64,000 bases of DNA from Sedimentisphaerales bacterium (lineage in GTDB: Bacteria; Planctomycetota; Phycisphaerae; Sedimentisphaerales; SM23-30): NCBI GenBank assembly GCA_963666285.1, contig OY762711.1. One strand, given 5' to 3'. Shown here piece after piece: positions 1 to 64,000 of the stretch. The translations under genes were made by a program, and so were the position numbers. Under the pieces are notes generated by a model that worked only from the letters and a program-made list of their open reading frames with translations, searched no databases and was not told the DNA's origin. Positions within the stretch are counted from its first letter, which is position 1. Each line of letters starts with the position of its first letter.

Positions 1-1950
1 ATGCGTTATCATACCTGGCCGATAAGCGGTATAGGTGTGCATTCCTGTTTGATTTCAGTCGATGGAGTTGACCAGTATTGGAACACGCGCGGCGGTGATG
101 GTGCCGGAGGTGCATATAACTGGTCGGATATGCCGTATATCCCTGACTACAGTATGACAAGTGTTCAGTGTCAGGCCATAGGTGCTTTATGTTATGATGC
201 CGGTCTATCGGTTGAAATGAGTTATACCTCTAATTATTCCAGTGCCAGCAGTAAAGATGCCAGTGATGCTTTAAGGGGTACCTTTGGTTACAGTAACAGT
301 GTTTACGGCCAGGGCTTTTCCTCGTCCGGAGATGATGGTTTATGGGGCATGATTAATGCGAATCTAGATGCAAAGCTTCCGGTTATCCTAAGTATATCCG
401 GTCCGGTTGGCGGTCATGCAGTAATCGCTGACGGTTATGGCTATTCCAGCGGGACGATGTACCATCATCTTAATATGGGCTGGGGTGGGACAGATGATAC
501 CTGGTATGCGCTTCCTGTAATTGACAGCAGCTATTCTTTTAATGTTATTAATGGCTGTGTTTATAATGTTTATCCGGTCGGTACCGGCGAGATCATCAGC
601 GGTCGTGTTACCAGTATGGCAGGAGCAGCCCTGGAAGGAGTTACTATTACAGCTTATATTGGAAGTACTGTCGTAGCCCAGGAAACAACTGACTCATATG
701 GAATATATGCACTTCAGAATATTCCTGCTAATACGACCTGTAAAATATCAGCCTCAAAAAGCGAATATGCCTTTGTGGATCAAAATGCAGTAACAGGCCA
801 ATCACAGGATTGGAGCTCGGTAAGCGGAAATAAATGGGGAGTAGATTTTAGTGCAGCTAATCCTATGCCTCCGTCAGCTATGAACCAGGAAGTTACGGTA
901 CATTGCCAGTCAACTGAAATAATAACACTGGATTTCCTGGATGATAATCTGCCGGACCCGCCGGGTGCAGTAATGTGTGTAATAACTTCACTTCCGGTAC
1001 ATGGTTCATTAAATGTACCAGGAGCAGAGGAGATTGACAGTGTGCCTTATACTCTGCCTGGTAATGCAGTTGAATATGTGCCTTGTTATTATTATGGCGG
1101 CTCTGACAGCTTTACATTTAAGGCTAATGATGGAGGTATAGCCCCAACAGGTGGTGATTCTGATATTGCCACAATATCAATAGTGGTGGATAATACGTTA
1201 ACAAGTGAATTTGGCCTTGATGGTACTTTTAGCACTAATACAGCTATTGATACCAGGTATTATGCATCTCGCAGTCAGTGTTTGTATCTGGCTGAAGATA
1301 TTGGCGGTGAGAAGTACCTGACCGATCTGGCATTGAAGTTTACCGGTATACCTCCTCTGGAACTGAATGAGTGGACGATTCGGATGCAGCAAACAGATAA
1401 GAGTCAGTATACAGATGTAGCTAATGATTTTTTGACTGACGGCTGGACTCAGGTATACCAGGGTGACCTGGAAGTCAGTCAGAGCGGATGGGTGAACATG
1501 CATTTCGATACACCGTTTTATTTTGACGGCATAAATAATTTACTTATAGATTACAGTTTTGATAATTCGTCAGTAAGCAGCCAGACAGGCTGGTATTTCT
1601 GTAAGGAAATCGGCTGCGGATGCAACCGTGTTATCACCAAAAAAACGGACAGCTCAACGCATACAAGCCCATTGACATGGGATTTCTGGTATGGCGGCGG
1701 GGGCTGGTGGGGAGGCGACTGGCTACCTAGTCTTAAGCTGATCGGGCAGGTGCCGACTACGGTTATAACTGGTGATTTCAATTACAGCTGCTTAGTTAAT
1801 TTGCCTGATATGGCAATCTTTGCAGAAGCGTGGAATACACAGGAAGGGCAAAGCGATTATAATCCGGAATGTGATATTTCTGCCCCGAAAGATGATAAGG
1901 TTGACATTCTCGATCTACAGGTATTTGCAGAGAGTTGGCTTAGCGAATAG
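1..1950 (+). CDS. C10 (streptopain/SpeB-like) cysteine peptidase, 5'-truncated, with Ig-like domains and C-terminal dockerin-like domain
   Basis: GHAVIADGY and YHHLNMGWGG match the C10 catalytic His/Asn region. The catalytic Cys segment should precede MRYHTWP and so lies outside the window. Twin Ca-binding repeats GDFNYSCLVNLPDMAIFAEAW / CDISAPKDDKVDILDLQVFAESWL. Confidence 0.85.
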   Translation: MRYHTWPISGIGVHSCLISVDGVDQYWNTRGGDGAGGAYNWSDMPYIPDYSMTSVQCQAIGALCYDAGLSVEMSYTSNYSSASSKDASDALRGTFGYSNSVYGQGFSSSGDDGLWGMINANLDAKLPVILSISGPVGGHAVIADGYGYSSGTMYHHLNMGWGGTDDTWYALPVIDSSYSFNVINGCVYNVYPVGTGEIISGRVTSMAGAALEGVTITAYIGSTVVAQETTDSYGIYALQNIPANTTCKISASKSEYAFVDQNAVTGQSQDWSSVSGNKWGVDFSAANPMPPSAMNQEVTVHCQSTEIITLDFLDDNLPDPPGAVMCVITSLPVHGSLNVPGAEEIDSVPYTLPGNAVEYVPCYYYGGSDSFTFKANDGGIAPTGGDSDIATISIVVDNTLTSEFGLDGTFSTNTAIDTRYYASRSQCLYLAEDIGGEKYLTDLALKFTGIPPLELNEWTIRMQQTDKSQYTDVANDFLTDGWTQVYQGDLEVSQSGWVNMHFDTPFYFDGINNLLIDYSFDNSSVSSQTGWYFCKEIGCGCNRVITKKTDSSTHTSPLTWDFWYGGGGWWGGDWLPSLKLIGQVPTTVITGDFNYSCLVNLPDMAIFAEAWNTQEGQSDYNPECDISAPKDDKVDILDLQVFAESWLSE

Positions 1951-2173
1951 ACTTTTGAATTATACATGTAATATATGAAAAAGAAAAAGAAAATAATACT
2001 AACTATCTTATGTTTTCTGCTTTTTATGCAACTTTTACCAAGTTGTTTAATGTTTGGTTTTCATGATAAATATGTTTATCTAAATTCGGAGAGTGTATAA
2101 TCTGGTAAGTTTATTCTTATCTCTTATGCCTCTCAAGCTGACCATCGGTCTGTTTGAATTTCTTATTAAACCC

Positions 2174-2210
2174 AAAGAAAAATGCCCGCCTTCTCAGACG
2201 AGCATTCTTC
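2174..2210 (-). terminator. Intrinsic terminator after kduD
   Basis: Minus strand AATGCTCGTCT-gagaa-GGCGGGCATT followed by TTTCTTT, about 40 nt past the kduD stop. Confidence 0.7.
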
Positions 2211-2252
2211 ATGGGCTCCTATTCTTATTCTTCTGCTTGCATTGTATTGTTC

Positions 2253-3014
2253 TTATCTGCTCAGCCATCCGCCGTCAACGGCAATTGTATAACCCTGCAC
2301 ATAGCTGGCGGCATCTGATGCCAGAAATACCGCGGTTCCCTGCAGGTCTTCCGGCGTTCCCCAGCGTCCCGCCGGGATCCTGTCGAGAATAGCCTTGTTA
2401 CGGGCCGGATCTTCACGCAGGGCCTTGGTATTATCTGTCGCCATATAGCCCGGTGCTATCGCGTTTACATTAATGCCGTATGCTCCCAGCTCGTTCGCCA
2501 GCAGCTTTGTCAGGCCCATAACCGCGCTCTTGGACGCCGTATAAGACGGCACAAGTATCCCGCCCTGGAAACTCAGCATAGACGCGGTATTAACGATCTT
2601 ACCGCCGCGGCCCTGTGCGATCATCTCCTTGCCAACTGCCTGGCTCAGGAAAAACAGCGTGCGGATATTGATATTCATCACATCGTCCCAATCCTTTTCG
2701 GTAAACTCGGTGATCGGTGCCCGGCGAATGATACCGGCATTATTGAACAGGATATCGATCCCGCCCAAACCGGCCTTGGTCTCGCTAACGATTGTATCGA
2801 CGCATTCCTTTTTGCTCAGGTCTGCGGTTATAGTCACACATTTCCTGCCGAGCGACTCGACCTTTGCCTTGGTCTCGCTCATATCGATAACGTCAACCAG
2901 TGCCACATCGGCTCCGGCCTCTGCCATGGCAATTGCGATACCCTGGCCTAGCCCGCGACCGCTGCCGGTCACAATCGCAACCTTTCCGTCAAGTTTGAAT
3001 TGGTCTAATATCAT
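2253..3014 (-). CDS. kduD: 2-dehydro-3-deoxy-D-gluconate 5-dehydrogenase (SDR)
   Basis: TGSGRGLG, NNAGIIRR, ASMLSFQGGILVPSYTASKS and VDGGWL are typical KduD signatures; adjacent to kduI. Confidence 0.93.
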   Translation of the reverse strand: MILDQFKLDGKVAIVTGSGRGLGQGIAIAMAEAGADVALVDVIDMSETKAKVESLGRKCVTITADLSKKECVDTIVSETKAGLGGIDILFNNAGIIRRAPITEFTEKDWDDVMNINIRTLFFLSQAVGKEMIAQGRGGKIVNTASMLSFQGGILVPSYTASKSAVMGLTKLLANELGAYGINVNAIAPGYMATDNTKALREDPARNKAILDRIPAGRWGTPEDLQGTAVFLASDAASYVQGYTIAVDGGWLSR

Positions 3015-3202
3015 TATTTTAACTCCTTGTATATATTCTGATTATTTTCAGCTTTTAGCGATTATCTGTAGTGCTTAACTTTGCGTCAGCTTTAAAACAA
3101 GTCGTGAGGTAAAGCCAAACACTTTAACTCTTTACCCGCGTTAGCGACATGCGAAGCATACTTCTCTTCACTTTATTTAATTTATGCTGTCATCGGCATA
3201 AA

Positions 3203-4033
3203 TTATTTTATGTCGCTTATCTGCAGATGGTCCATATCGTCAAATGCCTGGTTTTCTCCGCCCATGCCCCAGCAGAAGGTATAAGATGCTGTACCTACTC
3301 CGCTATGAATCGACCAGCTTGGCGACAAAATCGCCTGACAGTTGGCAACAGCGATATGGCGGGTTTCGTGTGGCTGGCCCATAAAATGAAATACTCTTGC
3401 ATCTTCTGGCATATTGAAATAGATATATACTTCCATACGGCGTTCATGAGTATGCGGCGGCATGGTATTCCATACGCAGCCTGGCTCAAGAACCGTAAAG
3501 CCCATTACCAGCTGACAGCTTTTAACCCCGTCTGGATGGATGAATTTGTAGATTGTACGTTTATTTGACTGTTCGATGGAACCGAGTTGTACCGGTGATG
3601 CATCTGAAACTGGGATATGTGTCGTTGGAAATTCCTTATGAGCCGGGTAGCTCAGCAGGTAAAACTTCGCCGGGAAATCCGAGTCGTCGGTTGCAAAACT
3701 GATATCCTTACTCCCACGCCCGACATACAGGCAGTCAGTAGGGGCCATCTTATATTCGGTCCCGTCAATAGTAACTGTACCGGCACCGCCGATATTCAAT
3801 ATACCCAGCTCACGACGCTGACAGAAATAGTCTGCTCGCAATTCGTCCGCCGCAGACATTGTCAGCGGTTTAGTGCCGGGCATCGCGCCGCCGCAGATCG
3901 CCCGATCTACATCACAATATACCATTGATATCTCGCCCGGCAGAAACAAATTCTCGATCAGGAAACTTCCTCGAGTTTCTGCGGTTGTCATTCTTTGAAA
4001 CCTGATCGGGTCAGGACTATATCTAACTTGCAT
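3203..4033 (-). CDS. kduI: 4-deoxy-L-threo-5-hexosulose-uronate ketol-isomerase
   Basis: RRELGILNIGG, SCQLVMGFTVL, WNTMPPHTHERRMEVY, SPSWSIHSGVGT, WGMGGENQ. Confidence 0.95.
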   Translation of the reverse strand: MQVRYSPDPIRFQRMTTAETRGSFLIENLFLPGEISMVYCDVDRAICGGAMPGTKPLTMSAADELRADYFCQRRELGILNIGGAGTVTIDGTEYKMAPTDCLYVGRGSKDISFATDDSDFPAKFYLLSYPAHKEFPTTHIPVSDASPVQLGSIEQSNKRTIYKFIHPDGVKSCQLVMGFTVLEPGCVWNTMPPHTHERRMEVYIYFNMPEDARVFHFMGQPHETRHIAVANCQAILSPSWSIHSGVGTASYTFCWGMGGENQAFDDMDHLQISDIK

Positions 4034-4068
4034 TTAATACTCCTTGTTTTTTCTTAAAACAATTCTTT

Positions 4069-5250
4069 CTATTTATTTAATGTTAATTCCAGTTCGACTG
4101 GGTTATCCAGTTTTAATTTTGTCTGTTTCAGGTAGCTGCACCAGCTTTTATGGCTCTTTACTTCCTCGCCCGGGAAGATATCCCAGCTGCCGCCGGCATA
4201 ATATGCCAGTTTCTCGCCGGATTTTACTGTCGTTGTCAGCATGGCATGCATCTCTGCCTTTTCGCCGGTAACTTTCTTTTCGGACGGTACTATCATACCG
4301 CAGCGAATAGTTACTCCGTTTTCCGCCTTTGGCTCGCTGTATGCCACCCAGCCTTCTTCCGGTTTGCTGGTAATCTCTTCCGCTCCGCCGCGGGTGATTA
4401 TTCCAACTGCTACCGGCATAGTGTCTGCTGCTGATGTGTATGTTGTTTCCACCTTGCTCAGGTAGCTGTCCAGGTCAATTGTGATGCGCTGGGTTTCCTT
4501 TACCTTGATACCACCGGCATTCCACTGGTTGTAATACACTTCAAAAACCGAGCGAAATGGTCCGTTTGTGATTATTCGCCAATCAAAGAAATTATGGTCC
4601 GGCATCTGCAGCTTTCCGTCTTTATATATCGCTGAGCCGCCGCAGCCCAGTGTCGGGCCGACCTTATATGCATCGCAGCCTACCCCGCGTGATTCATGAT
4701 AGCTCAACCCTTTTTTCAGTCTCTCTTCCAGCTTCTTCTCGACTATCGGGTATTTGACCTCTTTACACCACAGGTCGATTCCGCAGCTGACTGTCTCCCA
4801 TTCCAGCTCTTTGCCGTAGATTCGGGCTGCCATCTTATCATTTTCCCAGGCCAGGTCGCCGTCACGCGACAGATACTGCTTGGCAAATGTTGTTATTTCC
4901 TTATCTTTTAGTACTACTTTATCTGCGGTTGCGTTGACCATATATGTCTTGCTCTGGTTCGGTGCAAAGTCAGTCTGGAATACCAGCATAACCTTACCGT
5001 CAATATCATATACTTGCGGAATAATTGTTTCGTGGTTATCCATACTGTACAACGCCACATTTTCCTTTGATATCCCCTTGATCTTGATAAAGTCTGCCAG
5101 GCTGAGCTCGATTGTTTCGTTCTGTCTCGCTATGTTCAGCGGGTTCTTGGCAACAATCTTTGCTGACTTGTATGTTTCGCCAAATGATACAGAAGCTAAT
5201 GCAAAGCAAACTATAATAACTGTAATAATGTCTTTTGATAATGACTTCAT
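4069..5250 (-). CDS. DUF4861-family secreted protein (uronate-utilisation associated)
   Basis: Signal peptide; DLAWENDKMAARIYG, GIDLWCK, YHESRGVGCDAYKVGPTLGCG motifs. Confidence 0.8.
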   Translation of the reverse strand: MKSLSKDIITVIIVCFALASVSFGETYKSAKIVAKNPLNIARQNETIELSLADFIKIKGISKENVALYSMDNHETIIPQVYDIDGKVMLVFQTDFAPNQSKTYMVNATADKVVLKDKEITTFAKQYLSRDGDLAWENDKMAARIYGKELEWETVSCGIDLWCKEVKYPIVEKKLEERLKKGLSYHESRGVGCDAYKVGPTLGCGGSAIYKDGKLQMPDHNFFDWRIITNGPFRSVFEVYYNQWNAGGIKVKETQRITIDLDSYLSKVETTYTSAADTMPVAVGIITRGGAEEITSKPEEGWVAYSEPKAENGVTIRCGMIVPSEKKVTGEKAEMHAMLTTTVKSGEKLAYYAGGSWDIFPGEEVKSHKSWCSYLKQTKLKLDNPVELELTLNK

Positions 5251-5289
5251 AATGTATCCTTTCTCAATTGATTACTTTCGAACTTTTTA

Positions 5290-5362
5290 GTTTTATTTTC
5301 CTTCTCTCTTCTTCCTTTTTGTTTTTTCCCTTCTTACTTCTCTCTTCTCCCTTCTCTCTCTT
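5290..5362. repeat. Degenerate 7-nt tandem repeat tract (polypyrimidine on +)
   Basis: Minus strand reads approximately agagaag ggagaag agagaag taagaag ggaaaaa, with heptamer periodicity. Confidence 0.65.
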
Positions 5363-6118
5363 CTATTCTTTATGACCGATCTTCTCTGACAGGCTTTGTG
5401 CCGCGTTCTTTACAGAATTTATCAGTTTTTCGTCTTCCAGGTCAATCTGTTCTGTCGGAGCTGTTACACCGACCGCGGCAACGACAATACCGTCCAGGTT
5501 AAATACCGGGGCACTCATACACTGGACTCCCATATGGTATTCCTGGTTGTCTACCGAATATCCTCTCGATTTGATCAGCTCGGTTTCAGCGGCCATTTTT
5601 TCGACCGTCGTTATAGTATTAGGTGTCAGTTCCGGCAGTTCTAACTCCGCCATTTTTTCTGCCAGGTCGTCTGCATGCAGATAAGCCAGAAATATCTTGC
5701 CGTGTGCCGATGAATGCATATATGTCTGGGTGCCAGGCCTCGAAGCTACCCTGATCGGACCCGGACTGTCACAAACCTCCAGGATGAGTGAATGTTTGTT
5801 GCTTGGTATTACCAGGTGCGAGGTCAGATGGGTTTCAATTGTCAGCTGCTGCATTATTGGTATGGCCATTTCTCGCAGCTTATAGTCCCTTAATGCCGCC
5901 AGCCCGATCTCATATAGACTCGGCCCGGCAAAGAAATGATTCTCCCTTTTCAACGCCATCTCTGAGTTGCACAGTGTCTTCAGTATCCTGAAAGTGGTTG
6001 TTTTGGGCGTGTCTGTTGCAACCTCGATCTCCCGGGCGGTCATACCATTCTGGTTCCTGGCAAGGAGTTTCAGGATTTCGCAGGTCTTACTTAGGTTTGG
6101 AATGATGTACTGGTTCAT
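5363..6118 (-). CDS. IclR-family transcriptional regulator (KdgR-like role)
   Basis: N-terminal HTH (PKTTTFRILKTL), SSAHGKIFLAY, GYSVDNQEYHMGVQCMSAPVF; first gene of the kduI/kduD cluster. Confidence 0.9.
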   Translation of the reverse strand: MNQYIIPNLSKTCEILKLLARNQNGMTAREIEVATDTPKTTTFRILKTLCNSEMALKRENHFFAGPSLYEIGLAALRDYKLREMAIPIMQQLTIETHLTSHLVIPSNKHSLILEVCDSPGPIRVASRPGTQTYMHSSAHGKIFLAYLHADDLAEKMAELELPELTPNTITTVEKMAAETELIKSRGYSVDNQEYHMGVQCMSAPVFNLDGIVVAAVGVTAPTEQIDLEDEKLINSVKNAAQSLSEKIGHKE

Positions 6119-6161
6119 ATGTTATCCTCTTATTCACGGTATATTAGTTAACCAGTTAAAA

Positions 6162-6193
6162 GAAACATGGTTCTTATATGAAACACGAGTTTC
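6162..6193. promoter_or_regulatory. Putative IclR/KdgR-type operator (overlapping GAAAC..GTTTC palindromes)
   Basis: GAAACATGGTTCTTATATGAAACACGAGTTTC lies 45-75 nt upstream of the IclR start. Confidence 0.45.
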
Positions 6194-6630
6194 TCTTATG
6201 AATTTTAACACATGATACCGGTTATTTTCAAGCAAAAAATACACGTTTACAAATTTAATCTGTATCTCGCCTTGGAAGTTTTAACACCATCATCTAAGTA
6301 ATATAACTTTTGATTGGAACTTCTGGATTTATTTATGCTGGCTTGGCATGCAGATTGATAGAATAATTTTTTATAAATTATGAAGTTAAAAAAGATTATG
6401 GGTGTTTTTTACTCGGTTTACACTTGATTTTATACCCATTTATGTTAACGTCATATTCATTGCTAAAATTTAGCAGGAGTGTTTTTTTCTTAATTTATGT
6501 TTGTGAATGATTAATTCAAAATGTTGAGGTAATACCCAATATTGGGTTATAAATAAAAGAGTGGAATTCTAAGGTTCGGGATATTGAAATATTCCGGGAT
6601 TATATTCTTTTACCATTATGAAGGAGACTT

Positions 6631-9345
6631 ATGATGAGGTATTTTTTTGTTGGATGTGGTTTGATGTTATGTGTGTTTCTCTCTCAAAAACTATCTGCTC
6701 AGGTTGTTGAGCCTGTTATATCACCAACAACAACTTCATGTTATTACGGTGAAACTTCAAGCTCTGCAAATGACTGCTGGGTTGAAGTTATCAGCAGACG
6801 TAGTACGGATACTTATACCAATCTGTATTTGTATGTTGATATCGATGGGTGCCTTATATCTGAATATGAGGTTTATGAAATACCTCAGTTTTCAACACCG
6901 GTACCCGTGCAAATGAATGTAAACGATATTATGGTTGTATGGGATGAAGACGCTACTCATGGCGAAATACCACCTGACGGTGATTTTAGTTTTACCGGGA
7001 TAATAGTCAAAGACCCAAACTGTCCGTATATCAGGGTTCGCACAAATGACCAGGATGACATATTAAACTGGTCTGTTCATAGAGTTGTTGAGGCCGGCAC
7101 ATTAACTGTTAACGATACAGGCCTTAATGAGCATGATGTTATATTATTTCCGAATGGTATGAGTCGAATACTATTATATAAAGATGATGATGTTGCTGAT
7201 GGCGAATGTGTCTCTCCCGATACCCAGGAGAACAAAGAATTTACTTATACTATCTGTTACAAGAATGAATCATATCACAACTTGACAAATGTTAAGATCG
7301 TTGATTATTTGCCCAAAAATGTTTACTATCCGAAGGGGTGGGAATGGATAGATAGCAACTTGAACGTGATACCGCCTGACCCGAATTATGACCCCAATTT
7401 TCATACTTATACCTGGGAAATCGGCACGCTTGCACCGGATACCGACCCCAATACTCCTTTGACATGCGTTTCACTGGATGTAGAAGTAAGCGAATATGCC
7501 GAACCGGGCGAGATTTTGCACAATGTGGCTGAGTTAATAGGTACATATTCTATTGAAGATATCAATGGTAATATAGTTACCTTTGAAACAGTTCTGGCGA
7601 TTGCAACAGAAGATACTCCTGTCTGCTGCTATGGCGATCCTAATATAATTTTCGTAGATATTAACGCAGACGGATATGATACCGGTTCAAGCTGGGATAA
7701 TGCTTATAATACCGAATCCGGCCTGCAAAAGGCATTACAACGGGCCTGGAAATCTCCTTGCAGCGAAGCGTTTACGATTTATGTGGCTAAAGGTACCTAT
7801 CTGCCGGGCATTTCAGAAGATGACAGCTTCGTATTACCCGATGGAACCGAGATTTACGGCGGTTTCCCGACCGGAGGATGTGATTTTGCCAATAGGAACG
7901 CAAAGAAATATAAGACAATATTAAGCGGTTTACTATCTGACAGGTATATTGATACTGTTGTCACTATGGGTTATGAATCATTGCTGGATGGTGTAACGAT
8001 TACTGATGGCTGGGACTATAATATCTACAGTCCGGGTTTGGATTTTACAATAAATAATTGTATTGTCAGTAATAGTATTAACTATGGTATCTATGTTTCA
8101 GATGCAAATGCTGCTATCAAATCATGTATGGTTAAAAATAATGGTGCAAGTGGTATCTTCCATGAAAGTATTTTAAGCAATCTTAATGTCTCTAACTCTT
8201 GGGTTATGAGGAATAATAATCATGGAATTAGAACTGAAGGTACTACTCCTACTATTAAAAATTGTATTATATCTGAAAGTGACCTCTCAGAAGAAGGTAA
8301 TAATGGTATTAGTATCTTGAATCCGGCCTACAGTCCTGTGCTGCATAACAACACAATCTCAAATAATAAATCCGCCGGATTATTTTTTACAGATGATATT
8401 AGCTGTGATCCTAACAGTACACCACTAGATTATCCGGACATTCAGAACTGCATAATTTACTATAACAACAGTAACGGTCCGCAGCTGAGCGGCATAGATG
8501 CAGACATGGCATATTACAGCTGCATACAGGACTGTAATGATGTCAACAACAATCATAATATCAGTTCTGCACCTATGTTTGCCTATCCTGCTGACCCGGC
8601 CGGTACACCTGACCCGAATAACTACCATTTAGCATATAACTCTATCTGTAAAGATATTGGCAATCCAAACCTGGTTTATACCGATCAGGTTGACTATGAT
8701 AATGAGGTGCGGGTTGCCGGTGCATATGTTGATTTGGGTGCCGATGAAGTGTATTCCTGTGATGGAAATTATACCGAGGAAGAATTTGCCAACGAAAACG
8801 ACTGGAACGCGGACGGCATAGTAAACCTGGAAGAGTTCAGATTCTTTGCCGATTCATGGCTTACTCTTGACCCCGGTGATCCCGGATGGGCTGACCCGAA
8901 CTATGGCGACCCCAATGATACCTTTGATTGGAATCCGGCATGTAACCTGGATGATACCGGCACCAGCCAGTACAGTATAGATATGGCGGATTTGACAGTA
9001 TTTGTATTTGATGTGCCCTGGCTCTGGCAGGCATGCTGGTATGAAAATTACAATGCAAGTATCAGCGGAGAGGTAACTATGATGGCAGCTTCGGTTACTC
9101 CGCTGGAATCTGTAGCAAGTGTGGCGGCATTAAGCCTGGATACGGATGCAGAAGCAACGGTCAATCCTTATGATAGAATGAGTAATTCTGAACTGGCACA
9201 GATAGTCAGCGATATTTATTATCTTCAGGATTGCGTAGCAGAAAAGATTCTACAGACCCATAAAGGTAAAGATAAGAAAGATTTACAGGATATTCTGGAC
9301 TTTTTCGATGAAGAATTGGCCAAAATAGCCGAATCTTTACAATAA
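6631..9345 (+). CDS. Secreted protein with DUF11-like domain, right-handed parallel beta-helix, dockerin-like repeat and helical C-terminal tail
   Basis: RBS AAGGAG; signal peptide; FTYTICYKN..LTNVKIVDYLP (DUF11-like); IYVAKGTYLP..IYGGF, PTIKNCII, DLGADE (beta-helix/choice-of-anchor-like); DWNADGIVNLEEFRFFADSWL. Confidence 0.8.
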   Translation: MMRYFFVGCGLMLCVFLSQKLSAQVVEPVISPTTTSCYYGETSSSANDCWVEVISRRSTDTYTNLYLYVDIDGCLISEYEVYEIPQFSTPVPVQMNVNDIMVVWDEDATHGEIPPDGDFSFTGIIVKDPNCPYIRVRTNDQDDILNWSVHRVVEAGTLTVNDTGLNEHDVILFPNGMSRILLYKDDDVADGECVSPDTQENKEFTYTICYKNESYHNLTNVKIVDYLPKNVYYPKGWEWIDSNLNVIPPDPNYDPNFHTYTWEIGTLAPDTDPNTPLTCVSLDVEVSEYAEPGEILHNVAELIGTYSIEDINGNIVTFETVLAIATEDTPVCCYGDPNIIFVDINADGYDTGSSWDNAYNTESGLQKALQRAWKSPCSEAFTIYVAKGTYLPGISEDDSFVLPDGTEIYGGFPTGGCDFANRNAKKYKTILSGLLSDRYIDTVVTMGYESLLDGVTITDGWDYNIYSPGLDFTINNCIVSNSINYGIYVSDANAAIKSCMVKNNGASGIFHESILSNLNVSNSWVMRNNNHGIRTEGTTPTIKNCIISESDLSEEGNNGISILNPAYSPVLHNNTISNNKSAGLFFTDDISCDPNSTPLDYPDIQNCIIYYNNSNGPQLSGIDADMAYYSCIQDCNDVNNNHNISSAPMFAYPADPAGTPDPNNYHLAYNSICKDIGNPNLVYTDQVDYDNEVRVAGAYVDLGADEVYSCDGNYTEEEFANENDWNADGIVNLEEFRFFADSWLTLDPGDPGWADPNYGDPNDTFDWNPACNLDDTGTSQYSIDMADLTVFVFDVPWLWQACWYENYNASISGEVTMMAASVTPLESVASVAALSLDTDAEATVNPYDRMSNSELAQIVSDIYYLQDCVAEKILQTHKGKDKKDLQDILDFFDEELAKIAESLQ

Positions 9346-9351
9346 ATATTG

Positions 9352-9400
9352 AACCTGCCTGCCGTTATTTGGTATAATAGCGGCAGGTAAGGTTTTTATT
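9352..9400 (+). terminator. Strong hairpin with T-tail between the beta-helix gene and the PEP-CTERM array
   Basis: CCTGCCGTTATT-tggtat-AATAGCGGCAGG then taaggtttttatt. Confidence 0.6.
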
Positions 9401-9423
9401 CAGTTGAGTTTACAGGAGAAAAA

Positions 9424-10071
9424 ATGAAATTATCGCAAATGGTGTTAATATTGATATTGACTGTTAACATATCCTATGGGAGTATTCGAGATGCTAACGG
9501 TATAACCAATGATGGAATAATATCAAATAATGAATATGGCTATAATGTACGAGTAAGCGAAGACAGTGTTTTAACAATTACAGGTGGCGGAGCTGATGAC
9601 ATTGAATTGAAAGATTATTCTCATTTAGATGTCCTATCAACTAAAACTCCACTATCAGACGGTAATAATGGTGGAGGTGGAATATACAACATTGTTCCCA
9701 GCGACAACAGCACTATCACTTTTTCCGGTGGTGTTGCCAACTATATTTATGTCCAAAAAGATGCAGCGGCAATCATCAATGGCGGCCAGGTCAATCTGAT
9801 CAGAACTGCACAATATGAATATGTCGGAAAAACAATTACAATAGAATGCTGTGATGGCTGGTCCTGGCTTTATGATAACGAAGGAGAAATTAACGGTATT
9901 ACCGGGCAATGGTATAAGTACGGCAATGACGAATTTTCGATAAAATTCTTGAATATTGATAAACCATTATTAACAGATACTTATACTCATGTAAAGGTTG
10001 TTACCCCTGAACCTGCAACTATCGTTCTGCTTACTCTGGGCGGAGTGATAATGAAAAGACGATGTGTATAA
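9424..10071 (+). CDS. PEP-CTERM surface protein, array copy 1
   Basis: RBS CAGGAGA, signal peptide, C-terminal TPEPATIVLLTLGGVIMKRR. Confidence 0.9.
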   Translation: MKLSQMVLILILTVNISYGSIRDANGITNDGIISNNEYGYNVRVSEDSVLTITGGGADDIELKDYSHLDVLSTKTPLSDGNNGGGGIYNIVPSDNSTITFSGGVANYIYVQKDAAAIINGGQVNLIRTAQYEYVGKTITIECCDGWSWLYDNEGEINGITGQWYKYGNDEFSIKFLNIDKPLLTDTYTHVKVVTPEPATIVLLTLGGVIMKRRCV

Positions 10072-10094
10072 TTCTCTTAATCACAGGAGAAATA

Positions 10095-10745
10095 ATGAAA
10101 TTTTCACAAATGATGTTAATATTGATATTGACTGTTAACATATCTTACGGGAGTATTTCTGATGCTAATGGGTTAACCAGTGATGGAATAATATCAGATG
10201 GTGAATATGGTACTAATGTACAGGTAAGTGAAGACAGTATTTTAACTTTTACAGGAGGAGGATCAAATGTTGTTGAACTTGGAGACTATTCTCATTTAGA
10301 GGTTATTTCAACTAAAACACCATTATCAGGCTACTATGAGGGGGGGGGTGGGATTTATAACATTACTTCTAATGATAACAGCACTGTTACTTTTTCCGGT
10401 GGTGTTGCCAACTATATTTATGTCCAAAAAGATGCAGCAGCAATCATCAATGGCGGACAGGTCAATCTGATTAGAAGTATTCAAAAACCTACTGCCGGCG
10501 AAACAATTACAATTGAATGCTGCGAGGGTTGGTCCTGGCTTTATGATAACGAAGGAGAAATCAACGGCATTACCGGGCAGTGGTATAAGTACGGCAATGA
10601 CGAATTTTCGATAAAATTCCTAAACGATACCATACAATACAAATATCCAGATACTTATACTCATGTAAAGGTTGTTACCCCTGAACCCGCAACTATCGTT
10701 CTGCTTACTCTGGGCGGAGTGATAATGAAAAGACGATGTGTATAA
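10095..10745 (+). CDS. PEP-CTERM surface protein, array copy 2
   Basis: Start moved to the ATG after RBS CAGGAGA (MKFSQMML); PEP-CTERM tail. Confidence 0.9.
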   Translation: MKFSQMMLILILTVNISYGSISDANGLTSDGIISDGEYGTNVQVSEDSILTFTGGGSNVVELGDYSHLEVISTKTPLSGYYEGGGGIYNITSNDNSTVTFSGGVANYIYVQKDAAAIINGGQVNLIRSIQKPTAGETITIECCEGWSWLYDNEGEINGITGQWYKYGNDEFSIKFLNDTIQYKYPDTYTHVKVVTPEPATIVLLTLGGVIMKRRCV

Positions 10746-10768
10746 TTCTCTTAATCACAGGAGAAAAA

Positions 10769-11416
10769 ATGAAATTTTCACAAATGATGTTAATACTGGC
10801 ATTGGTTAATATCTCATATGGAAGTATTTACGATTCAAATGGTCTTGCAAGCGATGGAATAATTTCTGATGGTGAATATGGCACTAATGTACAGGTAAGC
10901 GAAGACAGTATTTTAACAGTAACTGGCGGAGGAGCTGAACAGATTAGACTATTTGATAATTCTCATTTAGAAATCATTTCAACCAAAACACCATTATCAG
11001 ACTACTACGAAGGCGGAGGTGGAATATATTATATTACTCCCAGCGATAACAGCACTGTTACTTTTTCTGGTGGTATAGCCAACTATATTTATGTCCTAAA
11101 AGATGCAGCAGCAATCATCAATGGCGGACAGGTCAATCTGATTAGAAGTATTCAAAAACCTACTGCCGGCGAAACTATTACAATTGAATGCCGCGAGGGC
11201 TGGTCCTGGCTTTACGATAACGAAGGAGAAATCAACGGCATTGCCGGGCAATGGTATAAGTACGGCAATGACGAATTTTCGATAAAATTCCTAAATGATA
11301 CTATTGTATATTCATTCCCCGACACCTGGACTCATGTAAAGGTTGTTACCCCTGAACCTGCAACTATCGTTCTCCTTACTCTGGGCGGAGTGATAATGAA
11401 AAGACGATGTGTATAA
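10769..11416 (+). CDS. PEP-CTERM surface protein, array copy 3
   Basis: Same RBS, signal peptide and PEP-CTERM layout. Confidence 0.9.
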   Translation: MKFSQMMLILALVNISYGSIYDSNGLASDGIISDGEYGTNVQVSEDSILTVTGGGAEQIRLFDNSHLEIISTKTPLSDYYEGGGGIYYITPSDNSTVTFSGGIANYIYVLKDAAAIINGGQVNLIRSIQKPTAGETITIECREGWSWLYDNEGEINGIAGQWYKYGNDEFSIKFLNDTIVYSFPDTWTHVKVVTPEPATIVLLTLGGVIMKRRCV

Positions 11417-11439
11417 TTCTCTTAATCACAGGAGAAAAA

Positions 11440-12081
11440 ATGAAATTTTTACAAATGATGTTAATATTGATATTGACTGTTAACGTATCTTACGGGAGTA
11501 TTTCTGATACAAATGGTTTTGCCAACGATGGTTTGTTAGTGAATAATGAATATGGTTCTAATGTACAGGTCAGTGAAGACAGTATTTTGACAGTGTCTGG
11601 CGGAGGAGCTGAACAGATTAGGCTATTTGACTATTCTCACTTAGTAGTCACTTCAACATCTCAACCGTTTATCGAGTATGAAAGTGGATTGTCATGGGTT
11701 GTTCCTAGCGACAACAGCACTGTTACTTTTTCCGGTGGTGTTGCCAACTATATTTATGTCCAAAAAGATGCAGCAGCAATCATCAATGGCGGACAGGTCA
11801 ATCTGATTAGAAGTATTCAAAAACCTACTGCCGGCGAAACAATTACAATTGAATGCTGCGAGGGTTGGTCCTGGCTTTATGATAACGAAGGAGAAATCAA
11901 CGGCATTACCGGGCAGTGGTATAAGTACGGCAATGACGAATTTTCGATAAAATTCCTAAACGATACCATACAATACAAATATCCAGATACTTATACTCAT
12001 GTAAAGGTTGTTACCCCTGAACCCGCAACTATCGTTCTGCTTACTCTGGGCGGAGTGATAATGAAAAGACGATGTGTATAA
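11440..12081 (+). CDS. PEP-CTERM surface protein, array copy 4
   Basis: Same layout; most divergent N-terminal half. Confidence 0.9.
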   Translation: MKFLQMMLILILTVNVSYGSISDTNGFANDGLLVNNEYGSNVQVSEDSILTVSGGGAEQIRLFDYSHLVVTSTSQPFIEYESGLSWVVPSDNSTVTFSGGVANYIYVQKDAAAIINGGQVNLIRSIQKPTAGETITIECCEGWSWLYDNEGEINGITGQWYKYGNDEFSIKFLNDTIQYKYPDTYTHVKVVTPEPATIVLLTLGGVIMKRRCV

Positions 12082-12104
12082 TTCTCTTAATCACAGGAGA
12101 AAAA

Positions 12105-12755
12105 ATGAAATTTTCACAAATGATGTTAATACTGGCATTGGTTAATATCTCATATGGAAGTATTTACGATTCAAATGGTCTTGCAAGCGATGGAATAATT
12201 TCTGATGGTGAATATGGCACTAATGTACAGGTAAGCGAAGACAGTATTTTAACAGTAACTGGCGGAGGAGCTGAACAGATTAGACTATTTGATAATTCTC
12301 ATTTAGAAATCATTTCAACCAAAACACCATTATCAGACTACTACGAAGGCGGAGGTGGAATATATTATATTACTCCCAGCGATAACAGCACTGTTACTTT
12401 TTCTGGTGGTATAGCCAACTATATTTATGTCCTAAAAGATGCAGCAGCAATCATCAATGGCGGACAGGTCAATCTGATTAGAAGTATTCAAAAACCTACT
12501 GTTGGCGAAACAATTACAATTGAATGCTGCGAGGGTTGGTCCTGGCTTTACGATAACGAAGGAGAAATCAACGGCATTACAGGGCAGTGGTATAAGTACG
12601 GCAATGACGAATTTTCGATAAAATTCCTAAACGATACCATACAATACAAATATCCAGATACTTATACTCATGTAAAGGTTGTTACCCCTGAACCTGCAAC
12701 TATCGCTCTGCTTACCCTGTGTGGTTTGCTTGCCAAAAGAAATAGACAGTTCTGA
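12105..12755 (+). CDS. PEP-CTERM surface protein, array copy 5
   Basis: Same layout; distinct tail TPEPATIALLTLCGLLAKRNRQF. Confidence 0.9.
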   Translation: MKFSQMMLILALVNISYGSIYDSNGLASDGIISDGEYGTNVQVSEDSILTVTGGGAEQIRLFDNSHLEIISTKTPLSDYYEGGGGIYYITPSDNSTVTFSGGIANYIYVLKDAAAIINGGQVNLIRSIQKPTVGETITIECCEGWSWLYDNEGEINGITGQWYKYGNDEFSIKFLNDTIQYKYPDTYTHVKVVTPEPATIALLTLCGLLAKRNRQF

Positions 12756-13053
12756 TTCCATAATTCCACAACAATATAACTTGCAAACGCTGGACGAATT
12801 TATAATCGCCCGGCGTTTTTTTTCAACAAACACCTGAATGGGCCTTCCTGTTGCCTGTGTTATTAAAAAAGCTTGGTCCGCGTTGCAATGGCAAAATATA
12901 TCGATTATACCGCCTGATATAATCGTATCAGTCAGGCATCTAAGGTCATCCTGATAATATCAATAATTCTTAACAATTATATGTATTCCTTCACTTTAAA
13001 TATTACACTTTCCCTATATTGTCCACCTGTTCTGACCGATAATTGTCAATGGT

Positions 13054-16000
13054 GTGATAAGTAAAGCGATAATGGATGAATATATATACCTTAATGAGGT
13101 TGAGAGAGAATTGAAAAGAGCTAGAGGACCAAAAAGAATAACCGGGCTGTTATTCTGTTTTCTGATTATTATTTTTGTCAGTGATGCACGTGCAATTATT
13201 CGTCATCCGGACGATGGCGGCGGCAATCCGTTTGCCCATCCATCTGACAATATTATCGGAAAATGGGGATCGAACGCTTCTTGTGTTGCGATTGCGCCCG
13301 ATCTTGTTATTACCACCTGTCATCAGGGCGGTGGGGTCGGCACTTATGTCTCTATTGCCGGCGGCAGCTATCGTGTATCTGCTGTTTACCAGGCAACCTA
13401 TGATGGTACCGACCTCGATATGAGAATCGCCCAGCTCACCGGTGCCTCTCTTACCGAATACGTTGAAATCTATACCGGATCTATAGACTCTCTGCTCAAT
13501 GCCGAACTTACTATTGGCGGATGGGGTAAAGACCGTGGTGATACCATTGAATATGGTGGTAAGCCCTGTGAATATTATTGGGCGAGCCAGAGAAGTGATT
13601 CTTTGCAGTGGTGTACCAATATATGCCATAGATTTACGCCGTTGACAGGTATTGATTATCTCGTCTGCGATTTTGACGGTCCGGACCCGACAATCGATGA
13701 TCCGGCGACAACTTACGAAGGCATTATTGCCGAGTATGATTCCGGCGGCGGATGGTTTGTTTATAGCAATGGCTGGAAGCTCGTCGCTCTATCTGCACGG
13801 GTTGAAAGAGCTGATAAAGCCAGGTTCCGCAGGTATTATCTCGAACAGTTTGTAGCTGACCCTGACGATTTCAAAGGGCCGAATGTTACTGTTGTTGCTG
13901 ACTGGATTGATGGCTATGTTCAGCAGCATCTGCCAAACAGTGGTCCGTACCTTACTTCGCCGTCCAACTATACCGTAACTGCCGGCAGCAGGCTAAGCTT
14001 TAACCTGTATCTAAGTGATGCCGAAGGTGATGGCTTTTCTGTTGCTTGCGATAGCAAACCAACCGGCTCTGCTTTTGATTCTTCCAGCAAGACGTTTTCA
14101 TGGGAGCCGGACTACGGTTCTGAAGGCAGTTATTCTGCCGGATTTACCGCAACTGATGATAGGGGCAAATCGACTAGTTTTGATATCGCTATTACCGTAC
14201 AGCGTGGCAACCGCTCACCGGAACTAGACTCTGTAAGCAACCAGGCAGTTACCGAAACGGGAAATCTGTCATTTAGCGTATCAGCCTCTGACCCGGATGG
14301 TGATACCATTTCTTATAGCTTAAACAATGCGCCGTCCGGCATGCAGATCAACAGCAGCACCGGCGCTGTCAGCTGGCTGACGGATTATAGTGATGCCGGT
14401 TCGTATTCTATAACAATAATAGCTTCAGACGGTTCGCTTTCAGACTCACAGTTAATAACTGTTACTGTAAATAATAAAAATCGCGATCCGCAAATTTCCG
14501 TTTCCGGTGATACCACCCCGAAATTTACCGATGGGCTAAACTTGACTGTTAATACTTCAGATCCGGATAATGACGGACTTACTGTCAGCGTAAACAATTT
14601 ACCCACTGGTGCGGTTTTCAACTCATCTACCGGTAAGATCACTTGGGCTACCGACAAAGATGATATGGGTGATTATAGCTTTACCGTCAATGTTTCCGAC
14701 GGCCAGGCAAATATCAGCAGCAATATTAGTTTTACCATTGCCGACGATCCGGATTATGTCGAAAACTACCCGCCGGTATTGTCTCCGCTTAACGAAGTCT
14801 CTGCCGATGAAGGCACTCTTGTTACCTTCACTGCCCAGGCTTCCGACCAGAATGGTGATACCATTACTTACAGCTTGAGCGGCGCACCGTCCGGCATGCA
14901 GATCAACAGCAGTACCGGCACAGTTACATGGTCAACCGACTACTCCGATGCCGGTTCCTATACCATAACTGTTATCGCCTCTGACGGTTTGCTTTCAGAC
15001 AGTCAGCAGGTTGCTGTAACCATAAACAACAAAAATCGCAGCCCGGAAATATCTGTTACAGGCAATACCGCTCCAAAATTCACGGCTGGACTTTCTCTTT
15101 CTGTAAATACCACAGATCCGGATAATGATGCTCTAACCATAACTGTTGAAAACCTGCCGACTGGAGCGCTGTTTAACTCTTCAACCGGCATGATCACCTG
15201 GTCAACTGATAAGGATGATGTCGGTCAGTATAGTATCAGGGTTACGGCTTCTGATAGTCAGGAAAATGCGATAAGCACAATAGTTGTTACTATTGCTGAC
15301 GATCCTGATTATGTTGAAAACCATAATCCTGTTATGGCTGCAATCAGTGATATAGCTGCTGATGAAGGTACTCTTTTTACCTTTACTGCCCAGGCTTCAG
15401 ACCCGGATGGCGACACCATAATATACAGCTTAGCCAATACCCCGTCCGGCATGCAGATCAACAGCAGTACCGGCACAGTTACATGGTTAACCGGCTACTC
15501 TGATGCCGGTTCCTATACCATAACTGTTATCGCCTCTGACAGCTCGCTTTCAGACAGTCAGCAGGTTGCTGTAACCATAAACAACAAAAATCGCAGCCCG
15601 GAAATATCTGTTTCCGGCAATACCGGTCCGCTGTTCACTGCCGGTCTTGAATTGACCGTTTCCATCACCGACCCGGATGGCGATGATGTTACTGTCTCTG
15701 TTGATGATCTGCCAACTGGTGCCAAATACAACAAGGCAAGTGGCATTATCAGCTGGACAACTGAATTTGAAGATATTGGCCAATACACAATAATTGTATC
15801 TGCCTCGGACGGCGAAACTGATGTTAACAAAAGTGTTACTATTACCATCGCCGATGACCCTGCATATGTCGATAATGACCCTCCGGTAATCGTTCCGGTT
15901 GATTCTATCTCTGTTAATGAAGGTGAGACTATCGCTTTTGCCTTACAGGTAAGCGATCCGGATGGCGATTCGCTCACTGTCAATGTCAGTAACCTCCCGA

Positions 16001-18336
16001 ACGGTGCTGTTTTTGTTAACAATACATTTACCTGGCTGACCGGGGCTGATGATATTGGCAACTATTCGCTGTTGTTTACTGTCTCTGATGGTATTGACAC
16101 TGCGTCAATGACGGTTTATATGGAAATAAAAGACGTTAACTATTCTCCGTCTGCTAAAGTTACAGGCAGCACCAAGGCCATAGCCGGTGAACCGATCTCG
16201 CTTGTTATCGAGGCGAGTGACCCAGACGGCGATGTGTTAACTTATTCGCTTAAAGCCGCCCCGAAAACTATGGCTATTAGCGGCGCTAATATCAACTGGA
16301 ATACTTCCGAAGATGATGACGGTACCTATAAATTTACAGTTATCGTTTCTGACGGTCAGGACAATGTGTCGGTTCCTGTTACCATAACTCTGATATCAGC
16401 TGACCAGGACAGGGAATCGCCGTTTATCGTCTCAACTTATCCGGCTGACGGCAATATCCAGATTCCGCTGAATCCGCTTATTACTATTACCCTTGCCGAT
16501 TATGGTGATGGTATTGACTATGAAACTGTCAGTATAACGATAGATGGCGAAGACATCTTGGCCGGTTCTTCCATTTCTTCTGTTGCCGATGATTCCGACC
16601 AGGTATTATACAGCTCTCAATCAAGCAAGGTTGTTCGTACCGGAAACTCTTCTAGATACACCTACCAGTATCAGGCCGAGGATATGTTCGATTACGACTA
16701 CAGCCCGGAAGTTATTGTCAGTGCCAAAGACCTCAACGGCAACCAGATGCCGCCGTATAGTTTCAGCTTTACTACCGAAATGTTCAGTATGGCCGCGGCA
16801 ATACCCGTAGATGAAGCCAAATCCGTTACTGGCAGCGAATATCAATGCGATCCGGTTATCTCAATCGGCCAGAATGATATCGTCTGGTCAGCATGGTGTG
16901 AAGGACCTTCTGCTAGCAGGGCGATTCAGTTCGCTCCTTATTATAACAATACCGGCCAATTCGATACTGCCCGGACTATCACCGGCACTGCTGATATGGC
17001 ATCCGTTGATATTGCGGTGGACGATTCTGGACGATTGTATTTCGTCTGGCAGGATAACTCCGCCGGTAACTGGGATATCTACGCCGCTCGCAGTAGTGAC
17101 GGTATTACACTTGATATCGAAACCGCAGTTGTCGAAGGTGAAGAAGATCAGACTGCACCTGTTATAACTATTGGTGAAAACGGTCGGCTGTATGTCGCTT
17201 ATGTGGTAGAACGAAAGACCGGCAGGGATATTTATCTTTCCGAGCTGGACGACAGTCTCAGTTTTATCTCAGAATCTGCCGTCTGCTCCTATTCCGGCCA
17301 ACAGGACAATCCTGTCATAGCTTCCGGCCCTGACGGCGATATTCATATCGCCTGGGAAGACTATCGCGATGGCAATTGTGCCGTATATGCAGCTTCGCTT
17401 AACAACAGCTTTACTAATTACATAATTGCAGCAAACTCAGACCAGCCTGATATTGTTACCGACAGCAGCGGTAAATACCTCCACACCGCATGGCGATCAA
17501 ACGATGATATCTTCTATAGCAAGATAGCACTTCCGCTTTCCGGTAAGGCTGTTACAGCTGTTAACGTGATTGACGACAGTACCTTGGCTGCCCAGTCCGG
17601 TCCGTCTATATGCCATTATAGTGACGACAAAAAATCCCGGACGCTTGTCTCGTGGACCGACGCTCGCAATGCCGCTGATAATAACGATTATGATATTTAT
17701 TTCGCATCTGTTGACAAGGCTTCTATGACCAATATACTGGCTACTGTCGATACCAATCTGGATTGTCAGTCTGCTTCGGCTATTGCTTCCGGCAGCTCCG
17801 GCACTCCATATGTCCTTTTCCAGGAACTATCCGATTCCGGTCGACAGATACAGATGGCGTCAGCAACTCTGGTCGAAGCTACTCTAAGCAGGATGAACGT
17901 AACTGCCGCAGACGGTGGCTGTGTCGGCATACCGCTCGAAATGGTTGACAGTGTTGACGATGTCTCTATTACCGTCCCGCAAAACGCGCTCAGCAGCGAT
18001 ATCGAAATGACTATCTCGCGTGTTAGTAACCCGCCTAGTGACGGCCAGGGCGTAACCAGCCTGTTCAGCTACGATTTCGGCCCGTCCAGTACCCGCGAGT
18101 TCCGCAAGCCGCTAACTGTGGTTATACCATATCCCAAACAGATTGGCGGCACAGAAGTTACCGTTTACTGGTACAACCCCCAGACCGGTTCTTACTCACA
18201 AACCGGCATGTCCGGCATAGAAACGCTAAATATCAACAGCGAGCTCAACGCTGTACGGTTCAATACCACCCATTTCTCTCAATATTCGGTCTCGTCGAAT
18301 TTTGTACCGTGGATTACCAGCAGTTTAGCGGAATAA
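13054..18336 (+). CDS. Large secreted protein: trypsin-like (S1) domain, tandem cadherin/He_PIG-like Ig repeats, propeller-like region, ZU5-like C-terminus
   Basis: Putative triad LVITTCH / DLDMRIAQL / YDSGGGW; many ASDPDGD..YSL..APSGMQINSSTG..W repeats; C-terminal SITVPQNAL..YDFGPS..F.KPLTVVIPY..HFSQY. The true start may lie downstream of 13054. Confidence 0.8.
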   Translation: MISKAIMDEYIYLNEVERELKRARGPKRITGLLFCFLIIIFVSDARAIIRHPDDGGGNPFAHPSDNIIGKWGSNASCVAIAPDLVITTCHQGGGVGTYVSIAGGSYRVSAVYQATYDGTDLDMRIAQLTGASLTEYVEIYTGSIDSLLNAELTIGGWGKDRGDTIEYGGKPCEYYWASQRSDSLQWCTNICHRFTPLTGIDYLVCDFDGPDPTIDDPATTYEGIIAEYDSGGGWFVYSNGWKLVALSARVERADKARFRRYYLEQFVADPDDFKGPNVTVVADWIDGYVQQHLPNSGPYLTSPSNYTVTAGSRLSFNLYLSDAEGDGFSVACDSKPTGSAFDSSSKTFSWEPDYGSEGSYSAGFTATDDRGKSTSFDIAITVQRGNRSPELDSVSNQAVTETGNLSFSVSASDPDGDTISYSLNNAPSGMQINSSTGAVSWLTDYSDAGSYSITIIASDGSLSDSQLITVTVNNKNRDPQISVSGDTTPKFTDGLNLTVNTSDPDNDGLTVSVNNLPTGAVFNSSTGKITWATDKDDMGDYSFTVNVSDGQANISSNISFTIADDPDYVENYPPVLSPLNEVSADEGTLVTFTAQASDQNGDTITYSLSGAPSGMQINSSTGTVTWSTDYSDAGSYTITVIASDGLLSDSQQVAVTINNKNRSPEISVTGNTAPKFTAGLSLSVNTTDPDNDALTITVENLPTGALFNSSTGMITWSTDKDDVGQYSIRVTASDSQENAISTIVVTIADDPDYVENHNPVMAAISDIAADEGTLFTFTAQASDPDGDTIIYSLANTPSGMQINSSTGTVTWLTGYSDAGSYTITVIASDSSLSDSQQVAVTINNKNRSPEISVSGNTGPLFTAGLELTVSITDPDGDDVTVSVDDLPTGAKYNKASGIISWTTEFEDIGQYTIIVSASDGETDVNKSVTITIADDPAYVDNDPPVIVPVDSISVNEGETIAFALQVSDPDGDSLTVNVSNLPNGAVFVNNTFTWLTGADDIGNYSLLFTVSDGIDTASMTVYMEIKDVNYSPSAKVTGSTKAIAGEPISLVIEASDPDGDVLTYSLKAAPKTMAISGANINWNTSEDDDGTYKFTVIVSDGQDNVSVPVTITLISADQDRESPFIVSTYPADGNIQIPLNPLITITLADYGDGIDYETVSITIDGEDILAGSSISSVADDSDQVLYSSQSSKVVRTGNSSRYTYQYQAEDMFDYDYSPEVIVSAKDLNGNQMPPYSFSFTTEMFSMAAAIPVDEAKSVTGSEYQCDPVISIGQNDIVWSAWCEGPSASRAIQFAPYYNNTGQFDTARTITGTADMASVDIAVDDSGRLYFVWQDNSAGNWDIYAARSSDGITLDIETAVVEGEEDQTAPVITIGENGRLYVAYVVERKTGRDIYLSELDDSLSFISESAVCSYSGQQDNPVIASGPDGDIHIAWEDYRDGNCAVYAASLNNSFTNYIIAANSDQPDIVTDSSGKYLHTAWRSNDDIFYSKIALPLSGKAVTAVNVIDDSTLAAQSGPSICHYSDDKKSRTLVSWTDARNAADNNDYDIYFASVDKASMTNILATVDTNLDCQSASAIASGSSGTPYVLFQELSDSGRQIQMASATLVEATLSRMNVTAADGGCVGIPLEMVDSVDDVSITVPQNALSSDIEMTISRVSNPPSDGQGVTSLFSYDFGPSSTREFRKPLTVVIPYPKQIGGTEVTVYWYNPQTGSYSQTGMSGIETLNINSELNAVRFNTTHFSQYSVSSNFVPWITSSLAE

Positions 18337-18478
18337 TATTGTTTTAATATGGTTTACTTCTGACCGGTTCTGTACTACTATCCATTATATTCTTGTTTTT
18401 TTATGTGTTGTCTTACCAATACCATTCATAAGTAATTGCAACTTTAAATATAATAGCAGTTTCAAACTGAACGAACAT

Positions 18479-18523
18479 TTTTTATTTTATACTTTACACT
18501 TTCTTAGGAGCGTCCGTCCTAAG
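18479..18523 (+). repeat. Dispersed heptamer-tract plus hairpin element, copy 1
   Basis: TTTTTATTTTATACTTTACACTTTCTTAGG matches 29041-29070 at 29/30 nt; followed by a CTTAGG..CCTAAG stem. Confidence 0.7.
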
Positions 18524-18611
18524 TGTACTTGCATGGCGAATGTATTTGCGTTATAATTTCTCCTTGTGCTTTATTTTTTGGACGATTTCTTTATGCATAA
18601 GGATATGGCTT

Positions 18612-19607
18612 ATGAAAGCTTTTGCGTGCAATATATTGTTCGGTACTGTTATATTTCTTATTTTCCCCGCTTTGCTGTCTGGCTCAGAAAAACAGAATAT
18701 TGCGTTTGGCAAAGATTCTCGTCTCTGGCTTGATAACGGTGTAGTCAAGCTCGCGGTAGACAAGGATTACGGCGGTGCTATTATGTACGCATCTCCGTCA
18801 GACAGCAGCGAAAATATGATAAATATCCACGATCTCGGCCGCGAGATTCAGCAGTCGTATTATGCCGGCAAAGATTTCAACCGGCAGGATTCCGGCCAGA
18901 GCAAAAACTGGAGCCCGTGGCCCTGGAACCCTGTCCAGGCCGGAAACTGCGACCATGACAAATCCGTCATCCTGAACTTTGAAACCCAAAACGACAACTC
19001 CGTTATCTATGTCAAATGTCAGCCTCGGCTCTGGGATATGACCGAAGAAATTGCACAGTGTTATTTCCATCAATATATGCAGTTCGAAGAGGGGATGGAC
19101 AATGTCATTTGCGTCACCAATAAAATCGAATGTTTTCGGGACTCCGATGATCTCTGGACCGAATCTGCTTCACGAAGCCAGGAGCTGCCCGCCGTTTATC
19201 CTGTTCGAGATTTGAGCAGGCTCGTAATATACGACGGCGATAAACCTTGGCAAAACGAAAAGCTCACTAATGTTACCTATGGCCCCGATGATAAATGGAT
19301 TTGGGTCAGGCGCAAGCCCACCGAACCTTGGGCCGCATGTGTCAGCCCTGCAACTAATATTGGTCTAGGCGTATACAGTCCCGAAGGTTCCGGCAATACC
19401 TGGAATATGGGTTGGGTCGGTTCACCCAATGGCAAGGAAAAAGATGCTCCAACTATGCATTTCGCCCCGCTTAATAACTGGAAACTGGAAAGAGACAGCG
19501 TCAGGGAATATAAATACTGGATTATCATCGGCAAGCTTGACGATATACGTTCAAGAGTATACGAGCTTCACAAAAAATATCCGGCGAAAAAGGAAAAATC
19601 TGAATGA
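18612..19607 (+). CDS. Secreted hypothetical protein (possible mutarotase-like beta-sandwich)
   Basis: RBS AAGGA before ATG 18612; signal peptide; NIHDLGREIQQSYY, WPWNPVQAG. Confidence 0.7.
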   Translation: MKAFACNILFGTVIFLIFPALLSGSEKQNIAFGKDSRLWLDNGVVKLAVDKDYGGAIMYASPSDSSENMINIHDLGREIQQSYYAGKDFNRQDSGQSKNWSPWPWNPVQAGNCDHDKSVILNFETQNDNSVIYVKCQPRLWDMTEEIAQCYFHQYMQFEEGMDNVICVTNKIECFRDSDDLWTESASRSQELPAVYPVRDLSRLVIYDGDKPWQNEKLTNVTYGPDDKWIWVRRKPTEPWAACVSPATNIGLGVYSPEGSGNTWNMGWVGSPNGKEKDAPTMHFAPLNNWKLERDSVREYKYWIIIGKLDDIRSRVYELHKKYPAKKEKSE

Positions 19608-20101
19608 AAGATAAATTGAGCTTCAAAGACTGGTCTTACGTGACACTCTGCTGTCTCGGCGGTGCTTCTGTCGGTGGCTATTTCGGTAAGATGACAGGCG
19701 ATTTTTATGCTGAAGGGGATCTTGGGATAGATATCTTGAAGTATATCGGTTTAGTTGTCGGCATAATTGCCGGTATTGTCGCTGCCCGTTTGTTCGCTTT
19801 GTATATTTTTGAATGTAGAGGTGTGCAAAAAAACTTTATTGTCTGTTCTGCCACTGGCAAAGGGATCAAGTACGGCCTATTCTCAGCTCTGACGGTCCAT
19901 ATTGTTTCCATTATTTTTAGTTTTTTCATATTCTATAGAGTGAATTCTTTTTTACTGTTAGCTTTAATAATCGGTTCTGTTATTGGTATTGTTTCTGGCC
20001 TGTTTGCTGGTTTTTTGCTTGCTCTGCTCGCTTTGGCTTTTGGCTATCATCGACCCATGCTCCAAAAAACACTTTCCTTGGATGAAGTACTGTCAAACTG
20101 A
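19604..20101 (+). CDS. Hypothetical membrane protein (~4 TM)
   Basis: ATGA overlap with the upstream gene; Gly-rich hydrophobic helices. Confidence 0.7.
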   Translation: MKDKLSFKDWSYVTLCCLGGASVGGYFGKMTGDFYAEGDLGIDILKYIGLVVGIIAGIVAARLFALYIFECRGVQKNFIVCSATGKGIKYGLFSALTVHIVSIIFSFFIFYRVNSFLLLALIIGSVIGIVSGLFAGFLLALLALAFGYHRPMLQKTLSLDEVLSN

Positions 20102-20270
20102 CCATTGATTCGTAATTTCCAACCAACCCAACATGTCATTATATTATCAGAGCCGCGACCGGGAGAAAGCGGGACATTCGGCGAAGCCGTTTAAACAAGG
20201 TTGCGCAGCAACACCACTCTTCACTTCTTCCCTTGCCGTTTTTCCACTTTTCCGCTATAATAACAAACTT

Positions 20271-21443
20271 ATGAACTCGTATGCGTTTAAAGTTAGTATT
20301 ATGTTAATTGCTCTGCTGACCAGCTCTTATGTAGTTAAGGCCGACGACGGCCGCCTGGCCGCTGTCTACTTCTCGGACGGCACCGTTAAGCAGGGCAAAC
20401 TGTATCTCACCGCCGGACGCGACTTCAAGCTCAATATTCCCGAGGGCGGCTCGATCTATACCACTGATATGATTACCGGCGAACCGGTCAAATACGGCAA
20501 AGTACGCAGGTTCGACCTCGCCCCGGTCCGCAGTATCGAATTTTTCCCTCAGAAAGAACAGCTTATCCGCAAATGGCGGTTCACCGGCAAAACAAAATAC
20601 AACGAAGAGACCGCCGAGGCTGACTATACTCCGGCCCCCAAGGAATATTACGGCGAGCCGTACCCCGTCCGCTATCTCGCCGCGATTGTCACTTTCAACA
20701 GCGGCGAACAGATCGCCGGCCATCTCTACAGTACCATCGCATACCTCGACAGCGGCAGCCGGGTCGAAAAAATTCGTCTTACCCAAAAGAGCAGCGGCAG
20801 GGAAGGCCAGGCCCTGGACGACCTCGTTTATGTTACCAATATCAAAATGCTCGATCAGGGCAAACAGTTCGAGAGGTTCGTCACTCTCAAACCCGACGGC
20901 TTCGCTCTCGAACCAGGCGATGAATTCTTCGCCGTTACCGTCGACACCCTTACCCCGGTACCGGCCCGTTTCAACGGCGACAAATCCGCTGTAATGATAG
21001 AGGGCACATTCGGCGAAAAGTTTTACCTCGCCGTCAAACGAAAAGAAAAATATCTCGTCAGCTTTCCCGGCAAAGGCGATGGAACTCTGTATGAATTAGC
21101 ACAGAAACACATCGACAGCCTGCGAGACTTTTACAACGAGCGAAAACTGCAAGGCGTGATTCTCTCGCCCGACGGCAAAGAGCTGCTTTCTCTGGTTAAT
21201 ATCAGGCGGCGGTTCAGCCCGACCAATTACGGCGAGATAGGGGGCGAATGGGACAAACAAGTGGGCGGCATTGTTGAGCCGTGGCGGCTCAGCTTATGGC
21301 GCTGGAAATATGATAGTATTAACAATGAACTGCTGCTGACTGGGCGAGGCACATTTGACCGCAAGGTATTTCTGCCCGACGATCCGTCACCGCAGTCGGA
21401 GATTTCGGAGAGTTTATGGAACTGGATAGAGCCGTTCAAATAG
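20271..21443 (+). CDS. Secreted hypothetical protein
   Basis: Long ORF; a signal peptide follows ATG 20271. Confidence 0.7.
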   Translation: MNSYAFKVSIMLIALLTSSYVVKADDGRLAAVYFSDGTVKQGKLYLTAGRDFKLNIPEGGSIYTTDMITGEPVKYGKVRRFDLAPVRSIEFFPQKEQLIRKWRFTGKTKYNEETAEADYTPAPKEYYGEPYPVRYLAAIVTFNSGEQIAGHLYSTIAYLDSGSRVEKIRLTQKSSGREGQALDDLVYVTNIKMLDQGKQFERFVTLKPDGFALEPGDEFFAVTVDTLTPVPARFNGDKSAVMIEGTFGEKFYLAVKRKEKYLVSFPGKGDGTLYELAQKHIDSLRDFYNERKLQGVILSPDGKELLSLVNIRRRFSPTNYGEIGGEWDKQVGGIVEPWRLSLWRWKYDSINNELLLTGRGTFDRKVFLPDDPSPQSEISESLWNWIEPFK

Positions 21444-22231
21444 CACAAGATGCCGCACGCGCGGCCGGAATATATGCAAGTCAAAATATCGCCGCCGAAA
21501 GCTACGCCAAGGAATGCGACAACTCGATTGTCACCGCGATTGATGTCAAATGTCAGGCGATGATCATCGAACAGCTTCAGGCTGCCTTCCCCGACATCGG
21601 CATTATCGCCGAAGAGCCCGACGAAGGCTCCGGCCAGATGCTGCTCAAGGTACCGCCAACCGGCGAGCTCAACGCATACTGGGTTATCGACCCAATCGAC
21701 GGCACTCGCAACTTCGCCTTTGGTATGCCGTATTTCTGCGTCAGTATCGGCCTGCTCGTCGACGGCATGCCGGCCTGTGGCGTCGTATATTACCCAGAAT
21801 CCGATAAAATGTATCATGCCGTATCCGGCGGCCCGGCATTTTGCAATGAAAAGCAGATCACCGTCAAACAGGACACCATCCACCACAACACCCAGATCGC
21901 CGTATCCGGACTGCTCCATGAAGACTGGTCCTGGCCCCAGATCGAAAGCGTCTTCCAGGGCTGCGTCCATGCCAACCTCGGCTCCGCCGCATTGCATATG
22001 GCATATATCGCCGGTGGCCAGTATTCCGCAGGCATATTCCCACGCACCAAGCTCTGGGACGTCGCTGGTGGCGCAGCCATTATCTACGCCGCCGGTGGGA
22101 TAATGACCGATTATTCCGGCAGCAATATCTTCCCGTTCGACTGCGAAAACTACGATGGCTCTAAGGTCAAGGTCATCCTCGGCTGCGAAAATCTCGTCCG
22201 CGAAATGGTCAACCGTATCTCAAAAGTTTAG
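21416..22231 (+). CDS. Inositol monophosphatase family protein
   Basis: IIAEE, WVIDPIDGTRNFA, GSAAL, LWDVAGG. Confidence 0.92.
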   Translation: MELDRAVQIAQDAARAAGIYASQNIAAESYAKECDNSIVTAIDVKCQAMIIEQLQAAFPDIGIIAEEPDEGSGQMLLKVPPTGELNAYWVIDPIDGTRNFAFGMPYFCVSIGLLVDGMPACGVVYYPESDKMYHAVSGGPAFCNEKQITVKQDTIHHNTQIAVSGLLHEDWSWPQIESVFQGCVHANLGSAALHMAYIAGGQYSAGIFPRTKLWDVAGGAAIIYAAGGIMTDYSGSNIFPFDCENYDGSKVKVILGCENLVREMVNRISKV

Positions 22232-22248
22232 AAGGAACTGACACCAAT

Positions 22249-22290
22249 GTAGGGGGGCAATTTTCGCAGGCTTGTTTGCGAACTGCCCTC
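22249..22290 (+). repeat. GTAG-type REP-like hairpin
   Basis: GTAG followed by the GGGCA..TTCGCA/TGCGAA..TGCCC inverted repeat. Confidence 0.55.
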
Positions 22291-22311
22291 GCTGCCTTCT
22301 GTGAGCGAAAT

Positions 22312-22953
22312 ATGAATAAACCAAATATATATAGAATAAGTAGATCAATGGGAACTTATAGCCCAATAAAGTCATGGGCCATTGTTTCTGACATTATTAA
22401 TAGAGAGCCAGTATTTAATTGTGATAAATGTCATTCAACAAATAAATATAGGTATGATCTTTTGATACAGGGTTTTGATGATTTTAGAGATATTGACTAT
22501 TGCATGAAAGGTTTTATAGGCAGTTGCTGTCCATTGATTTCAACTCTTGAAAATATTGACAGGGCTGTAAATACCTTGACAGGTGTTAGTGCTATAAAGG
22601 TAGGATATTCTGAGTGGAATCAGGAAGGCAAAATCCCTAAAAACAAGCGATTTATGACAGAGCCTAAACTTTCAGCATTATTTGTTGATGCAATTTTGAA
22701 AGATATTGTTGGTGTTAATAGGAAACCAATTGAGATTTGTAGTGAATGTGGTCATAAGAAGGCTAATATGGTTACGAATTCTTCTGATGAACAATGCACT
22801 TTTCCAGTCTTTGAGTCATGGAACGGCGAAGATATGTTTACAATTAGTACTTTAGGTCAGTTTACCGGTACTATTATTACCGAGACAGGTGTGGAGAAGC
22901 TTAAGGAGCTTGGCATGATGGACCTTGTTCTGGAAGAAATTGAATGGGCTTAA
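22312..22953 (+). CDS. AT-rich double-CxxC protein, resembles double-CXXCG / Imm11-type immunity proteins
   Basis: CDKCH and CSECG plus the C-terminal SWNGEDMF...IITETGVEKLKELG motif. Confidence 0.55.
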   Translation: MNKPNIYRISRSMGTYSPIKSWAIVSDIINREPVFNCDKCHSTNKYRYDLLIQGFDDFRDIDYCMKGFIGSCCPLISTLENIDRAVNTLTGVSAIKVGYSEWNQEGKIPKNKRFMTEPKLSALFVDAILKDIVGVNRKPIEICSECGHKKANMVTNSSDEQCTFPVFESWNGEDMFTISTLGQFTGTIITETGVEKLKELGMMDLVLEEIEWA

Positions 22954-23026
22954 ATTAAAGTGTAATTAAAATGTGCTTACCATCTTTATTTTCAATTTAG
23001 ACATAATTTACGAAAAATAGCATTTT

Positions 23027-23329
23027 ATGCGTAAAAGAACTTTACTCAACTTAATGCAAATAATAGCTGCGATCTGTTTGTTTCCTCTTTTTTTTACTGT
23101 AATTAGTTTTATGGTAGCAGAAACACCGGAGCAGGCAAGACTGAATGGCCCGCCTTTCATTCCGGATAGCTGGGAAGCAGGTGTAATGAACCATGGTGAA
23201 TATTATCAATGGTATACGATATCAAACCATCCATTTGTTTTCCTTTTCTGCCTTATGGCATTTGTTTTTTTATACTTATTCATTGTTATTTCAGCTATAA
23301 TATGTACAAAGATTGAAAAGGATAATTAA
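23027..23329 (+). CDS. Small AT-rich 2-TM hypothetical protein
   Basis: Two hydrophobic helices flanking a soluble loop. Confidence 0.6.
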   Translation: MRKRTLLNLMQIIAAICLFPLFFTVISFMVAETPEQARLNGPPFIPDSWEAGVMNHGEYYQWYTISNHPFVFLFCLMAFVFLYLFIVISAIICTKIEKDN

Positions 23330-23520
23330 ATTTGCCAGGTGCCTTCATTATAAAATAAGGTAAAATAATCAAAGTGACCGATTTAATAGTTTGTTTTGCT
23401 CTAAACTGTGTAGTACAATATATCAAAATTTAAATTGGATGCCGTTTTGCGGCAATCTCTGGCTAACACCCAACACCCAATACCTCTCAAACAGACCTTT
23501 AGTCAGTTTAAGTAAATCTT

Positions 23521-24837
23521 ATGCAAAAAACAGACATATATTCTAGACGTTCTTTTATCAAAGCCGCCGGGCTCGCCGCCTGTTGCGTGCTTTCTTCTTC
23601 TTGTTGTTCAAATGCGGCCCAGCCTGATGTCCCGCTTCTGAAATGCTGGCTCGAGACCGGCCCGAAGGTACCTCAGCTCGACAGCTTCGATTCTGCCATG
23701 AAAGAGTTCATGCAGGCCCGCTCTATCCCCGGCGGCTCGCTCGCGGTTACCTGTCAGCAGCGGCTCGTTTTCGCACGCGGCTATACCGGCCTTGATGACG
23801 GCTATATCGTTCAGCCAGACTCGCTCTTTCGCATCGCCAGCGTCAGTAAGCCTGTCACTGCCGCCGCTGTTATGACACTCGTCCAGTCCGGCCAGCTGTC
23901 ACTGGACGCAAAAATGGTCGAAATGCTGCCCAAAGAGCTTCTCAGCCTCAAATACAAGGACACCCGCACCCAAAATATTACCATTCGCCATCTGCTCCAG
24001 CATCTTGGCGGCTGGAACCGTCTCGAAACTTTAGCGCCGATGTTCTACGACCGCCATATAGCAGACTCATTAAATGTTTCCTTACCTCTCTCAAAAATCG
24101 ACATCGTAAAATATATGGCAGATAAACCCCTCCAGTACGACCCCGGCACAACCCGCTCATACAATAACTACGGCTATATGCTGCTCGGCCTGATCATCGA
24201 AGCCGTTACCGGCCAGTCTTATGACGACTATGTCAAAAGTTCAATATTTAAACCGCTCGGTATCACCCGGCCCGTCATAGGTCGTTCTTTATTGGAGTAC
24301 CGTCAGCCCAACGAAGTTAAATACTATTCCTGCGATAGCAAAAAACAGAGTGTCTTTGATAAGAAATTAGACAATGTCCCGTTCCAATACGGAGGATTTA
24401 ACATCGAAAACATGGCCGCTCACGGCGGCTGGATTACCTCCGCAATCGACCTGGTACGCTTTGCCGCCGCTTTCGATAACCCCGACCAATGCCCGATTCT
24501 CTCCAAACCGGCAATTGATACCATGTTCGGGCTGCCTGCCAATATCGCTCCCGATCGGTACAAACCCGGAGATGGCTATTACGGCTGCGGTTGGTCCGTC
24601 CGCGACTGGCATAACGGCAATCGCAATACCTGGCATGGCGGCAGCCTGCCCGGCACCCACACGCTTCTGATCAGACGATGGAAAGACAACCTCAACTGGT
24701 GTGTTCTCTTCAACCAGCGGGACGATTCCAGCGGCTTAAACTATGGCGATATCGACGGCATGCTCCACGATGCCGCTAATTCAGTCAAACAATGGCCCGA
24801 CCACGACCTCTTCAGCCAATACCTGTCCCCGGCCTGA
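23521..24837 (+). CDS. Tat-exported serine hydrolase, beta-lactamase/AmpC-like (S12) family
   Basis: SRRSFIK Tat motif; FRIASVSK (SxxK), YNN (YxN), WHGGSLPG. Confidence 0.88.
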   Translation: MQKTDIYSRRSFIKAAGLAACCVLSSSCCSNAAQPDVPLLKCWLETGPKVPQLDSFDSAMKEFMQARSIPGGSLAVTCQQRLVFARGYTGLDDGYIVQPDSLFRIASVSKPVTAAAVMTLVQSGQLSLDAKMVEMLPKELLSLKYKDTRTQNITIRHLLQHLGGWNRLETLAPMFYDRHIADSLNVSLPLSKIDIVKYMADKPLQYDPGTTRSYNNYGYMLLGLIIEAVTGQSYDDYVKSSIFKPLGITRPVIGRSLLEYRQPNEVKYYSCDSKKQSVFDKKLDNVPFQYGGFNIENMAAHGGWITSAIDLVRFAAAFDNPDQCPILSKPAIDTMFGLPANIAPDRYKPGDGYYGCGWSVRDWHNGNRNTWHGGSLPGTHTLLIRRWKDNLNWCVLFNQRDDSSGLNYGDIDGMLHDAANSVKQWPDHDLFSQYLSPA

Positions 24838-25091
24838 GCTTAAAAGTAGCATAAGCGGGCTTGTCGAACCAAAGCTTTAGCGAAGATTGAAGCGAGTAAC
24901 CTTATAATAAATTCGTGTAAAAATGGTTAAAATCTTCGGCGTTAGCCAAGTTTGCGTAGCAACCCCTTAATTTTTGCCTTTTACCTGTATTCGCAACCCA
25001 TTTACTTTTCGTTCTTGCCCCCAAAGTGCCAGAGTGCGAAGCAAGAAATTATTATACTGCTTGATGAATGTTTATTACTTACAGCTGGCTG

Positions 25092-25961
25092 CTAAACTAA
25101 TTTCTTCTTCTTAACATCCAGTGTCAAAGATTTATTTAGCTTATGCGAATATTTAACTTTTTCAATCCGGTATTGGTCATCAAGGTCTATATGAACTAAT
25201 TCGCCTGATGGACAATGAATGCTGACATATCTTTCAATAACCTTATTTTTCCTGCTCAATCTTTCATTCCAGCTTATCTCTGTCCCCGGGAAAATGTGAT
25301 CCAGACGGTTCTTTTTATCATCAAAACAAGAACCGCGGAAGTAATCTTCTTTGTATTCATGTATATCTGAAAACAAGCAGGCAAAAACTGTTGCCTTGCC
25401 TTTATCCTTAACATCTGTCATAGCTTTAGGTACAATCGTATTTGCCAGTTTCGGTGTAATTAGTTTGAGCCCGTTCGATTTGAAAATATCATTGATCTTA
25501 GCTTCAATTTGAACTTCTCGTTTTGTTGATGGTCTATAAGGCAGTAACTCAATCTCGTCGATTTCTCGTATATATTTCATCAGATAGTAATCTGTCGAAT
25601 AATAGGGAAACAGCAGGCTCGACCATATTGTACATATCTTAGAGCCGCCTTTACATCTTTCCGCCAGCTCAATATCCCAGTCCATCCCGTCTTTAACACC
25701 GCCGTTCAAAATGATCTCATAATAGAAACTGCAATCTCCGATATCTTCTATTTTCGCTTTTGGATTCTTGATCCATTCAGCCATATCTTCGCTTATCAGC
25801 TCAGCTCCTCGTATCGGCTGCCTGGTCTTCTTATGTATCTCAGCTCCGATATTTTCCCATCTGGCTATATCTCCCATCGCGACTTTAAGCCTGTCGCACA
25901 GCTTGTCCCTGTTCTTGCCAAATAAACTATTCAATTCATTTATCAATTCTGCTTTTGTCAT
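25092..25961 (-). CDS. Hypothetical protein (AT-rich)
   Basis: 289-aa ORF with no recognised motif. Confidence 0.65.
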   Translation of the reverse strand: MTKAELINELNSLFGKNRDKLCDRLKVAMGDIARWENIGAEIHKKTRQPIRGAELISEDMAEWIKNPKAKIEDIGDCSFYYEIILNGGVKDGMDWDIELAERCKGGSKICTIWSSLLFPYYSTDYYLMKYIREIDEIELLPYRPSTKREVQIEAKINDIFKSNGLKLITPKLANTIVPKAMTDVKDKGKATVFACLFSDIHEYKEDYFRGSCFDDKKNRLDHIFPGTEISWNERLSRKNKVIERYVSIHCPSGELVHIDLDDQYRIEKVKYSHKLNKSLTLDVKKKKLV

Positions 25962-25982
25962 TTTTCAGATTCCTTTTTATTC

Positions 25983-26008
25983 CTGGGAACGCCGAGCACC
26001 AGCTCGGC
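25983..26008 (+). repeat. REP-like hairpin
   Basis: CTGGGAAC-GCCGAGC-acca-GCTCGGC perfect 7-bp stem in an intergenic region. Confidence 0.6.
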
Positions 26009-26154
26009 AAAGATTGTTGCCAGTCGTTTAAAAGTGACATCTCAGAAACTAATTTTATATTTCCCCGCATCCTCGCGAGCAAAAAACATATACTACAAAC
26101 ACTGTAAACCAAAAAGCCAAAAGGGATCTACTCCGATTTTTCATCCTTCATACT

Positions 26155-27174
26155 TTAACTTCTGCTTCTCGCTCTTATCTCCATCGGCAATATACTCGAA
26201 TACACAAACCGGTTCACCGGCACATCGACTCCCAGCTCTTCGCCCAGCCGCACAACCGTACCGTTCTGATACTCGATCTCTGACGGCCTGCCCGCCAGCA
26301 CATCCCTCGTCAGCGAACAGTTCGAATCATACGGACACTTATCTATTATCGCCATCGTCTTTTCCACCACATTCGGCATCGGCGTCACTCCCTTAGCGAT
26401 CGCTACATTATTAACCTCCGTCATAAGCTCAATCATCATCTTTCTGGTCTCCGGTATCTCCCTCAGCGGACCATAGGTGCTGTTACTTACTACCAGCAGA
26501 CCGCTCGTACATATGAATGTAAACTTCTGCCATATCGCGGCAATAATATCGTCCGGAACCTTGCAATTGACACCCGCATCATCGAACACTTTTTGAATTT
26601 TCAGAACCCGCTCAGACTTCTCATTACTGGGCTCACCAAGCTCTATTGTTGGGTTCACGCCAAAATGGGTGATTACCCCCGGCATATCCGCCTTACTAAA
26701 GATTCGACATAGCCCGCATAACGCCGCGCTATAGCCGTCACCCGCCGCACCTGTGCCGTGGCCGTTCGTTAGCTCGTTTTGCGCCGCGCTGCCTCCGTTC
26801 AACGCCGTACTACTGCCGCGGTTGTTCGTTAATACGCCGTTAAGCTCCTCGGTCGACAAGACACCGTTTTGCAGCGGCAGTACCGCCGTACCAGCGCCGC
26901 AGATGCTTTGTATCTGCTCCGCGGCCTCCCGAACCTGCCACGATTTCACGCCGAGCACAACCAGCTCTACTTCACCTATCTCCGACACATTATCTGTCAC
27001 CTGAACTTCGGGTATAAAAAAATCGCCGTCTACACTCTTTACCGTCAGCCCGTTTTTACGCATCGCCTCCAGCGTCGCACCTCGTGCGACAAACGTAACG
27101 TCGTTACCCGCTTGTGCCAGCTTACCGCCGAAATATCCGCCGACCCCGCCGGCTCCTATCACTGCTATCTTCAT
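26155..27174 (-). CDS. panE: 2-dehydropantoate 2-reductase family protein (PanE/ApbA)
   Basis: IAVIGAGGVGGYFGGKLA, LGVKSW, LPLQNG, WQKF, SLTRDV..GRPSEIEYQNG. Confidence 0.85.
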   Translation of the reverse strand: MKIAVIGAGGVGGYFGGKLAQAGNDVTFVARGATLEAMRKNGLTVKSVDGDFFIPEVQVTDNVSEIGEVELVVLGVKSWQVREAAEQIQSICGAGTAVLPLQNGVLSTEELNGVLTNNRGSSTALNGGSAAQNELTNGHGTGAAGDGYSAALCGLCRIFSKADMPGVITHFGVNPTIELGEPSNEKSERVLKIQKVFDDAGVNCKVPDDIIAAIWQKFTFICTSGLLVVSNSTYGPLREIPETRKMMIELMTEVNNVAIAKGVTPMPNVVEKTMAIIDKCPYDSNCSLTRDVLAGRPSEIEYQNGTVVRLGEELGVDVPVNRFVYSSILPMEIRARSRS

Positions 27175-27197
27175 AATATCGTTTCTTTATCTTAAAG

Positions 27198-27377
27198 TTT
27201 ACTTTTGCAGTTTTTAAGTTGCAAAAATCGCCTAAAAGGGCCTTCCTGCAACGCTTATTTTTAAACAAAGCGTGAGACGATAGTCGAACACCTGAATTTT
27301 TCACTTTTCATTATTCATTTTTCACTTAATTGGCTCTGTTCTGGCCTTTGCGTGTAATGTTGAACAGTCAAAATTGC
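27198..27377 (+). repeat. Dispersed structured intergenic element, copy A (candidate ncRNA or non-autonomous element)
   Basis: Shares the 5' block (..GCAGTTTTT..AATCGCCT.AAAGGGCCTTC.TGCA) and the 3' block GGCCTTTGCGTGTA.TGTTGAA.AGT with 45940-46137 and 55185-55364. Confidence 0.85.
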
Positions 27378-27420
27378 TCTAGGTTCAAATGATTATAACA
27401 CTCTGCAAAACGTAAGTACA

Positions 27421-27460
27421 ATAAATATAAGGCTCAACATACAATCAAATATGTTGAGCC
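27421..27460 (-). terminator. Likely terminator for the 27567-28538 gene
   Basis: Perfect 11-bp stem GGCTCAACATA/TATGTTGAGCC, followed by a T-rich run on the minus strand. Confidence 0.6.
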
Positions 27461-27517
27461 CTGTATAAATTACTTTGTAATATTTAAGTGAATTTTTGCG
27501 TAAGCCTTTAAATTAAG

Positions 27518-27537
27518 GTCCCGATGTATATCGGGAC
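27518..27537. repeat. Short REP-like palindrome
   Basis: GTCCCGAT-gtat-ATCGGGAC. Confidence 0.55.
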
Positions 27538-27566
27538 AAACTTCTTTACCTTTTTTATTTTACACT

Positions 27567-28538
27567 TTACTCTTTATTTACCATCCACTCCGAAGCCAGC
27601 ACCGCAAAGTCTGCCAGGTTTACGACACAGTCGTTACCGCCAAGATCAGCCGCCAGCGGACACGGCAGCATATCAGAACTTTCCAGCCATTGGTTAGTCA
27701 TTACCTGCAAGTCATTTATGCCGACCTCACAATCATTATCCGCCAGGTCGCCCTTGTATTTACAGCTGTTAACTGAGAAACTGCCTTCAGCTTTTATCGT
27801 ACCAACAACCGTCATATCAATCTGAACTTCATAGCCTTCTTCCTCATCAGCCTGCGTCAGCATTGTCTGGCTCATATCTATTGGTATTATCAGCTCAACG
27901 TGATAATAATCCAGGTTGCCGATAGTATAATCATAGCTGACTGTCAGGCTCCCTTGAGCGTCAACAGTAGTAGGAGAGCTCGGCTCTGTTCCATAGTCCA
28001 TGTTCTGGTCAAACATGCCGCTTGCCAGGCCTGTACCGTAAATTGTTGTTGTTCCTTGGTTAACTACTGCATAATGCTCACTCACTTCGAATGCGGTCCC
28101 TGTGACGGTGCCAAGCCCCGGCATAAATGTGCCCGGGTACCCGGCAATATCGCTATTGGTCACCGTAATACCTCCCAATGCTCCGTAATCAAAAACAAAC
28201 TCCGTATCGCTCATTGCCACCTCGCCGCCGTTAAACGCCAGTGAGCCGACAGCCGCGTTTTTTGTATCATCAAAATCAATTATCATTCCGGCATTGAAAT
28301 ATCCCGATACTGTTGCACTGTCTGAATCCGAATTGCCTATATCAACCTGGATATCTCCAAAAATAGTTGATACTGTCACATAACCGGACGTACTGATTGT
28401 TGCGTCAAAAGTATTAATGTTTTGTTCTGGCGGCGAAATATCAAGCGTAACAAAAACATTTTTAGCTTCTGTCGTTCCTGCCGCAACTGGCAGTATGCAT
28501 AGTAACATCATCCTGAAAAAAGACTTACCTGTCTTCAT
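27567..28538 (-). CDS. Secreted protein with C-terminal dockerin-like domain
   Basis: Signal peptide; GDLADNDCEVGINDLQVMTNQWL / ADLGGNDCVVNLADFAVLASEW. Confidence 0.8.
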   Translation of the reverse strand: MKTGKSFFRMMLLCILPVAAGTTEAKNVFVTLDISPPEQNINTFDATISTSGYVTVSTIFGDIQVDIGNSDSDSATVSGYFNAGMIIDFDDTKNAAVGSLAFNGGEVAMSDTEFVFDYGALGGITVTNSDIAGYPGTFMPGLGTVTGTAFEVSEHYAVVNQGTTTIYGTGLASGMFDQNMDYGTEPSSPTTVDAQGSLTVSYDYTIGNLDYYHVELIIPIDMSQTMLTQADEEEGYEVQIDMTVVGTIKAEGSFSVNSCKYKGDLADNDCEVGINDLQVMTNQWLESSDMLPCPLAADLGGNDCVVNLADFAVLASEWMVNKE

Positions 28539-29040
28539 TAGTAATTTTCTCTTTCTCCGGATTATCTCCGGATCTTTCGGTTTGTGCTTCCCGGTTCTTT
28601 TCCGATTAAAGCATGTACATTTACATTATTCCTCAGGCCATAAAGAAAAACAACTATAAATGCCTCCCGATTGCCGCAGTATATCATACCCTGTTACTAT
28701 AGTGAATATTATCAAAATAGGTAATTTTGGCAAAGCAAAAAAGTGATAAAATAGCAAATACTAGGTAAAAAGATAATTCTTAACGATTGTAATGACTAGA
28801 TTCAATCTTGCATTTTATAATTGTCTGTATTTTTTGACCGGAAAATGTCACTATTTATGTGATTGTGGTCAATATTATGTCGAATATATACTATTATCAT
28901 TCAAAACGTTGTTTTTTATGTGTCGTTTTCACTTATAACGTTCATAAAATATTACAATATATATAATTGCAACGATCATAAAAGGAACCAACATGTGCGT
29001 CAGCTTTTGAAAGGTAGCGTTAGCGACACCTTCTTTACAA

Positions 29041-29090
29041 TTTTTATTTTACACTTTACACTTTCTTAGGTGCGGCTTGTCCGCCCTGAG
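29041..29090 (+). repeat. Dispersed heptamer-tract plus hairpin element, copy 2
   Basis: Near-identical to 18479-18508; followed by a GCGG-cttgt-CCGC hairpin. Confidence 0.7.
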
Positions 29091-29203
29091 ATCATCTCCT
29101 GTATTGTTTATTGTTGTAAATGGCTGATAAGTATGTATGATTGACATAAGCTGTTTCAGATAAATATTTTAATATAGGTCTGAAGGAATGGAATTATTGC
29201 GAA

Positions 29204-31543
29204 ATGAATAGAATTAAGTATCTTTTTATAATATCTGTGCTCTGTAGTTTCTTTTTTATTTTCAGCTGCAAAGACAAATCCTCTGCGGTCGATACTCAGG
29301 GTAGTTCTGATGCTGAAACCGCCGCTGCTGTTCAGCAGGAATGGCATTTTACCGGCTCTGAAAGCTGCAAGGAATGTCATCATAAATTCCACGAGCTTTG
29401 GGCCACCTCACGCCACGGCAATTCATTTAATATCGTAACTGACGAATTTGCAAAGGCTAACCTGCCGCCTCATGATGATTTTATCGAAATTGAAGGTGCA
29501 AAATATAGAGCTGATGTAGAAAACAAAATTATTATCGAAGAAACCGACCAGGGCACCAATACCTATCCGATGAAATATGCCGTCGGCGGCAAAAATGTAT
29601 TTTACCTTATTACCGAACTCGAAGGCGGCAAGATGCAGACTCTGCCTTTGGCATATGACCTGTTACTCAAGCGATGGTATGATATGGCCAAAAGCGGTGT
29701 CAGGCATTCTCATGAGTTTGACGATGCTCCTTATCACTGGAAGGATTACCCATATACCTTTAATTCAAGGTGTTACGGTTGTCATGTGAGCCAGTATTCA
29801 CAGAATTACGACTTTGAGAATGATTCATACAGCACAACCTGGAAAGAGCCGGGCATTAACTGCGAATCTTGTCATGGACCGGCCAGTGAGCACAACAGGG
29901 TATGCAGGGAGGCAATGAAGAATGACAAACAGCCTGAAGACTTAAAGATGATTATGGTGGTACAGTCCCATGGCTCTACCCCGGAACAGGTTGACTCTGC
30001 CTGCTCCAGCTGTCATACCAAGGGCGGCGCTATCACACCTAGCTATATTCCCGGCGAGGCCTACTACGATCATTATGACCTCGCAACTTATGAAAATATT
30101 GACTATTACCCTGATGGTCGCGACCTCGGCGAAAATTATACCTTCACTTCATGGAGCCTCAGCCCTTGTGCCCGAAACAGTAAACTCGACTGTATGTACT
30201 GCCACACTTCCAGCGGACGCTACCGCTTCCATGAAGATGCTAAGGCTAACGATGCCTGTGTCGAGTGCCATAAGGGCAAAGTTGACAATATAGTTAAGCA
30301 TAGCCGCCACAAGGAAGGTGCCACCAAATGTATTCAATGTCATATGCCTATGACTCGTTTTGGTAATATGATGAGAAGCGACCATTCCATGCGGCCGCCT
30401 ATGCCAAGTGCCACTATTCGTTATAAGTCGCCCAATGCCTGTAACATATGTCATAAGGATAAAAGTCCGGAATGGGCCGACAAAAAGGTCAGACGCTGGC
30501 ATAAAGAAGATTACCAGCAAGCTACCCTGGAAATTGCTGACCTCATCCAGCAGGCACGCCATGGCAAATGGGAAAATCTGCCGAAAATGCTGGAATATAT
30601 CAAGGAACCCGCTAACAGCGAAATATTTTCCAACTCGCTTGTAAGGCTATTGGAAAATTGTAGCGATGATAGAAAATGGCCGGTCCTGATTGATATTCTT
30701 AACAAGGATAAATCGCCGCTTGTTCGTTCCAGCGCTGCTTATGCTCTAAACACATATCTTACCGAGCAGTCGTTATTAGAGTTATTTAAGGCTTCTCGCG
30801 ATAAATTCCGGATTGTACGTGTTAAGGCCGGTATTACGCTTTCGCAGGTTCCTGACCAGTATATTCCTGATGAATATAAAGAATCTGTCAAGAAGGCTGT
30901 TGATGAATATCTCGTTTCGCTGGATGCCAGGCAGGATGATGGTACTTCCCATTACAACAAAGGTAATTACTATATGGGGATCGGCCAGTATCAGAAAGCA
31001 ATTGAGTGCTTTGAAAATTCTTCTCGATTGCAGTATGACTTTATCCCGCCGCTGGTGAATGTTGCCATGGCATATAATGCTCTTGACCAAAACGAAAAAG
31101 CCCTGGAGTCTCTGCAAAAAGCGATTAAACTTGATCCGAAAAATAGTGCCGCTCATTATAATTCAGCATTGCTGCTGGCCGAAGTGAATCAGCTTGATAA
31201 AGCAGAAGATGAGTTTCGTGAAGTACTTAAGCTGCAGCCCACAAATACCGGTGCTTTATATAACCTGGGGATTCTGGTGGCTGATAAATCTCCTGAAGCT
31301 TCGCTGGAATACTGCAAAAAAGCATATGAAATTGAACCTGCTGATATTAAACATGGGTATACCTATGCTTTCTATCTGGATAAATCCGGACAGGCTGATG
31401 CTGCGATAGCTATTCTGGAAAAGATGGTTGACAATAATGTATATGATCAGAATACTGTTAAGTTAATGGTTGATATATATAACAGGGCCAATCAGACAGA
31501 AAAGATAAACCGGCTTATGAACAAAATCCGCAACAATAATTAA
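29204..31543 (+). CDS. Octaheme cytochrome c lipoprotein with HEAT and TPR repeats
   Basis: Lipobox FIFSC; eight CxxCH (CKECH, CYGCH, CESCH, CSSCH, CMYCH, CVECH, CIQCH, CNICH); SPLVRSSAA HEAT repeat; C-terminal TPRs. Confidence 0.9.
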   Translation: MNRIKYLFIISVLCSFFFIFSCKDKSSAVDTQGSSDAETAAAVQQEWHFTGSESCKECHHKFHELWATSRHGNSFNIVTDEFAKANLPPHDDFIEIEGAKYRADVENKIIIEETDQGTNTYPMKYAVGGKNVFYLITELEGGKMQTLPLAYDLLLKRWYDMAKSGVRHSHEFDDAPYHWKDYPYTFNSRCYGCHVSQYSQNYDFENDSYSTTWKEPGINCESCHGPASEHNRVCREAMKNDKQPEDLKMIMVVQSHGSTPEQVDSACSSCHTKGGAITPSYIPGEAYYDHYDLATYENIDYYPDGRDLGENYTFTSWSLSPCARNSKLDCMYCHTSSGRYRFHEDAKANDACVECHKGKVDNIVKHSRHKEGATKCIQCHMPMTRFGNMMRSDHSMRPPMPSATIRYKSPNACNICHKDKSPEWADKKVRRWHKEDYQQATLEIADLIQQARHGKWENLPKMLEYIKEPANSEIFSNSLVRLLENCSDDRKWPVLIDILNKDKSPLVRSSAAYALNTYLTEQSLLELFKASRDKFRIVRVKAGITLSQVPDQYIPDEYKESVKKAVDEYLVSLDARQDDGTSHYNKGNYYMGIGQYQKAIECFENSSRLQYDFIPPLVNVAMAYNALDQNEKALESLQKAIKLDPKNSAAHYNSALLLAEVNQLDKAEDEFREVLKLQPTNTGALYNLGILVADKSPEASLEYCKKAYEIEPADIKHGYTYAFYLDKSGQADAAIAILEKMVDNNVYDQNTVKLMVDIYNRANQTEKINRLMNKIRNNN

Positions 31544-31573
31544 CTCAAGGTTAATGTATTTGGGTGTAATACT

Positions 31574-32467
31574 ATGTCAATTAAAAGCTCAATAATGGAA
31601 TACGTTCGGCAGGGTGCTGATTCTTTAGATCCTGCACTGCGTCAGAAAGTTAGAGATTTTACTGTCAGCCAGATTACCCGCGAGGCTGGTTTTGCCGATC
31701 GCGATGGTAATGTTGATTTGTATTATACGGTTTTCGGGCTCCAGCTGCTGGATGCTTTCAATGTGGAGATTCCATATGAGCGAGTTGCCGGATTTTTACA
31801 AAGATTTTACCCTTATATCGAGGAAATGGATTTATTGGAAGTGGCCTCCCTTGGACGATGTGCAGGGTGTCTGCCTCTGGAATTCAAGCATAGTGTTATA
31901 AGTGACCGTATTGCTGAACGGATAGCTGCTTTTGTCTCTCAGGACGGCGGATACGGCATGGCCGAAGGTGATGAAAAGGGCAGTATTTATGCTGCGTTTC
32001 TTGCTTTAGGGGCTCTGCAGGATATGGCGGTAACATTGACTAACCCCAGGGGCATGGTCGATTCAATCGAATCTCTTGCATTAAAAGACGGTTCGTATGT
32101 GAATGATAATAAAATGCCCGTTGGGCTGGTACCTTCCACTGCTGCTGCGATAGTTATGCTTGATATCCTGGTTGGCAAAGTCACTCAGGCTTCCATAGAT
32201 TGGTTAAAGAGCTGTTATTGTCCTGAAGGAGGCATGGCGGCTGTTCCCGGCGGCACTCCTGACCTTCTCAGTACTGGGGTAGGTTTGTTTACCCTGGCAT
32301 ATACCAAAACTGATATCGAAAATATGAAGTATGATTGCAGCAGGTTTGTTGATGCTTTAATGCAGGATAATGGCGGATTTTGCGGTAGTAGCGATGATAA
32401 AACTACTGATTGTGAATATACTTATTACGGCCTTTTGACAAAAGGTATTGTTAATTCTAACAGTTGA
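31574..32467 (+). CDS. Prenyltransferase/squalene-oxidase repeat (alpha-alpha barrel) protein
   Basis: GFADRDGNVDLYYTVFGL, DGGYG, PDLLSTG, GGFCG..DCEYTYYGL. Confidence 0.8.
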   Translation: MSIKSSIMEYVRQGADSLDPALRQKVRDFTVSQITREAGFADRDGNVDLYYTVFGLQLLDAFNVEIPYERVAGFLQRFYPYIEEMDLLEVASLGRCAGCLPLEFKHSVISDRIAERIAAFVSQDGGYGMAEGDEKGSIYAAFLALGALQDMAVTLTNPRGMVDSIESLALKDGSYVNDNKMPVGLVPSTAAAIVMLDILVGKVTQASIDWLKSCYCPEGGMAAVPGGTPDLLSTGVGLFTLAYTKTDIENMKYDCSRFVDALMQDNGGFCGSSDDKTTDCEYTYYGLLTKGIVNSNS

Positions 32468-32477
32468 ATTTTGAAAA

Positions 32478-35057
32478 ATGCCTGATAAGAGAAAAGTGAC
32501 ATATCATTATGCCGGAAGGCTGGGGAATACTTTAGGGTCTTTTGGACGGTCATTATTTATCGTTTATGTCTTTATTTCCTTTTTTCCTTATCTGTGTCAT
32601 GGTCAGTGGCGTGTTCCGAATGCTGTTTTATGTTATCAGATCGAACAGGATTTTGGTAAGGCCAGGCTGCCGGACGTACCTGTCCATAAGGTAGTACCTG
32701 AGTACAAAGACTCTTCCCGGAATTTTTATACCGCACCTCAGGAAGGTAAAAATGTTTATAACTATGTTGATGGCGTTCATTATACCTATTTCCTGGCAAT
32801 GAACGGAAGCGGCAAAGTTGAATATAAAATGTCAGGCAAGTATGATAGGTTTGTCGCTGCGGTTGGCTTGGAAGATGGTGCTGATGCTTCGGCAAAAGTT
32901 AAAATTACGATATTGTCAAACGACAAAGAGATTTACAGCTCTGAGCAGATTTCAAAATATAGTAAATCGCTGGAAATCAATGTCAAAATACCTGTTGAAT
33001 GCAAAGTCTTAAAGCTGGTTACAGATCTTACTGGTGGCAGGGCTCGGACAGTATGGGCCAATTCCGGTTTTACCCTCAGAACTCAGGCACCTAAAGTTGC
33101 TCAATGTGAATTGTATGTTCCTGATGAATTTGGCAATAATTTTGATGTCGCTATTCTATCGCCGGCGGGCCAGCAGGTGCCAAGCCGGGTTTGCAGCGGC
33201 TATCCTCATAGGCCGCTTAAGGTGCAATTTGATACAACCGCTGGTGGGTTAAGTAATTATTTTGCCTATATTACCCCTATTGAAGGCAAACAAGGTAAGC
33301 TGGACAATCTTTGGTATGGCAAAGGGGGATTGACTCTTGAGACCAGGATACTGGAAAAAGATAAAGATCGTTGTGATAAACTGCCGGGGTTCGTAGAAGC
33401 ATGGAAAAACGATTCCTGGATAGTTGATTCTGTGTTTATCGAGGGTATTTTCCATTCCTGGCCGGCTGTTGGACTCGATTATGGTCATGAACTGTTTAAC
33501 CAAAGGGGTTCTTCGTTCGGTCAGTATTATTATATAGGTTATTTTCAGGTCGAAGAAGCTGGTGAATATTCTTTTGCAACCTGCTCCAGGTGGCCGTCTA
33601 CCGTATTTATCGATGACAAATTTGTCGTACATTGGCAGGGTAGGCATGATTTTCATGGCGGCAGAAGGTGTGAGTATAACAGTACGGTAAATCTGGTACC
33701 CGGAATTCATAAAATTGAATATATGAATTTCAACAAGTGGGGCGAGCAGTATGTAATCTGTGCCTGGCGAAAAGGTAGTGATGTATTCCGTATAATGACC
33801 GGTTGCGATTTTATTCCTCAAGCATATTATAAGCCTGTAAAAGTATTTGCTAAAGATGCTGTTGCATATAAGAACACCTTTTCATGGAATATTATTGATG
33901 ACATTAGGATAGATGCCGGTGGACCGGCCATTGTTGCGGTTAAGTTTGAGGTGATACCTGCAAAAAATCTTGAGGAACCGGAGTATCGGTGGGAGTTTGA
34001 CGATGGTATCATCGCAATGGGCGAAACCGTCGAACATGTCTTTATTAAAAAAGGGCTGCACAAGGTTAAGCTGAGTGTTAAAGACGGCGGTAATGTTTTG
34101 TACAATACCGAGCAGTCGATAAATGTTGATATAGCAAGAAATAAGCTCTTCAATCATGCCAGGACCGCTAGTTTATTTGGCAATATTGTATCGATAGGGT
34201 ATCTCAGTCATGTGAAAATATCTGATCTTATCTCTTTTTATAGTTTTGTCGATGAGTATGGTTCCGAACAATGGAAAAAACTTGCTTCTGAAGCTATCTG
34301 CCTAAAAAAAGATGAAGAACTGGAGTTTGCACAGCATCTTGATTTTTATGTTAAATTTATTCTTTATCTGGAATCGATCGAAACGGCTCGATATGACCTG
34401 GCGGTTATTCTTGCAGGGAGAATTCTATCTTCTGTAGAGGCAGACAGTTCCAATGCAAAGGACCTGCGGCTTATCTATATGAGATTATTGCTGGACTATT
34501 TAGGTGACTATACGGAAGCCAAAAAACAGGAGCAGTTATTGCCGGCTAATCTTGATTTCAGCCGACAAAAACAGCTTGAGGTAATCAGGGCTGAGTTACA
34601 GTTGGCAGGCCCGGATGATATACCTCAGCTGAAATTTAGCAAACCACTAGGTAGTGCTTTGGAACTGGAAAAGCTGAAAGTGCGTATTGCCGCCGATCTA
34701 AGGTTTGCCGATCAGTGTTCCGAAAGTGAGGATCGCTATGTAATACAGCAGGGGATTGGCAGGTTAAATGATATCCTGAAAGATGATCCGTCTTATATCA
34801 TTGACGCTGATTTTAACCTCATTCGTCTAAAATTATGGCAGGCGGCCCAAGGGTGGGCCCAGCTTTATTTTATTGCTAAACGCTGCGAAAGATTAGAAAT
34901 ATCAGATGTTTATGAACCGGAATTGTTGGGGTTCCAGGTAAAGGCTCTTTTTGAATCCGGAAAAACAGAGTTGGCTGAAAAAGTACTGCAAAGGTTAAGA
35001 GCCGATTGGCCCTATAGTGTCGAAACGGCAAAAGCTGCTGAATTACTTCGTAAATAG
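32478..35057 (+). CDS. Secreted protein with NPCBM/NEW2-like, PA14-like and PKD domains and a helical C-terminus
   Basis: YDRFVAAVGLED (NPCBM), GYFQVEEAGEYSFAT..PGIHKIEY (PA14), YRWEFDDG..VEHVF..GLHKVKLSV (PKD). Confidence 0.72.
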   Translation: MPDKRKVTYHYAGRLGNTLGSFGRSLFIVYVFISFFPYLCHGQWRVPNAVLCYQIEQDFGKARLPDVPVHKVVPEYKDSSRNFYTAPQEGKNVYNYVDGVHYTYFLAMNGSGKVEYKMSGKYDRFVAAVGLEDGADASAKVKITILSNDKEIYSSEQISKYSKSLEINVKIPVECKVLKLVTDLTGGRARTVWANSGFTLRTQAPKVAQCELYVPDEFGNNFDVAILSPAGQQVPSRVCSGYPHRPLKVQFDTTAGGLSNYFAYITPIEGKQGKLDNLWYGKGGLTLETRILEKDKDRCDKLPGFVEAWKNDSWIVDSVFIEGIFHSWPAVGLDYGHELFNQRGSSFGQYYYIGYFQVEEAGEYSFATCSRWPSTVFIDDKFVVHWQGRHDFHGGRRCEYNSTVNLVPGIHKIEYMNFNKWGEQYVICAWRKGSDVFRIMTGCDFIPQAYYKPVKVFAKDAVAYKNTFSWNIIDDIRIDAGGPAIVAVKFEVIPAKNLEEPEYRWEFDDGIIAMGETVEHVFIKKGLHKVKLSVKDGGNVLYNTEQSINVDIARNKLFNHARTASLFGNIVSIGYLSHVKISDLISFYSFVDEYGSEQWKKLASEAICLKKDEELEFAQHLDFYVKFILYLESIETARYDLAVILAGRILSSVEADSSNAKDLRLIYMRLLLDYLGDYTEAKKQEQLLPANLDFSRQKQLEVIRAELQLAGPDDIPQLKFSKPLGSALELEKLKVRIAADLRFADQCSESEDRYVIQQGIGRLNDILKDDPSYIIDADFNLIRLKLWQAAQGWAQLYFIAKRCERLEISDVYEPELLGFQVKALFESGKTELAEKVLQRLRADWPYSVETAKAAELLRK

Positions 35058-35115
35058 CACCCTAAGTAATCCGGCTGGGCATTTTCTATAAAGGCGGGTA
35101 TTGGTTTTGAGTCAA

Positions 35116-35976
35116 TTAAAGATCGCCGCTATTATCACGTTTAGGCAGCAGAAATTCTGCTTCCGGCCATAGCTTAAATACATCTTCTTTATCGGATGCT
35201 ATAATAGTATCAAAATCTCGATCGAGATTATCTTTCTGGTATATTAACTGGTGGTCTTTACTGTAATATATATTCTGTGTCATTCCCCTGAAATTAGCTT
35301 GAACTGCATAACCGTCTGGGTGCTCAGATCTGACATATGATGGGATAGTTTCCAGTTCACCGGGGCTTACTGGAAAGTTAATTACCTCAATTCCAGCTAG
35401 TAATGTAAAATCCAGTTGAGTGTTGTACCGCTGAACTCCTATCGAGGAATATATGTCCAGCATGAAAGGAGGAATAAGATTAGCATGGAAGCTTATTGAC
35501 GAAGCGTCAACAATCGTGCCGTTGATAATGTATTTCATACCTTCATCCGGATTGTAGGTTATGTCTAATGCTTTTGGTGTTCCATTGTCACTGATTCTTT
35601 CGTGTTGGCTCCATGTATTTGTATTGTTTGATATGCGCCATTCATTTATGCCGTAGTATTTATGGTCTGTCAGTCGGGTTATCTCTATACCCATTAGATA
35701 GTTATCTTTCCAGTAGTGCTCATAATACTTGTAGCCGACCGGCTCATCGTTATTATTGTACAGGATATAATATTGAGAATAATTCTCAAATGGGATAAAT
35801 TGATCCAGCCCGGACTCTCTTATCGATGAAAGTAATTTTTTAACGTTTGATGCACCCTGTTTGGTCGAGACATACCATTGTGCCAGCCCAAGCGTTATCA
35901 GCAGCGTAACTGCAAGGGCGATAGTTGATTTTGTCGGACTGTATTGCCCGGGATTTGAGTCAGTTCTTTTGAACAT
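35116..35976 (-). CDS. Hypothetical protein with N-terminal membrane anchor
   Basis: 286-aa ORF with a single TM segment. Confidence 0.7.
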   Translation of the reverse strand: MFKRTDSNPGQYSPTKSTIALAVTLLITLGLAQWYVSTKQGASNVKKLLSSIRESGLDQFIPFENYSQYYILYNNNDEPVGYKYYEHYWKDNYLMGIEITRLTDHKYYGINEWRISNNTNTWSQHERISDNGTPKALDITYNPDEGMKYIINGTIVDASSISFHANLIPPFMLDIYSSIGVQRYNTQLDFTLLAGIEVINFPVSPGELETIPSYVRSEHPDGYAVQANFRGMTQNIYYSKDHQLIYQKDNLDRDFDTIIASDKEDVFKLWPEAEFLLPKRDNSGDL

Positions 35977-36048
35977 AATAGTATTGTTTGTTCTGGAAGC
36001 TTTAGGTTTTAGTTATTACCTTATCAAAGTGCAAGGTATATCTATAAT

Positions 36049-36084
36049 AAAAAAAGCCGCCTCATAGCGAGACGAGGCGGCTTT
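36049..36084 (-). terminator. Intrinsic terminator after the SSS transporter
   Basis: AAAGCCGCCTC-loop-GAGGCGGCTTT with a U7 tail on the minus strand. Confidence 0.8.
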
Positions 36085-36108
36085 GAACTTTTTAATTACT
36101 TCTGTCTA

Positions 36109-38541
36109 TTACCAGAAGATAATGTAAAGAATTACGGTCATAATACAAACTACGATACCCCAGAACTTGGCTGAAGCAGAAGAGGTTACGTCCATATTTT
36201 CGTTAACCGGAAGAACTACAGCTTCTTTTTCCGGTTTCAATATTGTCATGATTCCAATAACAGCCAGGCAAATACCAAAGCAAAGTGCCATTCTATTCAG
36301 GAACGCCATTTCAGCAATAGTATTAAGAATACCTATACTCTTAAGACCGGGAACACTAGGACTGAACTTAAACAGGCCGTAAAGGAATACATTCAATATG
36401 ATACCAAGGGTACCGGCAAATTTTGGAGTTCTTGGAACCAGCAGGCCAAAGATAAATACCGCCAGTATACCTGGTGACAGGAATCCTTGGAATTCCTGGA
36501 TGAAGTTAAAGATACCGCCTAGCTTAGGACTGCCGAGCGTTGGGGCAATGAGCATAGCAATCAGCACAAATACGATTACGCAAACTCGACCAACTTTGAT
36601 AAGTGCATCCTGCTGTGCGTCCTTCTTGATCTTCGCAAAAACGTCCATTGTAAAGATGGTTGATGCTGAGTTCAGCATTGATGCCAGTGAACTGACAACT
36701 GCTCCGAAAATCGCGGCCAGAACGAAACCTTTCAGACCGTTTCCTACTGGTAGAAGCTTCTTGATCAGTGTTGGGAAAGCGGCGTCAAAGTCATAGCCGA
36801 CAAGTTCAGATGACAACTTGTAAACTTCTTCATTTGCATCTGCTTCGGCAATATTAACAAAGATGCTGTTGACTTTGGCCAGCTCCAGTTTGTCATCGAT
36901 TGCAGGAATTATTTCGCCATCCTTAAGGTCCAGGGCATCTTTTATGATCTCTGACATTTCTTTGTTAAGTTTGGTTGCGTGAGCTGCAACAATTTTACTG
37001 TAATCTGATGCAGTTGGAGATTCTATCGGGTCGCTAACGACATCTTTTGCCAACTGGATAGCGTTTTTAGCGACTATCTCTTTTGTTATTTCAGGATAGA
37101 TATCAGCAAACGCTTCTTTGAATTTTATGATTTCTGTTTTGTGTGAATCATCAGAGCTGAAAATATTCATGAATTTTTCCAGGAAATTCTGTTCAGTATC
37201 TAAGTACATAGCCAGTAATTCTGATGATTTAATATCTCCTGCGTTATCGGCGATATCATTATTGAACTTGACCAATGCCGCTGGGTCAGCAGGGATTTCC
37301 TTTTCCTGGTTTGTCAATTTCAGGTTAAATGCAACAAGCTCTTTAACCAGCTCCGGTTCTGTTTTGGCAAAATCCTCATTAAAGACATAGATCATTTCTT
37401 CTTTAGCGGCAAATTGGGCCTTGACGCTATCGTTGAAATAATTGTTTACCAGCTCTACGCCTGATCGGTTTCGGTCAACAGCCAGGTCGCCCAGATGGGT
37501 ACTGAACAAGTTGAACGCGAGAATACCGGGGATTACAACTACAAATGGAATAATCAGTTTTAGGAATGCGGCAAATACTACACCTTTCTGGCCTTCTGCC
37601 AGCGATTTCGAGCCTAGAGAACGCTGCATGATATACTGGTTCAATCCCCAGTAGAAGAAGTTAGGAATCCAGAGGCCGATTACCAGTGCTGTCCATGGGA
37701 TAGAAGCGTCATCTGCTCCGCGAACCATGTGAAGCTTACCGTCCGGAAGTTCGGCTTTATTCAATGCGATAAACCTGTCAATAGGTCCGGCATCGGTTAG
37801 TTGCGGTGCGGTAAGTTCGGAGTTTACTGATGTTTTAATCAATTCTTCAGGTGCTTTATCTGCCAGCATATTAAAAGCAAAAATGGCAATAATGACACCG
37901 CCGAGAACCAGGGCTGAACCCTGGAGCAGGTCGGCCCACGCACAGGCCTTCAAACCGCCTACAAATACGTAAATAGCAGCCAGGGTACCAATGATCCAGC
38001 AACCCACGGTAATATTTCCAAAATCAAGACCGAAAAGGTTGATACCGTCAAAGTTTACACAGATAACTTTTGCTCCTGAGTAAATTACTGAAGCGGTCGG
38101 TACACCAACGAGAATTACAAGAGTTGCAGCAGCCATTACCCAGCGGGCGATAGGGCTGAAACGATGTTCCAGGAATTCGGGAATTGTATAGATACCACAC
38201 TTGAGAAACTTCGGCAGAAAGACGAATGCTACTACTACCAGCGTAATAGCCGCCATCCACTCGTAACTCGCAATCGCCATACCAAGCCAGTCAGCGGCTT
38301 GGCCCGACATACCGACAAACTGTTCGGTTGAAATATTCGCAGCAATAAGAGAGAAACCTACCAGCCACCATGTAAGGCCGCGGCCTGCCAGGAAATAATC
38401 TTCACTTGTCTGGCTTTCATGCTCTTTGTTACCACTTTTGATAAAGCCAACAGCAAGAACGGCAGCTATAAATGCTATAAACACAAGTATATCAGCGATG
38501 CCGATGACTTTAGCCTGTTCAGCTAACAAGAATTCACACAT
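36109..38541 (-). CDS. Sodium:solute symporter (SglT-like sugar symporter) with a large soluble insertion
   Basis: DYFLAGRGLTWW, ANISTEQFVGMSG, FYWGLNQYIMQRSL, SSLASMLNSASTIFTMD. Confidence 0.92.
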   Translation of the reverse strand: MCEFLLAEQAKVIGIADILVFIAFIAAVLAVGFIKSGNKEHESQTSEDYFLAGRGLTWWLVGFSLIAANISTEQFVGMSGQAADWLGMAIASYEWMAAITLVVVAFVFLPKFLKCGIYTIPEFLEHRFSPIARWVMAAATLVILVGVPTASVIYSGAKVICVNFDGINLFGLDFGNITVGCWIIGTLAAIYVFVGGLKACAWADLLQGSALVLGGVIIAIFAFNMLADKAPEELIKTSVNSELTAPQLTDAGPIDRFIALNKAELPDGKLHMVRGADDASIPWTALVIGLWIPNFFYWGLNQYIMQRSLGSKSLAEGQKGVVFAAFLKLIIPFVVVIPGILAFNLFSTHLGDLAVDRNRSGVELVNNYFNDSVKAQFAAKEEMIYVFNEDFAKTEPELVKELVAFNLKLTNQEKEIPADPAALVKFNNDIADNAGDIKSSELLAMYLDTEQNFLEKFMNIFSSDDSHKTEIIKFKEAFADIYPEITKEIVAKNAIQLAKDVVSDPIESPTASDYSKIVAAHATKLNKEMSEIIKDALDLKDGEIIPAIDDKLELAKVNSIFVNIAEADANEEVYKLSSELVGYDFDAAFPTLIKKLLPVGNGLKGFVLAAIFGAVVSSLASMLNSASTIFTMDVFAKIKKDAQQDALIKVGRVCVIVFVLIAMLIAPTLGSPKLGGIFNFIQEFQGFLSPGILAVFIFGLLVPRTPKFAGTLGIILNVFLYGLFKFSPSVPGLKSIGILNTIAEMAFLNRMALCFGICLAVIGIMTILKPEKEAVVLPVNENMDVTSSASAKFWGIVVCIMTVILYIIFW

Positions 38542-38977
38542 TACGCAACTCCTAACAACAATAATTAATTTGTTTTAATGGCTTTTTATGAGATATAAAA
38601 GCCATTATGACTACAATACTATCTATATTTAAATGATTATGCAATAATACTTATATATGGCCGAAATGCTAGTTTTTTTTCAAAAATAATACCCGGGCCA
38701 ATTGATGAATGTAAAAAATATATTAAAAAAAATACAAAATTGACATATGGCTGTAAGTCTATATTTTAATTGCAGTTATGTGGACGTTAGTCGGGCTCGG
38801 TCCGATATAAAAGGTGTATATTATAAAAAAAAGATTTTCTGTATGAAATAGCGGCTGCGACCGATATTGACATAGCCTGACGACAAAGGTTGAACAACGG
38901 AATGGTCAGACCACAGGCGACAAACTATGGATTTCCGGATAAAACGTGTAAGCAGAAAACACCCTTACCCGGGACGT

Positions 38978-39017
38978 GAGACCGACTATTCTGGCCGATG
39001 TCGGTCTCGTTTTTTTT
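38978..39017 (+). terminator. Intrinsic terminator upstream of ubiE (end of a leader or sRNA)
   Basis: GAGACCGAC-loop-GTCGGTCTC then G and a long T run. Confidence 0.8.
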
Positions 39018-39076
39018 AAAGCAATATATAGGATACAGACAAAGAGAATATCTTTTATTTTCAACAAATAAACCTT

Positions 39077-39781
39077 ATGAGCGATACGTTAAATCAAAAA
39101 AAAGATATTGCCTTTGCCTTTGATAATATATCCGGCAGCTATGACAGGGCCAATCGTTTTATTTCACTTGGTATGGATTTGAGATGGCGAAAAAGAATGA
39201 TGTCACTAGTGCCTCTTAACCGGCCCCTGCATATGCTTGATATTGCCTGCGGTACTTGCGACAGTGTGATCGTTGCGGTAAAGGAGCGAGATAATATAAC
39301 AAAACTGGTTGGACTTGATGCTTCCGAAGGGATGCTTACCGTTGGCAGAGAGAAACTAAAACACAAAGGAATCGATAATGTAGAACTTATAAAGGGTGAT
39401 ATGCAGGCTCTTCCTTTCGAAGATCATACCTTTGATATAGTTTCTATAGTATTTGGTTTGAGAAATGCCCCTGATACGGCAAAAGCTGTTAGTGAAGCTG
39501 CCAGGGTGGTCAAGAAGGGGGGCAAATGTTTGTTCCTGGAATTTTCCATGCCTGATAAAATGATTTTCAGAGCGTTTTACTATATTTACCTCCGATTTCT
39601 AATGCCGGTATTGGCATTTATGGTATCTGGTAAATATTCTGCGTATAAATATCTTTTTAATTCAGTCAATGAGTTTTACAGGCCGGACGAGATCTTAAAA
39701 ATGATGCAGGAAGAATGTCTGGAAAGTAAAGTTATTTCGATGGCAGGCGGGACTGTATGGCTCTATGAAGGAGTGAAGTAG
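39077..39781 (+). CDS. ubiE: UbiE/MenG-family quinone biosynthesis methyltransferase
   Basis: FDNISGSYDRANRFISLGMDLRWRK, LDIACGT, FGLRN, LEFSMP, AYKYL..S. Confidence 0.85.
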   Translation: MSDTLNQKKDIAFAFDNISGSYDRANRFISLGMDLRWRKRMMSLVPLNRPLHMLDIACGTCDSVIVAVKERDNITKLVGLDASEGMLTVGREKLKHKGIDNVELIKGDMQALPFEDHTFDIVSIVFGLRNAPDTAKAVSEAARVVKKGGKCLFLEFSMPDKMIFRAFYYIYLRFLMPVLAFMVSGKYSAYKYLFNSVNEFYRPDEILKMMQEECLESKVISMAGGTVWLYEGVK

Positions 39782-39822
39782 TTTTTTATGTGATGATTTA
39801 CCGGACAGACAGAACAGAGATG

Positions 39823-41823
39823 CTAGTAATTGGGATAAAGTTTAATTTTATCTTTGTCGAGTCTTGCTTTAGTTGCGTCATGTTTTTGGCTGATAGTCAT
39901 TGTGCTTCTTCCGATGACGAGTGTTGTTTTGGGGATTATAAAACTTTTAACGGTAATCGTGATTGCGTCAAGGTCTTCTGCAAAAGCTTTTTCTTTTAAT
40001 GCCTCAATTTTCTCTTTGTAGGTATCAATCGTGTTGAGTATTTTCTTGATTTCCTTTAAGGTTTTTATAATGTACTCTTTTTGTGATTCCGGCAAATGGT
40101 TTATCATATCGATTGTATTGGCATTGTTGAAATCCAGGTTTACACTTTTCTGCTTGGCAACTACTTCAGATTGCAAATGAGAAATTACAGTTTCGCTGTT
40201 GGTTATCTGGCTATTGATTTCCTGGTCAACACCGCAAGAAATTATTGTTTCTTCCGTGATATTACCAACTGAATGTAACTCGGCGTTGCCAAGGGCAGAA
40301 ATTCTGCTGCCGATAATTGCTCCTCGTTGCTTACTTGTAACTCCACGACCTAGTACTAAAAGGTCTCCTCTTACAGAAATCCTTGAGCCGTGAATGTATC
40401 TTTGTATTGTCAAATCTCCGGAAACTCTGATGTTTGCATCCTGAACATAACCGATGTCGGCATTTTCTTTTACGTAAAGTAGCCCTTTCTTGCAAAATAC
40501 ACCTTTATTGACAATCAGATTTCCGCATCTGACTGTAACATTATTTTCGATAGAACCTTTGACTATCAGGTCATTTTTACATTCTACCGTAAAGCCGCTT
40601 AAGATATTACCGTTGATAATTATTGAGGAGCCCTTATAAATATTTCCTGTATTCGGTCCAACGTCGCCGTTTATGTGCAGTACATCTGATACAGAAATTC
40701 TATAATTATTATATATGAGGCACCCTTCTTTTTCTGCAAACAGGCTGACAGTTCCGTTTATCTCTTCATATCTTATGTTTTCTCCAACTGAAATATCTCT
40801 GTTTTTTCCCTTATGAGTATTGATGATATTCCCATAAACATCTTTGCCGGGAACTCCGTCTATAGCCGGTGTTATTTTGGCCAGCAGCTCACCCTGGCTG
40901 ACCATGGTATATTGTGCCATTTTCATATAGTCAGATATACTTAAGTCTTCTTGCATTTTTGGTTTTTCAGTATCTGCATATATCTTAATCGTTGCATTCT
41001 GGCTTGGTATAGGGCTTATTCCTTTGGAAACAACAAGATGCTCTACGATGTTATTCTCGGCTTCTAATAATTTTAGATGTTCCATCACCGAGTATAAATC
41101 CATGCAGCCGAGTTCGGGTATTATCAGATTCTGATGCTCTCTGGCATAATAGTTGAGTAAGGCTTGATAATCCGTGGTTGATTTCATTGGCATCAAGGTT
41201 AAAGAAAGCCTCATTCTATCGCTGGAATATTGGAAAGGGGATACGATATGCAGCCTCATGTTTTCGTCAATTACCAGGTATCCATCTGTATTGGCATGAA
41301 ATAAAACTGAGTTTGCTGATTCTGTAATATCTACATTTTCGCCGGGTTTAAGTACAACAGGAATGTTCTGCCGCTTTATCTTATCGCCATAAATATTTTC
41401 ATGGTCTGCAAAAATTACCTGGCAGATAAGTGAATTTTTCTTAATAAATCTTGCCTGGAAATCTGCCTCCACCTCTTCATCAGTTGAATTATATGCCGTG
41501 TATGCTTTTCTCGCTGAATCTATTTCCTTCATCAGGTCGGATGTAGAGATAGTATCATTATCAGCGAATATTATCTCGTTTTTAACTTTTGCTTTTGCTA
41601 CCACCAGGTCTTCGATCGGATCTCCGGTAAGGTTGGAGTGCTCCACAGCGATCTCTATTGCCATGGTGTCAATATTTGACAAAATGCCATTTGCAGCTAG
41701 GATGGAAATAACATCGTCAATGGTTATCTTTTCGCCAAAAACGTTTTCTGCTGCTAAATGGTTAATTGTTGCGATGCTTCCTTCGGGATCGCATTCAATA
41801 TTTTTCTGAGAGCCTGCTCTCAT
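39823..41823 (-). CDS. FapA/DUF342 family protein
   Basis: GELLAKITPAIDGVPGKDVYG, INGDVGPNTGNI, IIINGNILSGFTVEC, C-terminal coiled coil. The start is likely coupled (TGATG) to the upstream stop. Confidence 0.8.
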   Translation of the reverse strand: MRAGSQKNIECDPEGSIATINHLAAENVFGEKITIDDVISILAANGILSNIDTMAIEIAVEHSNLTGDPIEDLVVAKAKVKNEIIFADNDTISTSDLMKEIDSARKAYTAYNSTDEEVEADFQARFIKKNSLICQVIFADHENIYGDKIKRQNIPVVLKPGENVDITESANSVLFHANTDGYLVIDENMRLHIVSPFQYSSDRMRLSLTLMPMKSTTDYQALLNYYAREHQNLIIPELGCMDLYSVMEHLKLLEAENNIVEHLVVSKGISPIPSQNATIKIYADTEKPKMQEDLSISDYMKMAQYTMVSQGELLAKITPAIDGVPGKDVYGNIINTHKGKNRDISVGENIRYEEINGTVSLFAEKEGCLIYNNYRISVSDVLHINGDVGPNTGNIYKGSSIIINGNILSGFTVECKNDLIVKGSIENNVTVRCGNLIVNKGVFCKKGLLYVKENADIGYVQDANIRVSGDLTIQRYIHGSRISVRGDLLVLGRGVTSKQRGAIIGSRISALGNAELHSVGNITEETIISCGVDQEINSQITNSETVISHLQSEVVAKQKSVNLDFNNANTIDMINHLPESQKEYIIKTLKEIKKILNTIDTYKEKIEALKEKAFAEDLDAITITVKSFIIPKTTLVIGRSTMTISQKHDATKARLDKDKIKLYPNY

Positions 41824-42737
41824 CAATGACATTCCTCCAGGAGTTTGTCAATATCACTGATTAAGTGTTCTGTTTTATCTACCAGCCTGTATCTTTGAAG
41901 GGCGATCCGGAGAATTATGGTAAGTGTTTCAAATATACTGTCATTGTTAATATATATATCATCAGTTGAATTATAAATAACAATAGCATATATTATTCCA
42001 TTGTGTGTTATTGGTATTGCACTTATGCCGTTCTCATAATAATTATCATTAGTAACTTGCACGACGTTTATTACTTTTGTTAAGGCTTCACTATTTTTTA
42101 TTTCAGAGCTGGAGTAAGTATTATAAGATGTTTCGCCGGGTATAATCAGGCTTATATGTTTGGTGCAGAGTATGTAACTCAGGAAATCCACAATGTTGTG
42201 TAAGAACGTATTGATAGGGATACCGTCCAGTAATTGTATCAGCAGGTCGTTATAGTTTTTGAGGATATATGTTCTTTGCTGAACTTTTTCTTCAAGATTC
42301 TGATTTAAGTTCTCTAACTCTTCATTCTTAAACTTGAGCTCTTCAAGTAACTTAAGATTATCCATATTGAGTTGATAATAGTCTATACCGCTCCTGATCG
42401 TCATTACTAAATCGTCATTATTCCACGGTTTCAAAAGGTAACGCCACAGCAAACCGCTGTTGATGGCTTCTATTATCATTTCAACTTCTGAAAATCCTGA
42501 TAAAAGTATTTTAATCGAGTGCGGAGAAAGTTCACTTGCTCTTTTCAGAAGTTCAATCCCATCCATACCAGGCATTAGAACGTCTGAAATGATCATTGCT
42601 ACGCTTTCATTTTCCAGGACTTCAAGTGCTTCGCTGCCGCTTTCTGCCGTTATTATATTATATGGCTCTTTTCTCAGTACAGCTGTTAGTGAGTCCAGGA
42701 TACATTTTTCATCATCAACAAATAGTATATTATGCAT
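41823..42737 (-). CDS. Response regulator (receiver domain plus coiled coil)
   Basis: ILFVDDE, IISDVLMPGMDG, LLSGF, YLLKPW. Confidence 0.9.
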   Translation of the reverse strand: MHNILFVDDEKCILDSLTAVLRKEPYNIITAESGSEALEVLENESVAMIISDVLMPGMDGIELLKRASELSPHSIKILLSGFSEVEMIIEAINSGLLWRYLLKPWNNDDLVMTIRSGIDYYQLNMDNLKLLEELKFKNEELENLNQNLEEKVQQRTYILKNYNDLLIQLLDGIPINTFLHNIVDFLSYILCTKHISLIIPGETSYNTYSSSEIKNSEALTKVINVVQVTNDNYYENGISAIPITHNGIIYAIVIYNSTDDIYINNDSIFETLTIILRIALQRYRLVDKTEHLISDIDKLLEECH

Positions 42738-42942
42738 GGATGTCTCGCTTTTGTTTTACTAATTTATGTATTAGTGTGGTTAGTTAGTAATGTAGTTCCA
42801 ATAATAAGCCATTTTTAGAAAAGCATTTTCTCTCGTTCAGATATTCAAGTATTTTTAACATCCGTTTTTATTAAATATTGTATTGTTATTTACGTTTTTA
42901 CCGGACCTTATCAATAAATTCGCCCAATTTAATCAATATAGT

Positions 42943-42970
42943 ATATCGACTATAATGATACCGCTGTTTA
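42943..42970 (-). promoter_or_regulatory. Possible sigma28/FliA-like promoter for the RR-FapA pair
   Basis: Minus strand TAAA-N16-GTCGATAT versus consensus TAAA-N15/16-GCCGATA(A/T). Confidence 0.3.
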
Positions 42971-43143
42971 GTTGTCATGTATGTGTAGGTCAAAGAGATT
43001 GCTGTAGTTATTGGACATTCATAAAGCTTAAAACATAGTGCTTAATGAATGCTTAATAGTGAATTCTGCTTGATTTTGTTGGATGGTATGAAGAGAAAAA
43101 CCAAATTATGCGCAAAATGGTTGGGAAATAGCATAAAAAACGC

Positions 43144-43172
43144 TTGTCATTGTTGCTTTGTTATGCTAATAT
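43144..43172 (+). promoter_or_regulatory. Putative sigma70 promoter for the oxidoreductase cluster
   Basis: TTGTCA-N17-TAATAT with extended -10 TG. Confidence 0.5.
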
Positions 43173-43394
43173 TGTGACCAATCTGTTGTTTAGAAAAGTA
43201 TTGAATTTCAAGCATGATTCGCAAGTTAATATGAAACCTTTATTTACAGCATTTACTATCACTCATTTTTTAAAGTATGCAATTCTTTAAGTTTTTACTA
43301 TGATTTATGTATGATTTACTGAATATAAAATATTTGTTTTCATATTTATAATTTTTTTCTATGTTTGATTGTAACTTCGATTGGAGGCTTAACT

Positions 43395-44564
43395 GTGCTT
43401 AACAGAAAATTAATTATGGGAATGGTGGGCGGTGGCCCTGGTGCTTTTATTGGTGAAGTTCATCGTAAAGCAGCAAGACTTGATGGTCAGATAGAAATTG
43501 TTGGCGGTGCCTTTGATATCATGCCGGCTAAGAGCAGGCAAATGGGCAAGGAATTGTTCGTTGATCCTAAACGGGCATATAGCAGCTATCAGGAACTGAT
43601 TGAAAAAGAATTGAAATTGCCGGAAGGTGAGCGGATGGATTTCGTCTCTGTCTGTACGCCGAATAATTTCCATTTTCCAATCGCGAAAGCTTTGTTGGAA
43701 GCCGGTTTTCATGTTATGTGTGAAAAACCGATGACTCTGACAGTGAAGGAAGCTCGTGACCTGGTTAAAATCGTCAGGAAAAGTCGAAAAGTATTTGGTT
43801 TAATGCATAATTATACCGGGTATCCAATGGTTAAACTGGCGAAAGATATGATTAAAAAAGGCGAAATCGGCAAGATTCGCAAGGTGGTTGTTCAATATCC
43901 GCAGGGATGGCTGGCAACTGCATTAGAGAAAACTAAAAATCAGCAGGCTTCCTGGCGTACTGATCCTAAACAAAGCGGCGGTTCTGGCTGTGGCGGTGAT
44001 ATTGGTACTCATGCAGAAAATCTGGCAGAATATGTCACTGGTCTGAAAATGACTGAGATTTGTGCGGAACTTACCTCTTTTGTGCCTGGCAGAAAACTTG
44101 ACGATGATGTTAACTGTTTAGTTAAATTCAATAACGGTGCTCGCGGTGTGCTGCATGCCAGTCAGGTTTCTGTTGGTGAAGAAAATAACCTGGCAATCTG
44201 GGTTTATGGCGAAAACGGTGGCCTGGAATGGCATCAGGAGCATCCAAACTATCTGTATGTCAAGGCTATGAGTGGCCCTGAGCAGGTATGGAAACGCGGC
44301 AATGATTATGTTGCGGCATATAGCCCGGCAGCTGCTCGTTGTTCTCGTCTGCCGTCCGGTCATCCTGAGGCATTTATCGAGGCTTTTGCGAATAATTATC
44401 TTAACTTTGTTGATGCTGTTCGCTGTAAAATCGCCAGGGTTAAGCCGGATCCGCTATATCTGGATTTCCCAAATGTAGATGACGGTTTACGCGGTATGCT
44501 TTTCATTGATACGATTCTTACCAGTGCTAAGAGCAAACAAAAATGGACAAAGTTTAAAAAGTAA
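43395..44564 (+). CDS. Gfo/Idh/MocA oxidoreductase (cytoplasmic)
   Basis: RBS GGAGG before GTG 43395; GMVGGGPGAFIG, HVMCEKP, GDIGTHA, PSGHPEAFIEAFAN. Confidence 0.9.
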   Translation: MLNRKLIMGMVGGGPGAFIGEVHRKAARLDGQIEIVGGAFDIMPAKSRQMGKELFVDPKRAYSSYQELIEKELKLPEGERMDFVSVCTPNNFHFPIAKALLEAGFHVMCEKPMTLTVKEARDLVKIVRKSRKVFGLMHNYTGYPMVKLAKDMIKKGEIGKIRKVVVQYPQGWLATALEKTKNQQASWRTDPKQSGGSGCGGDIGTHAENLAEYVTGLKMTEICAELTSFVPGRKLDDDVNCLVKFNNGARGVLHASQVSVGEENNLAIWVYGENGGLEWHQEHPNYLYVKAMSGPEQVWKRGNDYVAAYSPAAARCSRLPSGHPEAFIEAFANNYLNFVDAVRCKIARVKPDPLYLDFPNVDDGLRGMLFIDTILTSAKSKQKWTKFKK

Positions 44565-44658
44565 AACTTAAAAACGGCCTTAAATTCAATTTTATTATAT
44601 GTAAGTTGTTTTTTGAGATAAACAGAGAAGAACATTGTTTAACTAAGGAGATATTTAT

Positions 44659-45651
44659 ATGGCAAGACCAGTAACACTATTTACAGGGCAATGGGCAGAC
44701 CTTACTCTTGATGAATTGGCAGCAAAGATGGCCGAGATCGGTTATAACGGTCTTGAGCTTGCTTGTTGGGGTGACCATATGGATGTTTTTCAGGCTGCCG
44801 AAGACCTGGATTATTGTAAAAAGCAGAAAGCGATTCTTGACAAATATGGATTGAAACTTTTTGCTATCAGTAATCATTTAGCCGGTCAGCTGGTATGCGA
44901 TTTGAATAATGACAGTCGCTCAGATATGTTTGCACCGGAAGATTGTGCCGGCGATGCTGAGAAAAAACGGGCCTGGGCTGTTGATGCCATGAAAGCTACT
45001 GCTAAAGCTGCTAAAAATCTCGGTGTTAGTGTCGTAAATGGTTTTACCGGGTCCAGTATCTGGCATCTTCTATACAGTTTTCCGCCGGTAAGTGATCAAA
45101 TGATTGATGATGGTTTCAAGTTCTTTGCCGATATGTGGAACCCGATCTTTGATGTTTTTGATGAATGTGGCGTTAAATTTGCCCTGGAAGTTCATCCTAC
45201 TGAGATTGCATTTGACATTGTTACTGCTAAGAGAGCTTTGGCTGCTGTTAATAATCGTGAGACATTCGGCTTTAATTTCGATCCTAGTCATCTTCACTGG
45301 CAGATGGTGTGCCCGGTGCGGTTCATACAGGAATTTTCTGACCGGATCTATCATGTACACATGAAAGATGCTGCTCGTCAGTTGGATGGTTATACCGGCA
45401 TTCTTGGCTCTCACTTGAATTTTGGCCAGCCGAATCGCGGTTGGGACTTCCGTTCGCTTGGACGCGGCGGAGTTGATTTTGAAGAAATTATTCGCATGTT
45501 GAACTTGATTGGCTATGCCGGTCCGCTTTCCGTTGAATGGGAAGATTGCGGCATGGAAAGGTTCCATGGTGCCAAAGAAGCATGTGACTTCGTTAAGAAA
45601 ATGGATTTTGCGCCTTCAAATGTTCAGTTTGATGCAGCGTTTGATAAATAG
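44659..45651 (+). CDS. Sugar phosphate isomerase/epimerase (xylose-isomerase-like TIM barrel)
   Basis: TLFTGQWADL, GLELACWGDH, FALEVHPTE, NFDPSH, HVHMKD, LSVEWED. Confidence 0.9.
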   Translation: MARPVTLFTGQWADLTLDELAAKMAEIGYNGLELACWGDHMDVFQAAEDLDYCKKQKAILDKYGLKLFAISNHLAGQLVCDLNNDSRSDMFAPEDCAGDAEKKRAWAVDAMKATAKAAKNLGVSVVNGFTGSSIWHLLYSFPPVSDQMIDDGFKFFADMWNPIFDVFDECGVKFALEVHPTEIAFDIVTAKRALAAVNNRETFGFNFDPSHLHWQMVCPVRFIQEFSDRIYHVHMKDAARQLDGYTGILGSHLNFGQPNRGWDFRSLGRGGVDFEEIIRMLNLIGYAGPLSVEWEDCGMERFHGAKEACDFVKKMDFAPSNVQFDAAFDK

Positions 45652-45729
45652 TAAATATTTTTAAGCAAATATTTACCAGAAGTAATTTTAGTATATTATA
45701 ATTTTAGTAAAGTAATTGCAAAGGTATCT

Positions 45730-45765
45730 GCTGATGGAAAATTCGTTTTCCATCAGCTGTTTTCT
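45730..45765 (+). terminator. Terminator-like hairpin with UUCG loop
   Basis: GCTGATGGAAAA-TTCG-TTTTCCATCAGC perfect 12-bp stem, then TGTTTTCT. Confidence 0.7.
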
Positions 45766-45939
45766 ACAAAAAGCAAACCTCACAAAATGCCTGCCAGTTG
45801 TAAAGAGAATTAGTAATAAGCAATATGTTTATTGCATTTAGTATAAATATTAATTCTTATGCCTTATATTTTATTAATGCAATAATTGCGTATGCATAAT
45901 AGTAACTGCTTATTTATTGTAGTAGTTATTTAACAGTTA

Positions 45940-46137
45940 ACTTTCGCAGTTTTTGAGCTGTAATAACGAAGTGCCTTTGGGTTAATCGCCTGAAAGGGCC
46001 TTCTGCAGCACTTTGAATTAAATATACTTTCGAGAAATAGCTCGGAAATACAATTAAATGTAATGTTTTTTCATTCACAAGGCCTTGTTCCGGCCTTTGC
46101 GTGTAATGTTGAACAGTAAAAAGTGCGATACCGCACT
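45940..46137 (+). repeat. Dispersed structured intergenic element, copy B
   Basis: Conserved blocks as in copies A and C; ~20-nt insertion in the 5' domain; ends in an AGTGCG-atac-CGCACT hairpin. Confidence 0.85.
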
Positions 46138-46158
46138 AACATATAGTAGATATTTAAC

Positions 46159-47469
46159 ATGAGTAAAAACAAAATAACTAGAAGAGAGTTTTTCTGTAGA
46201 GCAGCAGGTTATGCAGCTGGGGCTGCAATTTTCCCAACTATACTTCCCGTTTCTGCTTTAGGTGGCGACGATAATGTGTTGCCCAGCAATCGTCTGCAAG
46301 GTGCCCAGCTTGGTTGCGGCGGCATGGGAACCGGCAATATGCGTGGTTTTCTGAATTATAAGGAATTGCAGATTGTAGCTGTTTGTGATGTCGATAGAAA
46401 ACATGCTGAGCGGGCAAAGCGATACGTAGACGATAAATATGGCAATTCTGATTGTCGTATATACAGTGACTATCGTGAGATGATCGAAAAAGAAAGTCTC
46501 GATATTATCAGTCAGGCCTTACCGGATCACTGGCATGCAAAAAGTGCTGTTGATTGTGCTCGTAAAGGCATAGATATGTACGGCGAGAAACCGCTGTCAA
46601 GAACCATTGCCGAAGGACGCGCGATATGTGACGCCGTCAAAAGACATGGCATTGTCTGGCAGACTGGCAGTTGGCAAAGATCTGTAGCCAATTTCCGACG
46701 GGTTTGTGAGTTAATTCGGAACGGGCGTCTGGGTAAAATCTCTCATGTGGAAGTTGGTTTACCGGACGGAAGTCCTGGACCGGATAGAAAATTATTGCCG
46801 GTACCGGATTATTTCGACTGGGATATGTGGCTTGGACCGGCTCCTTGGCGGCCGTACCAGGATTTTGGAGAGGGGAGCCCTCATTACTGGTGGAGACATT
46901 TTCTGGACTATTCCGGCGGTAAGCTTACCGACTGGGTTGGCCATCATGCTGATATTGCTCACTGGGCACTTGGTTTTGATGAGACCGGACCTGTTGAGAT
47001 AGAAGGTAAAGGTTCGTATCCGACCAAAGGTATTTATGATGTGCCTTTTGAATATGATTTTGTCTGTACCTATGCTGATAAAACAACGATCAGGGTTGCC
47101 AATAAAGGTCTTTTGCCAAAAGGGCAGGGCGTTTGCTTCTATGGTGAGAACGGCTGGATATTTATTTCACGTTCAGTACTTGAAGCTTCCGACCCGAAAA
47201 TATTGCAGGAAAAAATTGGGGCAAATGAGATTAAATTATATAAAAGCGGAGATCATAAACGTAATTTTATAGATTGTGTAAAAAGCAGAAAAGAGACTGT
47301 TACCCCGGCTGAGACTGCTCATCGTTCGATTAGTGTCGGACTGCTCGGCGAAATTGCGATGCTGACAGGCAGGAAACTTAAGTGGAATCCTGAAAAAGAA
47401 TTGTTCGTGGGTGACCAGACAGCAAACAGATATTTAATGAGGTCGTATCGTAGCGGCTGGACTCTTTAA
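46159..47469 (+). CDS. Tat-exported Gfo/Idh/MocA oxidoreductase
   Basis: TRREFF; LGCGGMG, PDHWH, YGEKP, DWDMWLGPAP. Confidence 0.9.
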   Translation: MSKNKITRREFFCRAAGYAAGAAIFPTILPVSALGGDDNVLPSNRLQGAQLGCGGMGTGNMRGFLNYKELQIVAVCDVDRKHAERAKRYVDDKYGNSDCRIYSDYREMIEKESLDIISQALPDHWHAKSAVDCARKGIDMYGEKPLSRTIAEGRAICDAVKRHGIVWQTGSWQRSVANFRRVCELIRNGRLGKISHVEVGLPDGSPGPDRKLLPVPDYFDWDMWLGPAPWRPYQDFGEGSPHYWWRHFLDYSGGKLTDWVGHHADIAHWALGFDETGPVEIEGKGSYPTKGIYDVPFEYDFVCTYADKTTIRVANKGLLPKGQGVCFYGENGWIFISRSVLEASDPKILQEKIGANEIKLYKSGDHKRNFIDCVKSRKETVTPAETAHRSISVGLLGEIAMLTGRKLKWNPEKELFVGDQTANRYLMRSYRSGWTL

Positions 47470-47523
47470 AATATAAGGTTTAATCGAAGAAGGTTTAGAT
47501 AAAAACTAAAAAGAGGTGGCATA

Positions 47524-48864
47524 ATGTCTGAAAAGAAATTAAACAGGCGGTCATTTATCAAGAAAGCATCTGCGGTTTCGGCTGTGGCTGGTCTTCCATT
47601 TATTATTCCATCATCAGTTCTGGGAAAGGATGGAGCTGTTTCGCCAAGTAATCGGATTACTATTGCTCAAATTGGTTGTGGTGGCATGGGAACCGGCAAT
47701 ATGAACAGCTTTCTCAATTTAAATAATAATGCTTTGCAATTTATTTCTGTTTGTGATGTTGCTAAAAACCATGCGGCTAATGCTAAAAAGTCAATTGACA
47801 ATAAGTATGGAAACAGTTCCTGTAGAATTTACGGTGATTTCCGGGAAATGCTGGAAAAGGAAGATCTCAATTGTGTAAGCCATGCCTTGCCCGATCACTG
47901 GCATGCTCCTGTGGCTCTTGCCTGTGCTCGTAAGGGGATCGATATGTATGGCGAAAAGCCTTTCGCCCGATCTATTAAAGAAGGGCGGGCGATGTGCAAT
48001 GCTATCACTCAGAATAATCTTATCTGGCAGACCGGCAGCTGGCAAAGATCGGTTGCTCATTTTCATAAAGGGGCTGAATTAGTCATCAATGGCAGAATTG
48101 GCAAGGTTGAATATGTAGAAGTCGGCTTGCCTAATGGCGATGCCGGTGGCGGACCGCAGGTTTGCCTGGAGCCTGCTCCTTCTGGTTTTGACTGGGATAT
48201 GTGGCTTGGGCCGGCTCCTTATCGGCCTGCCCAGAATTTCAACGGTAAACTGAGAAAAGATGGTGGTAACGGACCCCACTGGGACTGGCGATGGATCCTG
48301 GATTATTCCGGCGGGCAAATGACCGATTGGGCCGGACATCATATTGACATTGCCCATTGGGGACTCGGCCTGGAACGCACGGGACCTGTTGAAATAGAAG
48401 GTAAAGGCAAATACGCTACCGGCGGGATCTATGATGTGCCTTTTGCTTACGATTTCAATTGTAAATATGCCAATGGTGTTACTATGCGGGTTGCAAATGC
48501 AGCTGCATTAACTCATGGAATGGGAGCCTGCTGGTATGGTGAAAAAGGCTGGATACATGTTAGCCGGGGTGGATTGAATGCTTCGGATCCAAAAATATTA
48601 AAAGAGAAGATCGGTCCTGGTGAGACATTGCTTTATAAGAGCTACAATCATCATGAGAATTTTATTGATTGTGTTAAAACCCGTAAGGAAACTATTGCCC
48701 CTTCCGAAGTAGCGCATCGTTCTATCAGTGTCGGATTGCTCGGTGAAATTGCCATGCAGACCGGTCGGAAGTTGAAATGGGACCCTGCTAAAGAAGTTTT
48801 CGTTGGCGATGCTGGGGCTAACAGTATGCTCATGCGGCAATATCGCAGCGGCTGGGGAATATAG
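47524..48864 (+). CDS. Tat-exported Gfo/Idh/MocA oxidoreductase (tandem paralog)
   Basis: NRRSFIK; same motifs; closely similar to the upstream gene. Confidence 0.9.
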   Translation: MSEKKLNRRSFIKKASAVSAVAGLPFIIPSSVLGKDGAVSPSNRITIAQIGCGGMGTGNMNSFLNLNNNALQFISVCDVAKNHAANAKKSIDNKYGNSSCRIYGDFREMLEKEDLNCVSHALPDHWHAPVALACARKGIDMYGEKPFARSIKEGRAMCNAITQNNLIWQTGSWQRSVAHFHKGAELVINGRIGKVEYVEVGLPNGDAGGGPQVCLEPAPSGFDWDMWLGPAPYRPAQNFNGKLRKDGGNGPHWDWRWILDYSGGQMTDWAGHHIDIAHWGLGLERTGPVEIEGKGKYATGGIYDVPFAYDFNCKYANGVTMRVANAAALTHGMGACWYGEKGWIHVSRGGLNASDPKILKEKIGPGETLLYKSYNHHENFIDCVKTRKETIAPSEVAHRSISVGLLGEIAMQTGRKLKWDPAKEVFVGDAGANSMLMRQYRSGWGI

Positions 48865-48948
48865 ATTTAGTTTATAAATGTTTGTATCTAAAATAAAAAA
48901 AAATAACGTTTTGCTTTGCAGAATATACATATAAGAAAAGTTAATATT

Positions 48949-51900
48949 ATGAATAAGATAAAAAGAATTATAAGTCTGGCGGTTTTGATAGTTTTTATTT
49001 CATCTCTTAATGTATTTGCGGTCACAGAAGATGAGGTTGCAAAAATGCGGGAAGCTATTCCGGCCAAACCGGTAGTTAAACCTGCTAAAGCCCGCAAAAT
49101 GCTGATGTTTGATTTGTGTATTGGTTTCAAACACAGCAGCATTCCATATTGGGCTCAGGCAATTGATATTATGGGAGAAAAAACCGGAGCCTTTTCTGTC
49201 GAGCATAGCACGGATATGACAGTGTTTTCTGATGAAAATCTGAAACAATACGATGTGATTTGTTTTAATAATACTACAAGTCTTGATCCGACTCCGTCCC
49301 AGAGAGAAGCCATATTGAATTTTATCAGGTCCGGTAAAGGTATCGTTGGAATTCACGCTGCCGCTGATAATTTTAATAACTGGGAAGAGGGCAAACGTCT
49401 GATGGGTAATATTTTTACCGGTCATCCCTGGACTTCAGGCGGGACCTGGGCTTTTAAGATTACTGAACCGGATCATCCGCTGACAAAGTCTTTTGAAGGT
49501 AAGGATTTCAAGCTAAACGACGAAATTTACCGTACCGACCCGCCTTATTATGACAGGACCAGGCAGCGGGTACTGGTAAGTCTTGACCTGTCGGACCCTG
49601 CCACCAAAAATGCCGGCGGGGTAAAACCTTCTGATATAGATACAGGCATAACATGGATTAAACGAGTTGGTAAAGGCCGTTTGTTCTATTGTTCTCTTGG
49701 CCATCAGCATCATGTTACCTGGAACAAGCCTATTTTAGAGCATTATCTTGCGGGTATTCAGTATGCGATTGGTGATCTGAAAGTGGATGATAGTATTCCC
49801 GTTGTTGAAAGTGCCAGATCTGCTGAAGCTATTGAACTATTGAATATGGTTAAACAGTACGACTGGGATAAAAATCAGGAACCATTGCACAAAATGACCC
49901 TGTTTGTTAGAGATTGCCTGAACAATCCGATTGATGCAAAAATGGTAGAGACAAAACTTCTGGAAGTCTTAAATTCTGATGTCAACATTGCTGTTAAAGA
50001 TTATATCTGTCGCCAGCTAGCTGTAGTTGGCTCCGAGGTTTCGGTTCCACTGTTGGCAGGTATGCTGTCTGCTCCTGAAACCAGTGATATAGCAAGATAT
50101 GCCCTGGAGAGAATAAATTCAGGAGATGTAGATGTTGTTTTGTTTGAAGCATTAAAAAATACTGAGAACGATAAAATCAAGTCCGGCGTAATTGCTTCTT
50201 TGGGGGTGCGTAAATATACAGACGCTATTGCTGAGATAAAGAAATATTTGAATAGTGATAACGAAAATCTTGCTGTTTCTGCTGTGTATGCTTTGAGTGT
50301 GATTGGTAATGAAGCGGCGGCTGACGCTTTACTTGAGGCACAGCCTAAAGTTGCTAAAGAACGTGTCTTTGATGCGTTACTTGCCTGCGGCCAGAAAATC
50401 GCTCACACTGGAGATGTTGAAAAAGCTTCTAAAATATACAGTAAGGTATATCGTCTGAGCAAAGATGACACTATTCGTAAGGGTGCTTTTATCGGCTTGA
50501 TAAAAACTGATAAGGCAAATTCTTCTGCTATGATTAAAGGTGCTATCGAAGGCGATGATGTTGCAATGCAAAAAGCTGCTATCCAGACTCTGTCTCAGGT
50601 CGAAGATAAAAGCCTGTTGCTGACTATAGCTGGTTCGTTAAAGAGTTTTTCCGATGATGCCAAGGTCCTTATTATGGCTGCTTTAGCAGAGAACTCCAGC
50701 AGGGTTGGAGAAGTTCAGGTACTTGAATTTATCAAAAACAAGTCACAGGCTGTTAGAATTGCCGCATACGATGCTCTGGCGAAAATTGGTACTGTTAAGT
50801 CTGTCAGCAGCCTGGCTGCTGCCGGTGCCGAGATCCGGGACAGGAAAGAAAAAGATGCTGCCTTGGAAGCTCTTTTTTCAATGCCGGGCAAAGCTGTTGA
50901 TAATGAAATATTGAAACTGATCATTTCTGAAGATAATGCCGGAAAAGAAATGGTTGTTATTGAATTGATAAATGCTGCGGTAGCCCGTCAGGTGGAAGGC
51001 CTTTCTGATGTGTTATTTACTGCCACCCAGAGTTCAAGCCGTCGTGTTGTTGTTGCCGCTGTAAAGTCGCTCATGACTACTGCCGGTGCTGAAGATGTGA
51101 CCGCTATGGTTGAACTGCTGGCTGATAAACCTTCTACCAATACAGAGAATGCTTTAACCGTTCTGGCTGATCGACTGGATGATAAAGCAGAGCTGATAGC
51201 AAAGATAGCTGCCAGGTATAAGTCTCTTAATAACGCTCAGGCAAAGAGCTCGTTCTTGAAGGTTATGGGCAGGCTTGGCGGTGATGAAATAGCGGTAATC
51301 CTGAAGGCTGAATATGCTTCCTCTGATGCGGCACTCAAAGAGGCTGCCTTCAGAGCTATGACTGAATGGCCGGGAGCTGACTTTATTGCTAATATGAAGA
51401 GCCTTGCTGTCAGTGGCAAAGATGAAAAAACCAGGATCCTTGCTTTACGCGGTTACCTGAAGATGATTCGGGAGCATGGTGGAAAAGACAGGGGCAAAAA
51501 AATCATCGATACTTTTAAGATGGCGGAGCGAGAAGAAGAAAAACGCATGGTTATTGGAGCGATGGGTGATTTTGCCAGTAAGGATGTGTTTGAGTTCCTT
51601 ATAAATAATATGAACAATTCAAACTTTAAGGCAGAAGCTGAGATTAGTATTGTTAATGTTGCAAAAGTTCTGGCTGGCCGCTGTCCTGAAGTGGTTCTGC
51701 ACACTATGCAGCAGATAATTGATAGCAATGCCGGTGATAATGTCAAGAAGGGGGCCCGGGAAGTTATTGATAAAATCAATAAGATGGGGGCGTTCATCGT
51801 TGACTGGAAAATATCCAAAGCTTATTCTGACAATGGCATGAAATGCAAAGAGCTGTTTAACAGGGCTTTTGCTCCGGAAAGAAATGAAGGAAGCTGGAAG

Positions 51901-52251
51901 CAGGCAATAGTTTCTGATGATGGCAAAATTGACATGGACCAGGCCGAAGCAGGCGACAGTCTGGTGGCTTATCTGAAAACTGTGATTATCAGTTCTGTTG
52001 ATCAGGAAGTAACCTTGTCTATGGGCAGTGATGATGGTATGAAGGTTTGGTTAAACGATGAAATAGTACATGCTAATAATGTTGAAAGGGGACTTACCAG
52101 GGGTTCGGACAAGGCGAAAGTTAAACTGAAGAAAGGTAGAAATGAGCTGTTTGTCAAAATAACACAGAATTCCGGTGGTTGGGCGTTTTGCCTGGAAATT
52201 CAACAGGCTGACGGAAAAAGAGCTCAAAATATTGAAGTGGACTCAGAGTAA
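48949..52251 (+). CDS. Secreted ThuA-like domain + HEAT repeats + C-terminal beta-sandwich
   Basis: Signal peptide; GFKHSSIP, GIHAAAD, DEIY, GRLFYCSLGH (ThuA); HEAT repeats; GSDDGMKVWLND..LKKGRNELFVKI. Confidence 0.85.
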   Translation: MNKIKRIISLAVLIVFISSLNVFAVTEDEVAKMREAIPAKPVVKPAKARKMLMFDLCIGFKHSSIPYWAQAIDIMGEKTGAFSVEHSTDMTVFSDENLKQYDVICFNNTTSLDPTPSQREAILNFIRSGKGIVGIHAAADNFNNWEEGKRLMGNIFTGHPWTSGGTWAFKITEPDHPLTKSFEGKDFKLNDEIYRTDPPYYDRTRQRVLVSLDLSDPATKNAGGVKPSDIDTGITWIKRVGKGRLFYCSLGHQHHVTWNKPILEHYLAGIQYAIGDLKVDDSIPVVESARSAEAIELLNMVKQYDWDKNQEPLHKMTLFVRDCLNNPIDAKMVETKLLEVLNSDVNIAVKDYICRQLAVVGSEVSVPLLAGMLSAPETSDIARYALERINSGDVDVVLFEALKNTENDKIKSGVIASLGVRKYTDAIAEIKKYLNSDNENLAVSAVYALSVIGNEAAADALLEAQPKVAKERVFDALLACGQKIAHTGDVEKASKIYSKVYRLSKDDTIRKGAFIGLIKTDKANSSAMIKGAIEGDDVAMQKAAIQTLSQVEDKSLLLTIAGSLKSFSDDAKVLIMAALAENSSRVGEVQVLEFIKNKSQAVRIAAYDALAKIGTVKSVSSLAAAGAEIRDRKEKDAALEALFSMPGKAVDNEILKLIISEDNAGKEMVVIELINAAVARQVEGLSDVLFTATQSSSRRVVVAAVKSLMTTAGAEDVTAMVELLADKPSTNTENALTVLADRLDDKAELIAKIAARYKSLNNAQAKSSFLKVMGRLGGDEIAVILKAEYASSDAALKEAAFRAMTEWPGADFIANMKSLAVSGKDEKTRILALRGYLKMIREHGGKDRGKKIIDTFKMAEREEEKRMVIGAMGDFASKDVFEFLINNMNNSNFKAEAEISIVNVAKVLAGRCPEVVLHTMQQIIDSNAGDNVKKGAREVIDKINKMGAFIVDWKISKAYSDNGMKCKELFNRAFAPERNEGSWKQAIVSDDGKIDMDQAEAGDSLVAYLKTVIISSVDQEVTLSMGSDDGMKVWLNDEIVHANNVERGLTRGSDKAKVKLKKGRNELFVKITQNSGGWAFCLEIQQADGKRAQNIEVDSE

Positions 52252-52379
52252 AAAATAGTTTATTATTGTTCAAATTGACAGTTATTAGTTCTGTTAATAC
52301 TGAATATCAACAAGTAACAAATAAATATCAATTTTATAATAGTGCAATTTTAGCAGAGTTAGAAATGTGAGGTTTTGAA

Positions 52380-53726
52380 ATGGAAAAAGGTATGAATCGC
52401 AGAAATTTTATTAAATCAGCATCATTCGGAGCTGCTGCGTTCAGTATTGTGCCTTCCACTGTGTTTGGTGCCGAGGCTCCCAGTAATAAGCTTAATATCG
52501 CAGGTGTTGGTGTTGGCGGCATGGGCCACGGCAATCTGAGAGCAATGAAAAGTGAAAATATCATTGCCCTTTGCGATGTGGACTGGAAAAAAGCCGGTGG
52601 TACTTTTAAGGAATATCCTGACGCTAAACAGTTCAAGGATTACAGGGTTATGCTTGATCAAATGGGTGACCAGATTGACGCTGTTATGGTTGCGACACCT
52701 GATCATACTCACGCTTGTGTGGCTTTGGCCGCCATGGAACGCGGTAAACATGTCTATGTCCAAAAACCGCTTACCAAATCTGTTTACGAAGCTAGATTGC
52801 TCACCCAGGCTGCTCATAAATATAATGTTATTACCCAGATGGGTAACCAGGGACACAGCGGAGAAGGTATTCGCCTGATCTGCGAATGGATCTGGGATGG
52901 TGCTATTGGTGATATCCGTGAAGTGCATGCCTGGACCAACAGGCCTATCTGGCCGCAGGGGCTTAAACGGCCTACTGATACTCCTCCTGTTCCGGATTAT
53001 CTGGACTGGGATTTATTCTTAGGTCCGGTTGAAGGTGTTCCATACAATCCTGTTTATCATCCATGGAACTGGCGTGCCTGGACTGACTTTGGTACCGGGG
53101 CCCTGGGCGATATGGCATGCCATATCCTCGACCCTGTATTCTGGGCGTTAAAACTGAAGTATGCCTCTAGTGTTCAGGGTTCGTACGCTTACGGCTATTA
53201 TGAAGGAAAGAGAATCGGTTTCGAAGATACCTTCCCGGTTGCTTCAAAAATCCATCTCGAATATCCTGCCAGGGAATCTATGCCGGCTGTTAAAGTCAAT
53301 TGGTATGATGGCGGAATTCTTCCTGAAAGACCTGCTGAACTGGAATCCGGCAGAAGAATGGGTGATTCCGACGGCGGTGTAATTTTCGTAGGCGACAAGG
53401 GCAAGATAATGTGCGGCTGCTATGGAAAGAACCCGCAGATTATCCCTTATAGCGAAATGAAAAAGTATAACAGACCTCCGAAGACATTAGAGCGGGTTGA
53501 AACCAGCCATGAGATGAACTGGATCGAAGCTATCAAGAATAATAAACAGGCCAGTTCAAACTTTGATTATGCCGGTCCGTTTACTGAAATGGTATTGATG
53601 GGTAATCTCAGCCTCTATAAACCAGGTCATAAACTGGAATGGGACGGCGAAAAGATGGAAGTCACCAATTACCCTGAATTAAATGCATTAGTTAACCCTG
53701 CCAGGAAAGCCGGCTGGGAACTATAA
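52380..53726 (+). CDS. Tat-exported Gfo/Idh/MocA oxidoreductase (BT2158-like)
   Basis: NRRNFIK; APSNKLNIAGVGVGGMG, TPDHTH, HVYVQKP, TQMGNQGHS, GDMACH. Confidence 0.9.
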   Translation: MEKGMNRRNFIKSASFGAAAFSIVPSTVFGAEAPSNKLNIAGVGVGGMGHGNLRAMKSENIIALCDVDWKKAGGTFKEYPDAKQFKDYRVMLDQMGDQIDAVMVATPDHTHACVALAAMERGKHVYVQKPLTKSVYEARLLTQAAHKYNVITQMGNQGHSGEGIRLICEWIWDGAIGDIREVHAWTNRPIWPQGLKRPTDTPPVPDYLDWDLFLGPVEGVPYNPVYHPWNWRAWTDFGTGALGDMACHILDPVFWALKLKYASSVQGSYAYGYYEGKRIGFEDTFPVASKIHLEYPARESMPAVKVNWYDGGILPERPAELESGRRMGDSDGGVIFVGDKGKIMCGCYGKNPQIIPYSEMKKYNRPPKTLERVETSHEMNWIEAIKNNKQASSNFDYAGPFTEMVLMGNLSLYKPGHKLEWDGEKMEVTNYPELNALVNPARKAGWEL

Positions 53727-53761
53727 ATAAATTTTGTAACATTTGTTTGAGGAAAAGAAGT

Positions 53762-55168
53762 ATGAAACGTTTATTTTCATTATTGCTTGTATTATTGTCA
53801 GCTCAATTGCTTTGTGCCGACAGCCTGAAACAGCACCCGCAGCCTTCTGCTTATGATGGTTGGCGATTGGGTGTTCAATGCTGGTCATTCAACAGGTTCA
53901 CTATGTTTGAAGCTATTGATAAAACCAGGGAACTTGGCTTGAACTATATTCAGGCTTTTCCCGGCCAGAAAGTATCTAAGGATCTGGACATGGGTTTTGG
54001 CCCTGATCTTAACGCCGAGCAGCGTGCCATGGTTAAGGCAAAGCTTGCTGATGCCAATATACAGGTTCTCGCCTTTGGCGTTACCGGCATATCCAAAAAC
54101 GAGGTCGAGGCTAGAAAGCTTTTTGATTTTGCCAAAGATATGGGCATTAAAATGATCGCTTCCGAACCGGAATTTGACCAGTTTGATTTGCTTGACAAAC
54201 TTTGCCAGGAATATCAGATTAAGCTTGGCATCCACAACCATCCTAATCCTAACCGGTACTGGAATCCGGATACAGTATTGAAAATGTGCCAGGGCCGCAG
54301 TAAATGGATTGGTGCCTGTACTGATGTTGGCCACTGGGTTCGCAGCGGGCTTGATCCTGTAGAATGCCTGAAAAAGCTGGAAGGCAGAATTCATGATGTG
54401 CATACCAAGGAAATTGAAGATGGACATGATGTAGTCTGGGGTACCGGACAGGGCCGCATGAAAGGTATTCTTAAAGAGTTGAAACGTCAGGGCTACAAAG
54501 GTACTTTTACCGTTGAATATGAATATAACTGGGATAATAACGTACCTGAAATTCGTAAATCTGCTGAATATTTTGATACAGTTTCTTCTGAACTGTTCCC
54601 CGGCGGCTGGCATAATCTGTTTGCTGCTGACCTGTCAAATGCTGACTACAAGGAAGGCAGCTGGAAGATGGCTGATGGTGTCCTGGAAAGGACCGGCAGC
54701 GGTGATGTCTGGACCAAGGGCAAATATTCTGATTACATCTTGGATTTCGATTTCAAATTGGATAAAGGTACAAATAGCGGTGTTTTCCTGAGGGCGGCAG
54801 AACATACATGGCTTCCTTGGCCGGAAGTACAGGTTGAAGATTCGTTTGGTAAAGGTATCAACAGGCATCTTTGCGGTGGTATTTATGATATCTCTGCTCC
54901 TAAGGTGAACTCTGTTAAGCAGCCTGGCCAGTGGAACCATATGTCCATTATGGCAGATGGCAGTGATATCAGCGTCGTCCTTAACGGCAAGCTGGTAACT
55001 GATATCGACCTTAACGACTGGACCACGGCTGGCAAAAATCCTGACGGCAGCGATAATAAATTCAAAAATATTGCTTATAAAGATCTGCCTAGAACCGGCT
55101 GGATTGGCTTCCAGGATCATGGCTTTGTTGTCTGGTATCGCAATGTAAAAATTAAAGAGTTAAATTAG
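53762..55168 (+). CDS. Secreted fusion: TIM-barrel isomerase/epimerase-like + DUF1080 (3-keto-glycoside lyase-like)
   Basis: LGIHNH, DVGHW, VHTKE, VEYE; then NSGVFLR, EVQVED, GQWNHMSI, GWIGFQDHG..VWYRNVKI. Confidence 0.88.
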   Translation: MKRLFSLLLVLLSAQLLCADSLKQHPQPSAYDGWRLGVQCWSFNRFTMFEAIDKTRELGLNYIQAFPGQKVSKDLDMGFGPDLNAEQRAMVKAKLADANIQVLAFGVTGISKNEVEARKLFDFAKDMGIKMIASEPEFDQFDLLDKLCQEYQIKLGIHNHPNPNRYWNPDTVLKMCQGRSKWIGACTDVGHWVRSGLDPVECLKKLEGRIHDVHTKEIEDGHDVVWGTGQGRMKGILKELKRQGYKGTFTVEYEYNWDNNVPEIRKSAEYFDTVSSELFPGGWHNLFAADLSNADYKEGSWKMADGVLERTGSGDVWTKGKYSDYILDFDFKLDKGTNSGVFLRAAEHTWLPWPEVQVEDSFGKGINRHLCGGIYDISAPKVNSVKQPGQWNHMSIMADGSDISVVLNGKLVTDIDLNDWTTAGKNPDGSDNKFKNIAYKDLPRTGWIGFQDHGFVVWYRNVKIKELN

Positions 55169-55184
55169 TAAGTAATTATTGTGA

Positions 55185-55364
55185 TTTACTTTCGCAGTTT
55201 TTAAGTTGCAGAAATCGCCTAAAAGGGCCTTCCTGCAGCACTTTGAATTAAATATACTTTTGAGAATCAGCTTGTAAATACAATTAAGTGTATAGTTTTC
55301 ATTCACAAGGCCCCTATAGGCCTTTGCGTGTAGTGTTGAATAGTCAAAAGTGCGAAATCGCACT
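55185..55364 (+). repeat. Dispersed structured intergenic element, copy C
   Basis: Conserved blocks; TTTCGCAGTTTT pairs with AAAAGTGCGAAA; ends in an AGTGCG-aaat-CGCACT hairpin. Confidence 0.85.
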
Positions 55365-55390
55365 GGTGTAAAAAAACAAAAGGTACAATT

Positions 55391-56743
55391 ATGCAGAAAG
55401 ATTTGAACAGAAGACAATTTTTTCAGGCTACGGCTGCTCTTGGTGCGGGTGCATACCTGACCGGTAAAGCCTATGGTGCGGATAATAATGATAAAGATGT
55501 TATAAATGTTGCCCTTTTAGGTGTTGGTACCCAGGGCCAGACATTGATGGATGCCATTCTCAAGAAAAAAGATAAGAGCGTCCGCTTTGTTGCCGTTTGT
55601 GACATCTGGGATGTTAACAGAAAACGTGCCCAGAAGCAGCTAAAGGCTTACAGCAAGTATATGGGATATCGCTATGCCGGGTATTCCGATTATCAGGAAA
55701 TGCTTGATAAGGAAACCGATCTGGATGCTGTCATCGTTGCTACCCCTGACTTCTGGCATGCCCCTCATACCATAGCTTGCCTGAATAAAGGCTTGCATGT
55801 TTACTGCGAAAAAGAAATGAGTAACACCCTCGAAGGTGCCCGCAAAATGGTCGATGCCCAGAAAGCTTCCGGTAAGCTTCTCCAGATCGGTCATCAGCGT
55901 CGTAGTAATCCTAGATATGTTCATTCCTATGAAAAACTGCTCAAAGAAGCTAACCTGATCGGTCGCATTACCGGTGTTAACGGCCAGTGGAACAGAAGCC
56001 GCCAGTCTTGTGAAGATTTCGGTTGGCCGGAAGGTACCGATATTCCGGAAGCTACCCTGAATAAATACGGCTTCAAGGATATGAAACAGTTCCGTAACTG
56101 GCGCTGGTATAAAGGGCTTGGCGGCGGACCGATTGTTGACCTTGGCAGTCATCAGATTGATATCTACAGCTGGTTTATCGGCAGCAATCCAAAGAGCGTT
56201 ATTGCTAGCGGCGGTGTCGATTACTGGGGTCATGAATGGTATGACAATGTTATGGCCATTTATGAATATGAAACCAAGGAAGGCGGTATTGCCAGGGCGT
56301 TCTATCAGACTACAACAACCAATAGTGCCAACGGTTATTTCGAAAGCTTTATGGGTGATGAAGGTACTCTGATGATGTCAGAAACCGGTGCTCGCTGTGG
56401 TATTTACCGTGAAGCATGGGTTGATGAAAAGAAATGGGAACCTTGGGTTGGCAAGGGATATATTGCTGCCCCTGAGGAAAAGAAACTTGTCAAGGAAGAA
56501 GAAAAGTCTGTTTTGAATGTTGAACCTAGTCCGACTCCTCCTAAGTATGGAATTCCGCTGGAGTTTAGTGACCCGTTCCATCAGCCGCATCTGTTTAACT
56601 TCTTCAATTCGATACGCGGCAAGGAAAAACTGAACTGCCCGGGTGAGATCGGTTATGAAACCGCTGTTACCGTTCTGAAGGTTAACGAAGCGATCGAAAA
56701 AGGCACACGCCTTGAGTTCAAACCTGAAGAGTTTCATGTTTAA
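55391..56743 (+). CDS. Tat-exported Gfo/Idh/MocA oxidoreductase
   Basis: NRRQFFQ; LGVGTQG, TPDFWH, HVYCEK, IGHQRRS, DLGSHQID. Confidence 0.9.
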   Translation: MQKDLNRRQFFQATAALGAGAYLTGKAYGADNNDKDVINVALLGVGTQGQTLMDAILKKKDKSVRFVAVCDIWDVNRKRAQKQLKAYSKYMGYRYAGYSDYQEMLDKETDLDAVIVATPDFWHAPHTIACLNKGLHVYCEKEMSNTLEGARKMVDAQKASGKLLQIGHQRRSNPRYVHSYEKLLKEANLIGRITGVNGQWNRSRQSCEDFGWPEGTDIPEATLNKYGFKDMKQFRNWRWYKGLGGGPIVDLGSHQIDIYSWFIGSNPKSVIASGGVDYWGHEWYDNVMAIYEYETKEGGIARAFYQTTTTNSANGYFESFMGDEGTLMMSETGARCGIYREAWVDEKKWEPWVGKGYIAAPEEKKLVKEEEKSVLNVEPSPTPPKYGIPLEFSDPFHQPHLFNFFNSIRGKEKLNCPGEIGYETAVTVLKVNEAIEKGTRLEFKPEEFHV

Positions 56744-56814
56744 TTGATAATTTATTAACTGTATAAATTATGCTGCCTTGCTCGTTTAATTGCGGGCAGG
56801 GCAGTAAAAAATAT

Positions 56815-58641
56815 ATGATGAAAATATTTAATTTAATAATAGTAGTATTTTTTGTCGGTACTGCTTTAGCTTCTTCTGAAGAGGGGGTGATGGTTGGTGA
56901 AGGCAACGATGCCAATCGCAGTTCCCCGGTCCATCTGTTCAATCTGAAAGATGAAGCAGGTTTGGTTATTAGGGCCGATAGCGAAAAGCAGCAGCCGTTT
57001 TCTACCAAAAAAACTTGTGGTGAATGTCATAACTACGATGAAATATCAAAAGGCTGGCATTTTAACGCACATGATACCGAAGTTGATGCCGGTCGACCCG
57101 GTGAGCCCTGGGTATTGGTTGACAGCATTTGCCGCAGCCAGATTCCTGTAACTGCTCGTGGTTGGCAAGGTACTTTTGCCCCACAGGATGTCGGCATTAC
57201 GCCATGGCTGTTTCTGAAGAAATTCTATAGCCACTTCCCCGGCGGCAGCTATGGTGAGATGGAGGCTGACAATCCCGAGGAAGGTATTCGACAGGGTATC
57301 AGCGGCATGTACGAGATAAATTGTCTCGCCTGTCATAATCGCTCTTCGTACGAAGATCAGAGCCTGGCTGCTATGCAGGTTGCCCGTCAGAATTACCGAT
57401 GGGTGCCGACTGCTTCCAGTGGCTTGGCTACCGTTGAAGGGCTCGCTTCCAGTCTGGATGACTTCTATGACCCCGAATTTGACGAAGGCGGCATAGAAGT
57501 AACTTACAGGCAGGGGATATTCGACAAAGAAGATAAAGTCCTTATGGATATTGGACTGCCGGAAAATGACAGTTGTTATTTCTGCCATTCCAATAAAGAC
57601 CTGTCTGTTTCTTCTGAGATGGAGTGGACTCGCGACCAGGATGTCCACTTGCATAGCGGGTTGAATTGTATCGACTGTCATAGAAACGGCGATGACCATA
57701 TGATCACACGCGGCTTTGAGCATGAAGGGTTAGCCGGCACGCTGTCGTGCGAAGGCTGCCATATCGCAGATCATAATGGCGGCAAACCGATAGCAAACCG
57801 TCTCGGTGCCCCTGCTCCCGAACATGCTGGTATTCCTCCGATTCACTTCGAAAGATTATCATGTACCGCATGCCATTCCGGCAACTGGCCCGAAGAACAG
57901 GCCGGACAGCTTCGTACCGCTAGAATTCACAAGACTGCTCTGCATGGCCAGCATAATATGAACCAGAGACAGCCCCACATTTACGGCCCGGTTCTTATGA
58001 GAGGAACTGATGGCAAAATTGCTCCTCACAAACTTTTCTGGCCGTCCTACTGGGCTGATGCTTCCGGTGAAGATATTTCACCAATCAATCCCGAAAAGGT
58101 TCTGGAGTCTGCCGGTGATATCTTAAAGGAAGAGGTCGAAAAACAGAATGACTGGCGCCCGTTAACTGATGAGCAAATTACCGCTGTTCTAAATAAACTG
58201 CGAAATGGCGAAAATGCCCCGGTCTATATTGCCGGCGGAAAGATGTATAAACTGGCTGCCGGTGATAAGCTGGAAATTTCTGAACCTGTTGCCGCTCAGC
58301 CATATGCCTGGCCTATGGCTCATGATGTCCGACCGGCCGAGCAGGCCTTAGGCGTAAACAAATGTGCCGATTGTCATGATAGCAAGTCGTCATTTTTCTA
58401 TAGCGAGCTTCCTGTTGATGGTCCGCTCGTTGCCCAGGGCGGTCAGCAGTTTATAAATATGATCGATCTCCAGGGGCTTGATAAACGTTATATGGCTGCT
58501 TTTAATGCCTCGTTTATTTTCAGGCCAATGTTGAAATTTGTTGCTTTTGGTTCCTGCGGACTGATAGCTCTTGTCGTACTCGCATATGTCCTCAAGGCGA
58601 TTGCTGCTGTTACCAAAGCCGGTACAGAGGAGGTGGAATAA
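56815..58641 (+). CDS. Heptaheme cytochrome c with C-terminal membrane anchor
   Basis: Signal peptide; seven CxxCH (CGECH, CLACH, CYFCH, CIDCH, CEGCH, CTACH, CADCH); C-terminal TM helix. Confidence 0.9.
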   Translation: MMKIFNLIIVVFFVGTALASSEEGVMVGEGNDANRSSPVHLFNLKDEAGLVIRADSEKQQPFSTKKTCGECHNYDEISKGWHFNAHDTEVDAGRPGEPWVLVDSICRSQIPVTARGWQGTFAPQDVGITPWLFLKKFYSHFPGGSYGEMEADNPEEGIRQGISGMYEINCLACHNRSSYEDQSLAAMQVARQNYRWVPTASSGLATVEGLASSLDDFYDPEFDEGGIEVTYRQGIFDKEDKVLMDIGLPENDSCYFCHSNKDLSVSSEMEWTRDQDVHLHSGLNCIDCHRNGDDHMITRGFEHEGLAGTLSCEGCHIADHNGGKPIANRLGAPAPEHAGIPPIHFERLSCTACHSGNWPEEQAGQLRTARIHKTALHGQHNMNQRQPHIYGPVLMRGTDGKIAPHKLFWPSYWADASGEDISPINPEKVLESAGDILKEEVEKQNDWRPLTDEQITAVLNKLRNGENAPVYIAGGKMYKLAAGDKLEISEPVAAQPYAWPMAHDVRPAEQALGVNKCADCHDSKSSFFYSELPVDGPLVAQGGQQFINMIDLQGLDKRYMAAFNASFIFRPMLKFVAFGSCGLIALVVLAYVLKAIAAVTKAGTEEVE

Positions 58642-58642
58642 T

Positions 58643-59290
58643 ATGTTTGAAACAATTTCATTATTACTTCTGGTAATTGTTTTCGGCGTTATTTTTATCC
58701 ATTATATGGTTGTCCCATGCGGCTGTAAGCCGGAGCTGACAATTGGTGGATTGATAATACTGAATATTAAAAATATTCTTAAACTTATTTTTACCGGTGA
58801 GAAAAAATGGCTTGTTCGACTGCGTGTGCTGGCGTTTTGGCTCGGTGCTTTTTCGTTTGCGATTTTGTTCCTTACCGGTTTCACTCCGCTCGTCTCTGGT
58901 GTCAGGCTTCAAGGCTATTTGCTCATGCTTCACGCTACCTTCGCACCGGTATTTCTCGTTTGTGCTATGGTCGTTGTGCTCGGCGGGGCGGCTCAATATT
59001 GCTTCACTGCCAAAGATGGTGAAATTCTCTCCAAACCTGCCGAATATAAAGGCGGTCTGGGCGGCATTCTCACCGACACCGGCATAGCGGCCAAGGCGTG
59101 TTTCTGGATTCTCGCTATAATGACACTGCCGCTTACTCTTTCTATGGTATTGAGTATGCTGCCCTTGTTTGGCACTGACATGCAGGAGTTTCTTTTCGAG
59201 GCTCATCGCTGGTCGGCCCTGATTTTCGCCGCTTTCGCGATTTTTGAGCTGTATATTCTGTTGAGATTACAGATTTTAAGTATAGATTAA
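58643..59290 (+). CDS. Cytochrome b-like multi-TM membrane protein
   Basis: RBS GGAGG; hydrophobic helices carrying His (FIHY, MLHAT, EAHRW); directly follows the cytochrome c. Confidence 0.65.
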   Translation: MFETISLLLLVIVFGVIFIHYMVVPCGCKPELTIGGLIILNIKNILKLIFTGEKKWLVRLRVLAFWLGAFSFAILFLTGFTPLVSGVRLQGYLLMLHATFAPVFLVCAMVVVLGGAAQYCFTAKDGEILSKPAEYKGGLGGILTDTGIAAKACFWILAIMTLPLTLSMVLSMLPLFGTDMQEFLFEAHRWSALIFAAFAIFELYILLRLQILSID

Positions 59291-59651
59291 ATACATGTAA
59301 CTCATTGTTGAATACTAGGTTAAGAATGATATATTCGTCGCAGGTATGTACAATTTAAATTTGACATTATATGGCGTTGGAGTTATCATGTTTTAAAATT
59401 TCTTATGTAAATATTTGTCATGTTTAAGTTTATATAGAAATATCGCAGCATTATGAAAAAAACTCAATTGTTTATTCTTACTGAATATGGGGACTAAAGA
59501 TAGAATTGTATAAGATTTGTTGTAAGTTTGTTATTGTGCTAATTCAATGCTGATTTACCTGGCGACATGATTATAGGATGAAGTGAAATATAAATGCCAT
59601 TTGCGATGGCGCAGTCGTTGTAGAATAACTAAATAATTTATTTTAAGGAGA

Positions 59652-60974
59652 TTGGTTTTGGTTACATTTGTTGCACTTATGAGTACGTTTGGGCTTGGAA
59701 TGTGTTTTTCATTACTTGGGTCTATCAGTGTCAAGTTAATGCCGAGACTTAATATTGACCAGGGTAAATTTGGTAACCTCATTTCCGCCTTTATGTTTTC
59801 CTGTCTGGTTGGATCGTTGGTTACTGGAGTTGTATCAGACAAAATCGGTTATCAGCCTGTAGCTGTTATTGGTTTTTTCCTTACTGTTGCATGTATTCTT
59901 ATCCTGGCCTATGGCAAAACATATACAACTGTTGTCCTTCCTTGCCTATTGCTCGGTTTTGGTGCTATGGCTATGAATACTGTAGGTAATGTAATGGGGC
60001 CGAAGGTCCTTTTCAATGGTGAAAATCCTGCTGCCGCTAACAATTTGGTTAATGTTTTCTTTGGTTTAGGGCTTTTCCTTACTCCTATGATTGTCAGCTT
60101 CTTTTTCAATAAAACAACATATGAAAAGGCAGTATCAATATTAGCAGTTCTGTTACTTGTTCCTGGTGTTCTTGCTCTTATTGCAACTGATTATCCCAAA
60201 AGTGCTGGAAATGCCTTCTCTTTCAGCAATTCTGTTAATCTTTTATCAGAGCCGGGAGTTATTATTGCGGGATTATTGCTGTTCTGCTATATCAGTCTGG
60301 AATCTACTTTTTGTAACTGGCTGCCTTCTTTTGGTAAGGAAGTTGTAAAATCTGAAAATCCTGATATCGAAGAACAAAAAGCTGACGTTTCTGGTCAGAG
60401 TTTACTTTCCCTGTTTGCTATTGCTATGATGGCTGGGCGACTTGTTACCAGTTTTGTAGTTAAAACTGAAATTGGTCACTATTTTATTGCCGGTGCCGCT
60501 GTGGTTATGCTTGTTGTTATCTTTATGATGACTAATACAAAGAGTGGTGCTGCCACTAAAATAGCTGCTTTAATTACTGGTTTCTTCTTTGCCCCTTGTT
60601 TTCCTACAACCGTTGGAGTTACTTTTTCCAAGTTTTCTCCTGATGTTCATGGTACTATTTTTGGTACTATATTTGCCGTTGGGCTGGCCGGTGCTGTTAT
60701 CGTGCCTAATGCGATTGGTAAATTATCTAAAGGCGGCAGTATTCAGAAGAGCCTGAAACTTCTGCTGCCTCTTTGTGTCGGTCTTATTATTATGGCATTG
60801 GTTCTCGGTAATATCGGTGACGCTGAAGCAAAATCAACAGATGAAGTCAAAGCTGCTGATACAACAACTGTTATAGATGATACCAAGGCTATTTCCGAAG
60901 AAGCCGCGACAGCTGTTAATGAAGCTGCTGCTGATCTGACCGAAGAAGCTGCTGAGCAGAATAAAGAAGAATAA
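59652..60974 (+). CDS. MFS transporter (FucP/TsgA-like)
   Basis: RBS AAGGAG before TTG; ~12 TM; GVVSDKIGY, FFGLGLFLTP, APCFPT; acidic C-terminal tail. Confidence 0.88.
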   Translation: MVLVTFVALMSTFGLGMCFSLLGSISVKLMPRLNIDQGKFGNLISAFMFSCLVGSLVTGVVSDKIGYQPVAVIGFFLTVACILILAYGKTYTTVVLPCLLLGFGAMAMNTVGNVMGPKVLFNGENPAAANNLVNVFFGLGLFLTPMIVSFFFNKTTYEKAVSILAVLLLVPGVLALIATDYPKSAGNAFSFSNSVNLLSEPGVIIAGLLLFCYISLESTFCNWLPSFGKEVVKSENPDIEEQKADVSGQSLLSLFAIAMMAGRLVTSFVVKTEIGHYFIAGAAVVMLVVIFMMTNTKSGAATKIAALITGFFFAPCFPTTVGVTFSKFSPDVHGTIFGTIFAVGLAGAVIVPNAIGKLSKGGSIQKSLKLLLPLCVGLIIMALVLGNIGDAEAKSTDEVKAADTTTVIDDTKAISEEAATAVNEAAADLTEEAAEQNKEE

Positions 60975-61038
60975 AATACAATTTGTGTAGTGTTTTAATA
61001 ATTAGAAATGTAACTTTTAAACTTTTCAGGAGAGATGT

Positions 61039-61896
61039 ATGAAAAAGTTTGTTGTATTGAATCTTGTTATGTTGATGGCCCTGATCGCAGGCTGTGAGAA
61101 GAAATCGGACTCTTCTGATGAGCCTGCTGTTTCGGATAACGCCAAGACCGCAGTACCGAAAGATACTGAACCGGCTTCTCCCGCCGGTGCCCTGACCGAC
61201 GCGGTAGCAGACGCTGCTGATAAGGCAGAAGACGCTGTAAAAGCTGTCGAAGATAAAGTCGAAGCCGAAGTAGAAAAAGCTGTTGATACAGCTAAAGCGG
61301 CTGCTGATCTTGTACCGCTTGAACTGGAACTGCCGGCTCCTATGTTTGTCGGTACTCCGGAAAACCTTTCTGGTATCGACAATCTCGAACCAGACAGCAA
61401 ACAGGCTCGTCCGCCGTTTTTGGTACCGGCCGGTGTAGCTAATATCTCCAGGGGCAAAACTGTAACTGCTTCTGAAATGGATCCTATCATGGGTACTATT
61501 GATATGATCACTGACGGTGACAAGGAAGCTACTGAAGGCAGTGTTGTTGAACTGGGACCGTTCGAGCAGTGGGCACAGATCGACCTCGGCGAAGCAAAAG
61601 AGATTTATGCGATCGTGGTCTGGCATTTCCATAAGACAGCGAGAGTTTATTTTGATGTTGTCGTACAGGTTTCTGACGATCCTGAGTTTATCACCGGAGT
61701 TACTACTCTGTTCAATAACGATATCGACAACTCGCTCAACCTGGGTGCCGGTAATGATATGCACTATCTTGACAAGGCCGAAGGTAAACTTATTGACGGT
61801 AAAGGCACAAAAGGACGCTATGTCCGTCTTTACAGCCAGGGCAACAACCAGAACGACTACAGCCACTATATCGAGGTTGAAGTTTTCGGTAAATAA
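61039..61896 (+). CDS. Lipoprotein with Ala/Asp-rich linker and discoidin (F5/8 type C)-like domain
   Basis: Lipobox LIAGC; NISRGKTVTAS, QWAQIDLG, GRYVRLYS, IEVEVFG. Confidence 0.85.
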   Translation: MKKFVVLNLVMLMALIAGCEKKSDSSDEPAVSDNAKTAVPKDTEPASPAGALTDAVADAADKAEDAVKAVEDKVEAEVEKAVDTAKAAADLVPLELELPAPMFVGTPENLSGIDNLEPDSKQARPPFLVPAGVANISRGKTVTASEMDPIMGTIDMITDGDKEATEGSVVELGPFEQWAQIDLGEAKEIYAIVVWHFHKTARVYFDVVVQVSDDPEFITGVTTLFNNDIDNSLNLGAGNDMHYLDKAEGKLIDGKGTKGRYVRLYSQGNNQNDYSHYIEVEVFGK

Positions 61897-64000
61897 ATGC
61901 ATAAGAAGATTCTTTGTATAATCTTATTAGCTGTTTTGCTTACCGGCGCTGCTTTCTTTCGCTTTTGGCGGCTGGCAGATCGCCCAATGCATACAGATGA
62001 AGCGGTTCACGCAAAAAAAATGGGCATCCTTCTGGAGGAGGATGCCTATTTTTATAACCCGGACGAGTACCATGGTCCGACTCTTAATTATTCTACCTTG
62101 ATTATTGCCGCACTTCGCGGCGAAACTACTTACCCTTCACTTACCGAGACTACTTTGCGTGCTGTTCCGGCAATATACGGTCTGCTGCTCTGCCTTACTC
62201 CGCTGTTTTTCCTACGTGATATGGGCAAAAGAGCGGTATTGTTGTGCGTTGCTCTTATCGCCTTTTCGCCTGCCTTTACTTATTACAGCCGGTATTATAT
62301 CCAGGAAACCCTGCTGATCTTCTACACGGCATGTTTTCTCGGCTGTCTCTGGCACTGGCTGCGAAATGGCCGTTTCTGGTGGGCCTTCTTCGCCGGGATT
62401 AGCCTTGGACTGATGCATGCTACCAAGGAAACCTTTGTCTTTTCTCTTGTCGCTCTTGTTCCGGCTTTGCTTTATTATCGCTTTATCGACAGCAGGACCG
62501 GTCCAAAAACAATAAAACTATCAGGTATATTTGCCCTGATAATTTCTGCTGCTGTTATTTCTGCGGCCTTCTTTTCTTCTTTCGGCACCAACCCTCACGG
62601 CATAATCGATTCTGTTACCACCTATGCCAACTGGGCTGCTCGTGCCGGTGACCATAGTATCCATAGCCATCCATGGTATTATTACCTCGACCTTATCACC
62701 TGGGTAGAATTCTTTGAACCTCTCTCCTGGAACGAAGATGTAATACCTGCTTTTGCGATTTTTGGCCTTTGCATTGCCTTCCGCTATAATTCTGTAAAAA
62801 AATACAGCCTTATCCGTTTTATTTCGATTTATACCTTTGTTCTTATGCTCATATATTCAGTTATAGCATATAAAACGCCATGGTGTATGCTTGGTTTTCT
62901 TTATGGAATGGTTTTGATTGCCGGTTTTATGGCAGCTAAACTTACCGAAGAAATCTCTGGCAAATTATCTTACATTATCATTTCCCTGATCATTCTGTTT
63001 TGTGCTTTTGTCAGTCCTGTATTTCAAGCCTGGCAGCTAAACTTCAAATACTATGCCGACCAGACCAATCCGTATGTATACGCCCATACCGGTAATGATA
63101 TTTTCGCTATGACAGATGCCGTCGAAAGGGCGGTCAAAGCCTCCGGGGATGAAAATTCATCTGTTTATGTTATCTCCGATGACTGTAACTACTGGCCGTT
63201 TCCCTGGTATCTGCGCAAACTGAAATCTGTCGGTTTCTGGAACAAAATCGACAATTCCGTTTGCAAGGCTGCCATCGTTCTTGCCCGGGCAGACCACGAG
63301 CAGCAATTGCTCAACACGCTCTATTCTGTTCCACCGGCCGGTCAGCGAAATCTCTATGTACCTTTGTTTGACAGTCGTCTGGAGCTTCGCCCCGGAGTTG
63401 AATGGCGGGGATATATTCGTAAACAGCTATGGGACAAAATGCAGGCTCCTAAAAATAAAGAGGTAATTGTGCAGCCAAAAGATGAAAATTCTGAAGTTAA
63501 ACCACAGGTTAGCAAAGACGATATTCCAAATCTGATGAAATTCAGCCATGAGGCGATGCATACTAATTTTGCTATCTTTATCCAGGATGATCGCGGAACT
63601 TATTCCGGCAGGGCGGCACGCGCAGCCTTTAACGAAATTGACAAACTCGAAGCCCAGCTTAGTAAATTTATCGAAAACAGCGATGTCAGCAGGATAAACA
63701 ATCTTTCTCCCGGTGATTCAGAACTTGTCGATATAGACACTTTCAAATGCCTGCAGATTGCTCAAGAGGCTAAGATTCTGTCAAATGGTGCCTTTGATAT
63801 TACCCTTGGCGATGTCTTTCAAGCCTGGAAAAACAAGGAACCGGAAAAGGCAAAAGCACTTTTCGATGCCAAACAAACCGGTCAGCCCCTCGAATTTGAC
63901 CCGGAAGCATATACCGTTACTGTTCTAAAAGATGGTGTTACTATCGACCTCGGCGGCATAGGCAAAGGCTACGCTATCGATAAAATCGCTGAAGTTCTCA
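61897..64000 (+). CDS. TIGR03663-like GT-C membrane protein fused to an ApbE-type FAD:protein FMN transferase (3'-truncated; absent from the ORF track)
   Basis: Hand translation from ATG 61897 is open to the window end. It shows RPMHTDEAVH, YHGPTL, YYSRYYIQE, ATKET, YKTPW, NPYVYAHT, WPFPWYLR, then in frame EAMHT, SDVSRIN, SNGAFDITLG, IDLGGIGKGYAID. Confidence 0.88.
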   Translation, partial: MHKKILCIILLAVLLTGAAFFRFWRLADRPMHTDEAVHAKKMGILLEEDAYFYNPDEYHGPTLNYSTLIIAALRGETTYPSLTETTLRAVPAIYGLLLCLTPLFFLRDMGKRAVLLCVALIAFSPAFTYYSRYYIQETLLIFYTACFLGCLWHWLRNGRFWWAFFAGISLGLMHATKETFVFSLVALVPALLYYRFIDSRTGPKTIKLSGIFALIISAAVISAAFFSSFGTNPHGIIDSVTTYANWAARAGDHSIHSHPWYYYLDLITWVEFFEPLSWNEDVIPAFAIFGLCIAFRYNSVKKYSLIRFISIYTFVLMLIYSVIAYKTPWCMLGFLYGMVLIAGFMAAKLTEEISGKLSYIIISLIILFCAFVSPVFQAWQLNFKYYADQTNPYVYAHTGNDIFAMTDAVERAVKASGDENSSVYVISDDCNYWPFPWYLRKLKSVGFWNKIDNSVCKAAIVLARADHEQQLLNTLYSVPPAGQRNLYVPLFDSRLELRPGVEWRGYIRKQLWDKMQAPKNKEVIVQPKDENSEVKPQVSKDDIPNLMKFSHEAMHTNFAIFIQDDRGTYSGRAARAAFNEIDKLEAQLSKFIENSDVSRINNLSPGDSELVDIDTFKCLQIAQEAKILSNGAFDITLGDVFQAWKNKEPEKAKALFDAKQTGQPLEFDPEAYTVTVLKDGVTIDLGGIGKGYAIDKIAEVL

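Follow-up and report, generated by a model that had tools for sequence, protein, structure and literature searches.

Three intergenic copies of a repeat of about 180 bp, with blocks able to pair as stems, raise the question of whether a bacterial genome carries a new structured RNA or a mobile piece of DNA. The copies (A, B and C) lie in the window, a stretch of 64,000 nucleotides of contig OY762711.1 from a Sedimentisphaerales bacterium, and the initial annotation had presented them primarily as a structure-conserved RNA, with a non-autonomous element among the options. The repeat is a small mobile DNA element and no new RNA gene. It is very probably (probability of about 0.87) a miniature inverted-repeat transposable element (MITE), a DNA transposon that is not autonomous and moves with the help of a DDE transposase of the IS701 family acting in trans. 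No literature on this MITE family was found in open-access sources.

Copies in the window and in the genome

The three homologous intergenic copies were recovered with nhmmer E-values of 1e-44 to 1e-47, far past chance. All motifs quoted for them are in place, and copy A is antisense to its neighbour genes while B and C are sense. The borders first drawn were about right and have been corrected to 27197-~27377 (A), 45936-46136 (B) and 55184-55363 (C), and the 5-bp duplications flanking B (TAACA/TAACA) and C (TTGTG/TGGTG) had been overlooked. Among the listed ORFs of the window, none of 90 aa lies inside a copy. The features are as follows.

27197..27377, + strand: copy A, of the core-A subtype; retains an intact left terminal repeat, without the right terminal hairpin
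27197..27215, + strand: copy A, left terminal inverted repeat, IS701-like by its likeness to the IS repeat
27218..27252, + strand: copy A, stem GTTGCA/TGCAAC (27218-23 with 27247-52), enclosing site A
27237-27243, + strand: copy A, site A, AGGGCCT, inside the stem 27218..27252
27270..27325, + strand: copy A, captured cassette; GC-rich hairpin 27270-27292 and heptamer run 27298-27325
45931..45935, + strand: copy B, left target-site duplication (TSD), TAACA, equal to the right flank
45936..46136, + strand: copy B, complete, 201 bp; core B, S right end, 19-nt optional insert
45968..45976, + strand: copy B, second site-A-like motif GAAGTGCCT, inside the optional insert
45995..46001, + strand: copy B, site A, AGGGCCT
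46028..46047, + strand: copy B, central palindrome TTTCG-N10-CGGAA, two inverted cores resembling the terminal-repeat core
46080..46086, + strand: copy B, site A', AGGCCTT (consensus AGGCCCT), inverted partner of site A
46123..46136, + strand: copy B, right terminal hairpin GTGCG-ATAC-CGCAC, terminator-like on the minus strand
46137..46141, + strand: copy B, right target-site duplication, TAACA
55184..55363, + strand: copy C, complete, 180 bp; core B, S end
55179-83 and 55364-68, + strand: copy C, flanks TTGTG and TGGTG, matching at 4/5 positions
55224..55230, + strand: copy C, site A
55308..55314, + strand: copy C, site A', AGGCCCC
55350..55363, + strand: copy C, right terminal hairpin GTGCG-AAAT-CGCAC

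The right terminus of copy A is lost, so that its border at ~27377 is approximate, and the sequence TTAAA on its left side is not duplicated on the other side. The cassette of copy A also occurs outside the MITE (75 matches to its anchor motif, 37 of them outside the element). In contigs of three runs over 44600-56000, none of the joints bypassed copy B or C, a result from at most two samples of one study that is uninformative on absence. Loose contig ends were observed at 46136, the right border of copy B.

The element is much more abundant than the three copies first described. At E<=1e-3, the genome holds 223 matches (137 full-length and 86 partial, part of the latter being stand-alone internal cassettes rather than element fragments), all on contig C1, with no match in the reversed-genome control. 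The full-length matches span 137-238 bp, below the 500-bp limit of MITEs, and carry no transposase gene; terminal inverted repeats are present, though imperfect. The family is multi-copy, has empty sites and is mostly intergenic, with 134 of the 137 full copies between genes in either orientation, and it takes up about 34 kb of intergenic DNA. Tandem gene contexts, taken from simple ORF calls, contain 49 sense and 34 antisense copies. The copies of this genome are partly mosaic. Since core-A copies are devoid of the central palindrome and copies with an exact TSD range from 172 to 237 bp, a fixed internal layout is not essential here. The family also occurs in 10 of 24 genomes of the same bacterial family.

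Hallmarks of transposition

An exact 5-bp TSD flanks 53 of 115 complete copies (shuffle mean 1.70, maximum 7), and 83/115 have one with at most one mismatch (11.6 expected), while duplications of 2-4 bp are at chance level. In other genomes, 28/41 copies display an exact 5-bp TSD against 0.85 expected. The duplicated sequence of exact-TSD copies starts with T in 40/53 cases and ends with A in 35/53, and three identical copies at unrelated sites bear three different TSDs. Empty paralogous sites were obtained for 3/115 copies (97%, 75% and 72% identity), two further matches being self-matches. TSD decay and copy divergence showed no correlation (Spearman 0.08, p 0.41).

A probable IS701-family partner

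The genome also harbours a candidate source of transposase.

G000:C1:67161-68587, 1,427 bp: resident IS701-family element, terminal repeats and a single 430-aa ORF

This IS is present in eight full copies of 1,426-1,427 bp, all flanked by a 5-bp TSD (8/8) that begins with T in 5/8 and ends with A in 6/8, a T...A target bias similar to that of the MITE. Its transposase scores 286.5 bits on NF049999 (transpos_IS701_3; cut-off 170), matches Pfam DDE_5 and remains below the cut-off for NF033540. The left end of the MITE is identical to the IS terminal repeat at 16/19 positions and its S right end at 13/19. Repeat core, GT...AC ends, 5-bp duplication and target bias are therefore common to the MITE and IS701-family elements (NF049999; resident IS), whereas the MITE is devoid of a transposase gene, has about one eighth of the length and possesses an interior that is only distantly like the IS right end. 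The option of a non-autonomous element, listed by the initial annotation, was thus the right one. Regarding the arms, none of 60 shuffles reached the score against the IS right end in 5/10 lineages for the right arm and 2/10 for the left arm, a result obtained in 0/10 lineages against the IS left end; when homology to that right end was tested without anchoring, the signal was weak (3/157 at >=5 bits vs 0/785 shuffled).

The transposase was not found with the resident query in four carrier genomes (G001, G002, G003 and G018), of which G003 is a single contig with 98% completeness. In two further sets of carrier genomes, a transposase was present in 1/5 and scored over the cut-off in 1/5. The MITE family has thus persisted across the bacterial family, including genomes in which no transposase was found. 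A search for an autonomous copy with the MITE's own ends started from 84 orphan left ends and gave two candidate right ends within 12 kb, both rejected because of a weak score or because the end belonged to an IS with its own TSD. Among 69 related ISs in metagenome contigs, 12 have a 5-bp TSD and 42 have none, the missing TSDs probably resulting from chimeric assembly at repeats. Viral contigs gave no match to the MITE.

RNA structure and cis-regulation as alternatives

The alternative that a plus-strand fold is the functional unit, as in a ribozyme-, intron- or SINE-like non-coding RNA, appears highly improbable. It draws on the stem GTTGCA/TGCAAC, in which U-A, C-G and U-G had been reported at one position of the three window copies. 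Across the 113 copies with letters, this position reads T-A in 89, T-G in 15 and C-G in one, the C-G being private to copy B. The plus-strand excess of G-U over A-C mismatches holds in total (182 vs 103 cells) and fails by event for all stems but this one, where 42 G-U-type events face 10 A-C-type events (p 9e-6 before correction for six stems), tree-based counts that are inflated by mosaic copies; none of the other five stems tested reaches significance. The replication strand accounts for part of the excess, C>T exceeding G>A (per 1,000) in leading-strand copies only (74.6 vs 35.2) and not in lagging-strand copies (60.7 vs 64.3). In genome G003, the same stem reads GTCACAG/CTGTG(A/G)C, with two compensated pairs, but it receives no support across 15 lineages (p 0.08 on the plus and 0.06 on the minus strand). 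Within the genome, only 21 of 4,047 cells are compensatory, 12 of them contributed by a single subfamily, and the rate of change is not lower in paired than in unpaired columns (0.070 vs 0.055). The three local stems of the initial annotation pair in only 47%, 72% and 56% of cells in 31 copies. Its headline reading, a conserved RNA structure, has no family-wide support. The pairing of the two ends does exist and amounts to the terminal inverted repeat. Copies A, B and C have fold z-scores of -0.37, -2.93 and -1.88. Of ten lineage consensuses, several fold better than shuffles (z down to -4.9 on the plus strand), but folding favours the plus strand in five of the ten and the minus strand in the other five.

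The sole family-wide covarying helix is the long-range inverted repeat formed by sites A and A', tested by comparing own with chimeric arms (p 0.0002). This signal would also suit an RNA, yet it is equal on both strands, the wobbles being 5 of plus type and 8 of minus type; outside these sites, own arms have no advantage in pairing over chimeric ones (p 0.95 for the outer and 0.13 for the inner part). A distance of 50-52 bp separates site A' from the right end in 57/59 copies, and the internal motif varies across lineages (AGGGCCT, AGTGCCT, AGGGCT), the interiors of 15 lineage representatives having a median identity of 50%. Rfam 15 adds no match on the element: the only window match is unrelated (E 0.84), and at 13 related loci none on the element exceeds the gathering score. 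Moreover, the copies do not occupy shared loci and are fresh insertions that carry a duplication of DDE type. Group II introns have GUGYG...AY ends with domains V/VI and make no target duplication. A derivative of these, evoked by the GTGCG...AC ends of the minus strand, was rejected given the absence of an Rfam intron match and the presence of 5-bp duplications. Further candidates were discarded: a pseudoknot of a CTGTTC loop with GAACAG (no compensatory cell among 115 copies), and an IHF-like site on the minus strand together with a loose likeness of the L insert to a dif site, both noticed by eye, the IHF-like site not being conserved across lineages. For the GTTGCA/TGCAAC stem, part of the RNA idea still stands within the genus. 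More generally, these data illustrate that paralogous transposon copies can mimic RNA covariation.

Domestication as a cis-regulator, in which the right-end hairpin and its T-run act as an intrinsic terminator of transcription coming in from the right, or the element provides an outward promoter, and copies are retained by the host for this role, seems very improbable too. The hairpin of copy B is terminator-like on the minus strand, copy A lies antisense just upstream of a gene start without the hairpin, and a sigma-70-like pair is present close to the right end of 10/115 copies. However, antisense copies with an intact hairpin are not depleted in short, operon-like gaps of at most 80 bp (7/33 vs 12/44, Fisher p 0.60), copy B has no promoter-like site and the putative -10 region lacks conservation between lineages.

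A possible mechanism and the right-end hairpin

Assuming a MITE moved in trans, the IS701-type transposase would bind both ends, cut at the terminal GT...AC and insert the element into AT-rich DNA cut with a 5-bp stagger, the gaps being filled in by host repair. Sites A and A' and the central CG-N10-CG are most likely double-stranded protein-binding sites that would bring together ends 180 bp apart, and any RNA structure may be a by-product of read-through from flanking transcription. More tentatively, the MITE might have arisen from two IS right ends fused head to head, an origin that would explain its palindromic layout.

What is unusual in this MITE is the hairpin that replaces a normal right end, together with an internal layout kept across related bacteria. 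The 5-bp hairpin stem is conserved in both the S form and the L form (+22-nt; 41/115 copies), and a compensatory change from G-C to A-T is found in 12/115 copies and also in genome G007. The L form agrees with the IS repeat at no more than 7/19 terminal positions, the core being displaced 22 bp inward, yet 19/41 of its copies have an exact TSD, including a near-identical pair with separate TSDs; an exact-TSD L copy is also found in G003. Plain recognition of a terminal repeat does not explain this form. It could be accounted for if the right end were read in a folded state, as a single-strand or cruciform hairpin, and not as a double-stranded repeat, because the stem puts the terminal AC beside the internal repeat core at any loop length. 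This sub-hypothesis, which is compatible with the MITE reading, fits the different loops of L forms in G000, G002 and G003 and the absence of a hairpin fold in the IS repeat itself (folding check). Nevertheless, we regard it as unlikely: the 100% pairing in other genomes is partly imposed by search patterns that contain the hairpin, the +22-nt correspond to about two helical turns and thus also fit double-stranded binding on the same face, and autonomous elements yielded no complete hairpin end. Related ISs tolerate changes at repeat positions 3-6; four of their ends are within one mismatch of the hairpin form, and one end (L142) is nearly in that form. It is similarly doubtful that the MITE is tuned for transposition, with one end recognised through its hairpin, so that 22 extra bases between cut site and repeat core would be tolerated, and with symmetric internal sites acting as a co-evolving enhancer at fixed helical spacing; if so, it would reveal a mode of end recognition unexpected for IS701 transposases and offer a compact substrate for its study. 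With the hairpin end and the L form, the way in which IS701-family transposases recognise their ends could be tested cheaply and directly.

Comparison with known elements

A 5-bp duplication is presumably also made by ISAba11. This element belongs to the same IS701 family as the partner element (PMC9771954), a likeness by description. CIR repeats of Caulobacter and Brucella, as far as the available text of PMC2229807 goes, share with our MITE a conserved internal motif and a phylogenetically conserved predicted structure, but they are without terminal repeats and contain a GANTC methylation motif, whereas the internal motif of our MITE varies and forms no single methylation site. MaeMITEa-h of Microcystis aeruginosa (PMC2779907), Chunjie of Geobacter (PMC10969869) and MITEPye1 of Paracoccus yeei (PMC11578231), most of which measure 176-235 bp, are similar to our MITE in size. 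Its copy number resembles those of MaeMITEa and MaeMITEb (240 and 132; PMC2779907), and the link between MITEPye1 and its partner IS was likewise drawn from their terminal repeats (PMC11578231). No IS701 partner is stated for these elements in the available parts of the three papers, and the term "IS701" is absent from the available main text of PMC10969869; our MITE is set apart from them by description. According to the available text of PMC10969869 and PMC2229807, prokaryotic MITEs are AT-rich, intergenic elements of less than 500 bp. They have 4-30-bp terminal repeats, direct repeats that erode as the elements grow older and transcripts able to form stem-loops, and they are moved in trans by a related IS. 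Compared with this description, the MITE reported here differs by a right end that is a hairpin rather than the mirror of its left end, by an L form without terminal match and by symmetric internal sites whose spacing is fixed across genera.

Family size and insertion marks

The three segments noted in the initial annotation are present, and the motifs quoted from them were confirmed:

Copy A, 27197-~27377, ~180-bp element adjoining a ketopantoate-reductase-like gene
Copy B, 45936-46136, same element, followed by a Gfo/Idh/MocA oxidoreductase gene
Copy C, 55184-55363, same element, also followed by a Gfo/Idh/MocA oxidoreductase gene

The neighbouring genes are ordinary. Three copies proved to be a large underestimate, as an iterated profile built from them gave 223 matches at E<=1e-3 in the genome of the window (G000), 137 of them full-length, and none in the reversed genome. 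Copies A, B and C are the only matches in the window at this threshold; a weak partial match at ~12820-12875 (E 0.01 in the first-round search) was dropped. According to our own ORF calls, 134/137 full copies are intergenic, with all four gene contexts represented, and 90/137 are found on the leading strand, a share similar to that of genes (63%). Two terminator-like hairpins (27429-27462 and 27518-27537) stand just right of copy A. Elsewhere in the window, a block repeated in G000 (6631-12755) consists of a 904-aa ORF and, behind it, five ORFs of 215-227 aa in tandem; one ORF type also occurs on contig C3.

Stacking the flanks revealed sharp ends. The left end could be anchored in 174 matches. 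The 3' block was present in 122 of these, and seven of the 122, including copy A, were set aside, which left 115 with a definable right terminus. An exact 5-base flank duplication borders 53/115 copies (shuffled mean 1.70, maximum 7), and 83/115 agree within one mismatch versus 11.6 after shuffling. Shorter duplications (2, 3 or 4 bases) match chance expectation in this set, and in 10 copies the duplication reaches 6 bases. Three identical 182-bp copies at unrelated loci carry three different duplications. An empty paralogous site was found for 3/115 copies (best, 97% identical across the junction), excluding two further candidates that were self-matches.

A two-ended pattern recovered 41 loci in eight other assemblies, titled mostly Sedimentisphaerales or Phycisphaerae, with some Pirellulales or unclassified and one Hyphomicrobiaceae; exact 5-bp duplications flank 28/41 (0.85 expected). 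The right-end pattern alone is present in 15/251 genomes of the order, including 10/24 of the same family, with two matches in all on reversed sequences. Viral contigs yielded no match to the element. An RNase P RNA gene follows one copy (L065:515-775) at a distance of ~40 bp.

A probable IS701-family partner

Self-comparison of G000 disclosed a 1,427-bp element present as seven near-identical copies, an 89% copy and a fragment, with exact 5-bp duplications at 8/8 full copies. The IS701-family model NF049999 (cut-off 170) assigns 286.5 bits to the 430-aa protein of this element, which also matches Pfam DDE_5. The left end of the small element is identical to the IS terminal repeat at 16/19 positions and its short right end at 13/19. 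Both ends could be seen in 69 of 80 related metagenome IS loci; the two ends share one repeat, with variation concentrated at repeat positions 3-6, and a 5-bp duplication was seen at only 12/69.

The transposase was detected in 13/41 genomes; in two further carrier sets it was present in 1/5 and over the cut-off in 1/5. The G000 query did not find it in four carriers of the small element (G001, G002, G003 and G018). Most carrier assemblies lacking a match are incomplete; G003 is not among these, so that its copies look like relics. The IS701-family element also has a ~474-codon stop-free frame opposite its transposase, covering nearly the whole element (L011:239-1666, minus strand). Internally deleted IS701-type elements, their terminal repeats intact, measure ~693 and ~448 bp (L022/L031 in G014, L032 in G017).

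Right end, internal layout and origin

The right end forms a GTGCG-N4-CGCAC hairpin, replaced by GTACG-N4-CGTAC in G007 and one G000 subfamily; the IS terminal repeat shows no fold. In 41/115 copies the loop is 22 bases longer, and terminal matches to the IS repeat are then 7/19. This long form is flanked by exact duplications in 19/41 copies and in one G003 copy, and two near-identical long-form copies carry separate ones. Gene context gives no support to a terminator role for the hairpin. Another dispersed repeat (about ten matches, e.g. C1 of G000 at 211115, 3305585 and 4806748) has 16 bases in common with the long-form loop.

The interior was compared in 59 copies retained by length (171-201 bp in the pattern search, 170-200 or 120-260 bp in the script); one derivative of 338 bp and shorter ones of 71-98 bp were thereby excluded. 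Site A (AGGGCCT) lies at 39-43 and a central CG-N10-CG at about 78-79; counted from the right end, the inverted partner A' is at 50-52 in 57/59, and total length is 180-184 bp in 55/59. The difference between the arms is about one helical turn, so this layout would agree more with protein-binding sites in duplex DNA than with an RNA helix. Both arms, when end-anchored, are similar to the right end of the IS, the last transposase codons included, and not to its left end; the unanchored comparison is weak. On this resemblance, the small element is probably an inverted fusion of two IS right ends. Internal deletion derivatives keeping both ends occur on C1 of G000 (374130, 3280195, 4554445 and 4732067) and at L232 (G003), several deletions apparently falling between two GGCCTT-like direct repeats.

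The G000 copies are mosaics of short or long end, presence or absence of a 19-nt insert, and core A or B, all eight combinations being present. The small element takes up pieces of other repeats, since core A (37/75 matches), a 26-nt insert (59/80) and part of the long loop (23/60) also occur outside it. As core-A copies without the central palindrome are still dispersed, the fixed layout is at most helpful for spread. Stand-alone cassettes of a small hairpin and a heptamer run, of the same kind as core A, are found on C1 (e.g. 2095402-2095474 and 851269-851341).

Besides, two copies (C1:5214283 and 1740876) sit inside another repeat, with 34 and 17 empty paralogous matches. This host starts like the end of a repeated 1.8-kb element (525-aa ORF), which together with the empty matches suggests a second MITE family. 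C1 also contains two similar, mutually inverted regions of ~30 kb that encode phage-like proteins (966869-997414 and 2112153-2142580), and repeats (910699-912650, 5395338-5397289 and about eight ~740-bp pieces) whose 443-aa ORF looks by eye like a possible group II intron reverse transcriptase.

Mobile DNA or structured RNA

The initial annotation had proposed a structure-conserved RNA. The Rfam check it called for gave no match on the small-element copies, and the proposal itself was not supported family-wide: in G000, compensatory cells are rare (21/4,047, 12 of them from one subfamily) and paired columns are no more conserved than unpaired ones, and the three local stems advanced as helices are paired in 47%, 72% and 56% of cells among 31 copies from several lineages. 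What is kept is the long-range inverted repeat of sites A and A', which had gone unnoticed and is paired in 85% of cells, with double changes in G008 (AGTGCCT with AGGCACT) and G007 (CAGGGCT with AGCCCTG) and an outer A-T pair in G006. When representatives of 15 lineages were compared (interior identity 50% at the median), only here did own arms pair better than chimeric ones (p 0.0002, optimistic owing to kinship), and among 506 window-pair tests this pair came first on either strand, kinship again making p-values optimistic. The pairing advantage does not differ between the strands, with five wobbles of plus type and eight of minus type, and folding of 10 consensuses favoured plus in five and minus in five.

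The GTTGCA/TGCAAC stem, presented as covarying, is not conserved family-wide. Nevertheless, its events in G000 are 42 of G-U type and 10 of A-C type, and G003 shows two compensated pairs in it, observations that count against a non-RNA reading. Replication-strand bias explains part of the general G-U excess and probably falls short of the whole excess for this stem, so the plus-strand stem may be under some selection in this genus.

We conclude, with a probability of roughly 0.87, that the small element is a MITE of an IS701-family transposase, and a new RNA class was set aside in favour of this identity. The open-access literature searched gave no description of this MITE family in the portions consulted, the papers being PMC10969869, PMC2229807, PMC8944449, PMC9771954, PMC2779907 and PMC11578231. 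The element is new as a family and its right end mildly unusual; stem-loop transcripts count as a standard property of MITEs (PMC10969869; PMC2229807).
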